Assembly: GCA_950097015.1 (NCBI GenBank)
Contig: CATNEN010000001.1
Location: 26,288,001-26,352,000, forward strand
Length of the DNA: 64,000 bases
Reading direction: 5' to 3'
Source of the DNA: Macrostomum hystrix
Taxonomy: Eukaryota; Animalia; Platyhelminthes
Part shown: positions 1 through 64,000 of the stretch, piece by piece
Numbering within the stretch: position 1 is the first letter of the stretch
Layout: each line of letters opens with the position of its first letter
Made by a program: the position numbers and the translations under genes
Notes under the pieces: generated by a model
The model's input: the letters and a program-made list of their open reading frames with translations, nothing else
What the model was told of the DNA's origin: nothing
Database searches by the model: none

Positions 1-825
1 AACAAAAAAACTCCAACGGCAAGAAGATAGAAGCAAATACGGAGCTCCAAGGACAAGACGACACAAACAGTCAGTAGCTCGTACATAAAGGAAACGCTGG
101 AACTTCACCTACTGAGCATCTAACTTCCGAAGCTTTCTATCATGGGATGTCGTCGGTATTGGTGGGAGTTTTGACGAGCGTCTTACTAGTCCTTTGAAAA
201 AAACGTTGGCTAGCGGACGGGACACACTGTCCATGCTGAACTGTGTCTTAGTTGGAAAGTAAAAGTCCTTAATAACATAAAACAGCTTCTGCACGCGAGT
301 TGCGCACGTAGGAGAGTGCAGAATAAAACTGCTGTAGACAGGATAAGTCTAATGCTTTACGCACACGCCCATATTGTCAGTCACTCTCTAAAAGAATAAA
401 TTTTGGGTTTCAAGTTGTTTGGACGAGACTGGCATGCAGAATTGAAGCGGAATTATGCAGCAGTAATGACAGCAAATGATCTGGTTTCTTACCTGGAGAA
501 TATTTGGCAGCGCCTTTCTCCATCTCTCTCGCTCCTGTGGATCTCTGGGAAACGCAAATATCCGTGTTCGAACGGCTTCAGAGTTGTAATTTGACGAGCA
601 CGGAAATGCGCTGCACTTTCTTGGCATTTCATCAAGTGAATAAAAAATGCTTCTCTTGATATAGTTCAGCTTAGCTTCACTGCTGGCCGCAGCTAAAGCA
701 ATTTTAATTTGCTTGATAGCAGAGAAGACTCGAAAAAGCCATAGAACAATACTTTTAAGCGAGCCCCTCAGATTTCTTGCCATGAATTGGCTCGTTTCGC
801 GTCCCGAGGGTTTTAGTAGTCCCTG
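1..825 (-). mobile_element. 5' part of a P-superfamily DNA transposon carrying the THAP exons; runs off the left edge
   Basis: Minus strand starts CAGGGACTACTA at 825, a P-like terminus. Homology with the paralogous ankyrin promoter at 32211+ stops at about 832, so this segment is absent from the second copy. Confidence 0.5.
349..627 (-). pseudogene. THAP-domain (P-element/THAP9-type transposase N-terminus) with premature stop; exons 627-493 and 387-349
   Basis: Exon 1 reads MPRKCSAFPCSSN...IFAFPRDPQERERWRKALPNILQ (THAP CxxxxC, FxFP and W motifs) and ends at CAG|GTAAGA. Acceptor ttcttttag at 388 leads to exon 2, RVTDNMGVCVKH then TAG, where the CxxH-W/F aromatic is expected. Confidence 0.8.
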
Positions 826-914
826 TTCGAGCATAAAAGCAGTCTCCGAGCTGCAGCGGGCCAGAGGAAGAATCGCATTGTGCTCACCTTGAGCAGTGCT
901 CACCAATTAGTCCC

Positions 915-3900
915 ATGGCAGCTGGAGGCCCAAGCGATGACCAGGTGAGGGACTCAGAGCCAATCACAGTGCTCTTTCTATTGCTCAAATATTGACTGAA
1001 CATGCCCACTGACTGTTGCATTGCCGACTCTCAGCTGCAGAGACTCGCCCAGCTGACCGTCCAGGGCGACTTTGGCCAGGTGCGCCAACTGGCGACGCGA
1101 CAGCTGGTGGCAAGCACGGATGGCAGCGGAAGAACCATCTTGATGCTGGTGGCCGACGCTCCAGAGACTCCCGTGGAGGCTGAGAAGTGCGTATTGTACT
1201 TATTTGGGTTGGACGCGGATCCGGGAGCGCGTGACGGGGCGGGTGACACGGCAGCGCACGTGGCAGCCAGACGGAACCACCTGCGGCTGCTGGCGCTGCT
1301 GCCGTTCGATGCGAAGTGGCTGCAGAACGAGCGAGGCGCGACACCGCTGATGGAGGCAGCTCGGGCCGGCAGCTGGCGAACCGCGAAACACCTGCTGCAT
1401 CTGCTGAGGCAGTACAGCTATAATGAGTATGAGGAGAGAGGCAACTCGAAGAGGGATCAGCTGCTCGGCCTGCAGGACAGCGAAGGGCAAACCGCGCTCG
1501 ACCTGGCGAGGCAGGGCGGCCACTCAGAGCTGGCCAGCGACATTGAGCGGTGAGTGATCAGTTCGCTGCTGTGCCCGATTCGCAGCATTGCAGCTGGGGT
1601 GGCCTGAGCATTGGTCTCAGCCCAGCCAATCAGAGCCAGTCAGCTGAAGCCGCTGTTGTTTGCATGGCCCAATGGGATTTCATTTCGGTGCAGTCGCTTT
1701 TGCATTTCTAGTTTAGCAACTCGAGCTAACTAATAAATCGATTGGAGATCACTCAAATGGGAACCTGTCAATCTGGGAAAGCACTAGAGATGCAGGGGAG
1801 TTTTGTGCATGCAACTGAATTCCCCATGTGTTTGTGTCTCCCACGGGCAGTTACACTTCCCAATATTCTGATTGGCTGAGATTTCACTTCCCTGAACTTC
1901 GCTGAGATTCGCTGACGTGCTCAGAGAAATGCCTGCTGAATGTTCAGCTGCCTCAGTCTCAGCCCACAGCCTTCAGCTGCCTCAGTCTCAGCCCACAGCC
2001 TTCAGCTGCCTCAGTCTCAGCCCACAGCCTTCAGCTGCCTCAGTCTCAGCCCACAGCCTTCAGCTGCCTCAGTCTCAGCCCACAGCCTTCAGCTGCCTCA
2101 GTCTCAGCCCACAGCCTTCAGCTGCCTCAGTCTCAGCCCACAGCCTTCAGCTGCCTCAGTCTCAGCCCACAGCCTTCAGCTGCCTCAGTCGCCCTCACCG
2201 AAAGCCCTGACCGAATCCTCTTGTCAAATGGCGCACAGCCGAACTGCAAGCAGAGCATTTCATGCAGCAAAACGCAATCAGCAAATCTCCAATGGCCAGT
2301 GCACATATTTGTGTGTGCCACATTGGCAGCACTGAGAATTGGCATTTCTCATGCCGCAGTGCTTTCTCGACCCCAACACTTTGCTGATGCAGCGAATTTG
2401 AGGCTGAGTAAAAATGAGCTTGTCTGAAACTGCTGCCTGTTTGTGTGCGATGAGAATTTCGCATTTGATTTCTTCTGCTTTGCAGGGAGATGCGGCTGCG
2501 AGTGGATGAATATGGCAGGATCTCCGGCCTGACAGACTCGGTGAGTGGCATCTGGGGTGCCGATGTGGGTGCAGATGAGCAGCTGTGCTCAAATTCTCCA
2601 CTCGCCTTTGCAGGAGGAGGCAGAGCGAAAGCAACTGAAGAGGCTGGCCTTAGCGGGCGACTCGGCGGGGCTGCGGCGAGCGGCGACCCGCGGCAACTGC
2701 GACCTGCCGGGCAGTTGGGGTTTGACAGCGTTAATGTGGGCAGCTTGGAACATCCAGTGCGCTGACGGGGCTCTGTGGCAGCATCTGCTGCAGCTCGGGG
2801 ACCCCACCTGTGCTGATATGCTTGCTGACAGTTGCATGCACTGGGCAGTCCAGGTTGGCAATTCTGCCGCAGTCTCGCAGCTGCTCCATGCCGGAGCCTC
2901 CGCCAACCCCAGGAATTGCAGGGAATCCACGCCCCTCATTTTAGCAGCCAAGTGGGCGCCCCGCGCAACCGCCGCCGCAGTCGGTCGGGCTCTGCTGGCC
3001 GCAGGGTCGGACTGGAGCCTGAAGGACATAGATGGTGAGACTGCGCTGGACTGGGCCACAATGCTGGGAAAGAGCGAACTGGCCGAGCTGCTGCGTGGGT
3101 GAGTTGCCATGGCGACTGAGAATGTCTCTCATCTTGCATTATCGCACTGAGTGGGTGCAGGTCGCAGTGTTTCACTGATCAGAGTCAAAGTGGGTTGCAA
3201 TTTGTAGCCAAAATATTTTCTGTCCAATCAGAGTTTTGCCAGCCTCTGCCACTCAAGCAGTTTTGCAGTGCCGTAAATAATAGCATTAATATTATCAGTG
3301 GGAATAAAGCTTTCCATTTGCTGCTTTTTATAGGTGAAAATGCGCACTGCGTACCGTGCGGGCAGCTCTCTCTGCCCCCTCGTCACCTCTCTGCCCCCTC
3401 GTCACCTCTCTGCTCCCTCGTCACCTCTCTGCTCCCTCGTCACCTCTCTGCCCCCCTCGTCACCTCTCTGCCCCCCTCGTCACCTCTCTGCCCCCCTCGT
3501 CACCTCTCTGCCCCCTCGTCACCTCTCTGCCCCCTCGTCACCTCTCTGCCCCCCTCGTCACCTCTCTGCCCCCTCGTCACCTCTCTGCCCCCTCGTCACC
3601 TCTCTGCCCCCCTCGTCACCTCTCTGCCCCCCTCGTCACCTCTCTGCCCCCTCGTCACCTCTCTGCCCCCCTCGTCACCTCTCTGCCCCCTCGTCACCTC
3701 TCTGCCCCCCTCGTCACCTCTCTGCCCCCTCGTCACCTCTCTGCCCCCCTCGTCACCTCTCTGCCCCCTCGTCACCTCTCTGCCCCCCTCGTCACCTCTC
3801 TGCCCCCCTGTCCCTTTAACCGCAGTTTCGCACAGGGCAGACAGGATGCTGAAATTTCAGTGTCTAACGCATGCAGCACAGCAGGGGTCCACTGTTCTCA

Positions 3901-6612
3901 TGCAGAATGCTGCAGATTCACTGCCCCATCTGGGAGGTGACCACCCCGCTTTCCCTGTCGACCCGCAGCCAGCGAGAGGCAATTCTGCCCATTCCGCTGA
4001 CTCCTGAGCACACACGCACACAGATGCCTTCAATAAAGTTGACAGCTATCCAAATACTTTTGCGGAGTCTGTCTCGGTTTCCTCACCTTCTTCAGTGATT
4101 TTCCACTGGCCAAGTGAGCCTCACTGACCAAAAACTGTCAGTTCAAAAGCAGTAGAAGGGAAGTGGGCTCGTATTTTTGTATTCACTTTTCCCCACCGCA
4201 TGTAAATCTGATATTCTCCTTCGGGTAGCATGTTTTGAGCAAGGACCACTAAACAACACCGCATGCGGTCAATTAAAAAAAGTTGACTTATACAAACATT
4301 CCGTTTACACATTCTGTTTATATATTTAACATTTTGATGCTCACCGATGAGTACGTCGGCAAAGCCGTCATCATCGGCAATGCTCGCTTCTCGTTCGTCC
4401 CGCGGGAAACTATAGACAGTACATCTCTCTCCACTGTCATAGCTGCTCTTGCAGTCTTTGACGCAGCACTTTCTTGGCTGATGCGAAATCCAAAGTCAGA
4501 TAAATCACAAATCACGCTAGCATCTGTCTTGTGCAGAACTCTTATCGATTTGGTGCCTCGGGCCTGAATGAAGCTAGAAATCAAAAGAAAAAATGTACGT
4601 GGTTAAAAATATTCATTTAAATGCAAATATCTTTGCTCCGAAGAAACTTTGAGAGCTGTAACTGAAATCATTCGATGCAAAATTAAAAGACGAATCCAGT
4701 GATATATTTCTTAGTAATTAAATAGAAACATTTAATTTCGACAGAAACATTCTTTTTTTAATAATTTTACTTTTTACTTATTTCTGCACAAAAATCACAA
4801 AACTTCACAAAAGTGCACAAAATTTTAACTGTTTCAACAAACTAAAACTGGGGATTTTTTCAGTACACATTTACATCTTCATTGAAACAATGGTCATTGT
4901 CCTACTTCGCTTGAACTACTTATTGGTTTCTGTAACTACTGAAAATTAAGACCTTAATGTAACCACTACATGATCAATTGGAAGAATACAAGCGAAGCCA
5001 GACAGTGAGTTCACACTAATTAAATGATATTTATATTCAAATTAAAATACGCGAAAGTTCGAATGTCAAATTGTGCGCGTACGCTACTGTACATCTGATA
5101 CCAAAACTACACAATTTCAAGACGAGAATGTGAAGACTAATTATTCGTATATTCTACTTAATCATTCAGCTTCAATTTTTTTACTTTATTTCGACATTTA
5201 GTCTGTTTAGCTTTTGTTTTATTTGTTTTATTAAAGAGGTGGAGATGAGACAGAGGAGATGAGACAGAGGAGATGAGACAGGAGAGATGAGACAGGGGAG
5301 TTTAGACAGGGGAGTTAAGACAGGGGAGATGAGACATGCTGAGCCATGCACTTCCTTCAAGAAGGTGCTATGAAATGCATTGTTCTCATTGCTAGCAGAA
5401 TCTACGACTCGTAATTGATACACATACAACTCATGTCGCTTATTCAGAGGGAAGGCTGGTAGGAGCCAGAAGTGACAAGTCAGTGTTGATATTATATTGC
5501 TCGTTGACAATCTCCACTTCCACCAACCAATGCCCATGCAGGTACGAAGGCAAGGAGTACTTTGAAAAGCCGTGAGTACATACATTGCTGCTGCTTTTGT
5601 TGCATTTCTGCTCTCTGCAATCTGCAGCTCTTCTGCCCACCTGCCGTTTGCTTTCATCAGCCACTAAAAATTCCTCAGGTTTCTCATTGAGCGCTGGGAT
5701 TCCGTCAAGCTCATCGGCAGGGGAGGCTTCGGCGATGTCCACGAAGTGCTCACGGACGAGGGCATCAGGTGCGCTGCGAAGACTCTCAGACTGCCAGTGC
5801 AGCTCGGCGACCTGGAGCCTTCAAAGAGAAAGGTGATCGACAAGTTTATTGAGGGCGAGAAGAACCTGTGCCAGCTGCAGCACCCCAACATCGTCAGCTT
5901 CTTGCACATCGCTCAGCCTGAGTATGCGACAGTTGTTGTGTTCATGGAGCTGCTGGATGGCTGCAGCCTGGAGAGATTTCTCGACTCCAAGCCGCTGGGC
6001 GAAGAAGCCATTCGAAAGTTCAGCGAGCAGGTGAGATTTGAGCAGCCTGCTCATGAGTGATGCAGTGAGTTGACTTTTTAGCGTCAGCCGACACCAGTTC
6101 CTCAACCCACCCACCTGCAGATCTGCAGCGCGCTGCACTACCTGCACAGCCGACAGCCGCCCGTGATCCACAGAGACATCAACTGCAGCAACATCATTGT
6201 GCTCGGTGACAACAGGCGAGTCAAGCTGATCGACTTCGGCCTGTCAATCAAGCTGGAGCAGTCTGTCAGCCACCTCACAGCCTCCACTGCCACACCGAAG
6301 GGCACTCTGAACTTCATGGCGCCAGAGCTGCTGGCACCAGACGATGAAGGCCACCCGCGGTACAGCAGAGAGTCGGACATCTGGGCGTTCGGCTGCTCAG
6401 TCTTCCAGATGGCCACGGGAGGCAGGCCCTACTCAAACGCCAGACACTATTACCACGTAGCTCAGAAGCTGGAGAAGGACGGAGCCCCCGCCCTGCCCGG
6501 CAGCTGCTCGGCGGAGCTGCGGGACTTCTACAGCCGCTGCACCGCCCGAGACCGCAAGGAGAGAAAGTCAGCAGAGGAGCTGTGCCTTCACGGCTTCCTG
6601 CTGCGACGGTGA
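915..6612 (+). CDS. Ankyrin-repeat + Ser/Thr (MAP3K/STE11-like) kinase protein; predicted exons 915-944, 1035-1549, 2486-2540, 2614-3098, 5679-6030, 6121-6612
   Basis: Ankyrin motifs (GDTAAHVAA, GATPLMEAA, GLTALMWAA, STPLILAA, GETALDWA). Kinase motifs GRGGFG, AAK, HPNIV, HRDINCSN, DFG, GT..FMAPE, DIWAFGC. All GT/AG junctions are phase-compatible, including 3098 to 5679 (phase 2). Extra exons in 3.1-5.6 kb cannot be excluded. Confidence 0.75.
1943..2190. repeat. 29-bp intronic minisatellite (ttcagctgcctcagtctcagcccacagcc), about 8 copies
   Basis: Tandem periodicity read directly. Confidence 0.95.
3368..3808. repeat. About 20-21-bp intronic minisatellite (cctcgtcacctctctgccc)
   Basis: Tandem periodicity read directly. 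Confidence 0.95.
5240..5335. repeat. Short 14-15-bp tandem repeat (gagacaggggagat-like)
   Basis: Read directly. Confidence 0.8.
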
Positions 6613-6784
6613 CTAAGCTGGCAGACAGACTGGCTGACACTGATAGACCCCCTCACATTTGTAAACTTCTGAACTTACTTCAGCTGTGTAATTATTTGCT
6701 GTTTAATTTTTCCCAACGGATTTAATGCTCATTCATGAGCTGCTCCAATCTCTACTCGCTATGGTTTAATACTGGATAACCTGT

Positions 6785-7082
6785 GACCATCCTGCATGAC
6801 TCTTGTATGACCATCCTGCATGACTCTTGTATGACCATCCTGCATGACTCTTGTATGACCTTCCTGCATGACTCTTGTATGACCATCCTGCATGACTCTT
6901 GTATGACCATCCTGCATGACTCTTGTATGACCTTCCTGCATGACTCTTGTATGACCTTCCTGCATGACTCTTGTATGACCTTCCTGCATGACTTTTGTAT
7001 GACCTTCCTGCATGACTCTTGTATGACCTTCCTGCATGACTCTTGTATGACCTTCCTGCATGACTCTTGTATGACCTTCTTG
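6785..7082. repeat. 24-bp minisatellite (tgacc[a/t]tcctgcatgactcttgta)
   Basis: Read directly. Confidence 0.95.
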
Positions 7083-7668
7083 CAGTCTCGCATTGTCCAT
7101 CAGTTTAATTTGTCAGTGAAACACGAAACTGATGTGTTTATTACTACAGTTACTATTAGTAATCAGCCATAATATACCCAGCTTACTATGCCAAGACAAT
7201 TTTGAAACTTTTTCATTCCTCTTTGCTTTGTTGCATTCTCCGGCAGGGCAGGGGGTGGGCGGCTGCCTGGAGCCAAGCACAATAGGACAGAAGGTGCGGG
7301 TCAGCCTGAGCAGCTGCTCAGGGCTCGGTGAGACAGAAGAGCAACAATTATCAGATGAGCACTCTCTGTACTCACTCTGGGCACCTACACTCACGGTCCT
7401 CACCTCATAGAACGAGAGACCGCAAAATTTATTATATTATTATATTTATATCAATCGCCAGATAGCAACTGGCTGAGCACACGAGAAAGCCAAGCAATGA
7501 GCTGTGACTGCCCAAGTCGCTCATCTCAGAAATATTTTCTATGAAATCTCTCTGGAATGCGTAGGAGGCTCATTGTACCTAATGCAGCTCCTCTGCTCAG
7601 CCTTCACCCCTGTCTGCTCAGAGCTCCTACTTGAGTTCTAGTTTTGTCTCTCAGTCCGATTAGGAACG

Positions 7669-8447
7669 GTTGAGGGAATGGGGATCGAGTTAAGTGAATG
7701 GGGATCGAGTTGAGGGAATGGGGATCGAGTTGAGGGAATGGGGATCGAGTTGAGGGAATGGGGATCGAGTTGAGGGAATGGGGATCGAGTTGAGGGAATG
7801 GGGATCGAGTTGAGGGAATGGGGATCGAGTTGAGGGAATGGGGATCGAGTTGAGGGAATGGGGATCAAGTTTCGAAAATGGGGATCGAGTTGAGGGAATG
7901 GGGATCGAGTTAAGTGAATGGGGATCGAGTTGAGTGAATGGGGATCGAGTTGAGGAAATGGGGATCGAGTTGAGGAAATGGGGATCGAGTTGAGGGAATG
8001 GGGATCGAGTTAAGTGAATGGGGATCGAGTTGAGTGAATGGGGATCGAGTTGAGGAAATGGGGATCGAGTTGAGGAAATGGGGATCGAGTTGAGGGAATG
8101 GGGATCGAGTTGAGGGAATGGGGATCGAGTTGAGGGAATGGGGATCAAGTTTCGAAAATGGGGATCGAGTTGAGGGAATGGGGATCGAGTTAAGTGAATG
8201 GGGATCGAGTTGAGTGAATGGGGATCGAGTTGAGGAAATGGGGATCGAGTTGAGGAAATGGGGATCGAGTTGAGGGAATGGGGATCGAGTTGAGGGAATG
8301 GGGATCGAGTTGAGGGAATGGGGATCGAGTTGAGGAAATGGGGATCGAGTTGAGGGAATGGGGATCGAGTTGAGGGAATGGGGATCGAGTTGAGGAAACT
8401 GGGATCGAGTTGAGGAAATGGGGATCGAGTTGAGGGAATGGGGATCA
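7669..8447. repeat. 20-bp minisatellite (gggatcgagttgagggaatg) with an internal 280-bp higher-order duplication
   Basis: The variant unit gggatcaagtttcgaaaatg recurs at 7861 and 8141 with the same following variants. Confidence 0.95.
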
Positions 8448-10031
8448 ATTGCATATTTTCAGCAGAGCAGCTCAACTACCGCCTCAGGCTGTGAGCTCGC
8501 GTCCCTCCCTCTGCCTCCATTCTCTGTGCTTGAGACGCACCGTGCGACCTTCCCCTGCCCCAGCAGTGCCAGTGGAAAACTGAGAGAAGGCTGGGCTGAG
8601 AGACAAAAGAGACAGACTGGCTGCTTATGATCTCAGAGCATTTCTATGAACTCAATTAGCCATAGGAAATGCCATCTGTATTGAGCAGTCTCTGAAATGA
8701 GTCTATTTCTCAAAGCAGGTATTCACTGCCAGGATGGCATTGTGCGGGGCTGCCCTCTCCCTCTACCCCACTTTGCCGTCTCTTACGATGCAGATTTCAT
8801 ACACGAGACACTACGAATCCTGAGCAGTTAAGGTGGTTCGCCAGGGACATTGGAATGGGGCTACTGTCATGCAGCGTGACCAGGTCATGAAAAGCCTGGC
8901 ATTCCTAGCACTTGCGGGCGGGCCGGGCCGGACCGGGCCGAGAACTCGCTGCGACAAACTCGAGAAACTGCGGGCTGCGGAGTGGCACCACCTGCCATCC
9001 CTGACACCTGCCATCCCTGACACCCTCTGAAGGGTAACGGGCAAAGCCTGCAGACTCGCAGTTTCAAGTCGACTCAAAGGCTGTCCAACTGAGCTGATGG
9101 CGCATTTCATTTCAGCTGCCTGGCAGCAAGCAAAACGCACTGCATGAAATCTGCTTTGAACCGAACATTTTCAGCAGCCTCTCAGACTCTGTCTTCTATT
9201 TCTCTGGAAGGACAACTGCCCACAAAACCCGGGATTATTGACACCTAAGCGAAAACGTAACAAAATTAAAAAAGGGCTTTGAACACAGGCTGGTGCAATC
9301 AAGGTAAACCTATAGAAGCACCGAAGCACCGAAGATCTAGAAGCTAGACCTAGAATTTCGGGCCTAGAACCTGCTGCGATAGTTTTGCATAGCATCATAT
9401 GGTATTTTGTATATTCGTATATAGAGCAGCAAGGGAATTATACTCGTGTGAGACTCTTCACAAAACCCTGACTTTTCAACTCAACGCCTACTTTAATTAC
9501 ATCGAGTAGACATCGTACAGCTCTGCTGCTGTGTACAAGTGCGAGCCACAAAGCACCTTGTTGAATAAATACTTGATAGGCAAATGGTTAACTCAGCTAC
9601 AGCACTGCACAAGCTTATGAAGGACGTGCATGCGTGCATCTCGTGCATGAACGACAAATACTACTGTGAGTAGTAGTATTTGATTTTGGAGTTTGAGTCA
9701 ATTTTCTATTTATATTTAGGTATAGAAAACTAAAAACACACAAGTGCTGAAGGTATTTTCCTGACTGGCTTCAATAAATGGCGACGTCAAACTCAGGTGA
9801 CCAAATATGGCCACAACGGCTTGTCTTGATGGTGTGCCACTGCATGTGCTAACCGACTAATTGAAGACAAAAACTTGTTCCAAAATTTCATCTTAGAAGC
9901 ATCATAGGGATCTTGGTACACTTTTATTAACTCAAATTTAGTCTCATTACAATGAAGCACTGATTTGTTCGTAACGAAACTTCTCAGTTCACACACTGAT
10001 CACGGCCTGGACCGTTGCAGCCTTCATCGCA

Positions 10032-11774
10032 TTAGCCGATTAGCTGTGGCACAGGCAGTTCACAATTCCCATTTACTTCAATCCTGCCCGACTCCGCACA
10101 GGTGGCATAGCAGCGGCCGTTCACTTTGAAGTTCCGACACGCCACGCACATGTCTGGGCCGGGTCCCCAGCATTCGTCCTGGCACTGAGCATCGCAGGTA
10201 GCGTTCCGGCAAATCTCGCTGCTGTCATCAAAGATCAGGTTTAGCATTGTAATATGAAATTCTCTAGTGACTTCCTGGATTTCTCGGATTCGATTGCTTG
10301 GATACCAGGCTCTGCAAAGACGACTAATATACTCAAGCACAAGGTTAGCAGTATATTGCAAGCTAGCTAGTCCGAGGTATCTCGTCTGGAGAAATAAAAT
10401 CTCAAAGGAATCCGTGACATGTTTGATATTACGTAGAAATCGGAGGTTATCTGTTAAGTGTTGAGATCTATGAATTACTAAATTGCCGTAAAAGTATTCT
10501 AAGTTCTCCAATGCTCTAAGGTTATTTAAGCTACTTAACTTATTAACATCCACAAGTAGAGAAAAATCGGCCCTCCAAATCGAACACTGCTCAGTCCTCA
10601 ATGAGTTTGCTAAATTGTCTGAAATCAAGAAGGAGACATTGCACGATTTGCAGGGCTTAGAGCTAATTTTTTCAATACACTTTGTGCAAACTCCTTCGAT
10701 AGGGACTTCCGCTGACGGACACTCGATTAAACAGCGCCTGCCGTCAGAGCTAACAAAAAAGGCCAGTGAGCACTTCTCTACGCAGATGTTGCCGATCTGT
10801 CGCCAAACAGTCACGCCAGTGCCATTTCCACTAGCGGTACTAGTATTCGACGGACAGGATTCTCTACAGACACCATTGAACAATACTCCTCTCCGACAGG
10901 CGAAGCACTCGTTGGGCCGGTTTGAGCAACCGCCAAGGCAGTCGTCGTGGCAGCAGTCTTCTTGGCCAGTGCTCGGGTTATGGAAGCATAGGTTCGTAGT
11001 GTTACACTTGCGCTTACGACACAGATGATTACTTTGGCAGCCATCAACACCGTCGGACCAGCAAGTTTGGTTATAAATTGGAGTTTGAGTACAGTTAGCG
11101 TGACAGGAAAGCAGACGATTGCAGGTACGCCTATCAATCACACCCGAGTTAGAGCTTTTCTTAAGACTTTGGCCTTCATCAGTAGTAACAGAAATCACTT
11201 CATCAAAATAGCGCTGGCCTGGTTCTTGAAGCAGGCTTGTCCAGTTGATGCTGTAGGACAGGTAGCAGTACAAGCTAGACTGCATTTGCGCACCATATAG
11301 AATAACATTTCTCCATGTGATAGCAGTCAACTTGGGCATTTCCAGCTTTCTCATGTTCGGCGACTTGAATATTCCAAACGTGTAGCCAGAAAAATTTTTA
11401 AAAGCGTAACCTCGGATGGTGCGCAAGTTGCGGAAGGTGACGCGCTCAAGGTTGACGTACTCGATCCATATTTTTCCGCTGATCTCCACAATGGAGTCAA
11501 GAAAGTCAGTTTGCATGCCTCGAATTTCATCGTCCAGCGGTTCGTATGTTAATTGGGTATAACCTATCTTGCTCAATGTCACGTCGCCGAAAACATACTG
11601 GCAGCCAGCTACTAAAGCCGTTAAGTCCGCCTGCAAGCGACTAACATTTCTGTGGGTCTCATAGCCGTAGCTGGTGATAGGTAAGGATTTGCAGATCCGG
11701 ATGCCAGAAGCAACATCGTCGTGTAACAGCGGAAGCAAAAGAAGCAACCGAAAAACAAGCTGCAGGAAATTCAT
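10032..11774 (-). CDS. Secreted EGFR/ErbB-ectodomain-only protein, copy A (signal peptide, L1, furin-like Cys-rich, L2, partial domain IV; no TM or kinase); intronless CDS
   Basis: 580-aa ORF with hydrophobic N-terminus. Motifs CQYVFGDVTL, FLDSIVEISG, NLRTIRG, LEMPKLTAI, INW, DCCHDDCLGGC, CFACR and CWGPGPDMCVACRNF are all EGFR-like. Ends at TAA with no hydrophobic segment. Confidence 0.9.
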   Translation of the reverse strand: MNFLQLVFRLLLLLPLLHDDVASGIRICKSLPITSYGYETHRNVSRLQADLTALVAGCQYVFGDVTLSKIGYTQLTYEPLDDEIRGMQTDFLDSIVEISGKIWIEYVNLERVTFRNLRTIRGYAFKNFSGYTFGIFKSPNMRKLEMPKLTAITWRNVILYGAQMQSSLYCYLSYSINWTSLLQEPGQRYFDEVISVTTDEGQSLKKSSNSGVIDRRTCNRLLSCHANCTQTPIYNQTCWSDGVDGCQSNHLCRKRKCNTTNLCFHNPSTGQEDCCHDDCLGGCSNRPNECFACRRGVLFNGVCRESCPSNTSTASGNGTGVTVWRQIGNICVEKCSLAFFVSSDGRRCLIECPSAEVPIEGVCTKCIEKISSKPCKSCNVSFLISDNLANSLRTEQCSIWRADFSLLVDVNKLSSLNNLRALENLEYFYGNLVIHRSQHLTDNLRFLRNIKHVTDSFEILFLQTRYLGLASLQYTANLVLEYISRLCRAWYPSNRIREIQEVTREFHITMLNLIFDDSSEICRNATCDAQCQDECWGPGPDMCVACRNFKVNGRCYATCAESGRIEVNGNCELPVPQLIG

Positions 11775-12477
11775 TTTCTTAAATCACCTCTGCAGTGCTT
11801 TCTTTCTATTTTGATTCCCAGCTCTGAAGTTTTTCACTTCTTTAAATACGAATGGAATGAAATGCGACTCATCGAAAATAAAATTCTTTCGCAGGAAATT
11901 TTGCAACAAAAAATAACACCACTTTCCAAATTTTTCCCGTTTCTCCGACTCTGCAGAAAAACTTACTCAAAGCATTTTTCTGTCGCTTGTTTTTCAAAAA
12001 TGAGGTATAAAAATCAATAAATTATCGCAAGACAAACAACTTTAGCTTTTTCTTTTTGGCTCTTAAATTCCAGCTTGGAGTTAATTGTGCTCCAACTCGG
12101 GCAATTATCAGTGAAAGAAGCGACGAAAGACTAATATTAAATGAATAATTTTTTGTTTTTTATATTAAGAAAATGTAAGCCTATGGTTCTATTTATACCT
12201 TCGATACAAAAAGTCAATCAATAATCAGTAGACAAGGCGCATTTGGCTGTTGTTGTTTCGGCTCTTGAATTGCAGGAGTTCATTTTGCGCCGGTGCGGGC
12301 AATTTGCAGCAAAAGAAGCGACGAACGAACCGAAAGACTAAGCAATTATTGAGCATTGAGTATTGAGCACTGACCTTCTTGACGACTCCAACGGTTTCTG
12401 CTCTGCCGCAGAACAAGCAGGCGACATCCCGACTAGCGACTCTCCGAGAAGTGACTCGTTCTACGTGAAAGTGACAC

Positions 12478-13985
12478 TTCACAGACCCTCTCTGACACAG
12501 TGGAGACACTTCACAGACCCACTCTGACACAGTGGAGACACTTCACAGACCCACTCTGACACAGTGGAGACACTTCACAGACCCACTCTGACACAGTGGA
12601 GACACTTCACAGACCCACTCTGACACAGTGGAGACACTTCATAGACCCACTCTGACACAGTGGAGACACTTCACTGACCCACTCTGACACATTGCAGACA
12701 CATCACTGACCCACTCTGACACAGTGGAGACACTTCACTGACCCACTCTGACACAGTGGAGACACTTCACTGACCCACTCTGACACAGTGGAGACACTTC
12801 ACTGACCCACTCTGACACAGTGGAGACACTTCACAGACCCACTCGGACACATTGCAGACACATCACTGACCCACTCTGACACAGTGGAGACACTTCACAG
12901 ACCCACTCTGACACAGTGGAGACACTTCACAGACCCACTCGGACACATTGCAGACACATCACTGACCCACTCTGACACATTGCAGACACATCACTGACCC
13001 ACTCTGACACAGTGGAGACACTTCACAGACCCACTCTGACACAGTGGAGACACTTCACAGACCCACTCGGACACATTGCAGACACATCACTGACCCACTC
13101 TGACACAGTGGAGACACTTCACAGACCCACTCTGACACAGTGGAGACACTTCACAGACCCACTCGGACACATTGCAGACACATCACTGACCCACTCTGAC
13201 ACATTGCAGACACATCACTGACCCACTCTGACACAGTGGAGACACTTCACAGACCCACTCTGACACAGTGGAGACACTTCACAGACCCACTCGGACACAT
13301 TGCAGACACATCACTGACCCACTCTGACACAGTGGAGACACTTCATAGACCCACTCTGACACAGTGGAGACACTTCACTGACCCACTCTGACACATTGCA
13401 GACACATCACTGACCCACTCTGACACAGTGGAGACACTTCACTGACCCACTCTGACACAGTGGAGACACTTCACTGACCCACTCTGACACAGTGGAGACA
13501 CTTCACTGACCCACTCTGACACAGTGGAGACACTTCACAGACCCACTCGGACACATTGCAGACACATCACTGACCCACTCTGACACAGTGGAGACACTTC
13601 ACAGACCCACTCTGACACAGTGGAGACACTTCACAGACCCACTCGGACACATTGCAGACACATCACTGACCCACTCTGACACATTGCAGACACATCACTG
13701 ACCCACTCTGACACAGTGGAGACACTTCACAGACCCACTCTGACACAGTGGAGACACTTCACAGACCCACTCGGACACATTGCAGACACATCACTGACCC
13801 ACTCTGACACAGTGGAGACACTTCACAGACCCACTCTGACACAGTGGAGACACTTCACAGACCCACTCGGACACATTGCAGACACATCACTGACCCACTC
13901 TGACACATTGCAGACACATCACTGACCCACTCTGACACAGTGGAGACACTTCACAGACCCACTCTGACACAGTGGAGACACTTCA
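12478..13985. repeat. Composite 30/31-bp minisatellite (cacagacccactctgacacagtggagacact and variant) with 704-bp higher-order duplication
   Basis: Periodicity read directly; identical ORFs at 13012-13221 and 13716-13925. Confidence 0.95.
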
Positions 13986-14055
13986 TAAATAACCAATTTG
14001 CTCTGTGAAGGAAAGACTAAGTCATAGATACTAAAATAATTCGACTGATTCGAAA

Positions 14056-17000
14056 TCGGCATTCGAGTAATCGCTCTTGTTGCTGATCAGGAGACAACGC
14101 AATGGGCTGATCTCTCCACACTGGTAAGTATTATCTGCAGTGTTAAGCAAATTACTTAATGACTTTTACTCGTTTGTTTTGACAGGTCTCGCCATCCATG
14201 CCCTTTTTTTCACCACCCTGTGAGTCAGAAGCCGGTTTATGTGATTGTTGATGTACCACATTGCCTGAAAAACCTACGCTATGCGCTTACGAAAAACGAT
14301 ATTGCCTTTGATAATGACAAGCTGGCAAAATGGCAGCACGTTGTGAACTTTTATGAAACCGACAAAAGTCGCCCACTTCGATTGGCAAGTCGACTGAATA
14401 ATGTTCACATCACCTTGCCGCTTGGTCAGAAGATGCGCGTTTCCATCGCAGCTCAAATACTTAGCCATTCGGTTGCAAGCGGAATAAAAACTCTGGTGCA
14501 CCATAAGGAAACGGAGCTCATCGCCCTGCAGACGGCAGAGTTTCTACAGCGCGAGAACGATATCTTCGATATGCTGAACTCTGCCCACATGCACGACAGA
14601 GGCTTCAAGCAAGCAGTCTGCCGCGAATCCTTAGCTGAGCAGACTATCGAACTGCGCAAAGCCGAGGCCTTTCTGCAGAGTTTGCGAATCCTTAGCTGAG
14701 CGGACTATCGAACTGCGCAAAGCCGAGGCCTTTCTGCAGAGTTTGCGAATCCTTAGCTGAGCGGACTATCGAACTGCGCAAAGCCGAGGCCTTTCTGCAG
14801 AGTTTGCGAATCCTTAGCTGAGCGGACTATCGAACTGCGCAAAGCCGAGGCCTTTCTGCAGAGTTTGCGAATCCTTAGCTGAGCGGACTATCGAACTGCG
14901 CAAAGCCGAGGCCTTTCTGCAGAGTTTGCGAATCCTTAGCTGAGCGGACTATCGAACTGCGCAAAGCCGAGGCCTTTCTGCAGAGTTTGCGAATCCTTAG
15001 CTGAGCGGACTATCGAACTGCGCAAAGCCGAGGCCTTTCTGCAGAGTTTGCGAATCCTTAGCTGAGCGGACTATCGAACTGCGCAAAGCCGAGGCCTTTC
15101 TGCAGAGTTTGCGAATCCTTAGCTGAGCGGACTATCGAACTGCGCAAAGCCGAGGCCTTTCTGCAGAGTTTGCGAATCCTTAGCTGAGCGGACTATCGAA
15201 CTGCGCAAAGCCGAGGCCTTTCTGCAGAGTTTGCGAATCCTTAGCTGAGCGGACTATCGAACTGCGCAAAGCCGAGGCCTTTCTGCAGAGTTTGCGAATC
15301 CTTAGCTGAGCGGACTATCGAACTGCGCAAAGCCGAGGCCTTTCTGCAGAGTTTGCGAATCCTTAGCTGAGCGGACTATCGAACTGCGCAAAGCCGAGGC
15401 CTTTCTGCAGAGTTTGCGAATCCTTAGCTGAGCGGACTATCGAACTGCGCAAAGCCGAGGCCTTTCTGCAGAGTTTGCGAATCCTTAGCTGAGCGGACTA
15501 TCGAACTGCGCAAAGCCGAGGCCTTTCTGCAGAGTTTGCGAATCCTTAGCTGAGCGGACTATCGAACTGCGCAAAGCCGAGGCCTTTCTGCAGAGTTTGC
15601 GAATCCTTAGCTGAGCGGACTATCGAACTGCGCAAAGCCGAGGCCTTTCTGCAGAGTTTGCGAATCCTTAGCTGAGCGGACTATCGAACTGCGCAAAGCC
15701 GAGGCCTTTCTGCAGAGTTTGCGAATCCTTAGCTGAGCGGACTATCGAACTGCGCAAAGCCGAGGCCTTTCTGCAGAGTTTGCGAATCCTTAGCTGAGCG
15801 GACTATCGAACTGCGCAAAGCCGAGGCCTTTCTGCAGAGTTTGCGAATCCTTAGCTGAGCGGACTATCGAACTGCGCAAAGCCGAGGCCTTTCTGCAGAG
15901 TTTGCGAATCCTTAGCTGAGCGGACTATCGAACTGCGCAAAGCCGAGGCCTTTCTGCAGAGTTTGCGAATCCTTAGCTGAGCGGACTATCGAACTGCGCA
16001 AAGCCGAGGCCTTTCTGCAGAGTTTGCGAATCCTTAGCTGAGCGGACTATCGAACTGCGCAAAGCCGAGGCCTTTCTGCAGAGTTTGCGAATCCTTAGCT
16101 GAGCAGACTATCGAACTGCGCAAAGCCGAGGCCTTTCTGCAGAGTTTGCGAATCCTTAGCTGAGCGGACTATCGAACTGCGCAAAGCCGAGGCCTTTCTG
16201 CAGAGTTTGCGAATCCTTAGCTGAGCGGACTATCGAACTGCGCAAAGCCGAGGCCTTTCTGCAGAGTTTGCGAATCCTTAGCTGAGCGGACTATCGAACT
16301 GCGCAAAGCCGAGGCCTTTCTGCAGAGTTTGCGAATCCTTAGCTGAGCGGACTATCGAACTGCGCAAAGCCGAGGCCTTTCTGCAGAGTTTGCGAATCCT
16401 TAGCTGAGCGGACTATCGAACTGCGCAAAGCCGAGGCCTTTCTGCAGAGTTTGCGAATCCTTAGCTGAGCGGACTATCGAACTGCGCAAAGCCGAGGCCT
16501 TTCTGCAGAGTTTGCGAATCCTTAGCTGAGCAGACTATCGAACTGCGCAAAGCCGAGGCCTTTCTGCAGAGTTTGCGAATCCTTAGCTGAGCGGACTATC
16601 GAACTGCGCAAAGCCGAGGCCTTTCTGCAGAGTTTGCGAATCCTTAGCTGAGCGGACTATCGAACTGCGCAAAGCCGAGGCCTTTCTGCAGAGTTTGCGA
16701 ATCCTTAGCTGAGCGGACTATCGAACTGCGCAAAGCCGAGGCCTTTCTGGAGAGTTTGCGGTTTATTCCTAAGAGTGGCAAGGCAGAAAGGTCAACAATG
16801 AAGTTTAAAGACGCCTGGGGCCTGTCAGCCGCTGCTATACGTGAGCTGTCGATTGCGCTGATCGATGAAGGTCTCGACTTTGTCTGCACTCGCAGGCTGA
16901 CCCAGGACCACGTGGAAGTGAGTTTTTAAATAATTTCAATATCTGAAAATGAGATCAGAGAGATACAATAATGTGTGATATGACTTTTTAAACTAATTAT

Positions 17001-17778
17001 GTTCCTTCGATAATGTTAACTGCGGGTTCACAAGTATTACAGGAAATCGCAATCCAATCCATTTCAGAATCTATTCAGCATCATTAGAGTCCGAAATGGC
17101 TTCAATGAGAAGCCTAAACTGGCTGCATTTGTCGGAGCGCTGAGATCAGAGGCTGCAAGCGGACTTGATCGACCGGATTCCGTAACAAGGAATTGTGAAG
17201 ACGACGAATGCTCTGCCGCAGTGACAATTAATCTCTCGCATTTAGCTGGAGCAGACATCAGCAGCAGTGGATCTTTAGGCGAGTCTACTACTAACTTTGC
17301 CGCGCTGAAAACATCACACCCAAATTATCCAGATCCGGTTCTTGCTGAGTCGACTGAGTACGTTGGAGGCTCCGTACTCAAGAATAGTCGCGTCTTGGAG
17401 TGCTCCGAGTGCAAAGAGGTGCTGACTGCGGCTTCAGGAGTGCACTTCAACAACAAGTCGCTCTGCCATGCGCTTAAAGGATTGACAAATCCGTCAGCCG
17501 CAGCCCTTCAAGTGTTTGCAAGAATGGGGGCATTATTTGTGGCGCAGATTGAGTCGTGCGCTTTGCATCGAAAAGTGGCTGCAGAGATTGTGAACAAGTT
17601 TGTTTTTGCTGAGATCTACCTACCAACATGCAGTGTGCATTATGCTGAGGTGCATAACAGTGTTTTCTCTGCGTTTGCTCGCTTGCGATTGCACCACTGG
17701 TGTCGCGATAAGATGCGGAGCCTGCGAGAAGCAGCTCTCAGGCGAAGTGCTGTTCGGAAATGCAAGAAATTTAACTAA
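14056..17778 (+). mobile_element. P-element/THAP9-type transposase, 5'-truncated and disrupted; exons about 14056-14123, 14186-16917 (interrupted by array) and 17068-17778
   Basis: VIALVADQ, DVPHCLKNLR (D-x-x-H), KMRVSIAAQILSHSVA, NDIFDMLNS and TRRLTQDHVE|NLFSIIRVRNGFNEKP (catalytic E region) are P-transposase signatures. GT/AG introns present. Apparent +1 frameshift in the T-run at 14204-14210. Confidence 0.9.
14623..16760. repeat. 61-bp tandem array (about 35 near-identical copies) made of transposase coding sequence
   Basis: Unit shifts by 1 nt per 60-nt line. The transposase frame (AEAFLESLRFIP) resumes after the last copy. Confidence 0.95.
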
Positions 17779-18658
17779 ATCTAACTAGTATAATTTGTTT
17801 CTTTTCTTTAATAAATCACGATGATTTGGACTGCGGTGGCAGCAACTGAGGCGGCTGTGGATTGGCCGCCAGAGGGCGAAGGCAGGGGCGTCGGCAGTGC
17901 CGGAGCATTCGTCTGCTGCTTCAGCAACGTTGGAGGAGTCAGGAAGTGACAAATTTCAATGCGCGATGCACACTACTCGAACGCTTGTTTGTTAGTAGTA
18001 TAAAACGCATTCGCGGTGCAGAAACGAGACCAGACTCACCGCTGCTCCAGTTCTAGTGAGCACAGCTGGCAGGCAGGATTTCACTCCAATGCTGGAGATC
18101 GAATTCTCCGAATGGCGACACTTGCTCCAGCTGATGAAGCTAGAGAGTCTGTGCATAACATGGTTACGAATTTCATTTCTGAAGGACTTTCATTGATTCG
18201 TTTTACAATTTCGGGAGCCCAATTAAGTCGACAATTCTTACCATTTAGAGATCTTCAGTGCACTCAGGCTGCAATAAATCTGAAGTAACCCCGGGGGGAT
18301 TGATCAGTAAAACATTTTAATATCTTTTAATTCGCGTTTAAAATATTTCATGCAGAAGATCTGGGAAATGATAAAAGGGTCACGTTTCAGTCTAATCAGG
18401 TCGGAACGATTTCAAATAAGATTTCGAAATCGTTTCTGAAATTTCAGGGTTTGAAGAAGCAGTATAAATCTTCAGAGTCGTAGAACGAAAAAATGCAAGC
18501 TAGAAACAGTAAATAATGCACATGAGTAAATACAAACAAGAATTCTCTTAAAAACTACTGTGAAATTGATTGCAATCGTATATCACAGAAACTAATCCCA
18601 CAGAATCAACTTTTTTTCTTTGAACTTCGGTGTCGCTGTAAGTAGGCCTAACTGCAAT

Positions 18659-21600
18659 TCAGGAATTGGCGTTTTTGCCATGGGCGCCCAGCGTCATACG
18701 ACAGGCTCTGCCCTGCACCCTATATAGCGCCTCCAGGTTTTTCTGGATGCCCATGGCACTGGCCCAGATGAGGCCAGCGTATGCGACGGACGGTCTAATG
18801 ATCGCCGTGTAAATCCACCAAAGGTTCTTGGGGGTTAGCCCCCAAGTGGTGCCCACGGCACGCCTGACTTGCGCCAGTATTGGGCCCTCTTGGCCTTTGT
18901 GGTGATGTGCGGGGTCCAGTTAAGCCTATGGTCTAGCAGGAGACCAAGGCACCGGACCTGCTTTTCATGGCAATATTCTTGCCATAGAGAGTCAGAGGCT
19001 TAATGGTCCAGAGCAGTCTGCTGGTAAACATAACCGCAACGGTCTTGGACTCAGAGAGTCGGAGCCCGCATTGGTCCGCCCAGCGCACCGCCCTGTTGAT
19101 AAAGCCCTGGATGAGGTCCCTGGTGGTTTCCGCCGAGGGGCCCGCGCAGATGGCGGTCACATCGTCGGCATATCCCACCTTCAGGACTGGGTCAGGACGA
19201 GTGCTTTTCAGCAGCTCATCCATGACGAGATTCTGCAGCAGTGGGGTGAGGACGCCGCCTTGGGGCCCTCCTCTTAGGACAGGTGCCGAGAGCAGCCTGC
19301 CTTCGAGGTGGGCCACCACGTGGCGATGCCGGATCATGTACATGACCCAGCGAACGAGGTGGGGGTGAGTGGCCCTGGAAACCAGGGCCTCCTCAAAAGC
19401 TTCGAAAACAACGTTATCGAAGGCCCCCTCAATGTCTAGGAAGACAGCCAGGGCAAAACCGCTGCCCAGCACTGCCTTCTCGAGAGTCTCCACGATGCAG
19501 TGGAGGGCGCTCTCCGTGGACCGGCCCGCCCGAAAGGCGTGCTGGTTTGGGGAGAGCGGGGCCCGCCCTAGCTCTACAGTAAGAAGGCGCCAGTCTTTCC
19601 ATGAGCTTGAGGCAGGTGGAAGTCTAGCTTATCGGGCGATAAGACTTGACCGAGCGATAGTCGCCTTTGGCGGGCTTCGGGATGAAGACGACCCGGGCTT
19701 CGTGCCACAGCGCTGGTACATAGCCCAGCACGATGCAGGCCCGTAGAAGTCTGCAGAAGAGATGGAGGAAGCGGCCATTTTTGACCGCTTCATGCAAAAA
19801 GGCCGGATATATACCATCTGGCCCAGGTGCTTTAAAAGGGTTGAATGACTTAGCCGCGCGAACGATGCGGTCATTCGTGACGAGTGACTGAGCCAGGCCC
19901 TGACCTCCACGCGAGTGGTCGTCTGGGCCAAAGTGCGCCGGTACACTCGGGAAGAAATGCCCTAGCATAAGCTCGAGCGTTTCCTCCGGGCGCTCCGTGA
20001 TCCAGCCGTCTGGCTTTTTGATCGATGAGAGCTTGGAGAAGCGGTCGTTGGTGAGCGCCTTTACCACGCGGGCCGTGGGCCGCGAGCCCTCAAGCCCTTC
20101 GCAGTATTGTCGCCACTTGTCCGCTTTTGCCCTTCTGACCCGGCCCTTAAACTCATGGATGGCGCGAGTATAGGCCTCTTTGTCATCAGGGTCGTGCGAG
20201 GTTTTCAGCTTCCTCTGGAGAGCCTTAGCTCGGCGTCTCAGGACTCCTAGCTCGGGGTTCCACCAGGGGGGCCGATTTTTTGCCTTTGTAGGCTTTGAGC
20301 GGGCAAGTCATTTCGTAGGCCTCTGTGATGGCGCCGCCCAGCAGGGCAGCCACTCCATCTAGGTCCTGCGTGGTTGCCATGGCCATGGAGGGGTCGGAAT
20401 CCCGAAGGCCCTCATGCAGCTTTTGGCTGAACGCGGGCCAGTCGGTGTTTCTGACATTACGCCTCCAAATAGGCTTTTGCTTCTTATCGGGGGTACCGAT
20501 GTTGAAGCGAATGAAGCGGTGGTCCGAGAGCGAGCTTTCGGTCTCCCACACCTCCCGCCCCAGCACCCTTGGGAGGATGCCGGGTGAGGCCAGGGTGACG
20601 TCAAGCACCTCAGCCCACCGCCCATTGTCGAAAGTGGGCGTGTTGCCCACATTGCAGAAGTTAAGAGGCGTGCCGCTAACGAAGGCCAGGAGCTCTTCGC
20701 CGCGGTCATTGATTTTTGAGCTGCCCCAGTGGGTGTGATGCGAGTTTGCATCTCCCGCGAGGAGCAGCTCAAAGTTTCGTGCCCTGGCGAAATCGGGTCT
20801 CATCCACGCATTTAAGGCTTTTGCAGCATAGATCAGTGATCTAGGGCGGATGGAGTCTGCCATGCAGAAGCAGTCATAGCCAGCAGGAATGTTGCTTGGC
20901 TTGTTTTTTATAACTGGGCTCCTGCACAAGTACAAGGCATGGCATCATGCGCTCTGTCGTGCGCATCAGATTGACTGATGCTGCCACGCAGTGATGGGTG
21001 TTAACTTGCAGACATGATATTCCGGGGATCATCATGCAGGCAGAGGTCTACTTGGAGGGGGACTCAGCCAGAAGGCGGTCCTCCTCCTCCGGGTCGATGT
21101 CGGTAGCCATGGGCTCCTCCGTGCCCCGGCCCCGAGCCAGAGGCGGGAACTCGACGGGGTCAGCCTCCCAGTCCCCACCCCCGGCCCAGAGCCCAGGCCC
21201 AGAGTCGCCCTCAACCGGTGCCGACACCGCACCCTGGGCCGGCGCTCGAAGGGCCCTGCTCGATGGAGCTGGGCACCTTAGAGGCCTCCCACGTAGCCCT
21301 TGGTTGCGGCGCCTGCCCCGGTGGGCCACCGCGCATCTCAGCGCGCAGCTGGGCCATCTTGGCGGTTCGCACCACCTCGGAGGCCCGCTGAAGAAGGCCC
21401 CGGCGCTTTGTGATGCGCGCGGGGCGACGCTCAGAGCTGCCAGCGATGGCACGCTCTGGCCTTTTTTGGCGAGACGACTGGGCCCTGCCCCCAGTCCCAG
21501 CCTCGGGGTCCGAGGACCCTTCAGTGGCCTGTACGGTGGTGGGCCCGGTCTGACCTAGAGTTTTATCTGCCTCGAAGGCGAAGATTTTGGTCTTCCACAG

Positions 21601-21681
21601 ACCAATGCAGATATTGGCGCCATCTGGGTAGCGGCGTGTCCATTGCTCGGACAGGCCCAGAATGGTGGTGAAGCCGGTACC
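18659..21681 (-). mobile_element. Degenerate non-LTR retrotransposon, Loa/R1-like (ORF1 remnant, APE, RT), frameshifted and 3'-truncated
   Basis: APE motifs GDANSHHTHWGS, NTPTF, LDVTL, SDHRFI. RT motifs KAPGPDGIYP, YRPIS, FLDIEGAFD, PQGGVLTPLL, GYADD. Post-RT TWGLTPKNLWWIYTAIIRP. Split across several frames. Confidence 0.88.
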
Positions 21682-24590
21682 GTTGTTGTTGTTGTTGGCG
21701 TACGGATCCCTCGCTAGGCATATGGGGGGCGCGCCAGCGCGCCCGTCGCCTCGACGAAGATCCGCACCCAATTCGGGTCCTCCCACAGGAGGGACATTGA
21801 GCCAGTAGAAGGGAGGAGGTTGCGGCGTTGATCGGCCCACCTGGGGCAGTCGAGCAGGAAGTGCCGCGTGTCCTCCTCGGGAGCGTTGCAGTGAGGGCAA
21901 GACGCAAGGCGCGCGGTTCGCCCTGAGTTGGAACAGCGCCACCTCCGCCGCACGAGGCCAGGCACGGCCGACCTGCAGCCGTTTGCCGCCGCTGAGTCGA
22001 TGTGGGTGGTCCAGAGGGACTAGGTTTTCGTATGCTCGGTCGTCTTCCGCTTGACCTTGCCGCCTGAGAGCAGCTCTGAGCGCCGCGACCGGTGTTGGCA
22101 TGTTATCTTGCGGGAGCGTGCAGCCCTCGCGGGCCAGAATGTCGGCTTCCTCGTTGAGCGCAAGCCCGGCGTGGCCCGGCACCCAGATTACAGTGGGCCG
22201 GTGGTCCGTGGTGAGCTGCTCCAGCAGAATGGACGCCTATGCAGTTGCGTGGTCTGTCTGGCACTTACACTGTGACTGGAGCCGGTCGAAGAGCGCTTGG
22301 GAGTCGAACAGCAGCCAGACGGCCATGCAGGGGCGTCCGTGGAGAATGGCAAGGGCCGCCTCGAGACCAGCTGCGGCCGCCGCGGCCTCCGCGGTCGTTG
22401 AGCAGGTTAGGTGCCCCGCTGGGACACTGCCTCTGATGTCCCGGCTCCCTGGGGCCCGCTGCCGAATCAGGTAGCCGCCTCCTCCATTACGGATGCCTTC
22501 CTCTGCCGCGCCGTCTTTCCAGATCTGCAGGTCAGGCGGGTCCTCCTGCCTCAGGCGGTCTAGCAGCTCCAGGGTTTTTGTCCTCCGAACAAGTGGTGCC
22601 TCGTCGCGGCTGGTTTCGGCACGGACGAAGCGGGTCTGGAGACTACGGGACCAGGGGTGACGGAAACAGGTGGGGGGAATGCGGCCTTCCACCCGGTCGC
22701 GGCCTCCTTCCACAGTGCTCAGTATCTCGATGGCCGACTCGCGCCAAGAGCTTCGGGTGCCCGCGGTCCTCGCCTTGAGTCTGGTGGGGGTGGCGGACGG
22801 GCTGGCCAGATCGCGGAGTAGATGCCCTTCAGGGAACTGCTGGCAGCGCAGGGGCAGCTCCGCGGCCCTCTGCCGGCAGATGGTGTTGAACGGCTGGAGG
22901 CCGGCGTCACAGATTAGGGCGCGGGCCCGGGCTCCGGCGCCTACCCCTGTGATGATCCTAGCAGCGGCATACTTGGCGGATTCGAGGCGTTCGCGGTGGG
23001 TGGGGGCCAGGAACGGCCACCAAAGTTCAGCCCCGTAAAGCCCTGCCGGACGAACGTAACTGCAGTAGAGGCGGTGTAGAGTCTCAAAGCTCGCACCCCA
23101 GGATCGCGCGGCAACGCAGCGGAGAGCCGCGAGCCTCCTGTGCAGCGCCGCGAGAGACCTCTTTGCTTGTTCAGCGAAATTGAGCTGTGAGTCGATCGTT
23201 ACTCCCAGGACCTTGATCTCGCGCATGCAGGAGACGGTGTGTCCGCCGGCTTGCAGAGTGCCGCCGAACTTGCCGTTGAGCTCAGCCGGGTGGGTACTGA
23301 TAAGGATGACTTCAGTCTTCGCCGGCGCCAGCTTGAATTGGTGTTCCTCGCACCAGCCACTCACCGCGTCGATCGCGGCCTGCATCTGTACTGTAGCCGT
23401 CAACGGGGAGGCGTCTGATGTCTTCACAGTGAGGTCGTCCGCGTATTGGATGGGCCAACACTTGGGTGCCGCCTGCTGAATGGCCCCGGGCAGGGTCCGA
23501 GTGGCGATGTTGAAGAGCAGAGGCGAGAGCGGACTGCCTTGCGGCACGCCTTCTTTTAGGACTCGGAGCCGACTGAATTGTGTTCCCCAGCGGACGCAGG
23601 CACGCCGGTCAGCCAGAAACGATCGAAGCCACCGCATCCAGCCGGCCGGTGCTCTGGCCCGAGCGAGCTCACGCAGGACCCCTAGGCGCCAAGTGCGATC
23701 GAACGCCGCTTGAAAATCGAACGCGGCAAGCAAGGTCCTTGTCATTGGCCGTGTCTGAAGAGAGTCGAATGCTGGTTGAGCCAGCTGGGCCACGGCGTCG
23801 AGGGTGCTGCGACCCGCTCGGAAGCCTGACTGCTCATCGGGGATCAGGCCGTTCTCTTCGGCCCAGGCATTCATGCGATTGTTGACCATGGCCTCGAGGG
23901 TCTTGCCTACACAGCTCAGCAGAGAGACTGGGCGGTAGGAGGCTGGGTCGTGGGTCGGCTTGTCTTTCTTAGCGATTGGACAAATGATGGCCGTGCGCCA
24001 CGCTGAGGGGACTCTCCCCTCGCGCCAGCTCCTGTTCAACAGAGTCAAAAGCGCCCGCCGGCCTTCGTCTTGTAGTTTCTGCAGAAAAGCTGGGAGGATG
24101 CCATCCTTTCCAGGGGCGTAGCCAGCGGAGCTCCGGAGGACGTCCGCCAGTTCCGCCATGTGAAATGGAGCCTCGCGTGGGTCTTCGCTGCATGTTCCGA
24201 GCGCTTTACGGACCTCGAATCTGGCTCCTTGCTGGTCTGCTTTCGGGACTCTGAGCCGGCTGACTGCCGCGTAGGTTTTAATCGCCAGGTCCGCTTTTTC
24301 CCTGTCCGTGGTTGCTGTCTTTTCGTCCTGCCGTAGCGGCGTGTCCGGGAGCGGCTGCCGGGACCTACCGTCCAGCGCCCGGATTGTCCGCCACACCTTG
24401 GATTCAGGTGCGCGGGTGGATAAGCCGGAGACGAATTGCCGCCAGGCTGCGGCCTTGGCCTGACTATAGACACGATCCGCATTCTCGTGAGCTGTGCGGT
24501 AAGCCGCCGCTGCGTCCTCATCTCCCTGGGCAGCCCTGGAGTCTGCTAGCGTCTCACGCGTGGCCCGTTGGTCAACGGAGGCCCCCTTCC
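21682..24590 (-). mobile_element. Ingi/I-group LINE, 3' portion: RT, RNase H, CCHC knuckle, (AAC)5 tail
   Basis: APGKDGI, YRPVSLLS, QSGFR, DFQAAFD, GVPQGSPLSP, QYADD. RNase H motifs KDGA, AEAAA, FDSQA, PGHAGLALNEEAD. Knuckle CPHC...HFLLDC. (GTT)5 at 21682-21696 on the + strand. Confidence 0.92.
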
Positions 24591-25673
24591 CGCGGGGACC
24601 GATGTCGCAAAGTGCCTCCACCCACCGGATGCCGTCTCGGCGCCCGCACCCAGACCTTCGGGTTTTCGGGTGGGCAGCAGACCAACCCCGACGAGTCTCG
24701 CTGCCGTCTTCTACTGTCGGGGGACATTGAGCAAAATCCTTGACCTTCTCAAGCCGACATCCGCATCCTGCAATGGAACCTCAACGGTCTGCGGATGCGG
24801 CGCCCGGCTCTCGAACATCTACTAGAGGAGCTTCAAGTGGACGTGGCCGTCCTTCAGGAAACAAATCTGACAGCGCAAGATCACACCCCTAAGATGGCAG
24901 GCTTCTCTGCACACCGGCGGGACCGTGCCGTTCACAGGGGGGCAGCAGGCCATCACGGCGGGCTCCTCACCTTAGTCAGGCACGGGCTTGCCCACGAAGT
25001 GGCCCAGGGGGCATTGGGAGTCCCAGAGACCGCAGCGCTGGAGCACCTCATGATCCGGCTCCTCGGCAACAAGACACGCCCTCTCTACATCAGTAACGTC
25101 TACAGACCGCCGGTCCGCACTTCGGCAAGAGACGAGCGGGACGGCAGGCTGCATACCGACATGTGGCCAACAGAAAGCAACTGGCTGCTGCTCGGAGATC
25201 TGAATGCGCACGGTAGTTGGGATGAGCTAAGAGACCCAGACGCGATAGGCGAGGAGCTCGAAGACTGGATGACCAACCACAGCTGGACGACCTTGAACGA
25301 CGGAAGTCCGACGCGTGTGAGCCCAGGAGGAGCCGAGTCGACCCCGGACGTTTCGCTGTGTCACGCAGAGATGTCCAGCCGTGTCAGCTGGAACGTAAAA
25401 GACACCATGGGGTCAGATCACCTACCAATTCTACTGGCAGTGGCCTTCACGCAACCGAAAGGCAGCCGCAAACCTGCCCAGTACAATCTTAAACGTGCGG
25501 ACTTGCCGCTATTCGCCGGAAAGGCCGATGAGCAACTCCGTCACTGGTCGGCCGATGCTTTCGGATCGATAGAGGCCGCCAACAGCGAGTTCTGCAGACG
25601 CCTTCTCTCCGCTGCCAGCTGCATCCCACGAGGGAGTGTCAAGAAACCCAAGAGCTGGTGGAATGACAGCTGT
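24591..25673 (+). mobile_element. Inverted 5' portion of the same Ingi-like LINE: 5' leader, 2A-like peptide, APE endonuclease
   Basis: LLLSGDIEQNP*P then ILQWNLNGL, LQET, VYRPP, GDLNAH, NDGSPT, SDHLPI, ending at KSWWNDSC. This is the point where the minus-strand RT ORF (ASVDQRATRE) would continue. Confidence 0.85.
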
Positions 25674-26309
25674 CGAGCATTCTGCTGTCGTGCAGTACGT
25701 TGGCCCTCTGTTTTAGGATATTTTCTCTATCCGACAGTACTGCTTAACCAAAGTCTGCAGGTCAAACTGACCCGTCACAATCGTTACTTTTCGCTGACGT
25801 TGCCTAATAACTGACAGAAGGGAGCTACAAACGTTCGCATTCTCAGTCGGAACACGGCATCAAAGCCTTGATTCCATTAAATGGTACTTCAATGGAACAC
25901 GGTGCCTGTTCAGCCCAGCACATCGTCTCTCTGCGGCTGGTATTGACTATTTTATTTCATACATCGTCTACATGAGAGAATGTCATTCAATACACTTTTC
26001 GTCAAGTCCTTGCATCCAGCAGCGGTTAGCCAAAACAATGCAATCATACTCAGACTCAAAGATCAGTTGCAGGGGACTCTAGACTGCGAATGGGCAGCTG
26101 TATGATAGTCTCAGGCCCTTGGCGAGCCGGCAAATCCACATCCTGCCAGCAGATGCTGTACAATAGCCGCAGCGTGGCTGAGGCTCAGGCTGCATGATGC
26201 TCTCTCCCTTGTCTTTCGTTCAGATCAAGCATCCAAACCTACTTTGCTGGACTCGATCTTAGCTCGTCTATAGCATAACAGAAGTAGTAGTGATACCACA
26301 AGCTACCGC

Positions 26310-26577
26310 AGCACGCTAGACTCCCAGTCTCACACCAACCACCATACTCCACCCATCATACACACTGACCTGAGCACGCTAGACTCCCAGTCTCACACCA
26401 ACCACCATACTCCACCTATCATACACACTGACCTGAGCACGCTAGGCCGACATACCACACCCGATCCCATCCCAACATACCGACCCCTCATACCCCACTC
26501 CTTCACACCGACCCCTCATACCCCTCCTCACCCCTACACACCGACCCCTCATACCCCACCGCTTCACACCGACCCTA
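26310..26577. repeat. Two copies of a ~62-bp direct repeat followed by a degenerate C-rich ~30-bp repeat
   Basis: gcacgctagactcccagtctcacaccaacc occurs twice; accgacccctcatacccc units follow. Confidence 0.75.
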
Positions 26578-27624
26578 GTCGCAAGGGAATTCTCAATGCA
26601 CTATTAGCTGGAAACACGGCTTTCTGTTGCGCGTACTCACGGAAAACTTTCACTGGGAGGTGGGTAAGCTGCATAGGGAAGCTGGATCCTTCATGGAGTA
26701 CTTACATTCCATTCGAAATATCCATGAGCAACTCCATTCCAGGTATGCTTACACACTCATGAATACATAGCAATAAATCGATCCCAACTTGGATGTCTCC
26801 AGAACGGACATTTATGCAGCTTTCCAATTGAACTCTGGTAACATCCATGGTGGAAACTCTCTTATCAGTTCTCTTGATCTGATTGGGCTTGATCTGTTGT
26901 GTCCCGAGACGGGCCAGCCGGCTTCGCCTCTCGCTCAGGACGAGCAGGGAGGTTCAGCACTTCCGTCCTCCTATGTGTCGGCCTACTGTCGCACTAGACG
27001 CACAGGCAGTAAGCCGGCAACCAAGGTCGCAACGAATGCACACGCTCTGGTGACAAAGTCCTAGTGACTGAACCCGAAAAGACAGAGGCAGAACGACACT
27101 TACGTAGGCTAGCAGTCTTGTTTGCGCTCGGGAGAGCTGGCTGAGTTGATGTATTTTTTCTGGTAGGCGGTGGTTGGGGTGCTCAACAAAACAAAACAGT
27201 CACGTCAGAGGGGGACGAGCGCGCGCACGCCAATAAATAATACCTGCTCACCCAGGGTGAGCAGGGTAATACCCGATCACGGCTAAGCTGCAGGAGAGAG
27301 AGAGAAAGTAAGAGACAGAAAGAGAGAGAACCAGCCGCAGCCTCGCCAATCACGCAGGGTCAATAAGACAACTGGGCGAGCCGCGAACCAATGAGAGGGC
27401 AGAACGGGAGATGACAATAACAGGGGGTACGCAAACGTCTTAGCTCAACCAATCAGACGCCAGGGGTGAGAGAAATTGATAGGCAGGCAGGCGCAGAGCA
27501 AGAAAGGGGCAGGGGGGTAAGCGACTCAAAGTGCAACGCGATAGTGAAAGTACATAGAAAACTATTAAATCACAACAGATCAGTTTCGTCCAAACAGAGT
27601 TTCTCAAAAAGCAGTTTCTCGCTG

Positions 27625-27895
27625 ATGCATGAGGTGCTGACGCATGAGGTGCTGACGCATGAGGTGCTGACTCATGAGGTGCTGACACACGAGGTGCTGA
27701 CACATGAGGCGCTGACACATGAGATGCTGACGCATTAGGTGCTGACGCATGAGGTGCTGACACATGAGATGCTGACACATGAGGTGCTGACGCATGAGGT
27801 GCTGACTCATGAGGTGCTGACGCATGAGATGCTGACACATGAGGTGCTGACTCATGAGGTGCTGACGCATGAGGTGCTGACGCATGAGACACATG
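27625..27895. repeat. 15-bp minisatellite (catgaggtgctgacg)
   Basis: Read directly. Confidence 0.95.
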
Positions 27896-28410
27896 ATGTC
27901 TGAATGTTATCGACTTTTTCGATTGTATCGATTGTGTCATGGCATTTTTGTGCAAAAATTTGTGCATAATTTTGTCAGGTACATCTCAAAGAAGTGTTAA
28001 AATACTGCTAAGCGTGAAGGATGGCGAAAGCTGCAGCTGAACAATTGTTTTTCAAATCAAAACAATGTGCTTTGAACACAGGCTGATGTAGTCAAGCGAG
28101 ATCTATAGAAGAACCGAAGCTAGAAGCTAGAAGCTAGATCTAGAAGCTAGACCTAGAACGGGCATTTGCTGCGATACTTTTACATAGGTGTGGAATGTTA
28201 TAGTACTCGTATTTCGTATATTCGGAATAAGCGAAGTAATTATTTTTACAGACAATCAAACCTGCAGCACCTCTATCCTATCATTGAATGTATGATGAAT
28301 GAATTGAATTAATGTATGAACTAGAAACACACAAGTGCTGAAGGTATTTTCCTGACTGGCTTCAGTAAAAGGCGATGTCAAACTCAGGGGACCAAATATG
28401 GCCACAACGG

Positions 28411-28587
28411 TGTAAGGTGTGCGGTGATTCATTCTTGCATCGCGTCGTAAGTTAGCTCCGTAAATTGTGCAATGCAATGTACACTCTCTGGTGTACATCG
28501 CCAAATATAAAGTCGCTCACTTGAGGCTTTAGTCACCTCGTGTATTCTCGGTTCTCGCGCAGGTCTCGCCTTCTGACTTAGTTTACA
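28411..28587. mobile_element. 177-bp solo LTR (TGTAA...TTACA) with 4-bp TSD ACGG, Gypsy/Ty3-like
   Basis: Flanked by acgg on both sides. The paralogous empty site ccacaacggcttgtc is at about 9811. Confidence 0.75.
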
Positions 28588-28804
28588 ACGGCTTGCCTTG
28601 ATGGTGGGCCACTGCATGTGCTAACCGACTAATTGAAGACAAAAAACTTGTTCCAAAATTTCATCTTAGAATTATCATAGGGATCTTGGTACACTTTTAT
28701 TAACTCAAATTTAGTCTCATTACAATGAAGCACTGATTTGTTCTAAACGAAACTTCTCAGTTCACACACTGATCACGCCCTGGACCGTTGCAGCCTTCAT
28801 CGCA

Positions 28805-30547
28805 TTAGCCGATTAGCTGTGGCACAGGCAGTTCACAATTCCCATTTACTTCAATCCTGCCCGACTCCGCACAGGTGGCATAGCAGCGGCCGTTCACTTT
28901 GAAGGTCCGACACGCCACGCACATGTCTGGGCCGGGTCCCCAGCATTCGTCCTGGCACTGAGCATCGCAGGTAGCGTTCCGGCAAATCTCGCTGCTGTCA
29001 TCAAAGCTCAGGTTTTTTATTGTAATTTGAAATTCTTTAGTGACTTCCTGGATTTCTTGGATTCGATTGCTTGGATACCAGGCTCTGCAAAGATCTCTAA
29101 TATACTTAAGCTCAAGGTTAGGAGTATATTCCAAGCTGGCTAGTCCGAGGTATCTCGTCTTGAGAAATTCAATCTCAAAGGAAGAAGTGACATGTTTGAT
29201 GTTACGTAGGAATCGGAGATTTTCTGTCAAGTGTTCAGATCTCTGAATTCTTAAATTGCCGTAAAAGTACTCTAAATTCTCCAATGCTGTAAGGTTGTCT
29301 AAGCTACTTAAAATATCAGCAAACACGTATAGAGAAGAATCGGCCCTCCAAATCGAACACTGCTCAGTCCTCAATGAGTATGCTAAATTGTCTGACATCA
29401 TTAAGGAGACATTGCACGATTTGCAGGGCTTAGAGCTAATTTTGTCAATACACTTTGTGCAAACTCCTTTGATGAGGACTTCTTCTGACGGACACTCGAA
29501 TAAACAGCGCCTGCCGTCAGAGCTAACAAAAAAGGGCAGTGAGCACTTCTCTACGCAGATGTTGCCGATCTGTCGCCAAACAGTCACGCCAGTGCCATTT
29601 CCACTAGCGGTACTAGTATTCGACGGACAGGATTCTCTACAGACACCATTGAACAATACTCCTCTCCGACAGGCGAAGCACTCGTTGGGCCGGTTTGAGC
29701 AACCGCCAAGGCAGTCGTCGTCGCAGCAGTCTTCTTGGCCAGTGCTCGGGTTATGGAAGCATAGGTTCGTATAGTTACACTTGCGCTTACGACACAGATG
29801 ATTACTTTGGCAGCCATCGACACCGTCGGACCAGCAAGTTTGGTTATAAGTTGGAGTTTGAGTACAATTGGCGTGACAGGAAATCTGACGACTGCAGTTA
29901 TGCCTATCAATCACACTCGAGTTAGAGCTTTTCTTAACACTTTGGCCCTCTTCAGTAATAACAGAAATCACTTCATCAAAATAGCGCTGGTGTGGTTCTT
30001 GAAACAGGCTTCTCCAGTTGATACTGTAGGACAGGTAGCAGTACAAGCTAGACTTAATTTCTAGCCCAAGAGTATGAACACGTCGCTTTGTGATAGCTGT
30101 CAACTTGGGCAATTCCAGCTTGCTCATGTTCGGCGACATCCATATTCCAAACGTGTAGCCAGAAAATTTTTCAATAGCGTAACCTCGGATGGTGCGCAAG
30201 TTGCGGAAAATGACGCGCTCAAGGTTGACGAACCGGATCACAATTTTTCCGCTGATCTCCACAATGGAGTCAAGAAAGTCAGTTTGTATGTCACGAATTT
30301 CATCGTCCAGCAGTTCGTTCGTTATTTGGTCACTGCCAATATTGTCCAATGTCACGTCACCGAAAACATACTGGCAGCCAGCTACTAAAGCCGTTAAGTC
30401 CGCCTGCAAGCGACTAACATTTCTGTGGGTCTCATAGCCCTTGCCGGTTAAATATAAGGATTTGCAGATCCGGATGCCAGAAGCAACATTTTCGTGTAAC
30501 AACGGAAGCAAAAGAAGCAACCGAATAACAAGCTGCAGGAAATTCAT
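28805..30547 (-). CDS. Secreted EGFR/ErbB-ectodomain-only protein, copy B
   Basis: 580-aa ORF colinear with copy A without gaps; 491 of 580 residues identical by hand alignment. Confidence 0.9.
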   Translation of the reverse strand: MNFLQLVIRLLLLLPLLHENVASGIRICKSLYLTGKGYETHRNVSRLQADLTALVAGCQYVFGDVTLDNIGSDQITNELLDDEIRDIQTDFLDSIVEISGKIVIRFVNLERVIFRNLRTIRGYAIEKFSGYTFGIWMSPNMSKLELPKLTAITKRRVHTLGLEIKSSLYCYLSYSINWRSLFQEPHQRYFDEVISVITEEGQSVKKSSNSSVIDRHNCSRQISCHANCTQTPTYNQTCWSDGVDGCQSNHLCRKRKCNYTNLCFHNPSTGQEDCCDDDCLGGCSNRPNECFACRRGVLFNGVCRESCPSNTSTASGNGTGVTVWRQIGNICVEKCSLPFFVSSDGRRCLFECPSEEVLIKGVCTKCIDKISSKPCKSCNVSLMMSDNLAYSLRTEQCSIWRADSSLYVFADILSSLDNLTALENLEYFYGNLRIQRSEHLTENLRFLRNIKHVTSSFEIEFLKTRYLGLASLEYTPNLELKYIRDLCRAWYPSNRIQEIQEVTKEFQITIKNLSFDDSSEICRNATCDAQCQDECWGPGPDMCVACRTFKVNGRCYATCAESGRIEVNGNCELPVPQLIG

Positions 30548-32308
30548 TTTCTTTTGTGCTGCAGTGCTTTCTTTCTATTTTGATTCCCAGCTCTGAAGCT
30601 TTTCACTTCTTTAAATACCAATTGCATTAAATGCGACTCGTCGAAAACAAAATTCTTTCGCAGGCAAACTTTCAACAAAAAATAACACCACTTCCCACAT
30701 TTTGCCCGTTTCTCTGACTCTACAGAAAAAATTACTCAAAACATTTTCAAAAAAAGAAATCAATCAATAATCAAAAGACAAATAACTTTAGCTTGCTTGC
30801 TTTTTGGCTCTCAAATTCCATGAGTTAACTGTGCTCCAACTCGGGCAACTCAGTGAAAGAAGCGACGAAAGACTAAGTTTAAGTGAAGAATGTTTGTTTT
30901 TTATAAAAATAAAATGTAAGCCTGTGGTTGTATCTATAGCTCGATACAAAAAATCAATCAATAATCACCAGACAAAGCGCATTTGGCTGTTGTGATTTCG
31001 GCTCTTGAATCGCAGGAGTTCATTTTGCACCGGTGCGGGCAATTTTCAGTAAAAGAAGCGACGAACGAACCGAAAGACTAAGCACTTATTGAGCATTGAG
31101 TATTGAGCACTGACCTTCTTCTTGACGACTCCAACGGTTTCCTGCTCTGCCGCAGAACAAGCAGGCGACATCCCGACTCTCTCCCAGAAGTGACTAGTTC
31201 TACGTGAAAATGACACTTAGCCTATGAGTCGGGCCAGATGCTCAGCCATAGACTTTGAGCAGCACTTCCAAAGGCTGCTCACATCTGCTCCAGTCCATGG
31301 ACTGTGGGGACGCGACTGTGAGAGGACTGTGAGAAATCCACTTTGAATCTAGGGAATTGAGCGCCATGCTCAACGACGCAAATTGTCTCCGTGAGTTGCA
31401 TGCACGACATAAGTGCTTGCCTACTGTTGTGAGCGCTGATTGATATTAGATTTTTCAGTTTAGACATTCTCCAGCTAGCTCGTCAACTTGAAAAATTGTG
31501 GCAGGTTTTCATCGCTTTCGCTAATCAAATACGATGTGAATAAAATGCCTGCTTCACTGCAGCAAAACTGTGGTAGCATATATGTTTGAGAAATTGAATG
31601 CAGTTTTAGCTATAAAATATGAGCAATTCTTTTTTCCGACACGAAAAATGTATTAACGTCCCTACATGGCTGTAAGGCTGTAGCTTACCTGAGGTAGGTG
31701 CTTCTCATCTCTCATATAGAAGCACCTGATACAGTATATAGTAGTAGGCGAAAGGGGCCTTCTAGGGCAAAAATGATCGCAGCCTCCAGAATGCACAAAC
31801 CATTACCTTTATTATTCACGAAGAGATCACGCTGTTTTCAAGATTAATACGGCTATGATAAACAAACACTGCCACAATATATTCTCCCATTTGTCTGCTT
31901 AAACAGTTGCCCATTATATAAGTTAAAGTTTACTGATTTTTATCGCCGTATTTTCATGTTTCTTTGACAATATTTAGCATGTTTTACAAATATAAAGTAT
32001 GAATTAATGTACTAATGTACTAAACTAGAGTAAGTATATATGAATTCGCTAATAATGCAGTTATCATTTATATTTAAATATTTCCCACAGCTGCAGCATG
32101 CGCTCCACTCTACTGCCCTGTGAGTAGCCACCAAGGAGCACGATTCGAGAGCACTCCAAGGAGAGAGCGGCAGACACTGGCCTGCCCGTTGCCATGGCAA
32201 CAATTTCAGACATAAAAGCAGTCTCCGAGCTGCAGCGGGCCAGAGGTGGAATCACTGTGTGCTCACCTTGAGCAGTGCTCAATCAAACTTCTCACTCTAA
32301 TCAGTCCC

Positions 32309-32735
32309 ATGGCTGCTGGAGGCCCAAGCGATGACCAGGTGAGGGACTCAGAGTCAATCACAGTGCTCTTTCTATTGCTCAAATATTGACTGAGCTTGCC
32401 CACTGACTGTTGCATTGCCGACTCTCAGCTGCAGAGACTCGCCCAGCTGACCGTCCAGGGCGACTTTGGCCAGGTGCGCCAACTGGCGACGCGACAGCTG
32501 GTGGCAAGCACAGATGACAGCGAAAGGACTGTGTTGATGCTGGTGGCCGACGCTCCAGATACTCCCGTGGATGCTGAGAAATGCGTATTGTTCTTATTTG
32601 AGTTGAGCGCGGACCCGGGAGCGCGTGACGGGGCGGGCGACACGGCAGCGCACGTGGCAGCCAGGCGAAACCACCTGAGGCTGCTGGCGCTGCTGCCGTT
32701 CGATGCGAAGTGGCTGCAGAACGAGCGAGGCGCGG
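32309..32735 (+). pseudogene. Truncated paralog of the ankyrin-kinase gene (exon 32309-32338 plus part of exon 2 from 32429)
   Basis: Close copy of 832-1340 that breaks off at ...NERGA into a minisatellite. Confidence 0.85.
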
Positions 32736-33286
32736 CCACCCAGATCCCCAGACTGATCAGCCAGCCTCCCAGATCCCGAGACTGATCAGCCAGCCACCCA
32801 GATCCCCAGACTGATCAGCCAGCCTCCCAGATCCCCAGACTGATCAGCCAGCCACCCAGATCCCCAGACTGATCAACCAGTCACCCAGATCCCCAGACTG
32901 ATCAGCCAGTCTCCCAGATCCCCAGACTGATCAGCCAGTCTCCCAGATCCCCAGACTGATCAGCCAGTCTCCCAGATCCCCAGACTGATCAGCCAGTCTC
33001 CCCAGATCCCCAGACTGATCAGTCAGTCTCTCAGATCCCCAGACTGATCAGCCAGTCTCCCACATCCCCAGACTGATCAACCAGTCACCCAGATCCCCAG
33101 ACTGATCAGCCAGCCACCCAGATCCCCAGACTGATCAGCCAGCCACCCAGATCCCCAGACTGATCAGCCAGCCTCCCAGATCCCCAGACTGATCAGCCAG
33201 TGTCCGAGATCCCCAGACTGATCAGTCAGTCTCCCAGATCCCCAGACTGATCAGTCAGTCTCCCAGATCCCCAGACTGATCAGCCG
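32736..33286. repeat. 28-bp minisatellite (cccagatccccagactgatcagccagtc-like)
   Basis: Read directly. Confidence 0.95.
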
Positions 33287-34268
33287 AAGGAGTCGTTGAC
33301 GGAGATGGCCTGATGTCGTGGGACGAACGAACGAGTAGCGAATGACGATTATTATAGTATATGTTCCCTTCTGTCTCTTCTGTATATTTGTGCTTTTATC
33401 TCTTCACATATTCGTAGTCTGTGTCTTTCCAGAAATTTCTCCGTGTTCTGATTAACTCAAAAAGTTCAATTTTTCAATTTTTACCACCCACAACCCACCT
33501 CTAAGCACAATGCATTCAGCCTCACCAACTAGTTGGTTCAGGACATTGTGCTGCACAACACCCCGCTAATGGCACAAACATATAGACTTTGAAGACGTGA
33601 AAAACTGCTAAACTTCAGGAGCGTCATTCAGTTGGCTGTCAATTTTTCCGCAGTACAATTGTCCACAGTGAAATTGCAGGAGTAAAATTTCAGATTCTTT
33701 ACAAATAAAATATATCTTCATTTAATTCGCACTGCATCTGATTTTGTGTGATCTGGCAGTGTACACCCTCACTTTGAGGGTTTAATTGGGCCACATAATC
33801 TTAAATAACACGGTCCCGCCATGTATTCGAACTAAGTAACCTTGGTGAAGGAGTCACAGGCGTCTCAACCTCTCTGGAAGAAGCGTTATTAATTTATTTG
33901 TTTTCTACTAGAAGCAAAGTGTATTATCTTTTGAGCGGAACGCTCAACCGGCAGTTACCGAGGAGCAGGTGTTCCATGCCTAGTCATGCGGCTGTGAAAG
34001 CGACACGCGCGAGTTGCTGTAGCGAGACTGTTGCAGGCATTGCATGGGACGTGCTCTGGTTAGAAAAAATGCAACTGTGCAGGGAATCGCGGGGCTAACT
34101 AGAAAGAAAACTATTTCTTAATGTGAGCTTGGCTGTGAAACTGGTTCAAATAGTGACACACTCGATACGCAGCTCGCATATGCATGAATGAAAGCAGCTC
34201 ATTCTCGCGAACAGCCAGCAGAGCAAGACGTCAACCTCCCTCCAGCCTTCTGGAATCGTAACTTGCGC

Positions 34269-34502
34269 TGACGTGGTCCACGTAATGATTGCTGCCTAGC
34301 ATTCAAGCACAGTGAACGCTCCCCTTCCCTGCTCAAAGTTTTTCTTTCTTCAACACGATCCCCTGTTTCAGCGGGCTAGGGGGACAACTACCGAGAGATT
34401 TGAAATGGGAGCAGGGAGCCGAATGAAGGCGGCAGCGAAAACCGGCTGCTCCCGGCCGCAGCTCCACCCGCCCCTCCCCACCAATGCCCAAGCATGACGT
34501 GG
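34269..34502 (+). promoter_or_regulatory. Two UPRE-like TGACGTGG motifs (34269, 34495), plus an inverted CCACGTAA, upstream of the ER-lumenal CREC gene
   Basis: Exact matches to the XBP1/ATF6 UPRE TGACGTGG; TATA-like tattaaag at about 34569. Confidence 0.5.
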
Positions 34503-34675
34503 TCTAAACGATTTTTCCATTGTTCCTAGTCCTGAGCCCGGCTAGGAGACACGCGCCCGATCCTGGCGTATTAAAGGCGCACACTCAGCCCAGTGGCAAA
34601 GTTACTCCCCAACGACTACAAGCGCAGCGCATTGTTTTACGCCAGCTAGAGCGGCCTTCGCATCCAACTCATCCA

Positions 34676-35638
34676 ATGAACTCGCGAGTCCTGCTTGCGG
34701 CGCTAGCTTTGGTGCTGGTGGCCCTCGCCGTCCCGACATACGCCACCGAGCGGCCGAAGGGCGAGCCGGACATATCGGCCAAGGCCAAGCACACCGACAA
34801 GGATGGGCACCACGACGCGGCGTTCGACCACGAAGCGGTCACCGGATCGCACAAGGAGGCCGAAGAGTTCAAGGACTTGACTCCGGAGGAGTCGAAGAAG
34901 CGCCTCGCCGTGCTGGTCAGCCGCATGGACTCCGATGGCAACGGCAAGATCGACAAGAACGAGCTGACCAACTGGATTGTCAACTCCTTCAAGAAGCTGG
35001 ACCGCGAGGACGCAGCTAGCAAGATGGAGGAGCACGACGAGAACGACGACAAGAAGGTGACCTGGCCCGAGTACCTGCACAAGGCCTACGGTTACAAGGA
35101 AGACGAGCTGAAGGAGTTCGAGAAGGACAAGAGCCCGGACATGCAAAGCTTCCTGACCATGCTGGAGGAGGACAAGCGAAAATTCAACCTGGCCGACCAG
35201 AACCATGACGGCGCCCTGGACCTGGAGGAGTACACCTTCTTCACCCACCCGCACAACTACGACATTATGGCCCCAGTGGAGATCGACAAGACCATGAAGG
35301 ACTACGACAAGAACAAGGACGGCTTCATCGACGAGAAGGAGTTCATGGGCGAGGACAAGATGGACCCGGAGACGTCCAAGGCCGAGAGCGAGCACTTCAA
35401 GCAGTACGACAAGAATGGCGACGGCAAGCTGGACCGGGACGAGGTCAAGGCCTGGACAATGCCCAAGTTCGAGGACTCAGCTGCCACCGAGGCCGAGCAC
35501 CTCATCAAGGAGTCGGACAAGGACAAGGATGGCGTTCTCACCAAGGACGAGATCCTTGGCCAACACGAGCTGTGGGTTGGCAGCCAGGCCACAGACTACG
35601 GCAAGCATTTGGACGAGATGAAGAAGGACGAGCTGTGA
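34676..35638 (+). CDS. Calumenin/reticulocalbin (CREC family) multi-EF-hand ER protein, intronless
   Basis: Signal peptide MNSRVLLAALALVLVALAV, motif LTPEESKKRL, EF hands (DSDGNGKID, DQNHDGALD, DKNKDGFID, DKNGDGKLD, DKDKDGVLT), GSQATDYG and C-terminal KDEL. Confidence 0.95.
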   Translation: MNSRVLLAALALVLVALAVPTYATERPKGEPDISAKAKHTDKDGHHDAAFDHEAVTGSHKEAEEFKDLTPEESKKRLAVLVSRMDSDGNGKIDKNELTNWIVNSFKKLDREDAASKMEEHDENDDKKVTWPEYLHKAYGYKEDELKEFEKDKSPDMQSFLTMLEEDKRKFNLADQNHDGALDLEEYTFFTHPHNYDIMAPVEIDKTMKDYDKNKDGFIDEKEFMGEDKMDPETSKAESEHFKQYDKNGDGKLDRDEVKAWTMPKFEDSAATEAEHLIKESDKDKDGVLTKDEILGQHELWVGSQATDYGKHLDEMKKDEL

Positions 35639-36109
35639 GCTGCGAGAGCCGAAATGATCGCTGAACTCGCAAGCCAACTGAGTGATTTTCATAGCTTAAC
35701 TCAGCGTGACATATGCCAACAGAGCAAAGCCAACCAATTAAAGCTTTGCCTGCTACGAAGTGCTAATCCTCCACTGACTTTTTTGCTAGAGTATTAATAG
35801 TACATTTTACCATAGCGACTCAGTAGGCCAATGAACCATAGTGTATACAGGTATCGCATTGCTTATCAATATTAGCAACCACTATTCTCCTTGTCATTCC
35901 CGGAATTTCTGGACTGCTAATCTACATGCTTTAAACAAATAAACTGGCCTGATCGAAACTGCATGACATCTTGAACAAACACTCAATGATTCTTGCCGTT
36001 GCTCATTGTGCATTTCTCACCTGAAATGCTTCACATCTGGCCCAATGACAAACATGCACCTACAAATCAATTCTCCTGTCTACTACATCATTCTCCTATG
36101 TAGAACGTC

Positions 36110-36335
36110 ATTCTGTAATCTACCACCCCATTCTCTAATCTATCACCCATTCTCTAATATACCACTCCATTCTCTAATCTACCATCCAGTTCTCTAATAT
36201 ACCACTCCATTCTCTAATCTACCATCCAGTTCTCTAATATACCACTCCATTCTCTAATCTACCATCCAGTTCTCTAATATACCACCCCATTCTCTCATCT
36301 AACACCTCATTATCTTATCTACCACACTATTCTCT
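36110..36335. repeat. 20-bp dimeric minisatellite (ttctctaatctaccatccag / ttctctaatataccactcca)
   Basis: Read directly. Confidence 0.85.
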
Positions 36336-36770
36336 TATATCTACACATAGGGAGTTAGTAGCCAGTGGTAATAGCTTTGTATTTCAGACATGGAGGTACA
36401 CGATTACACCCGACTTAAATATTCTCAGGTGTAATCTCCATCACCGTCTATTAGAAAACCAAACATGCAATTAATTCAAAACATATTATACATTTTTTTA
36501 ATTAAAGAAGACAAAAGTAAAAAATATTGTTTTTTATTGGAGAGAACGAGAACAGTAAATGCTGAGTCATGTGACTCAAAGTACATGCATGAATTATTAT
36601 TTCGTAATGCTTATTACATCTAAGCACACATATTACTAAATAGCTACACCTTATGAAATATTTTTCTTTGCAAAACTTAAAACTTGAAGTTTGATTTTGA
36701 CTTGCGGAAGGATTTTTATAAAACATTACGATACAATGATCAACTTTTGTTAGCTTCAGCTATTAGTTCC

Positions 36771-37148
36771 AGAATGAGCAGTTCTCAACCTAGACTGCCA
36801 TCATCTCATACTTAGAATGAGCAGTTCTCAACCTAGACTGCCATCATCTCATACTTACAATGAGCAGTTGTCAACCTAGACTGCCATCATCTCATACTTA
36901 CAATGAGCAGTTCTCAACCTAGACTGCCATCATCTCATACTTAGAATGAGCAGTTCTCAACCTAGACTGCCATAATCTCATACTTACAATGAGCAGTTCT
37001 CAACCTAGACTGCCATAATCTCATACTTACAATGAGCAGTTCTCAACCTAGACTGCCATCATCTCATACTTAGAATGAGCAGTTCTCAAACTAGAATGCC
37101 ATAATCTCATGCCTAGAATGAGCAGTTCTCAACCTAGAATGCCATCAT
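36771..37148. repeat. About 43-bp tandem repeat (aatgagcagttctcaacctagactgccatcatctcatactta...)
   Basis: Read directly. Confidence 0.9.
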
Positions 37149-37170
37149 ATCGTATTTCGAATCGATTTGA

Positions 37171-38210
37171 TCAAATGGATCCGCGGATCTCGAACCGACC
37201 GCGCGGCCCGAAACCGGGCGGATAATACAGGTATTTCAGGGTGTAGCCACCGGGCACGAAGTCGCCGGGCGCAAAGTCGCAATCGCTGGATGATGGCAGG
37301 GCGGTGCCGACAGCGGGCTGGCCAGCCGGTGGTCGGACGGAGCCGCGCCCGGCCCCGCGGCCACGGCCCAGCCCTCCGCCTGCTGGCAAACTCATGTAAC
37401 TGCTGGCCATGTCCGACTTGCCGTCATCCACGCCTGCGTCGGAGAAGTCGGCAAAACTGGGCGATGCGGCAGCTCCGGATGCTGAGTCGTCAGCATCCCA
37501 CTCGCCGCTGACTAGCTCGTTAATACAGCTAGGTTGCGGCGGCAGCTTTAGGTTGCCAGTCACTGGGCCTCCGCCTCCGCTGTTAAGGTCCGCGCTCAAC
37601 AGCGGAACCGCCAGGGCCAACTGCGGGGACAGGATGAGTACACTCTCATGCCTACTCTCACTGCAGGACTCTCCTATCCAAAGGCTAGTCTCACAGCAGA
37701 ACTCCCATCCACTGCCTACTCTCACAGCAGAACTCTCCCATACACTGCCAACTCTCACAGCACAACTCTCCCATATACTGCCTAATCTCACAGCAGGACT
37801 CTCCCATCCACTGCCTAATCTCACAGCAGGACTCTCCCATCCACTGCCTAATCCCATAGCAGGACTCTCCCATCCACTGCCTAATCCCACAGCAGGACTC
37901 TCCCATCCACTGCCTAATCTCACAGCAGGACTCTCCCATCCACTGCCTAATCTTACAGCAGGACTCTCCCATCCACTGCCTACTCTCTCCCTAATTACCA
38001 GTCGAGTAGCATTGAACATACCTGAGGGCACTTTAACAAGTGCTCATTCATCTTTCCTGCCTCTACGATATGCGAATAATCTAGCGGGCAGTGCATTGGA
38101 GTGTGACTGCCGCCCTTGAAAGTGGTGATGCAGCGGGTCATATGATTCACCAGCTTGTGCCGGTCCACCACGTGGACTGCGTTGAATGGACAAGTGATTT
38201 TGTCGGCCAT
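37171..38210 (-). CDS. GTSF1/Asterix-like double CHHC (U11-48K) zinc-finger protein; exons 38210-38022 and 37620-37171
   Basis: CPFNAVH...NHMTRC and CPLDYSH...EHLLKCP. Donor CAG|GTATGT and acceptor ccccgcag are both phase 0. Tail contains EWDADD and an RG-rich stretch. Confidence 0.8.
37650..37985. repeat. 36-bp intronic minisatellite (cagcaggactctcccatccactgcctaatctca...)
   Basis: Read directly. Confidence 0.9.
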
Positions 38211-38334
38211 TGTTCTAATCTGCAAATGGAAAATTTGCAATGCTTGCTCAAAGAACGGAGCTAGTTTTATTTTCTCTAGAATATAAACTAGGATTCCTTA
38301 GAACTGTGCTCAGAGTATCTTTTTACTAGGTTTA

Positions 38335-38540
38335 AAGTCTCCTGTACTAGGTTCAGAGTCTCCTGTGCTAGGTTCAGAGTCTCCTGTACTAGGTTCAGAG
38401 TCTCCTGTACTAGGTTCAGAGTCTCCTGTACTAGGTTCAGAGTCTCCTGTACTAGGTTCAGAGTCTCCTGTACTAAGTTCAGAGTCTCCTGTACTAGGCT
38501 TAGAGTCTCCTGTACTAGGTTCAGAGTCTCTTTGTGCTAG
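38335..38540. repeat. 21-bp minisatellite (ctaggttcagagtctcctgta)
   Basis: Read directly. Confidence 0.9.
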
Positions 38541-39390
38541 GTATAGAATACCTTTTAAGACACATAACTCGAGAAGCTAGATGTACAGTGTTTATTGATT
38601 AATTGTATTCTACGAAATACAGTATGTGTTAAGAAAAAAGTAAGAATATTAGCGATATTTGTTAATAAACATTAGTAGAGAAAAATTGTCGTTGTTTTCA
38701 ATGTACTTTGCCCAATTTAAAATGTTAACAAAAACTGTTCATTTTAAAATCATACAGTCAGACATCACATGTCGTCAGGTACAAGAGGTCAGTAAGACAA
38801 TAATAATGTTTAGAGTGATAAAAATGTAGCACACAGACTATTCGTAAAATTTTTGTCAATAGAGTGATTTAAAAGTTAGCACAATAATCAGGAAGAATGT
38901 GTTTTTTTACTAAAAACTGAGCAGTTAAAACGGAAGCAGCTTAAAAAAACAATATGGAATGCTTGATGGGTAGGAAGCAAATAGGCGTCACATACTACTC
39001 ATTAAAAAACAACAATAAAAAGCATTTAGCTAGAAAATGGATGATTATAAATATACAGGATTACTACATTGAGGTTTAGGGAGAAATAAATACATATTAA
39101 AAACTTTATATTATCGGTAGTAGAAGTACGAGTAGTATGTTGCGAAACTAATGCAAAAACTGCAAATAGCTAGAACTTAGTACAAGGATTTGGCATTATC
39201 TACACAATTTGGGACATGGCTTTACTTTTTTGTACTAATAGTAATGAAGATTAGTTCAGAAAACAATTTAATATTTAGCACTTACTAGTTGCAGTGCGGC
39301 ATATTTATCCTTAAACTAGTTTAGTTGTTTAGTTAAAGATGAGTTGTAACAGAACAAATAACTTAATAAAACAATCAATCACTGATTCCT

Positions 39391-42300
39391 CTAAGATATC
39401 ATCGGCTTGATGGAGCCCGTGACGCCAGCATCATCGAATGCGGCCTCAGAGCCACCCTGGTGCAGGCTGTCCATTGGATAGGACATGGAAGCCGACATGG
39501 CCGGGTCTGCCACCGAAGGACCGGCGGGATAGTCCGAAGCCTTGATCACCTCACCCCACTCGTCTGCGGGGTGGTGGGACTGGGTTAGTGATGTGACTGC
39601 TCTGTATCCCCCCACTGTTGTGTATTCCTCACTGTTGTGTATCCCTCACTGTTGTGTATCCCTCACTGTTGTGTATTCCTCACTGTTGTGTATTCCCTCA
39701 CTGTTGTGTATCCCCTCACTGTTGTGTATCCCTCACTGTTGTGTATTCCCTCACTGTTGTGTATTCCCTCACTGTTGTGTATCCCTCACTGTTGTGTATT
39801 CCCTCACTGTTGTGTATTCCCTCACTGTTGTGTATCCCTCACGGTTGTGTATCCCTCACTGTTGTGTATCCCTCACTGTTGTGTATTCCCTCACTGTTGT
39901 GTATCCCCCCACTGTTGTGTATCCCTCACTGTTGTGTATCCCTCACTGTTGTGTATCCCTCACTGTTGTGTATCCCTCACTGTTGTGTATCCCCTCACTG
40001 TTGTGTATTCCCTCACTGTTGTGTATTCCTCACTGTTGTGTATTCCTCACTGTTGTGTATCCCTCACTGTTGTGTATCCCCTCACTGTTCTGCACCCCTC
40101 ACTGTTCTGCATGCCTCACTGTTCTGTATTCCCTTACTGTACTGTATTCCCTCACTGTTATGTATTCCCTTACTGTACTGTATTACCTCACTGTTATGTA
40201 TTCCCTTACTGTACTGTATTCCCTTACTGTACTGTATTCCCTCACTGTTGTGTATTCCCTCACTGTTATGTATTCCCTTACTGTACTGTATTCCCTTACT
40301 GTACTGTATTCCCTCACTGTTGTGTATTCCCTCATTGTTATGTATTCCCTCACTGTACTGTATTCCCTTACTGTACTGTATTCCCTCACTGTTATGTATT
40401 CCCTCACTGTTATGTATTCCCTCACTGTTGTGTATCCACACACGAGTTTTGATATATTAACTCAGTATAAGTAGCAACATGCTACTTATAAAACAGTTGA
40501 GATAATGAGTAGTATACGTAGCAAAAAAGCGCTATTATCTACTCACTTCGCTCGAGTTTCTTGTTCGCAACTCGTCGTCGGATTAGAACCACGGCCGCCC
40601 AGATAATGATGCACACGACAACCAGGATAGCTGTGGGAATATGAGTAAGCACAGCTCAAACACTAGCTCAAATACTAATTAGATGATGAGACATGAAAGC
40701 ATATAAATGAAGGCTTAGTTACTCCAGTAGACTAAGTGACGGATATATTTCACAGCAAAACAGCATAGATCCGAATAGAAGGCCTGGCCTCACCCATCAG
40801 CATGACAACAAAGCTGGGCAGGATCATGCCAGCAATGCGGCCAGTGCAAGAGTAATCAAATTCATCCGAATTGTCGAAGCAATTGTCGTAGCCATCGCAC
40901 ACCAAGTCGTTTGGCAGGCACCTGATGGAGAGGGCAATTAAAAGGACTATCATCTCAGCTTTGAATTGCATGCGTTTTCTATCGACACCCTATCCGCAGC
41001 ATTTATATATTTTAGCATTTCCCATTACCTGGCCAAGTAGCAATCCGAATGCTCTCACTCACCTATACTTATAGTGCCAGCAGAGAAAGTAGCCCTGCTT
41101 GCAGGTGAACGAAGCGCCCCGCATGAAGCTACTGATAGTAACATCGAAAGCATTCATGCGATTCACAGTTCGCTGCTTGTCATCCGGATTGTAGGTGAGC
41201 ATGATCTTCAATCCGGGCGATTTAGTCTCGTCGAATTGCAGGTCAGAGCAGCGCTGAAGGTAATTAGTGCAATTGCAGTACATCAGCACGGCTGGATCAG
41301 CGGGCACCGAGACCTCCGAGCCGCGCCATTCGTCAGGCACCGGGTCCTGCCGCCAAGCGGAGAACTGGTACACAGTGAAGCTGGGACAACTAGTACCGAT
41401 TCGGGGCAGCTTCACCGAGTTCAGTCGAACAGCAAAGTACAACTCGGCATTCGGCGGCTCAAAGTACATCGAGCAGTTCACCTGAGAGACTATTGGACCA
41501 TTTACAACTCTGAATCCGTAGCCACGCCTGGTTGTGTCATAGCAGGAGTCCATTGATACTGCCGGGATATGGAGGGCGGCATTGAAATGCTTATTGAACT
41601 GACTGTGCAGTGAGGATTATGAAATGGAACTGACAGACAGTGTACTGTGAGAACTATGAAATGGAACTGACAGTGTGCTGTGAGAGTTAATACATGGAAC
41701 TGACAGTGTACTGTGAGGATTATGAAATGGAACTGACAGCACTGAGAATTATGAAATGGAACTGACAGTGTGCTGTGAGGATTATGAAATGGAAGTGACA
41801 GTGTACTGTGAGGATTATGAAATAGAACTGACAGCGCTGAGAATTATGAAATGGAACTGACAGTGTGCAGTGAGGATTATAAAATGTAAATTTTGTTATA
41901 AAAAGGACATACAATTGCAGTGTACATTTAAGGTTGACATTTTTTGTAAAATAAGCACTTGGTCAACTTCAATTTCATTGGCTTCAGTTGGTTCCTTAGC
42001 TAATTTTAATGAGAGCAAAGCCTAACAAAGAAACAATGGCCATTTTCTCTTAGCGCCATCTAGCTTAAGAAAATATTTCTATACCACTAATGACTCAGCA
42101 TAATTGTATTAAGATTATCAAATAATCAATACAATAAGTTTCTAGTGAATATTTATTTGTAATTCACATTAAAAATAAATGTTGTGATTTTAGCATTGTA
42201 CACATAAAAGATAGGGCAGGGCATCATACATGCGCAACACCCGGCCGACCTGGCCGAACCGTCTGGGTGAAACGAGGGCCAATCAAGGTAAGTTGCAAAA

Positions 42301-43129
42301 ACCAATCAACCAAGCACAAAAAAATCAAATGGGGGACCAAGGGACAAAAAGGAAGGCGTGAAGAAAAGGAAAAAGGGGAGAGAAAAAGAGAGCAAATGAG
42401 AGCAAACTAAGTCATACATAGAGCAATGAAATGAACTAAGTCGCAAATGAGAGCAAACTAAGTTGTAAATAGAGCAAAAACTAGGTCACACAGCTGGCTA
42501 AGATTTGGGAGGTTACGCATGTATGCAGGGCATAGAAGAGTATGGTCAAACAATGCTAGTGTTGTTAGCACATTGGGACTAGCAGCACTTTTTTAGAGGC
42601 CATGATTTTACAGTGTTCAACACTTCTCTATGAATTTTGTGCAGTGTCTACAAGCTGGCTAGGCCCCTATTTGACAAAGTGAATATCTAGGACTAAGAGT
42701 AAAAAACTCTGAGTCAACTGAATGCAGACACATCAATGAATTGCATATGGAATCGTACAGTTTTCATTTCTTAAAATAATAATAATATATAACATGGTTC
42801 TGTATGATTCATTGACGAGTCTGCCCGAATATGACCAATTGTGGTTGCAATGCATTGGCAAAATTCTAGAAAAAATAAACTTAATTGTTGATTTTCAGTT
42901 TTCTCTATTTAATCGTTATTAATTTCCTAGTTTTAGCTACTGAGCATTAGATTAGCCATTCATTTCTTTATTATTGAATATGATACAGTAGCAACAGCCT
43001 AGCTAGCAAGTAAGAAGGACAAGGTGAGATAATCTTATTCTTACCTTCTCCAGTAAAGGAGTGTACTCTGTCGAGTGAATAGAAAAGAAAAATAAATAGA
43101 GGTCCTGATAGTTTTAAAAGGAGCGCCAT
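39391..43129 (-). CDS. Single-pass membrane protein with CUB-like domain and LDL-receptor class A repeat; exons 43129-43045, 41558-41063, 40921-40794, 40630-40547, 39563-39391
   Basis: Signal peptide MALLLKLSGPLFIFLFYS. LDLa CKQGYFLC...RCLPNDLVCDGYDNCFDNSDE. TM ILVVVCIIIWAAVVLI followed by RRR. All splice phases are consistent. Confidence 0.75.
39603..40440. repeat. 17-18-bp intronic minisatellite (cctcactgttgtgtatt/c)
   Basis: Read directly. Confidence 0.95.
41600..41882. repeat. Degenerate ~30-35-bp intronic repeat (gaggattatgaaatggaactgacagtgtactgt)
   Basis: Read directly. Confidence 0.85.
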
Positions 43130-45119
43130 TGGTTAAAAATATGACTGAACTAAGAAGATATAGAATTCAGACGTCAGAAATCATCGCTTGTACAGTTGTA
43201 CTTATAATGCTCTTGAATTTTGCTACCTTCGACCGGAATCGGCTAAAATTTCAAATTTAGAAAACTAATTTTGCAATAACTGCCACTCTAAAATTACTTT
43301 GAACATTTTTTAAATTCACTCAGTGCAAGGTTGAAAAATTTGATAAAATCTTTGATTGATTTTAAAAACATTTTATTAATAAGTTTTACTTAGGGTTCCT
43401 GCATTAAGGCGCAAGTTCAAAATAGTGGATCCAGACATATTTTCTACGAAGCAGTTACGCTTCAAAATGTGTTATTTCTGTAGCTGTTCCTCGTCATATT
43501 TTTGTAACCTTTTTGTAATCCTAGGCAACCAGGATTACCAGTAGTAGTTTGCCGGTATTGCCTGAAAATAGTTATATTGTTAGTTCACTATTTCTGTTTT
43601 CGTTTAAGAACTTGTATACTCGCTATTCTATCAGTATCATATTATAAATGGTAGCAACGTCCAATGGGAGCAAGGGCGCACTGTTTGTTATACATCTACA
43701 TACTTACGACAACTTTACACACACAAGGCGCGGCTGCGCGGACAGGAATTTCTTTCTGCGCAGCCGCGCAGGCAATTTTTCACAAGCGCGCCAGACGCTG
43801 TCCACAAAACCCCCTATTGGCTCCAATAGGGATCCAGATGACTAACTGTCTAGGATCCTAGTGGGTGGATGACAAAGTGACTTTGATTTGTGGACACTTC
43901 ATTGTCTATATAATTTATAGTTTTTCAAAGTTTTTTCCTGTCTTTGCACTCCATTATTCCTTAATTAGTTATATTGAGACATTTTTTCGGCACCCTTTTT
44001 TTCTGAATTTAACTTTGCATCCATCTTTTTCAACTCTTGTTCATTAAATATGTTTTTACACCTCTACCCTACTAATGGTGGGGTACCAGTCCACTTTGGT
44101 GAGAAGTTTCTTTGGCAAGAACCAATTTTCAATGTTTGTAATTGCAAGTTTATTAGTTGAATCAGTGCTAATTTATTTTAACAGTGGCATAAGCATTTTT
44201 TCATTTTTGTTAGTTCACCACTTCACATTAGCAATATGTAGTACAATTTTTTATTTTTAATGTCATTCGGTGCTTATAATATCACCAACCAATATTTATT
44301 TCATTAGTCAGTGGATTCAGTTCAAGTGTGTAGCTCAATAATTTAAACAATATAACTGAAACAGTAATACTTTTTACCACAAATTTTATATTATATATGT
44401 CAGTATAAGCTCAAGCTATAGAACTTTACTAGTAAAATATGGCACCAACTATTGAAAGCAAAATTTAAATTGTCACCAAAGTGGTTTGTCACTGAAGTGT
44501 ACCTGATACTAATGGTTGTTTTTGGTGTATGAAAAACTGATCGAGCTTTAAAGCATACCAATTGGCTGGATGATGAAGTATTTTATCTTCAAAGATGATG
44601 ACATTTTAAGATGACAAAGTGTGGACAGTATACAGTGCATCATGACACTTGATAAGATTATATTTTGCTGTTGACTACTTTAAGTTACATGCATTGTATC
44701 CTTGCTTGGGATTGCACTGGCTGCTGTATATAACATGTGATGAGTTGCAGTTCTTGAATCCTGACTAGATATGAGTGTGCCAGATGCTATCTGCAAGTAT
44801 AATTAATAAAATATAGTAAAAGTATATTTTATTGCAGAATTTTTCTAGCCTAATATTTTTGTCTTGTATTTCTATGTATGCAATATACATTTGTTGACAT
44901 ATATAATTAGAAACTTTGGCATACAATACATGCAATAGTTATATCTATCTGAATGAACATGTTTAGTTGTTTAAGTGTGATGGTTTTAGAATTTTCAACA
45001 TAAATGGTCTACTCTGATGATTAATCATTGACTAACCATTAACCCAGCTGCACCTGCATGCCTGATCCCACTGCAGCAGTCCAGCCACTGCAGCTGCCCC
45101 TCCGTGTCCTTCAATCCGC

Positions 45120-48100
45120 ATGGACTTTCGCCAGGATTTCGCCCAGCTGCTAGCCGACAAGCTGCCAGTCTTGCCAGCGTCAGCATCCAGTCGGTCGCCT
45201 CCGCCGAGCGCCTTCGATGGCGGCAGCTTCCCCAACCCGCAGGAACAGCTTCGGGCGCTTCGCAGCCTAGCAGCCGAGCGTCAGGCTATTGCTGACCAGC
45301 TGACAGTGAGGCTCAGGCTGGAGAAGCTCACAGCTGCCTTTGCCAGGCAGTGCGCCGATTTCTTGGAAAGCACCGGCGCCATCGACAACTTGGACAGCTC
45401 AGCAGCCTCTGGCATCGGCGGCAGCGACCGGGCGGATGACTCCGATACGGACACTCTGTGTGAGGAGACCGGATCTCTGCGAGATTATCTGCGGGATCTA
45501 ACTGTCAGTGATTCCTCCCAGCAGCAGCAGCAGCCGGAGCCGGACTATGCCCCTCTAACTGATGTTCAACGTCGCAAACAATCTGGTCGACGCAAGAAGC
45601 CGCCAAACCTGCCGCCACCGGTGGCCCAACGCAGGCAGCATCAGCTGCAGCAGCCGTCAGCTGCTAACAGCGGCAACAAGATCTCCGTGGACGCCTGCTT
45701 CAGTGTCTACAGCGAGCCTCCCGCTTCTGACGACGGCGCCTACGCCAGCGTTGGCGAGCCTCTCTATGACGAGCTGCTGCGCTCGCTGGTTGCTGAGCCG
45801 CCGGAGCCGTTACCCTGCGCCGCCCCTGAGAAGGCTCGCCAACGCCACGAACTGGCTCAGCGGGTGCTAAAAGAGGAAACCTTCCACCTGAACATACTCA
45901 AAGTATTGCAGCAGTACTCAAATGCATTGCAGCTCAGAGTGAAAACTAAAGCGGAACTCGTGCAGCAGCTGTTTTATCGACTGGACGAACTGTTGGAAAT
46001 CCAGGTTTGTTGGGACTGGCTAGTCTTCAGTTTGATAATTAGAAAATCTTCATGTTGCACTTATGTAAGCTGCAACATGCATGCATAAAATTGTCTAATG
46101 GAAATGAAAATATCACTCTCCTATTGATTATTGTATATTGAAATAAGTTTCTTGGAGATTACAACTTCTTTGAAGAATTACAGCTTACAACTTACAACTT
46201 CTTACCATAATTTAATGGATATTCAAATTTTTTATAAGCTCCATTTCATAAAAAATCGAAATTTCTTGAAAATCGCCATTTCTGGGAAATCACTATTTCT
46301 AGGAAATTATTTCTTCTTGGAAATCACTTTTTTGTAATTTATACTTCTTAGAAACCACAATTTTCTTTAAAAATTACTGCTTTTGGAAATCCAGGAATCT
46401 TAATTTTAAGGAAAAATATTTTTAATAACTTTAGTAATTATCTGAACAACAAAGTTAGCTTACAAAAAATATTATTTCACAAAAATCACAATTTCCTAGA
46501 AAAGGAGAAGGCTAAATAAAATTTCAGGCTGTTTCTAAATAGCAATTTTTTTTAACCTCAACCACAGGAACAGTTCGTTCGCACCCTCGAGACTCGATTG
46601 CCACAGTGGAGCGAGCGAACAGCCATAGCTGACCTCTATTTGTCCCTAGTGCAACGAGAAGTCGTTCTTGACTACACAAGGTTAGTGGGATTTTTTTCCC
46701 TAAAACTTTCAGTCACGTTTTAAGTTTAGCGCAGAATTTCGATGTGGTAACAAGCCGATATGTATCGAAATAAGTCTAATCTTGCTTGCAGACACTTGGA
46801 CAGCGCTAAGCAGGCCCTCAACAAACTGGAGACTAGTCAGGAGTTTCGCGACATGTTCAAGACGAATCCAAAGACCGGCTCAGCTAACAATGCGACCAGC
46901 GCCACAGTTGAGAAGTGTATGGTGGCCGTGGCCAATACTGGAGCCGCTATGGAGGAAATCAGCGTGTCCGACGCCATTGCCATGCCCGCCAAATGGCTGG
47001 TCACCCACTCCGAGAACTGCAAGATGCTGGTCTGTTTTTAGTGGGCCGACTGGGGCAAACACCTTGGCTAACACTGGAACCCTGTATTGCATTCGCAATG
47101 GGAAGATGAGAAGCCTGTATTGCATTCGCAATGGGAAGATGAGAAGCCTGTATTGCATTCGCAATGGGAAGATGAGAAGCCTGTATTGCATTCGCAATGG
47201 GAAGATGAGAAGCCTGTATTGCATTCGCAATGGGAAGATGAGAAGCCTGTATTGCATTCGCAATGGGAAGATGAGAAGCCTGTATTGCATTCGCAATGGG
47301 AAGATGAGAAGCCTGTATTGCATTCGCAATGGGAAGATGAGAAGCCTGTATTGCATTCGCAATGGGAAGATGAGAAGCCTGTATTGCATTCGCAATGGGA
47401 AGATGAGAAGCCTGTATTGCATTCGCAATGGGAAGATGAGAAGCCTGTATTGCATTCGCAACTTGGGAAGATAAGAAGTCTGTATTGTGTTCTCAATGGG
47501 AAGCCTGTATTGTGTTCACAATGAGAAGCCTGTATTGTGTTCACAATGGGAAGTTGACACCCAAGCTGTCTCATCGCTGTCGTCCCCAGGCCCAGCTGAC
47601 ACCGGACGGTCACGAGGATCGCCAAGGCCTTCAGAGCTTCTGCGATCAGGTTCGCCGAGCATTCGAAGGCCTGTCTAGCGGCGGCGTCGGCGGCAACGGC
47701 GTCGGTGGCGCCGCCGGCGGTGGGGCTGGCGGCGGAGGAGCGGGCGGAGCCAATGGTAGCAATGGGCGGCGCCTGCTGAAGCAGCAGATGGTGGTGGAGC
47801 TGGTGGGCAGCCATTCGCAGAAGCTGCGCCGCCTGTTCCTATTCAACGACGCCCTGATCTGCGCCCGTCAGAAGCTGGCTTCCAACGGCGAGTTTGACCT
47901 TCTGTTGAAGTGGTTCATACCGAAGTCCGCCTTCGTGCTGTTCGACCAGAAACGCCTGCCCGCCGACTTTGAGAACAAGCGCAAGGAGGTTGTGAGCGGA
48001 CTCAAAGCCAAGATTAAACAGGTGCAGACTGAGATTGCCCGCCTCAAGGTTGAAGCCGCCACTGCCGCGATCAAGGGACCGGATGTCAGGAACCTGTTCA

Positions 48101-51100
48101 AGACCAGTGCTAGCAGGAAACTCGACCGCTGCTTCGACCAGCTCAAGAAACTGCAGGTGCGCTTGAGGAGTGCTCAGATTCACAGATCCTCATTGCTTCA
48201 CCCATTCACAGATCCTCATTGCTTCACCAATTCACAGATCCTCATTGCTTCACCCATTCACAGATCCTCATTGCTTCACCCATTCACAGATCCTCATTGC
48301 TTCACCCATTCACAGATCCTCATTGCATCAACCAATCACAGATCCTCATTGCTTCACCCATTCACAGATCCTCATTGCTTCACCCATTCACAGATCCTCA
48401 GACAGATTCACACATTCACAGATCCTCAGACAGATTCACCCATTCACAGATCCTCAGACAGATTCACCCATTCACAGATTCTCAGACAGATTCACCCATT
48501 CACAGATCCTCAGACAGATTCACCCATTCACAGATCCTCAGACAGATTCACCCATTCACAGATCCTCAGACAGATTCACCCATTCACAGATCCTCAGACA
48601 GATTCACCCATTCCGAGATCCTCAGACAGATTCACCCATTCACAGATCCTCATTGCTTCACACATTCACAGATCCTCATTGCTTCACCCATTCACAGATC
48701 CTCATTGCTTCAACCATCACAGATCCTCATTGCTTCACCCATTCACAGATCCTCATTGCTTCACACATTCACAGATCCTCATTGCTTCACCCATTCACAG
48801 ATCCTCATTGCTTCACACATTCACAGATCCTCATTGCTTCACACATTCACAGATCCTCATTGCTTCAACCATCACAGATCCTCATTGCTTCACACATTCA
48901 CAGATCCTCATTGCTTCACACATTCACAGATCCTCATTGCTTCACCCATTCACAGATCCTCATTGCTTCACCCATTCACAGATCCTCATTGCTTCACCCA
49001 TTCACAGATCCTCATTGCTTCAACCATTCACAGATCCTCATTGCTTCACACATTCACAGATCCTCATTGCTTCACCCATTCACAGATCCTCATTGCTTCA
49101 CCCATTCACAGATCCTCATTGCTTCACCCATTCACAGATCCTCATTGCTTCACCCATTCACAGATCCTCATTGCTTCACCCATTCACAGATCCTCATTGC
49201 TTCACCCATTCACAGATCCTCATTGCTTCACCCATTCACAGATCCTCATTGCTTCACCCATTCACAGATCCTCAATCAATTCACAGCCAATGCAAACTGT
49301 TTGCAGGGCCAGCTGATTGTGTCGGTGCCAAGTCTGCCCCTGAAGGTCGGCAGGATCAACGAGAAGCAGTACGTCCTGCTGTTGTCCTCTGAGTTGGAGA
49401 AACGAGAATGGGAGACGCTGCTGAGCGAGACCTTGCTGCAGAACTATCACGTGCTGAATGCTCCCAAACCGACTCCCATGACTGTGGCCGAGGCCACGGA
49501 CCTGCTAGCTGCTCACCGCTATGTGGCTCGCGGAGTGACGGACCTGGGCTATCACTATCTGAAGAAGTCACCCAGTCCAGCTGAGTCCGAGGACGACATG
49601 GACAGCGAGGGCCTCATCGGCACGCTCAAGGTACAATGGAGTGACTAGGGGGTACAATGGAGTGACTAGGGGGTACAATGGAGTGACTAGGGGGTACAAT
49701 GGAGTGACTAGGGGGTACAATGGAGTGACTAGGGGGTACAATGGAGTGACTAGGGGGTAAAATGGAGTGACTAGGGGGTAGAATGGAGTGACTAGGGGGT
49801 AGAATCGAGTGACTAGGGGGTAGAATCGAGTGACTAGGGGGTAGAATCGAGTGAATAGGGGGTTGAATGGAGTGAATAGAGAGTAGATTTGATTGACTGA
49901 GGGGTAGAATGGAGTGACTAAAGGGTACAATGGAGTGACTAGGGGGTACAATGGAGTGACTAGGGGGTACAATGGAGTGACTAAGGGGTACAATGGAGTG
50001 ACTAGGGGGTACAATGGAGTGACTAAGGGGTACAATGGAGTGACTAGGGGGTACAATGGAGTGACTAAGGGGTACAATGGAGTGACTAGGGGGTACAATG
50101 GAGTGACTAAGGGGTACAATGGAGTGACTAGGGGGTACAATGGAGTGACTAGGGGGTACAATGGAGTGACTAAGGGGTACAATGGAGTGACTAGGGGGTA
50201 CAATGGAGTGACTAGGGGGTACAATGGAGTGACTAGGGGGTAGAATGGAGTGACTAGGGGGTACAATGGAGTGACTAGGGGGTACAATGGAGTGACTAGG
50301 GGGTACAATGGAGTGACTAGGGGGTACAATGGAGTGACTAGGGGGTAGAATGGAGTGACTAGGGGGTAGAATCGAGTGACTAGGGGGTAGAATCGAGTGA
50401 CTAGGGGGTAGGAAAAGTTATATAAAATTGATTAATTCAGGTAAATAGCTTTGAGGATGGGTAAACTTGAATATTTAAGTCTATTAATTGTTAGACTTAT
50501 ATATATAAAGGAATTGAAAATTAATATAGTGTAAAATTAGGCTATCTGTAACAACTGAGCCATTCTGAAGTGTAGGCCTCACTAAGCAGTAGTCTATGGC
50601 CGAATCCTGACAGGTGGTGATCCACAAGATCGAAGGCCTGGTCCAAGCAGGCAGCTACGGAGTGGCCATCGAGCTGAACGACCTCAGCCACCACTTCTGC
50701 CGCATCCACGCCACCCAGTTCGTTGAGCACAGTCTTGAGCCAATCTTTGAGAAGGAATTTCAAATCCAACTCGATGGCACCGAGTCGTCAATCAGATTTG
50801 TTGTCACCCGCCTGGACGAAGCCAAGCGATCTATGAATGTGGGCCACCTGGACCTGCGGCTCTACAGCGCCAGCCTGAAGGACTACTATGCGAAATGCCA
50901 CTACCTGACTCAGGCTGACCGGAGCAGCGCCCTGCTGCTCACCCTCAGCTTGGACTTCGTGCCCAGCCTGTGCAGCCTGACCAGGGAGGCCCCGCCAGGT
51001 CGGCCGGTTGTGTTCGGAGCTCCGCTGGCCCAACTGGTTGAACAGACCGGATCCAGACCCAATGGGGTGCCGAAGGTTGTTGTGGCGCTGACCAAGGCTA

Positions 51101-52025
51101 TTGAGAAACACATTGAAGAGCTCGGCATCTATCGCATTTCTGGGTCCAGCCTCGATCTGCAGGTGGGTGTGGCTGATGGTCTGTTTCTGTTGCTATAGGG
51201 GGTCGGTGGCAGAGCAGTTAACGCGTTTGCCTCTCGCGCCAAGGTTCCTGAGTTCGATTCCGCGACGAGGCCACATTCATTTGGGGCGCAGCCGCGGAGC
51301 AAAGGCTTGGAGGCTTGTCGTGCAATTTACGCCCTTGAGGGCCAACCTCCAAGGCACAGTGAGAGTGTACAGTGCCTGACGATGAGAAAGTCAGGGCAGA
51401 TGTACACACCTGTGTGATCGTGTGCCTGTGTATGGTATCTGTGAGCGTGTGCTCATGAGTCAGCGTAATGCGCACTATTGCCTCCTCGCTGTCAGCAAAT
51501 GATGCGCCTGTACTCACATTGAGCCCTCCCGCCTCATCCCAGGAGGTCAAGGCCACCATTGACGCCTCGCCCGACATGGCCTACCGCGCTCTGGACGGCG
51601 TCGATGTACACCTGCTGACCGGACTGCTCAAATTGTTCCTCCGCGAATTGCCGGAGCCGCTCATGACTAGCCAGCTCTACCTGCCCCTCATGCAGGCCAT
51701 GGATCTGAAGGATGACCGGGAGAAGGATTCCCAATTCGCCCAGCTCATTGCCCAGCTGCCCGAGCCGAATCGCTGCACCCTGGCCTACCTGTTCGATCAC
51801 CTGCTGCGGGTTGACCAGCACTCGGCCATCAACAAGATGTCCCTGGCCAACATGGGCATCATCTTCGGCCCCACCCTCATCTGCCCTGCCACCTCCTCGC
51901 TGCCCGACGGTGTCAAAATCTCCGGCCTTCACACCATACGGCAGGGCGGCATTCTGGTGAGACTGCTCAACCTGCACAAACTGGGCCGCCTGCCTGCTCT
52001 GACAGACTGCTCAGCCAGGGCTTAG
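45120..52025 (+). CDS. BCR/ABR-like protein (N-terminal coiled coil, DH RhoGEF, PH, C2, RhoGAP); exons 45120-46004, 46568-46680, 46792-47029, 47590-48156, 49307-49630, 50614-51162, 51543-52025
   Basis: DH VLKEETFHLNILKVL; PH LRRLFLFNDALICARQK...LKWFIP; C2 GTLKVVIHKIEGL...EPIFEKEFQIQL; GAP VFGAPL, GIYRISG, LLKLFLRELPEPL, NKMSLANMGIIFGPTL. Consistent GT/AG phases. Confidence 0.88.
47080..47550. repeat. 33-bp intronic minisatellite (cctgtattgcattcgcaatgggaagatgagaag)
   Basis: Read directly. Confidence 0.95.
48178..49275. repeat. 26-bp intronic minisatellite (ttcacagatcctcattgcttcaccca) with a variant sub-array
   Basis: Read directly. Confidence 0.95.
49631..50410. repeat. 21-bp intronic minisatellite starting at the splice-donor GT (gtacaatggagtgactagggg)
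   Basis: CTCAAG|GTACAATGGAGTGACTAGGGG repeated. Confidence 0.95.
51198..51470 (+). mobile_element. tRNA-derived SINE-like element in the last intron of the BCR-like gene; 3' end uncertain
   Basis: A-box-like TGGCAGAGCAGTT and B-box GAGTTCGATTCC at tRNA spacing; acceptor stem does not close; unrelated body follows. Confidence 0.6.
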
Positions 52026-52074
52026 CAACTGCTCATGAGCATGATATTATGCGTTGCATTGCTTTGTCCCACTG

Positions 52075-54605
52075 CAGTGTGAGATTTGTTGTACTTTAGT
52101 GTGGGGTTTGTTATAGTTTAGTGGGGTTTGTTATACTTTAGTGTGTGATTTGTTATAGTTTAGTGTGTGATTTGTTATACTTTAGTGTGTGATTTGTTAT
52201 AGTTTAGTGGGGTTTGTTATACTTTAGTGTGTGATTTGTTATAGTTTAGTGTGTGATTTGTTATACTTTAGTGTGGGGTTTGTTGTACTTTAGTGTGTGA
52301 TTTGTTATACTTTAGTGTGTGATTTGTTATACTTTAGTGTGAGATTTGTTATACTTTAGTGTGTGATTTGTTATACTTTAGTGTGTGATTTGTTATACTT
52401 TAGTGTGTGATTTTTAATACTTTAGTGTGTGATTTGTTATACTTTTGTGTGGGGTTTGTTGTACTTTAGTGTGGGGTTTGTTGTACTTTAGTGTGTGATT
52501 TGTTATAGTTTAGTGTGTGATTTGTTATACTTTAGTTTGTGATTTGTTATACTTTAGTGTGTGATTTGTTATACTTTAGTGTGGGGTTTGTTGTACTTTA
52601 GTGTGTGATTTGTTATACTTTAGTGTGTGATTTGTTATACTTTAGTGTATGATTTGTTATACTTTAGTGTGTGATTTGTTGTACTTTAGTGTGTGATTTG
52701 TTATAGTTTAGTGTGTGATTTGTTATACTTTAGTGTGTGATTTGTTATACATTAGTGTGTAATTTGTTATAGTTCAGTGTGGGGTTTGTTATACTTTAGT
52801 GTGTGATTTGTTATAGTTTGGTGTGGGGTTTGTTGTACTTTAGTGTGTGATTTGTTATAGTTTAGTGTGTGATTTGTTATACTTTAGTGTGTGATTTGTT
52901 ATAGTTTAGTGTGTGATTTGTTATAGTTTAGTGTGTGATTTGTTATAGTTTAGTGTGTGATTTGTTATACTTTAGTGTGTGATTTGTTATACTTTAGTGT
53001 GTGATTTGTTATAGTTCAGTGTGGGGTTTGTTATACTTTAGTGTGTGATTTGTTATACATTAGTGTGTGATTTGTTATACTTTAGTGTGTGATTTGTTAT
53101 ACTTTAGTGTGTGATTTGTTATACTTTAGTGTGTGATTTGTTGTACTTTAGTGTGTGATTTGTTATAGTTTAGTGTGTGATTTGTTATACTTTAGTGTGT
53201 GATTTGTTATACATTAGTGTGTAATTTGTTATAGTTCAGTGTGGGGTTTGTTATACTTTAGTGTGTGATTTGTTATAGTTTGGTGTGGGGTTTGTTGTAC
53301 TTTAGTGTGTGATTTGTTATAGTTTAGTGTGTGATTTGTTATACTTTAGTGTGTGATTTGTTATACTTTAGTGTGTGATTTGTTATAGTTTAGTGTGTGA
53401 TTTCTTATACTTTAGTGTGTGATTTGTTATACTTTAGTGTGTGATTAGTTATACTTTAGTGTGTGATTTGTTATAGTTCAGTGTGGGGTTTGTTATACTT
53501 TAGTGTGTGATTTGTTATACATTAGTGTGTGATTTGTTATACTTTAGTGTGTGATTTGTTATAGTTCAGTGTGTGATTTGTTATACTTTAGTGTGTGATT
53601 TGTTATACTTTAGTGTGTGATTTGTTATACATTAGTGTGTGATTTGTTATACATTAGTGTGTGATTTGTTATAGTTCAGTGTGTGATTTGTTATACATTA
53701 GTGTGTGATTTGTTATACATTAGTGTGTGATTTGTTATAGTTTAGTGTGGGGTTTGTTATACATTAGTGTGTGATTTGTTATACATTAGTGTGTGATTTG
53801 TTATACTTTAGTGTGTGATTTGTTATAGTTTAGTGTGGGGTTTGTTATACTTTAGTGTGTGATTTGTTATAGTTCAGTGTGTGATTTGTTATACTTTAGT
53901 GTGTGATTTGTTATACTTTAGTGTGTGATTTGTTATACTTTAGTGTGTGATTTGTTATACATTAGTGTGTGATTTGTTATACTTTAGTGTGTGATTTTTT
54001 ATAGTTCAGTGTGTGATTTGTTATACATTAGTGTGTGATTTGTTATACATTAGTGTGTGATTTGTTATAGTTTAGTGTGGGGTTTGTTATACTTTAGTGT
54101 GTGATTTGTTATACTTTAGTGTGTGATTTGTTATAGTTTAGTGTGTGATTTGTTATACTTTAGTGTGTGATTTGTTATACTTTAGTGTGTGATTTGTTAT
54201 AGTTCAGTGTGTGATTTGTTATACTTTAGTGTGTGATTTGTTATACTTTAGTGTGTGATTTGTTATAGTTTAGTGTGGGGTTTGTTATACTTTAGTGTGT
54301 GATTTGTTATAGTTTAGTGTGGGGTTTGTTATACTTTAGTGTGGGGTTTGTTATACTTTAGTGTGTGATTTGTTATACTTTAGTGTGTGATTTGTTATAC
54401 TTTAGTGTGTGATTTGTTATACTTTAGTGTGTGATTTGTTATAGTTTAGTGTGTGATTTGTTATAGTTTAGTGTGTGATTTGTTATACTTTAGTGTGTGA
54501 TTTGTTATACTTTAGTGTGTGATTTGTTATACTTTAGTGTGTGATTTGTTATAGTTTAGTGTGTGATTTGTTATAGTTCAGTGTGTGATTTGTTATACTT
54601 TAGTG
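52075..54605. repeat. 22-bp minisatellite (tttgttatactttagtgtgtga), about 115 copies
   Basis: Period 22 read directly; rare variant gtaatttg recurs 462 bp apart. Confidence 0.95.
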
Positions 54606-56051
54606 CGGGATTAGGCCTGCCTTTATGCGGTGTTTATCTTAACTTGTGTGTGGGAGTCATTGGGGCCAAAATGGTCTGCACTACTCCCAGTAGCAAAACC
54701 AATTACAATAGTCGCGTTATGAAACATTATCAATAAGCAATCAATGCAATATTGATTTGCTATCTAACTTTGTAAATAAATAGTTGGACTACCAGTTAGA
54801 AATATATGTCAGAACTTCAAATAAAAACTACTTTGCTCTATTCGTGACACTGAACTTATTATTAATGTGAATTGTTTGCCCATTCTACAGAAAATGACGT
54901 TCTTTTAAATGTAAGAAAACTTTTTCCCCCGTTTCCTATAATCTGTGGCACGCTACTCATTTGCCGGTGTGTGAGTAGTCAGTATGGCGAAATCCTGTCA
55001 TTCTTTTCCTAAATTATTTAGTTTTAAACCCCGTTTTATTGTATATTTCTGCAGGACATTCACGCGCTACAATCTGTGCGCATGTTTTTCTATTTTCTGC
55101 TCTTTTGTATTTTGATATTCCTTTACAAATACGAAATTCCAGTTACTGAGGTGCTTGCCAATTTGCGCGATAAGAGGAATTTATTTTAGATTTTACCATT
55201 TTAGCCTGCTACTGTTCCATTGTTATTCATTACCTTCATTGTTTGTCTTAGTTCTTGTAAATAACAGTACTTACTTTTGCACTTCTGTTTGAATAATACG
55301 TGCCTTCCTATGCTTAAAGTGAACTGTATATTATAATCGTTACTGCTGTTGTTGTACAATCATTACTATCTATTGCTGTAATGTAATTTTTAAGCAAGTT
55401 GCATTTCTGTCTTTAACTCTTAATCTGTCCCTAACTTATTTCTTATCAATTGTCTTCCGATTTCTATACATTTCTATACTTTTGTAGGCCGATATGTATA
55501 GAAAATCCGAAAGTCGATAATGTTCGATTTTCAAATTTTCAGGTTGCGCTTCTATTCGCACTACTTGAAGTAGCTCAAATTTCTGTTGGCTGTCGCAATA
55601 CGAATTACTCCTTATTTTCAAATTTCCTTTGCCTCGATGATTGAGCACAGTTAACATATTCCCATCTCACTGCTGATCAAAGCGAATAATTTTTACAGTG
55701 TGTAAAAATTTACATACTACACGGTTTTTTACTATGTACTCTATCTGTGCTTTATTGTTAAATTTTAATGACTATTAGCTAACTAGCTTGTCACTGGATT
55801 AAGATTTCTTTATTAATTTTAACTCTCATTAGCCAATCAATACTGTTTTCCAAATTTGTTATATCCCTGTGTCGCTTGTTTAGTCATTATTATATTTAAT
55901 ATTTCAAATAAAAATGCTTCATTTTACCCACTTATCATTATTTATTGAGAGTACGACAGAGAAAGCCAATGTCTCGCAATCACAAACTGAATCTTAATGT
56001 CGTTTAATTATTCCTGTATGTGCTGTAAAGACATATTTGCTGATAAACTTA

Positions 56052-56981
56052 TGTTAATCCGGCACTTTCTAAGAAATGTCAAGTCTCTCATCAGATCCAG
56101 TTGTGTTAATCTGGCAGTTTCTAAGAAATGCCAAGTCTCTCATCAGATCCAGTTGAGTTAATCTGGCAGTTTCTAAGAAATGCCAAGTCTCTCATCAGAT
56201 CCAGTTGAGTTAATCTGGCAGTTTCTAAGAAATGTCAAGTCTCTCATCAGATCCAGTTGTGTTAATCTGGCAGTTTCTAAGAAATGCCAAGTCTCTCATC
56301 AGATCCAGTTGTGTTTATCTGGCAGTTTCTAAGAAATGCCAAGTCTCTCATCAGATCCAGTTGAGTTAATCTGGCAGTTTCTAAGAAATGCCAAGTCTCT
56401 CATCAGATCCAGTTGAGTTAATCTGGCAGTTTCTAAGAAATGCCAAGTCTCTCATCAGATCCAGTTGAGTTAATCTGGCAGTTTCTAAGAAATGCCAAGT
56501 CTCTCATCAGATCCAGTTGAGTTAATCTGGCAGTTTCTAAGAAATGCCAAGTCTCTCATCAGATCCAGTTGAGTTAATCTGGCAGTTTCTAAGAAATGTC
56601 AAGTCTCTCATCAGATCCAGTTGAGTTAATCTGGCAGTTTCTAAGAAATGCCAAGTCTCTCATCAGATCCAGTTGAGTTAATCTGGCAGTTTCTAAGAAA
56701 TGTCAAGTCTCTCATCAGATCCAGTTGAGTTAATCTGGCAGTTTCTAAGAAATGCCAAGTCTCTCATCAGGTCCAGTTGAGTTAATCTGGCAGTTTCTAA
56801 GAAATGCCAAGTCTCTCATCAGATCCAGTTGAGTTAATCTGGCAGTTTCTAAGAAATGCCAAGTCTCTCATCAGATCCAGTTGAGTTAATCTGGCAGTTT
56901 CTAAGAAATGCCAAGTCTCTCATCAGATCCAGTTGAGTTAATCTGGCAGTTTCTAAGAAATGCCAAGTCTCTCATCAGATC
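56052..56981. repeat. 52-bp minisatellite (gttaatctggcagtttctaagaaatgccaagtctctcatcagatccagttga)
   Basis: Read directly. Confidence 0.95.
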
Positions 56982-57609
56982 AAACAAATTTACAGAAATT
57001 TTAGGAATTTAGGTTCGTGCAGACTTTGATAATGTTGATTAATTTGGAGTTTGAATAAGGCCTATTTTTTCCTGGAAATTTCCATTGTAAATCGATGTGG
57101 CTGTTTTTAATTGAATAGCTTATGATACTGGTTCAGGGATGAGTGACCCGATTGCTTTGCATTCTGACAATGAGAAGACCTGTGTAAATAAGTTTTATAT
57201 TCAGTCATATTTCCTGCTTGTGTGAGTGTTTTTGTATCCAGAACCCAAGGCTTGCTAAAACTTGCTAAAAACTGCTTCAGCCAATGGCAGTGCTTCCGTT
57301 GTCTCTCTGCCTCTCTCTGCTCTCAGCAGCAAATTGGCGACTCAGAAAATGCTTGCTTTTTTTATTGTTCTTCTGTGTGAGTGTGTGAGCGTGTTTCGTG
57401 TTATTGTTGTTTCTGTGATCACAACACAGAAACATGAGGGTTGCTTGCAACCGCTCCTTCTCTTGCTTTCTGGTTATCGGAAATGCATATAACACAGCAA
57501 AAGCATTCATAAAAAGCAACCACGCGACCAATCTAAATTCCGAGCCTTTCAACAAAGCAGGAGGAACAAGTCATCTCAGTTGAGAACCGCAGACCACACT
57601 AAAGCATTC

Positions 57610-60600
57610 ATGGATTCCTATCCGAGCTTTGAGAACTTGTTCAACATGGGTTTGAGTCAGGTGAGTGAGTCTGGCTGCTGTGCTTGTTGCTCTGATAAAT
57701 TGAAGTGCCAACCAATTTTAATAGGAATTTGGCATTGGTTGCCTGCAATGATCTTTACTTAGTATTTTAGTAAATAGGTAGATTCATGTCATTTTTCATG
57801 CATTTACATTAGCAAGATTGTCGTTGAGTGGCGTGTCTTGCCATGTAAGGTAGTCAGGAATGTTGATTTTAGGGTTATTAGGAGATATGAGTCATTAGGA
57901 GATGCATATTAGTCATTGGGAGGTGCGCAGGGTCATTGGGGGGTGCGCAGTGTCATTGGGAGGTGCGCAGGGTCATTGGGAGGTTCGCAGAGTCATTGGG
58001 AGGTGCGTAGGGTCATTGGTAGGTGCGTAGGGTCATTGGGAGGTTCGCAGGGTCATTGGGAGGTGCACAGGGTCATTGGGAGGTTCGCAGAGTCATTGGG
58101 AGGTTCGCAGAGTCATTGGGAGGTGCGTAGGGTCATTGGTAGGTGCGTAGGGTCATTAGGAGGTTCGCTGGGTCATTGGGAGGTGCGCAGGGTCATTGGG
58201 AGGTTCGCAGAGTCATTGGGAGGTGCGCAGGGTCATTGGGAGGTGCGCAGGGTCATTGGGAGGTTCGCAGGGTCATTGGGAGGTGCGCAGGGTCATTGGG
58301 AGGTGCGCAGGGTCATTGGGAGGTGCGCAGGGTCATTGGGAGGTGCGCAGGGTCATTGGGAGGTGCGCAGGGTCATTGGGAGGTGCGCAGGGTCATTGGG
58401 AGGTTCGCAGGGTCATTGGGAGGTGCGCAGGGTCATTGGGAGGTGCGCTGGGTCATTGGGAGGTTCGCAGGGTCATTGGGAGGTGCGCAGGGTCATTGGG
58501 AGGTGCGCAGGGTCATTGGGAGGTGCGCAGGGTCATTGGGAGGTTCGCAGGGTCATTGGGAGGTGCGCAGGGTCATTGGGAGGTGCGCAGGGTCATTGGG
58601 AGGTTCGCAGGGTCATTGGGAGGTGCGCAGGGTCATTGGGAGGTGCGCAGGGTTCTCGGTGTGAATAACTAATCTAAATGATATTGTGACTTCCTATGCA
58701 GTCATGATTCATCAGGGTGGCAAGCAAAACAAAGAATTAAATGGGTCACAAATTAATTGCTTAATCCAGTAGCAAGCCATTGCGCTGCCTTTCATAACAA
58801 CAGCCCGCCTCACTGCCGCCCACCCTGACTGCTGGGCAGCCAACCCCACTCCCTGTAAGTCAGCAACACCAAGCAGATGAGACAGATGGAGACACTGGAA
58901 TGGATGCAGCACACTACACGGCACATACTCCACAAACACTATTAGAGATGACAATGACACTGCCTCCTGCCCCACCCCACTCCACCGCAGATATGCGCAA
59001 GTCTGCGGAATTTCAGTCAGCTAAAAATGAAAAATGAGCTTTTCAGAGCCATTTAGCTGAATGAGCTCGCTGCGAGCAAAGTATGACAGTGCCTGGCGCC
59101 CCCAGCCCTCCCCTCTCCGTTAGAGCAGCCACGCCTCAATTTGCAGCAGCAGCAGCAGCAGCAGCAGCAGACGGGCGGGCAGACAAAAGCGCGGCAAGCT
59201 TTCAAGCCCGGACCTGACTCCAGCCCACCCCACTCCATCGTGTTGCTGTTGCTGTCTGCGAGCCGGTCAAGCCACCCGCCTCTTATCGGTCTGCAGGCAT
59301 CGGAGCTGGCGACTCCGAGCAGCATTTTCCTAGAAACCAAGGCCCAGCTGCTCAAGCCGGGGGAGACCCCCCGTCTGTAGGTCGCGCCTGTCGCCGCTGG
59401 ACCCGCCCGAGCCGCTCGCAGATCTTAATCAATCTAGAATAGCCGCTATAGTCTTGTCCGCCTGTTGTCCAAGTAGATTTCTTTTGTCTGCTGCTCTCAG
59501 AAGAAAATTGTCACTGTTTCCTTCGCTTGTTCGAGAGATTAGTTGTTGGGCTGAGCGAAATTTTTCAAGTATAATCAGCTTTTTCTCTTACTTGAGACTG
59601 CAGATAATGGCCAATGCCAAATGAGTCTGTGGCTCATCTGAGCTTGAGCAAGTCATTCAGTAGTGCAGACAGGTGGGGTCTGTGGTGCTGGTGCCAGACT
59701 AGCTGCTGCGATTGCTATCAATGATTGAGCTGCTGCTGCTGCTGTTGCTGCTCATAGTGTGAATTCCCATTTTGTTAGAGTAACATTCATCTTAACTTTA
59801 TCTAGTTTTCTGATAAACATTTTTTAAATCTCTTATCTGATTTAAAATCTAAAATAATTATGTTTATCTCTTGTTTTATGCTGGGTTTGTATAAAATTAG
59901 GAGCGAAGAAATGTTTGTTTTCATTTTTGTTGTTCGCCAAATGCCAACTCTGTGCTAGAATTGGGGGAGAGATGAGGGAGAGACTGGAGGAGATGAGGGA
60001 GAGACTGGGGTAGATGAGGGAGAGACTGGGGTAGATGAGGGAGAGGCTGGGGTAGATGAGGGAGAGACTGGAGGAGATGAGGGAGAGACTGGAGGAGATG
60101 AGGGAGAGACTGGGGTAGATGAGGGAGAGATTGGGGGAGATGAGGGAGAGACTGGGGGAGATGAGGGAGAGATTGGGGTAGATGAGGGAGAGATTGGGGG
60201 AGATGAGGGAGAGACTGGGGGAGATGAGGGAGAGATTGGGGGAGATGAGGGAGAGATGGCTAAATATGATGGCTATGAATTTTTCTCCCACAACTCGCAG
60301 ACTTGGCAGCAGATAATTCAGCAGCAGCTCCAGCTGCAGCTTCAGCAACGGCATCAGCAGCAGCAGCAGTTGGAACATGACCAGCAGCTGCCAGTGTATT
60401 CCTATCCAACACCAGAATGGATGCAGCAGCAGCAGCACGCAATTGTCAGTCGTTCGTCAACGTGGCATCCGCCCCAGCAGCAACAGCAGCCACCGTCCAA
60501 TATGTCGCCGATCGCAACTGTCGATGAGACTTTGTCGGTGGTCGACGATCCCGCAGCCGCAGCAGCGGCCGAGGCATCGTTGAAGTGGCGCCACCTGCCG

Positions 60601-61614
60601 GCGTCGCTGCGTCGACGGGCCGGCGCCCAGGCCGCCAGCGCCCTGCTGAAGGCCTGGATGAGGCAGCATGCCGACAACCCCTACCCGTCAAAGAATGAGA
60701 AATCAGCGCTGGCAGCTCTCACCAACATGAGCTTCGCTCAGGTGCGCGAGTGATCGAAGCTGTGAATGGTGTGATGGAAGCTGTGAATGGTGTGATGGAA
60801 GCTGTGAATGGTGTGATGGAAGCTGTGAATGGTGTGATGGAAGCTGTGAATGGTGTGATGGAAGCTGTGAATGGTGTGATGGAAGCTGTGAATGGTGTGA
60901 TGGAAGCTGTGAATGGTGTGATGGAAGCTGTGAATGGTGTGATGGAAGCCGTGAATGGTGTGATGGAAGCTGTGAATGGTGTGATGGAAGCTGTGAATGG
61001 TGTGATGGAAGCTGTGAATGGTGTGATGGAAGCTGTGAATGGTGTGATGGAAGCTGTGAATGGTGTGATGGAAGCTGTGAATGGTGTGATGGAAGCTGTG
61101 AATGGTGTGATGGAAGCTGTGAATGGTGTGATGGAAGCTGTGAATGGTGTGATGGAAGCTGTGAATGGTGTGATGGAAGCTGTGAATGAAGTCATGGCGT
61201 ATTGATTCTTTAAGCAGGACGTAATGAAATTAACTTTGATAGATGAAATCCCATCACCCTGAAACCGCCAATCGTGAACGCTGATCGCAGATTTCCACCT
61301 GGTTCGCCAACGCCCGTCGGCGGCTAAAGAAGGACATGAACTGCAGCAGCGCCAGCGGCAACAGAAGCTCCCGTGCGGGTGCATTTGTGAGCGTTGCGCA
61401 TCGCGCTACTGACGCGAGTAGTAAGCCGCGCATCTGGTCAATTGTGGAGACTGCGATGAAGGAGGAAAGTCAGTCGCCAGCTGATGCAGTTTCCACAGCT
61501 GTGGCGTCTGGATCAGCAGGGAGCGATGGATTTCAAGGTGAGAATTTTGACCTGATTTATTTTGGCACCTTGGTTCGATTCCCAGTTTCATTTTTAAATC
61601 GAACAGAAAGTTGA
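57610..61614 (+). CDS. irx: Iroquois-class TALE homeobox protein; exons 57610-57660, 60301-60741, 61291-61614 (a possible donor at 61537 would add a further exon)
   Basis: LKAWMRQHADNPYPSKNEKSALAALTNMSFAQ|ISTWFANARRRLKK plus IRO-box-like KPRIWSIVETA; phase-0 junctions. Confidence 0.85.
57890..58652. repeat. 20-bp intronic minisatellite (ggtcattgggaggtgcgcag)
   Basis: Read directly. Confidence 0.95.
59960..60257. repeat. 21-bp purine-rich intronic minisatellite (gagatgagggagagactgggg)
   Basis: Read directly. Confidence 0.95.
60750..61190. repeat. 21-bp intronic minisatellite (gtgatggaagctgtgaatggt) inside the homeobox intron
   Basis: Read directly. Confidence 0.95.
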
Positions 61615-62504
61615 CTAAACCCACGAGTAGACAGAACTTGTCAAAAAATGCCTAAATTTATCCGTCCTTAAAAGTCTGTGTGACGTTTGTTCCTCATCAC
61701 ACAGTTTTTTTCCGATATGCATCGAAAAAAACTAATTTGAAATCTTAAAATAAGTAGAATTAATTTCATCACATAAAAAATATTTTTAATGAATTAAGGC
61801 ACTAATTTTCTGATCGAGTTATTCCGACATGTAACGAATGATTAAATATAAGCTTCAAACTTAGATGTCCGTATAAATTTCGTCATTATCTGTACAATTT
61901 CGCCCCATAATGAAACTGAAGTTTTTACCTCTAGCACTACTTAATCCTTCAAGCAACAGTAGTGCAAGCGGTATACTAAAGGTAAAGTAAAATGCTGGCA
62001 TTTCAGACACCTGTTGGCAGCACTGCCGGTGTCACGGTGATTTCGGTGGATTTCACTCCTGATTGATTTATTCGACATTTTATTGCCAAACATAGGGGAA
62101 AATATGACCTAAAAAATAATGACACTTGCCGTTAACTATTGCGCGATGATATGCCTGATTTTAACAAAATCAAATTTTATTTATTCGTTAATCAAGCCAT
62201 CTTGCACAGGCCCAGTCACTTCTGTGAAATCAGACATCGGTTTATCTCTGATTTGGACGGTTAACTCATTAAAGCGAATATTTATGTTTGTTTGCTTGTT
62301 TGTTTATTTTTTTGTTTGTTCTCTCAAAATTATATTTTAAATGTACACAAGCTGAACTGGAGTGACCTCCACTGTACACTAGACTTTTTTGCTTCTTTTT
62401 TTGTGTTCCTACTCCGCTAAATATATACAATCTTCAATAAACACTTTAGAATTATGCTTTTTTTAACGAACAGAAAATAACACAAACAAACCACTCTACT
62501 CGCT

Positions 62505-63640
62505 TCCACCCACTCTCCTCCGCTACCTACCACAGCTACCTACCTCCGCTACCTACCACCGCTCTCCTCCGCTACCTACCACAGCTACCTACCACAGCTA
62601 CCTACCACCGCTCTCCTCCGCTACCTACCACAGCTACCTACCACAGCTACCTACCACCGCTCTCCTCCGCTACCTACCACAGCTACCTACCACAGCTACC
62701 TACCACCGCTCTCCTCCGCTACCTACCACAGCTACCTACCTCCGCTACCTACCACCACTCTCATCCGCTACCTACCACAGCTACCTACCTCCGCTACCTA
62801 CCACCGCTCTCCTCCGCTACCTACCACAGCTACCTACCACAGCTACCTACCTCCGCTACCTACCACAGCTACCTACCTCCGCTACCTACCACAGCTACCT
62901 ACCTCCGCTACCTACCTCCGCTACCTACCACCGCTCTCCTCCGCTACCTACCACAGCTACCTACCACAGCTACCTACCACAGCTACCTACCTCCGCTACC
63001 TACCACCACTCTCATCCGCTACCTACCACAGCTACCTACCTCCGCTACCTACCACCGCTCTCCTCCGCTACCTACCACAGCTACCTACCACAGCTACCTA
63101 CCTCCGCAACCTACCTCCGCTACCTACCACCGCTCTCCTCCGCTACCTACCACAGCTACCTACCACAGCTACCTACCACAGCTACCTACCTCCGCTACCT
63201 ACCACCACTCTCATCCGCTACCTACCACAGCTACCTACCTCCGCTACCTACCACCGCTCTCCTCCGCTACCTACCACAGCTACCTACCTCCGCTACCTAC
63301 CACCACTCTCCTCCGCTGCCTATCACCACTCTCCTCAGCTACCTACCACCACTCTCCTCCGCTGCCTACCACCACTCTCCTCAGCTACCTACCACCACTC
63401 TCCTCAGCTACCTACTACCACTCTCCTCAGCTACCTACCACCTCTCTCCTCAGCTACCTACCACCACTCTCCTCAGCTACCTACCACCACTCTCCTCCGC
63501 TGCCTACCACCACTCTCCTCAGCTACCTACCACCTCTCTCCTCCGCTGCCTACCACCACTCTCCTCAGCTACCTACCACCTCTCTCCTCAGATACCTACC
63601 ACCACTACCTACCACCACGGCTCTCCTCCGCTACCTATCA
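62505..63640. repeat. C-rich composite minisatellite (ctacctaccacag / ctacctacctccg / ctctcctccg)
   Basis: Read directly. Confidence 0.95.
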
Positions 63641-64000
63641 AAGCTGAGCAATGGGTCGGACAACGAGTAGCATGAAGCGGCAATGCTCATTCAAGTGTTT
63701 ATGTAAGAGGACTATTGTATATTAGTCTACTCAAAGTGCTATTTGTCCCGCGTAGCTTTTAATTAACCAGTTGTTGCAGGAGTTTTTCAATTTCCCAATT
63801 TATAGCCTATCTGTGAGCTGGAATAGATTTACAAACCGGACAGGACACGAATGTAGGAATGCGAATCAGACATTGGTGTGCAAATTGGCAAGCCTGGCTT
63901 CGGTGTCACAGCTCAGAGTTATTATCGGCTGTAGTTTCTGGGAGTTTCTGTGCGGGGGAGAAGCCATAGACCCCATTCAATACAGACGGGAGCATTATCC

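What the first reader, a model, noticed from the sequence alone, without database searches (positions are those of the whole stretch)
9940..10070. Fossil of EGFR domain IV after the stop codon suggests the secreted form arose by truncating a longer receptor
Seen in sequence: directly after the TAA, the same frame reads CDEGCNGPGRDQCVN* (10031-9984, minus strand), a furin-like C..GC.GPG.D.C module. A shifted frame then gives RSFVTNKSVLHC. The terminal PVPQLIG looks like an out-of-frame reading of ancestral C-H-S caused by small duplications (ctgCCTG, gctaat twice). Copy B has the same relic at about 28757-28804. Inference: the truncation is shared by both copies, yet the 580 upstream codons stayed open through 89 amino-acid changes, which argues that the truncated product is functional rather than a pseudogene.
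Basis: partly seen in the sequence, partly recalled or inferred. Interest (0 to 1): 0.7.

Follow-up and report, generated by a model that had tools for sequence, protein, structure and literature searches.

The report
Secreted EGFR offshoots with fossil tail
Two neighbouring gene copies, likely from a flatworm, encode only the outside part of an EGF receptor and keep a decayed piece of the lost receptor just after their stop codon; they likely make secreted binding proteins, and their predicted ligand-binding surface is changing unusually fast.

Summary
Confirmed and extended. Both copies (A 11774-10032, B 30547-28805, minus strand) encode 580-aa EGFR ectodomains with no transmembrane segment or kinase. 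The closest relative is a full-length Macrostomum lignano EGFR (1090 aa, 48% identity), which aligns through the TAA into the in-frame relic (score 48 against a maximum of 23.6 in 150 shuffles). The junction holds 12 extra nt (4+8) around an out-of-frame C-H-S. The protein ends at a complete Cys module, with 38 Cys like the receptor's matching part. Gap-free contigs of 6 of 7 runs (3 studies) bridge the stop, and poly(A) tails start about 37 nt after an AATAAA, so assembly error and splicing past the stop are unlikely. New here: exposed positions on the predicted ligand-face strands differ between copies at 20 of 36 sites, against 1 of 18 buried sites and 53 of 286 elsewhere in the L domains. 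Best reading: a multi-copy family of secreted EGFR-derived binders with diversifying specificity, not a pseudogene. Caveats: the near-identical 3' ends suggest gene conversion, so the 89 changes need not all postdate truncation; secretion and binding are untested.

The parts
10032..11774 (-). Copy A: single-exon ORF, 580 aa plus TAA; EGFR ectodomain L1 - furin-like - L2 - start of domain IV; no TM, no kinase
11703..11774 (-). Likely signal peptide of copy A (about aa 1-24); inferred from hydrophobicity, no predictor run
   Evidence: highest 19-aa hydropathy window starts at residue 3; aligned with the N-termini of P0003/P0004
11292..11588 (-). Four L1 repeat strands predicted to form the ligand-facing sheet (aa 63-69, 100-106, 131-137, 155-161); 10 of 16 exposed positions differ between copies
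10245..10565 (-). Five L2 repeat strands predicted to form the ligand-facing sheet (aa 404-410, 430-436, 455-461, 476-482, 504-510); 10 of 20 exposed positions differ
10782..10856 (-). Shortened dimerisation-arm region (aa 307-331): 23 residues between the Cys against 26-28 in five full-length receptors, with two N-glycosylation sequons
10032..10064 (-). Junction: last coding Cys (571), a 4-nt insertion (about 10055-10052), out-of-frame C-H-S (10051-10043), an 8-nt insertion (10042-10035), and TAA at the place of a Glu codon of the receptor
9984..10031 (-). Relic of a domain IV module in the 3' UTR, in frame: CDEGCNGPGRDQCVN*
9949..9984 (-). More decayed relic of the next domain IV module in a shifted frame (weak support)
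9886..9928 (-). AATAAA (9928-9923) and likely poly(A) site near 9886
   Evidence: table 7 (poly-T loose ends in 2 contigs of run X3); (genome not A-rich there)
28805..30547 (-). Copy B: same architecture, 580 aa, 89 amino-acid differences, same junction
28659..28804 (-). Copy B relic and 3' UTR; 5 differences from A in 149 nt counted from the stop codon; the shifted frame has an extra stop

Best explanation
These two genes are duplicates of an EGF receptor gene cut short in domain IV, with the remains of that domain left after the stop, and they likely encode secreted, signalling-dead binding proteins whose predicted ligand-facing surface is likely under diversifying selection. Shown: ancestry from a TM-plus-kinase receptor, the relic, the lesions shared by both copies, the open frame, and the concentration of changes on alternating strand positions. 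Inferred history: a copy of the receptor gained a stop and two small insertions right after a complete Cys module, so no unpaired Cys is left; the rest decayed, a poly(A) signal came into use about 100 nt downstream, and the gene was amplified, with conversion keeping the Cys-rich scaffold and tail alike while the L-domain faces diverged. Inferred working: each protein would clamp a ligand between L1 and L2 outside the cell and sequester or mark it; the shortened arm makes pairing with the membrane receptor less likely. The ligands probably differ between copies and need not be the receptor's own EGF.
For: Full-length sister P0003 with TM and kinase (A+B join it at 96/96 in a tree of 19 rows). 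tblastn of P0003 runs through the TAA to 9993. Relic significance 0 of 150 shuffles. 38 Cys in A, B and the matching part of P0003. No TM- or kinase-like relic downstream: the only kinase hit in the window is an unrelated one on the other strand, and no 19-aa window above hydropathy 2.2 lies in 6.8 kb (A) or 2.9 kb (B) downstream. Gap-free contigs bridge the stop in 6 of 7 runs laid (X12 has only 28 letters on one side), with no joint at the stop. Poly-T loose ends at 9886. Neutral simulation 41 of 20000. Face 20 of 36, buried 1 of 18, rest 53 of 286 (p=5e-6; against polar rest 41 of 175, p=2e-4); face pN 0.37 against pS 0.08 (p=0.006). Face identity to P0003 is 6 of 36 against 147 of 286 elsewhere (p=7e-5), while P0003 against P0004 shows no such drop (12 of 36 against 105 of 286, p=0.85). 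Many variant contigs lie over the L domains, while one main contig per run bridges the stop.
Against: No protein, secretion or binding data. Whole-gene dN/dS of 1.1-1.3 is not different from 1, and outside the face pN (0.097) equals pS (0.099), so purifying selection on the scaffold is seen only in the Cys, the buried strand positions and sites conserved between P0003 and P0004 (21 of 207 against 68 of 365, p=0.008). The face was defined after I had seen the differences; a template slid by +2 scores as high (22 against 20). That this sheet binds ligand rests on recalled EGFR structures and on passages of PMC1618406, not on a residue-level structural match; the model is weak (pLDDT 59, pTM 0.43). 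Selection is inferred from two sequences only. All runs are contigs and their RNA/DNA status is guessed; the best DNA holder may be the source of the window. The similar 3' ends point to conversion, which blurs the timing.
Confidence: 0.65

Rival explanations
1. Classical decoy or dominant-negative regulator: the secreted ectodomains titrate the animal's own EGF/neuregulin ligands or pair with the membrane EGFR, and the face variation tunes affinity.
For: Precedent of kinase-less insulin receptor decoy genes (PMC7253209, passages) and soluble ErbB isoforms acting as decoys (PMC13107152, passages). The whole L1-CR1-L2 clamp is kept.
Against: The face has diverged from the full-length receptor more than the rest. 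A survey lists only 2 EGF-type ligands in M. lignano (PMC4914847, Table 2 passage), which gives little reason for many variable decoys. The dimerisation arm is shortened.
Confidence: 0.2
2. Transcribed young pseudogenes: the L-domain differences arose while the copies were still full-length receptors, and a broken tail was spread later by gene conversion.
For: Overall dN/dS near 1. The tail is far more alike than the 5' flank or the L domains (0.6-3.4% against 9-12%).
Against: Several lesions lie in about 130 nt after codon 571 and none in the 1713 nt before it, with the border at a module end. The diverged paralog seen in the runs differs at 20 of 110 nt where A and B differ at 1 of 180, so the tail is shared only inside the truncated family. 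Poly(A) use right behind the relic.
Confidence: 0.1
3. The stop is bypassed (splicing or readthrough), or the indels are assembly errors, and a longer receptor is made.
For: No raw or long reads could be laid, and contigs drop rare variants.
Against: The same lesions are in both copies and in contigs of 6 runs from 3 studies; for X3, X4 and X5 every differing letter of the bridging contig lies away from the junction. Readthrough would end 15 codons later at TGA. No TM or kinase exon lies downstream in the window.
Confidence: 0.03

Closest known systems
Macrostomum lignano EGFR Mlig012838 (P0003, PAA79361.1) and Mlig030557 (P0004)
   Same: Same ectodomain, 48% and 36% identity; the same 38 Cys as P0003 up to the cut; the relic matches their next module.
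   Different: They continue through domain IV into a TM segment and a tyrosine kinase. Their ligand-face positions show no special divergence from each other.
Insect decoys of insulin receptor, SDR and DR2
   Same: Separate genes derived from a receptor tyrosine kinase by loss of the kinase; SDR is secreted and antagonises the receptor (PMC7253209, passages).
   Different: Insulin receptor family; ancient and conserved (DR2 about 300 My by that paper). Here an EGFR, young enough to keep its lost part as a relic, multi-copy, with a fast-changing face.
Soluble ErbB isoforms (p110 sEGFR, sHER3 p85, herstatin) and C. elegans DAF-2B
   Same: Ectodomain ending within or before domain IV plus a short unique tail; decoy activity described (PMC13107152, passages; PMC7041946, search listing only).
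   Different: Those are splice, polyadenylation or cleavage products of the receptor's own locus. Here the locus cannot make the full receptor.
C. elegans irld family (hpa-1, hpa-2)
   Same: Expanded kinase-less L-domain genes, some in hyper-divergent regions, modifying EGF or insulin signalling (PMC9262388, passages).
   Different: Only weak homology to the receptors by that paper. The genes here carry a complete EGFR L1-CR1-L2 unit and nest beside a specific EGFR.

Membership tests
EGFR/ErbB receptor tyrosine kinase | L1 - furin-like - L2 - domain IV ectodomain | tested here: met
   Pfam (domain IV only positions 1-38 of 132, just under the cut-off); Foldseek top hits are EGFR/ErbB ectodomains
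EGFR/ErbB receptor tyrosine kinase | Descent from an EGFR gene | tested here: met
   Sister to P0003 at 96/96, clade with P0004 at 100/100 (long branches flagged)
EGFR/ErbB receptor tyrosine kinase | Transmembrane segment | tested here: not met
   Best internal hydropathy 1.1-1.2 against 3.06 in P0003; none downstream
EGFR/ErbB receptor tyrosine kinase | Tyrosine kinase domain | tested here: not met
EGFR/ErbB receptor tyrosine kinase | Intact dimerisation arm | tested here: inconclusive
   23 residues against 26-28, aromatic tip residues absent; the model has pLDDT under 50 at 311-322
Soluble EGFR isoform (splicing/polyadenylation) | Made from a locus that also encodes the full receptor | tested here: not met
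   No TM or kinase exon on the minus strand in the 10 kb (A) or 28.8 kb (B) downstream held in the window; no joint at the stop; no genome held to look further
Dedicated decoy-receptor gene (SDR/DR2 type) | Separate gene lacking the kinase | tested here: met
Dedicated decoy-receptor gene (SDR/DR2 type) | Secreted | not testable with these tools
   Only inferred from a hydrophobic N-terminus and no TM
Dedicated decoy-receptor gene (SDR/DR2 type) | Binds the parent receptor's ligand and antagonises signalling | not testable with these tools
Pseudogene | Disabling changes spread through the former coding region | tested here: not met
   None in 1740 nt of either copy; neutral simulation 41 of 20000
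Pseudogene | Substitutions blind to protein structure | tested here: not met
   Changes by offset along the 9 strands: 0, 6, 1, 8 of 9 at +2 to +5; 0 of 38 Cys changed
C. elegans irld family | Membership by ancestry | not tested
   No irld sequence was put in the tree; the genes group with flatworm EGFRs

The most novel reading that the evidence does not exclude
A flatworm lineage has turned the EGFR ectodomain into an amplified, secreted, variable binding repertoire: a constant disulfide scaffold kept uniform by conversion, with two hypervariable L-domain faces under positive selection, recognising fast-evolving targets (pathogen molecules, or mating or self/non-self proteins) instead of EGF. 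The relic after the stop records its birth almost base by base.
Probability: 0.25. Interest if true: 0.85.

Novelty: new variant of a known kind. Interest (0 to 1): 0.62.

Why it matters
Kinase-less decoy genes are known for insulin receptors, but they are old and their origin cannot be read. Here the conversion of a receptor into a soluble protein is still legible in the 3' UTR. The published survey of animal EGFRs kept only sequences with a kinase domain (PMC4914847, methods passage), so such genes would have been left out. If the face variation reflects new targets, this is a natural variable-binder family on an EGFR scaffold, testable by RNAi and binding assays in a laboratory flatworm.

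Tried and rejected
No whole genome was held, so copy number and the same-species full-length paralog could not be read. Word-based protein searches found no close relative of 319-1015 aa (2 distant vertebrate hits), none under 319 aa, and with alignment A2 only P0003 and P0004 as close relatives among 29 hits. Exact look-ups of A, B and a neighbouring EF-hand protein: 0 of 3 in the collection. No run is on record as RNA ('no RNA holder listed'); the lack of cover upstream of 11775 in X9, X11 and X12 is not used as evidence. A relic of the TM segment was sought and not found (score 0). The first alignments started one base off, so they do not display the 4-nt insertion; its size comes from the spacing. 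One search had 2 of 9 strand anchors off by one (18 of 36); one search is the corrected count. Script one search stopped part-way and was completed. MAFFT split the terminal ELPV/PQLI onto two kinase motifs of P0003; only 4 of 20000 shuffled tails hold both words in order, but I reject a kinase origin because the same bases give C-H-S at the expected place, contain local repeats and sit between two domain IV modules; it remains an unexplained coincidence. A changed genetic code was rejected, since a TGA follows 15 codons later. ESM Atlas returned only EGFR-type clusters. Three look-ups of earlier findings showed nothing. No complex was predicted, as no candidate ligand was at hand. Ten paper searches showed no description of this family; subscription papers are not covered and no supplements were read, so supplementary gene tables of flatworm genome papers may list it.

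Full report
Observation. The window holds two minus-strand single-exon ORFs of 580 codons, A (11774-10035) and B (30547-28808), inside a 2.7-kb duplicated block of 90.7% identity. Pfam finds receptor L domains, a furin-like region and only positions 1-38 of the 132-position domain IV profile. Both end in ...NGNCELPVPQLIG-TAA, and the same frame continues CDEGCNGPGRDQCVN-TGA.

Origin. A HMMER search of 1.84 billion representatives gave 106 hits, two of them far ahead: P0003 (1090 aa, 48%) and P0004 (1091 aa, 36%), both Macrostomum lignano receptor tyrosine kinases with domain IV, TM and kinase. The window is therefore likely from a related flatworm (inference). In a tree of 19 ectodomains A and B are sister to P0003 (96/96; long branches flagged). 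tblastn of P0003 runs through the stop to 9993. The post-stop module scores 48.0 against a maximum of 23.6 in 150 shuffles. The Cys-to-Cys distance over the junction is 33 nt against 21 nt in three receptor sequences. The 12 extra nt are explained by a 4-nt and an 8-nt imperfect local duplication around an out-of-frame C-H-S, with TAA at the place of the receptor's Glu583; CH[SPE] appears in 571 of 100000 shuffles of that 24-mer. The order of these lesions cannot be told. The next module is only weakly recognisable (5 of 300 and 1 of 300 shuffles; nothing) and is stopped in B. No TM or kinase relic follows. The protein ends one Cys before the next module, with 38 Cys, the same number as the matching part of P0003; that this leaves no unpaired Cys rests on the recalled pairing pattern of ErbB Cys modules.

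Not an assembly error, not spliced around. Twelve runs of 3 studies hold the stretch; I laid 7 of them (X10 twice). Gap-free contigs bridge the stop with 31 or more letters on each side in 6 of 7; for X3, X4 and X5 all differing letters are listed and lie away from the junction. No joint falls at the stop. Two contigs of X3 carry poly-T loose ends at 9886, 37 nt past AATAAA at 9928-9923, where the genome is not A-rich: a likely poly(A) site about 145 nt after the stop. These are contigs, their RNA or DNA status is guessed, and one may be the window's source. Three runs (X4, X5, X11) also hold a diverged paralog matching 10102-10211 (20 differences in X4 and X5) and then departing; by eye its 30 visible letters resemble P0109 more than A does, so it may be the intact receptor, but I could not read further.

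A family. The four runs laid 67, 95, 66 and 26 contigs on 2.2 kb, with up to 6 variant contigs at single sites, while one main contig per run bridges the stop. In X4 several flank contigs have depth 69-81 and the bridging contig 1075; if X4 is DNA this hints at about a dozen copies, but depth is not a copy number and alleles or strains may add to the variants.

Function or pseudogene. The copies differ at 144 nt (89 non-synonymous and 23 synonymous codons). 41 of 20000 neutral simulations stay stop-free, no Cys changed, and sites conserved between P0003 and P0004 change less often (21 of 207 against 68 of 365, p=0.008). The 5' flank has 11 indel events in 665 aligned nt, while the ORFs are collinear. 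Against this, whole-gene dN/dS is 1.1-1.3 and not significant, and divergence is patchy: L1 11.6%, CR1 3.6%, L2 11.3%, last Cys-rich part 0.6%, 3' UTR 3.4%, 5' flank 9.0%. This suggests gene conversion and weakens the claim that all 89 changes came after truncation. A timing-free argument remains: several lesions lie right after codon 571 and none before it.

The ligand face. Taking nine L-domain repeat strands of the G-x-L-x-I-x-x type, exposed positions differ between A and B at 20 of 36 sites, buried ones at 1 of 18, and the rest of the L domains at 53 of 286 (p=5e-6); face pN is 0.37 against pS 0.08 (p=0.006), about 4.8 times the L-domain synonymous rate (correcting two anchors). Many changes alter charge (E105R, V433R, L460E, V479E, E481K). 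The face keeps only 6-7 of 36 identities to P0003 against about 51% elsewhere, whereas P0003 and P0004 show no such drop. Limits: the template was set after seeing the data and a +2 slide scores as high (22); only two sequences were compared; that this sheet binds ligand is recalled from EGFR structures and is consistent with the contact residues named in PMC1618406 (passages), but was not mapped residue by residue. The model is weak (pLDDT 59) though it matches EGFR ectodomains. The dimerisation arm is 3-5 residues shorter than in five full-length receptors.

Mechanism. Most likely (0.65) these are secreted, non-signalling binders that clamp a target between L1 and L2, with specificity diverging between copies. 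A conventional decoy of the animal's own EGF ligands (0.2), transcribed pseudogenes (0.1) and bypass or error (0.03) are the rivals. Secretion, binding and targets are untested.

Comparison. It works like the insect insulin-receptor decoy genes SDR and DR2 (PMC7253209, passages) and like soluble ErbB isoforms (PMC13107152, passages), and it recalls the expanded irld genes of C. elegans (PMC9262388, passages). It is not a full EGFR (no TM, no kinase) and not a splice isoform. The metazoan EGFR survey considered only kinase-bearing sequences and lists 8 EGFRs and 2 ligands for M. lignano (PMC4914847, passages). Truncated Schistosoma EGFR splice forms are recalled only; the search for them returned no such paper. 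Ten searches showed no report of this family; no supplements were read.

Verdict. Observation confirmed, interpretation supported with a timing caveat, new variant of a known kind, interest 0.62.

Noticed in passing
window 9793-9823: 31 nt just past the poly(A) site match exactly a 14.2-kb contig of run X5 (same loose ends in X3 and X4); by eye its flanks read like cytoplasmic dynein heavy chain (recalled, not tested). Possibly a short captured fragment; unexplained.
   Followed up: no
window 28404-28591: A 181-bp insertion in the 3' flank of copy B with a 7-bp target-site duplication (ACAACGG), absent from A.
   Followed up: partly
window 10102-10211: A diverged paralog contig in runs X4, X5 and X11 (20 differences in 110 nt in X4 and X5) continues unlike the window; a candidate intact receptor.
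   Followed up: partly
window 10038-10061: The terminal ELPV and PQLI both occur, in order, in the kinase domain of P0003; 4 of 20000 shuffles do this. Treated as coincidence.
   Followed up: partly
window 826-1340 and 32205-32734: A second duplicated block (91% identity) with ankyrin-repeat ORFs; the copy at 32390 breaks off early. Another ankyrin ORF lies at 2545-3102.
   Followed up: partly
window 5668-6612: A protein kinase gene on the + strand in two ORFs, only 23-24% like the EGFR kinase and on the opposite strand, so not the lost kinase.
   Followed up: partly
window 14163-17778: A P-element/THAP9-like transposase remnant (TNP-like GTP-binding domain) interrupted by a 61-bp tandem array at about 14623-16760, lying between the two EGFR-like copies.
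   Followed up: partly
window 18900-25800: Non-LTR retrotransposon pieces on both strands (reverse transcriptase, endonuclease) between the two copies.
   Followed up: no
window 34676-35638: An intronless secreted-type EF-hand protein ending in KDEL (reticulocalbin/calumenin-like, name recalled); shows that intronless genes occur here, so the single-exon EGFR-like genes need not be retrocopies.
   Followed up: partly
window 45066-52025 and 59959-61614: Exons of a RhoGAP gene and of a TALE (KN) homeobox gene amid long simple repeats.
   Followed up: no
P0110 (M. lignano, 549 aa): A database copy of the sister receptor that ends by frameshift early in domain IV; an independent truncation or an assembly error.
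   Followed up: no

What the first reader, a model, noticed from the sequence alone, without database searches (positions are those of the whole stretch)
10032..30547. Pair of secreted EGFR-ectodomain-only paralogs with hypervariable ligand-binding faces: candidate diversifying ligand-trap or recognition family
Seen in sequence: two intronless 580-aa ORFs (10032-11774, 28805-30547) with signal peptide, L1, CR, L2 and partial domain IV, and no TM or kinase. By hand alignment they differ at 89 of 580 residues with no gaps or stops: about 45 in L1 (aa 28-222), about 31 in L2 (aa 380-514), but only 3 in aa 223-337 and 1 in aa 515-580. The changes are radical and often alternate along beta strands: PITSY/YLTGK, KIWIEY/KIVIRF, AFKN/AIEK, IFKS/IWMS, WRNVILYGAQMQ/KRRVHTLGLEIK, SLLVDV/SLYVFA, NLVIH/NLRIQ, EILFLQ/EIEFLK, LVLEYISR/LELKYIRD. 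Established knowledge: in EGFR the large beta-sheet faces of domains I and III clamp the ligand, and secreted L-domain decoys exist (Drosophila SDR, nematode irld genes). Inference: a constant scaffold with variable binding surfaces is the signature of diversifying selection, as in LRR immune receptors. These may be a secreted variable binder family (immune, toxin or reproductive recognition, or ligand-specific sinks) built on the EGFR fold.
Basis: partly seen in the sequence, partly recalled or inferred. Interest (0 to 1): 0.9.

Follow-up and report, generated by a model that had tools for sequence, protein, structure and literature searches.

The report
Variable secreted EGFR traps in flatworm
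A free-living flatworm transcribes several cut-down copies of a growth-factor receptor (EGFR) that lack the membrane anchor and kinase and differ from one another mostly at the spots that grip the ligand, so they are likely a secreted, fast-diversifying family of binding proteins whose target is still unknown.

Summary
The host is a Macrostomum-type flatworm. The closest relative is a full-length M. lignano EGFR (48%), and a decayed piece of domain IV still lies behind the stop, so the truncation is derived. Public contigs with poly(A) tails carry both copies and further variants. The genes are constrained (no stop, indel or Cys change). 8 of 13 mappable human EGF-contact positions differ between the copies; outward strand positions differ at 17-19 of 27 against about 19% elsewhere in the L domains; 13 control EGFR/InR-family pairs show no significant enrichment. 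Face dN/dS is about 2.9-4, whereas whole-L-domain dN/dS (1.2-1.5) is not significantly above 1. The dimer arm is shortened and the tether region lost, which suggests a monomeric open clamp. Best reading: a secreted variable binder family in an arms race; ligand, tissue and secretion are untested.

The parts
10032..11774 (-). Copy A: intronless 580-aa EGFR-ectodomain-only ORF
11703..11774 (-). Copy A likely signal peptide (aa 1-24)
   Evidence: only hydrophobic peak; no SignalP run
11109..11702 (-). Copy A L1 domain and linker (aa 25-222), variable face: K69, W103/E105/Y106, F136/K137, aa 154-165
10644..11108 (-). Copy A cysteine-rich domain II (aa 223-377)
   Evidence: 9 of 155 aa differ
10782..10856 (-). 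Dimerisation-arm loop C307-C331: 23 residues between the Cys (26 in five of six comparison EGFRs, 28 in P0034), no YNP/FN-type motif, sequons at N310 and N317
   Evidence: role of this loop recalled from EGFR structures
10506..11045 (-). Likely gene-conversion tract, codons 244-423: 0 silent-only differences in 158 codons yet 20 aa differences
   Evidence: permutation p 0.002
10215..10643 (-). Copy A L2 domain (aa 378-520), variable face: L407/D409-K412, V433/H435, D455/L460, V479/E481
10035..10214 (-). Copy A start of domain IV and a short non-homologous tail (aa 521-580)
9984..10031 (-). Decayed domain IV relic in the 3' UTR (CDEGCNGPGRDQCVN then stop), matching the Cys spacing of the full-length relative
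   Evidence: tblastn of P0034 runs to 9993; frames
9886..9928 (-). AATAAA (9923-9928) and poly(A) site (9886) of copy A type
   Evidence: untemplated T-run at 9886 in X1; no genomic A-run there
28805..30547 (-). Copy B: intronless 580-aa paralog, same layout (offset 18,773)
28757..28804 (-). Copy B domain IV relic in the 3' UTR
28659..28701 (-). Copy B AATAAA and poly(A) site (28659), 146 nt past the stop as in copy A
   Evidence: 3 contigs with T-tail in X4
9813..12479 (.). Duplicated unit A (ORF plus about 700 nt upstream and 220 nt downstream), 90.5% to 28585-31218; smaller matches extend to 9263
28585..31218 (.). Duplicated unit B

Best explanation
These are transcribed, kinase-less duplicates of a Macrostomum EGFR whose ligand-contact faces differ far more than the rest of the protein, and they likely act as secreted two-faced clamps that bind and sequester a changing set of foreign or partner-derived proteins. 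Shown: derived truncation inside domain IV; intact, constrained frames; poly(A) transcripts ending 146 nt after the stop; variation concentrated on outward strand positions of L1 and L2; silent-site homogenisation of the middle and 3' parts; at least three sequence types in runs of one organism label. Inferred: (1) secretion through the N-terminal signal; (2) with most of domain IV gone there is no tether, so L1 and L2 would face each other as in the extended EGFR form; (3) the shortened, sequon-bearing arm would disfavour EGFR-type dimers, so they would trap ligand rather than poison the receptor; (4) gene conversion keeps the scaffold alike while selection keeps the faces apart; (5) because one survey finds only two EGF-type ligands in M. 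lignano, the selecting partner is more likely outside the worm's own conserved EGF set (microbe or parasite proteins, prey products, or a mate's secretions).
For: Origin: best hit among 1.84 billion representatives is M. lignano Mlig012838 (P0034, 48%, E 4.5e-167, TM and kinase); the copies group with it (SH-aLRT 95, quick tree, all 60 rows); relic Cys pattern behind the stop. No TM/kinase remnant on the minus strand of the window. Transcripts: T-tails at 9886 and 28659; one dominant contig per run crosses the stop into the UTR (X2 28681-29093, 4 other letters, none at the stop); all 4 runs show a spliced GT..AG intron of a neighbour gene, so they are RNA. Constraint: in 5000 neutral simulations P(no stop) 0.0016, P(no Cys lost) 0.013; 0 indels in 1743 coding nt vs 10 in 663 nt of 5' flank (p 1e-5). 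Faces: human EGF contacts (PMC8838133; numbering) Y45, L69, L98, V350, L382, Q384, F412, I438 map to residues that all differ between copies, 8 of 13 mappable contacts (p 0.003 against 22% background). Core positions differ at 1-2 of 18. Face pN 0.33 vs face pS 0.14 (p 0.005-0.01), 5' flank 0.097; rest of L domains dN/dS 0.88. Multi-hit codons 29 vs 14.3 +/- 3.0 simulated, skewed to codon positions 1-2 (21 of 41 adjacent pairs, p 0.014). Controls: 13 of 13 pairs not involving the window genes have face/rest odds ratios 0.68-2.74, none significant, vs 10.2 here and 8.6 for copy A vs P0034. Further variants at the same strands, hand-translated from 30-nt loose ends: aa 404-413 SILHVSDAAL (X9) and DLVVYVDWLR (X11, one codon offset); aa 69-78 RIGFSEFTNK (X2, X6); TKKNVYLLGP at the aa 153-162 strand (X1, X5). 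Model: pLDDT 85.9; TM 0.60-0.63 to Drosophila EGFR and HER2 ectodomains, 0.33-0.41 to the rows with rmsd 17-20 A, which I take from memory to be the tethered forms.
Against: No ligand, tissue or secretion data. Only two full sequences could be analysed; whole-L-domain dN/dS 1.2-1.5 is not significantly above 1 (p 0.08-0.36) and the one-ratio model gives 1.08. The two-sequence site-model test (LRT 31) is driven by multi-hit codons and can be inflated by conversion tracts or multinucleotide mutation. The wide 'face' set was defined after seeing the differences. 5 of 13 mappable contacts (L14, 16-18, D355) do not differ in the MAFFT mapping, which is unsure there, and F357 falls in a gap. Gene conversion makes local dS an unsafe baseline. 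Variants in contigs can be alleles or come from other species labels; copy number is unknown. The face is also divergent against the full-length M. lignano EGFR, and one contig type in X5 and X11 continues like that receptor after aa 558, so co-variation with a membrane-bound parent is not excluded. The extended conformation is a prediction.
Confidence: 0.5

Rival explanations
1. Sinks for the worm's own EGF/neuregulin-type ligands: each paralog would trap a different endogenous ligand or tune affinity, like Drosophila SDR for insulin peptides or C. elegans hpa-1/hpa-2.
For: Derived from a true EGFR and keeps L1-CR-L2; kinase-less decoys arose repeatedly from insect InRs (PMC7253209, abstract and section 9); hpa-1/2 modify EGF signalling (bioRxiv 2021.06.07.447366 passages).
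Against: M. lignano has 2 EGF ligands in the survey table (PMC4914847; a survey of full-length ligands, may be incomplete and is another species); contact positions change radically between copies (V433R, D409F, V479E, F136W); described insect decoys are long-conserved (DR2 about 300 My).
Confidence: 0.22
2. Dominant-negative or partner subunits: the ectodomains would pair with the full-length parent EGFR, and receptor and decoys would diversify together.
For: Domain II is kept near-identical across copies; a parent-like contig exists in X5 and X11; faces differ strongly from P0034 (24 of 27).
Against: The arm loop is 3-5 residues shorter than in all comparison EGFRs, lacks their motif and carries two sequons; domain II identity is explained by conversion.
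Confidence: 0.1
3. Relaxed constraint plus patchy gene conversion: the faces lost their job after truncation, drift freely, and conversion among diverged copies creates clustered differences that mimic selection.
For: Overall dN/dS near 1; conversion is evident; a transcribed copy with a net 280-nt frameshifting deletion exists in X1 and X4.
Against: Face pN 0.33 exceeds face pS 0.14 and flank divergence 0.097; 33 aa differences persist in two tracts with 0 silent-only differences in 252 codons (tracts chosen after the fact); skew to codon positions 1-2; stops, indels and Cys changes are purged.
Confidence: 0.12
4. The two copies are uncollapsed alleles of one hypervariable locus (assembly artefact), with balancing selection explaining the divergence.
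For: No genome was available to count loci; runs may pool individuals.
Against: Homology is limited to about 3 kb inside 18.8 kb of otherwise different sequence; 5' flank 9.7% divergent with 10 indels; A-exact and B-type pieces plus third types occur in single runs.
Confidence: 0.06

Closest known systems
M. lignano EGFR Mlig012838 (P0034, PAA79361.1)
   Same: Sister group in the tree, 48% identity over the ectodomain, same Cys layout
   Different: Has full domain IV, TM and kinase; its two full-length copies P0034 and P0140 differ at 9 of 1090 aa, with no face pattern
Insect decoy insulin receptors SDR and DR2 (PMC7253209)
   Same: Separate genes from receptor duplication, signal peptide, L-furin-L, no kinase; SDR has no TM
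   Different: InR-derived with FnIII domains; single, long-conserved genes; no variable faces mentioned in the abstract or section 9 that I read
C. elegans IRLD family incl. hpa-1/hpa-2 (bioRxiv 2021.06.07.447366)
   Same: Expanded (68 members), extracellular, kinase-less L-domain proteins, some in hyper-divergent regions, proposed decoys
   Different: Only weak homology to InR/EGFR and restricted to Caenorhabditis per that paper; no nematode irld protein was named among my hits; ours is a recent, complete EGFR domain I-III unit with a traceable parent
Soluble ErbB isoforms and engineered sEGFR501 (recalled)
   Same: Domains I-III plus the start of IV, no tether
   Different: Splice or cleavage products of the one receptor gene, not separate diversifying genes; sEGFR501 can dimerise with ligand (PMC11400634 passage)
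Variable-face immune binders such as VLRs and plant LRR receptors (recalled; analogy only)
   Same: Conserved solenoid core, variable outward strand residues, multi-copy with conversion
   Different: Different fold and origin; no evidence here of somatic diversification or immune role

Membership tests
EGFR/ErbB receptor tyrosine kinases | L1-CR-L2-domain IV ectodomain | tested here: met
   Pfam, PDB sequence hits (LET-23 best), Foldseek top hits all EGFR/ErbB ectodomains; domain IV partial
EGFR/ErbB receptor tyrosine kinases | Transmembrane helix and tyrosine kinase | tested here: not met
   No TM; no kinase on the minus strand; transcripts cross the stop and end in poly(A)
EGFR/ErbB receptor tyrosine kinases | Canonical domain II dimerisation arm | tested here: not met
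   23-residue loop without the motif, two sequons; sequence-level only
EGFR/ErbB receptor tyrosine kinases | Descent from an EGFR gene | tested here: met
   Tree and domain IV relic
Secreted decoy receptors (SDR-like function) | Separate gene, signal peptide, no TM, no kinase | tested here: met
   signal peptide by hydropathy only
Secreted decoy receptors (SDR-like function) | Binds the parent receptor's ligand and dampens signalling | not testable with these tools
   needs binding and knockdown assays
Insect SDR/DR2 (orthology) | InR origin with FnIII domains | tested here: not met
   No FnIII in Pfam; best hits EGFR; InR-type rows fall elsewhere in the tree
C. elegans IRLD family | Homology to irld proteins | tested here: inconclusive
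   No named irld among hits, but most of the 106 representatives carry no name
Diversifying recognition families | omega above 1 on the binding face with a conserved core | tested here: met
   face dN/dS 2.9-4.1, core 1-2 of 18 changed; two sequences only
Diversifying recognition families | Many copies in one genome | tested here: inconclusive
   2 in the window, at least 3 types in runs of organism A; no genome held
Diversifying recognition families | Binds non-self targets with paralog-specific specificity | not testable with these tools
   needs pull-downs

The most novel reading that the evidence does not exclude
Macrostomum flatworms have turned the EGFR ectodomain into a germline repertoire of secreted, antibody-like clamps: constant scaffold kept by gene conversion, two opposed variable faces, used for non-self or mate recognition. 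This would be the first recognition repertoire built on the EGFR fold that my searches could find.
Probability: 0.35. Interest if true: 0.9.

Novelty: new variant of a known kind. Interest (0 to 1): 0.72.

Why it matters
EGFR ligand faces are normally as conserved as the rest of the L domains (13 control pairs). A young, multi-copy, kinase-less offshoot in which these faces diversify points to an unknown arms race in a tractable model genus with no described variable immune or mate-recognition receptors that I could find, and shows that the EGFR clamp can be re-targeted naturally. Surveys of animal EGFRs that required a kinase domain (PMC4914847 methods passage) would have missed such genes by design.

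Tried and rejected
No genome held, so no paralog count or multi-sequence codeml. Single-sequence AlphaFold failed (pLDDT 34); the 60-row alignment model was used. ESM Atlas did not complete. Neither ORF nor the neighbouring calumenin is in the protein collection as an exact sequence; the near-length search found 2 vertebrate hits only and no ectodomain-only relative, which is weak evidence that M. lignano lacks the family. The look-up of sequencing runs listed no holder on record as RNA ('no RNA holder listed'); RNA nature was judged from a spliced intron (4 of 4 runs) and poly(A) tails (X1, X4); for X5, X9, X11 I have no such proof. Contig depth was not used to rank expression. The kinase-like match at 5677-6534 is on the opposite strand, 23% identical, and is not the missing kinase. 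Pseudogene reading rejected. Retrocopy origin of the A/B pair rejected: about 700 nt of upstream DNA is shared; an older retro-origin is untested because the parent's introns could not be seen. Seminal-fluid link: no 'erbB', 'epidermal', 'insulin', 'furin' in the two supplement files of the M. lignano prostate screen (PMC5977470; 2 of 5 'receptor' rows seen); this is another species and neither supports nor excludes it. A paper search for the spliced-leader-like motif found nothing. No complex prediction was run. The careful tree did not finish; the quick tree is cited. Earlier findings: none in three look-ups. Not-in-print claim rests on searches, of which only the listed top rows were seen (20 of 59, 15 of 235, 15 of 192).
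Full report
Observation. The two ORFs are real and lie on the minus strand (10032-11774 and 28805-30547). Pfam finds an L domain, a furin-like region and the first 38 positions of domain IV, the last just under its cut-off. An AlphaFold model from a 60-row alignment has pLDDT 85.9 and pTM 0.82, and the listed Foldseek hits are all EGFR/ErbB ectodomains. There is no transmembrane segment.

Organism and origin. The neighbouring calumenin gene is 90% identical to a protein whose cluster holds M. lignano Mlig024316, so the window is most likely a Macrostomum species other than the annotated M. lignano (inference). The best relative of copy A among 1.84 billion representatives is M. lignano Mlig012838 (P0034; 48%, E 4.5e-167), a full receptor with TM and kinase; the next is Mlig030557 (36%). 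In a quick tree of all 60 rows the copies group with P0034 (SH-aLRT 95) inside a Macrostomum clade (100). Behind the stop the frame reads CDEGCNGPGRDQCVN-stop and a shifted frame just before reads CLCHS, matching the parent's CQECHSECEGGCSSPSASECERC. The truncation is therefore a derived event shared by both copies. No TM or kinase remnant lies on the minus strand of the window.

Expression and family size. Eight of twelve listed runs were laid. All four runs skip a GT..AG intron of a neighbouring ankyrin gene, so they are RNA. Untemplated T-tails stand at 9886 (X1) and 28659 (X4), both 146 nt past the stop and 37 nt past AATAAA; the genome has no A-run there. One dominant contig per run crosses the stop into the UTR (for example X2 28681-29093 with 4 other letters, none at the stop). 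So transcripts end here and are not spliced onward. The Cys-rich and C-terminal parts collapse into mostly single contigs, while the L domains split into several contigs up to about 19% different (table 8, which shows only the longest pieces). Pieces identical to A over the L2 variable region occur in X1 and X5; B's L2 strand occurs in X5, and B-exact pieces in X6 and X10. Hand translation of loose ends gives further versions of the same strands, with core Leu/Val kept and outward residues changed (residue 407: L, Y, H, V; 409: D, F, S, Y; 69: K, N, R). At least three types occur in runs labelled organism A. These can include alleles; the number of loci is unknown because no genome is held. 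11 of 39 and 11 of 37 listed coding variants are in neither window copy (only the best-supported 40 rows of each table were shown).

Constraint. In 5000 neutral simulations with region-matched changes, P(no stop) was 0.0016 and P(no Cys lost) 0.013; the coding region has 0 indels in 1743 nt against 10 in 663 nt of 5' flank. These are not pseudogenes.

Where the changes fall. Human EGF contacts were taken from one passage of PMC8838133 and carried over through the PDB EGFR sequence and P0064. Y45, L69, L98, V350, L382, Q384, F412 and I438 map to K69N, Y106F, F136W, D409F, V433R, H435Q, D455S and V479E: all differ. L14, residues 16-18 and D355 map to unchanged residues in a poorly aligned stretch, and F357 to a gap. 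That is 8 of 13 (p 0.003). By strand register, offsets +3, +5, +6 differ at 19 of 27 (17 of 27 in the stricter register) against about 19% elsewhere; core offsets at 1-2 of 18. Thirteen control pairs without a window gene give odds ratios of 0.68-2.74, none significant; the window pair gives 10.2 and copy A vs P0034 8.6.

Selection. Whole-gene dN/dS is 1.1-1.3 and L1+L2 1.2-1.5, not significantly above 1. On the wider face set pN is 0.33 against pS 0.14 (p 0.005-0.01; dN/dS 2.9, or 4.1 against L-wide dS), while the rest of the L domains gives 0.88. Codons with two or more changes number 29 against 14.3 +/- 3.0 simulated, and adjacent changes favour codon positions 1-2. A two-sequence M1a/M2a test gives LRT 31, which I treat as weak. 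The face set was partly defined after seeing the data; the EGF-contact list and control pairs were not.

Gene conversion. dS is 0.11 in L1 and L2, 0.05 in domain II and 0 in domain IV; the 3' flank differs by 3.2% against 9.7% for the 5' flank. Codons 244-423 hold no silent-only change in 158 codons (p 0.002) but 20 amino-acid changes; codons 471-580 none in 94 but 13.

Mechanism. The domain II arm loop has 23 residues between its cysteines (26 in five comparison EGFRs, 28 in P0034), lacks their motif and carries two sequons. The part of domain IV that tethers the arm in EGFR (recalled) is gone. The model superposes better on Drosophila EGFR and HER2 than on the high-rmsd human structures that I recall as tethered. 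I infer a secreted, monomeric, open clamp that grips a protein between L1 and L2. M. lignano has two EGF-type ligands in the survey table of PMC4914847, which makes a set of radically different faces hard to explain as sinks for the worm's own ligands. I therefore favour a foreign or partner-derived target (0.5), over endogenous sink (0.22), relaxed constraint with conversion (0.12), receptor partner (0.10) and allelic artefact (0.06). Nothing here separates defence from mating.

Comparison and novelty. Kinase-less decoys are known: insect SDR and DR2 (PMC7253209, abstract and section 9) and the 68 C. elegans irld genes including hpa-1/2 (bioRxiv 2021.06.07.447366, passages). It works like these in being a separate, kinase-less L-domain gene; it is not a member of either, nor a functional EGFR. 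I found no report of a diversifying EGFR-ectodomain family or of these genes in five searches of the open library (top rows only; subscription journals not covered; bioRxiv supplements closed). Papers seen: PMC4914847, PMC8838133, PMC11400634 and the bioRxiv preprint as passages; PMC7253209 abstract and one section; PMC5977470 passages and a term search of two supplement files; PMC3227454 as a listing only. Verdict: real, functional-looking, new variant of a known kind; interest 0.72.

Noticed in passing
window 10700-11004 (copy A) and 29473-29768 (copy B), runs X1 and X4: A transcribed family member with a net 280-nt deletion in domain II (303 skipped, 23 put in; 294 skipped, 14 put in), out of frame after about aa 257: a broken copy or a short L1-only product.
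   Followed up: no
window 10102, runs X5 and X11: A contig matching the start of domain IV then continuing as KHAGRYQL (hand translation), like the full-length M. lignano receptor (QEAGRYNL): likely the full-length parent in the same organisms.
   Followed up: partly
window 32090 (+), runs X2 and X4: A short leader ending in ...TTATTGCAT(G) joined at an AG acceptor upstream of the ankyrin gene; looks like flatworm spliced-leader trans-splicing (recalled; not found in a paper search).
   Followed up: partly
window 832-1340 and 32211-32734; 2563-3102: Ankyrin-repeat genes, two of them 91% identical in DNA, flank the EGFR-like pair; the region seems prone to local duplication.
   Followed up: no
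window 11990-12345 and 30760-31110: A diverged tandem duplication of about 150-200 nt in the upstream region of both copies, older than the A/B split; TATAAA at about 12190 in copy A, altered in B.
   Followed up: partly
window 5668-6612 (+): Two-exon protein kinase gene, Ser/Thr-like by eye, 23% to the EGFR kinase; unrelated to the finding.
   Followed up: no
window 20225-25814: Non-LTR retrotransposon remains (endonuclease and reverse transcriptase, both strands) between the two copies.
   Followed up: no
window 34676-35638, 45120-52025, 60256-60753: Intronless calumenin/reticulocalbin gene; RhoGAP gene pieces with minisatellite-filled introns; TALE (KN) homeobox exon. 33 tandem-repeat rows across the window.
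   Followed up: no
P0034, P0035 (M. lignano): Two Macrostomum EGFRs form a long-branched clade (1.38 changes per column) with short domain IV and non-canonical arm loops; this lineage was already unusual before the truncation.
   Followed up: no
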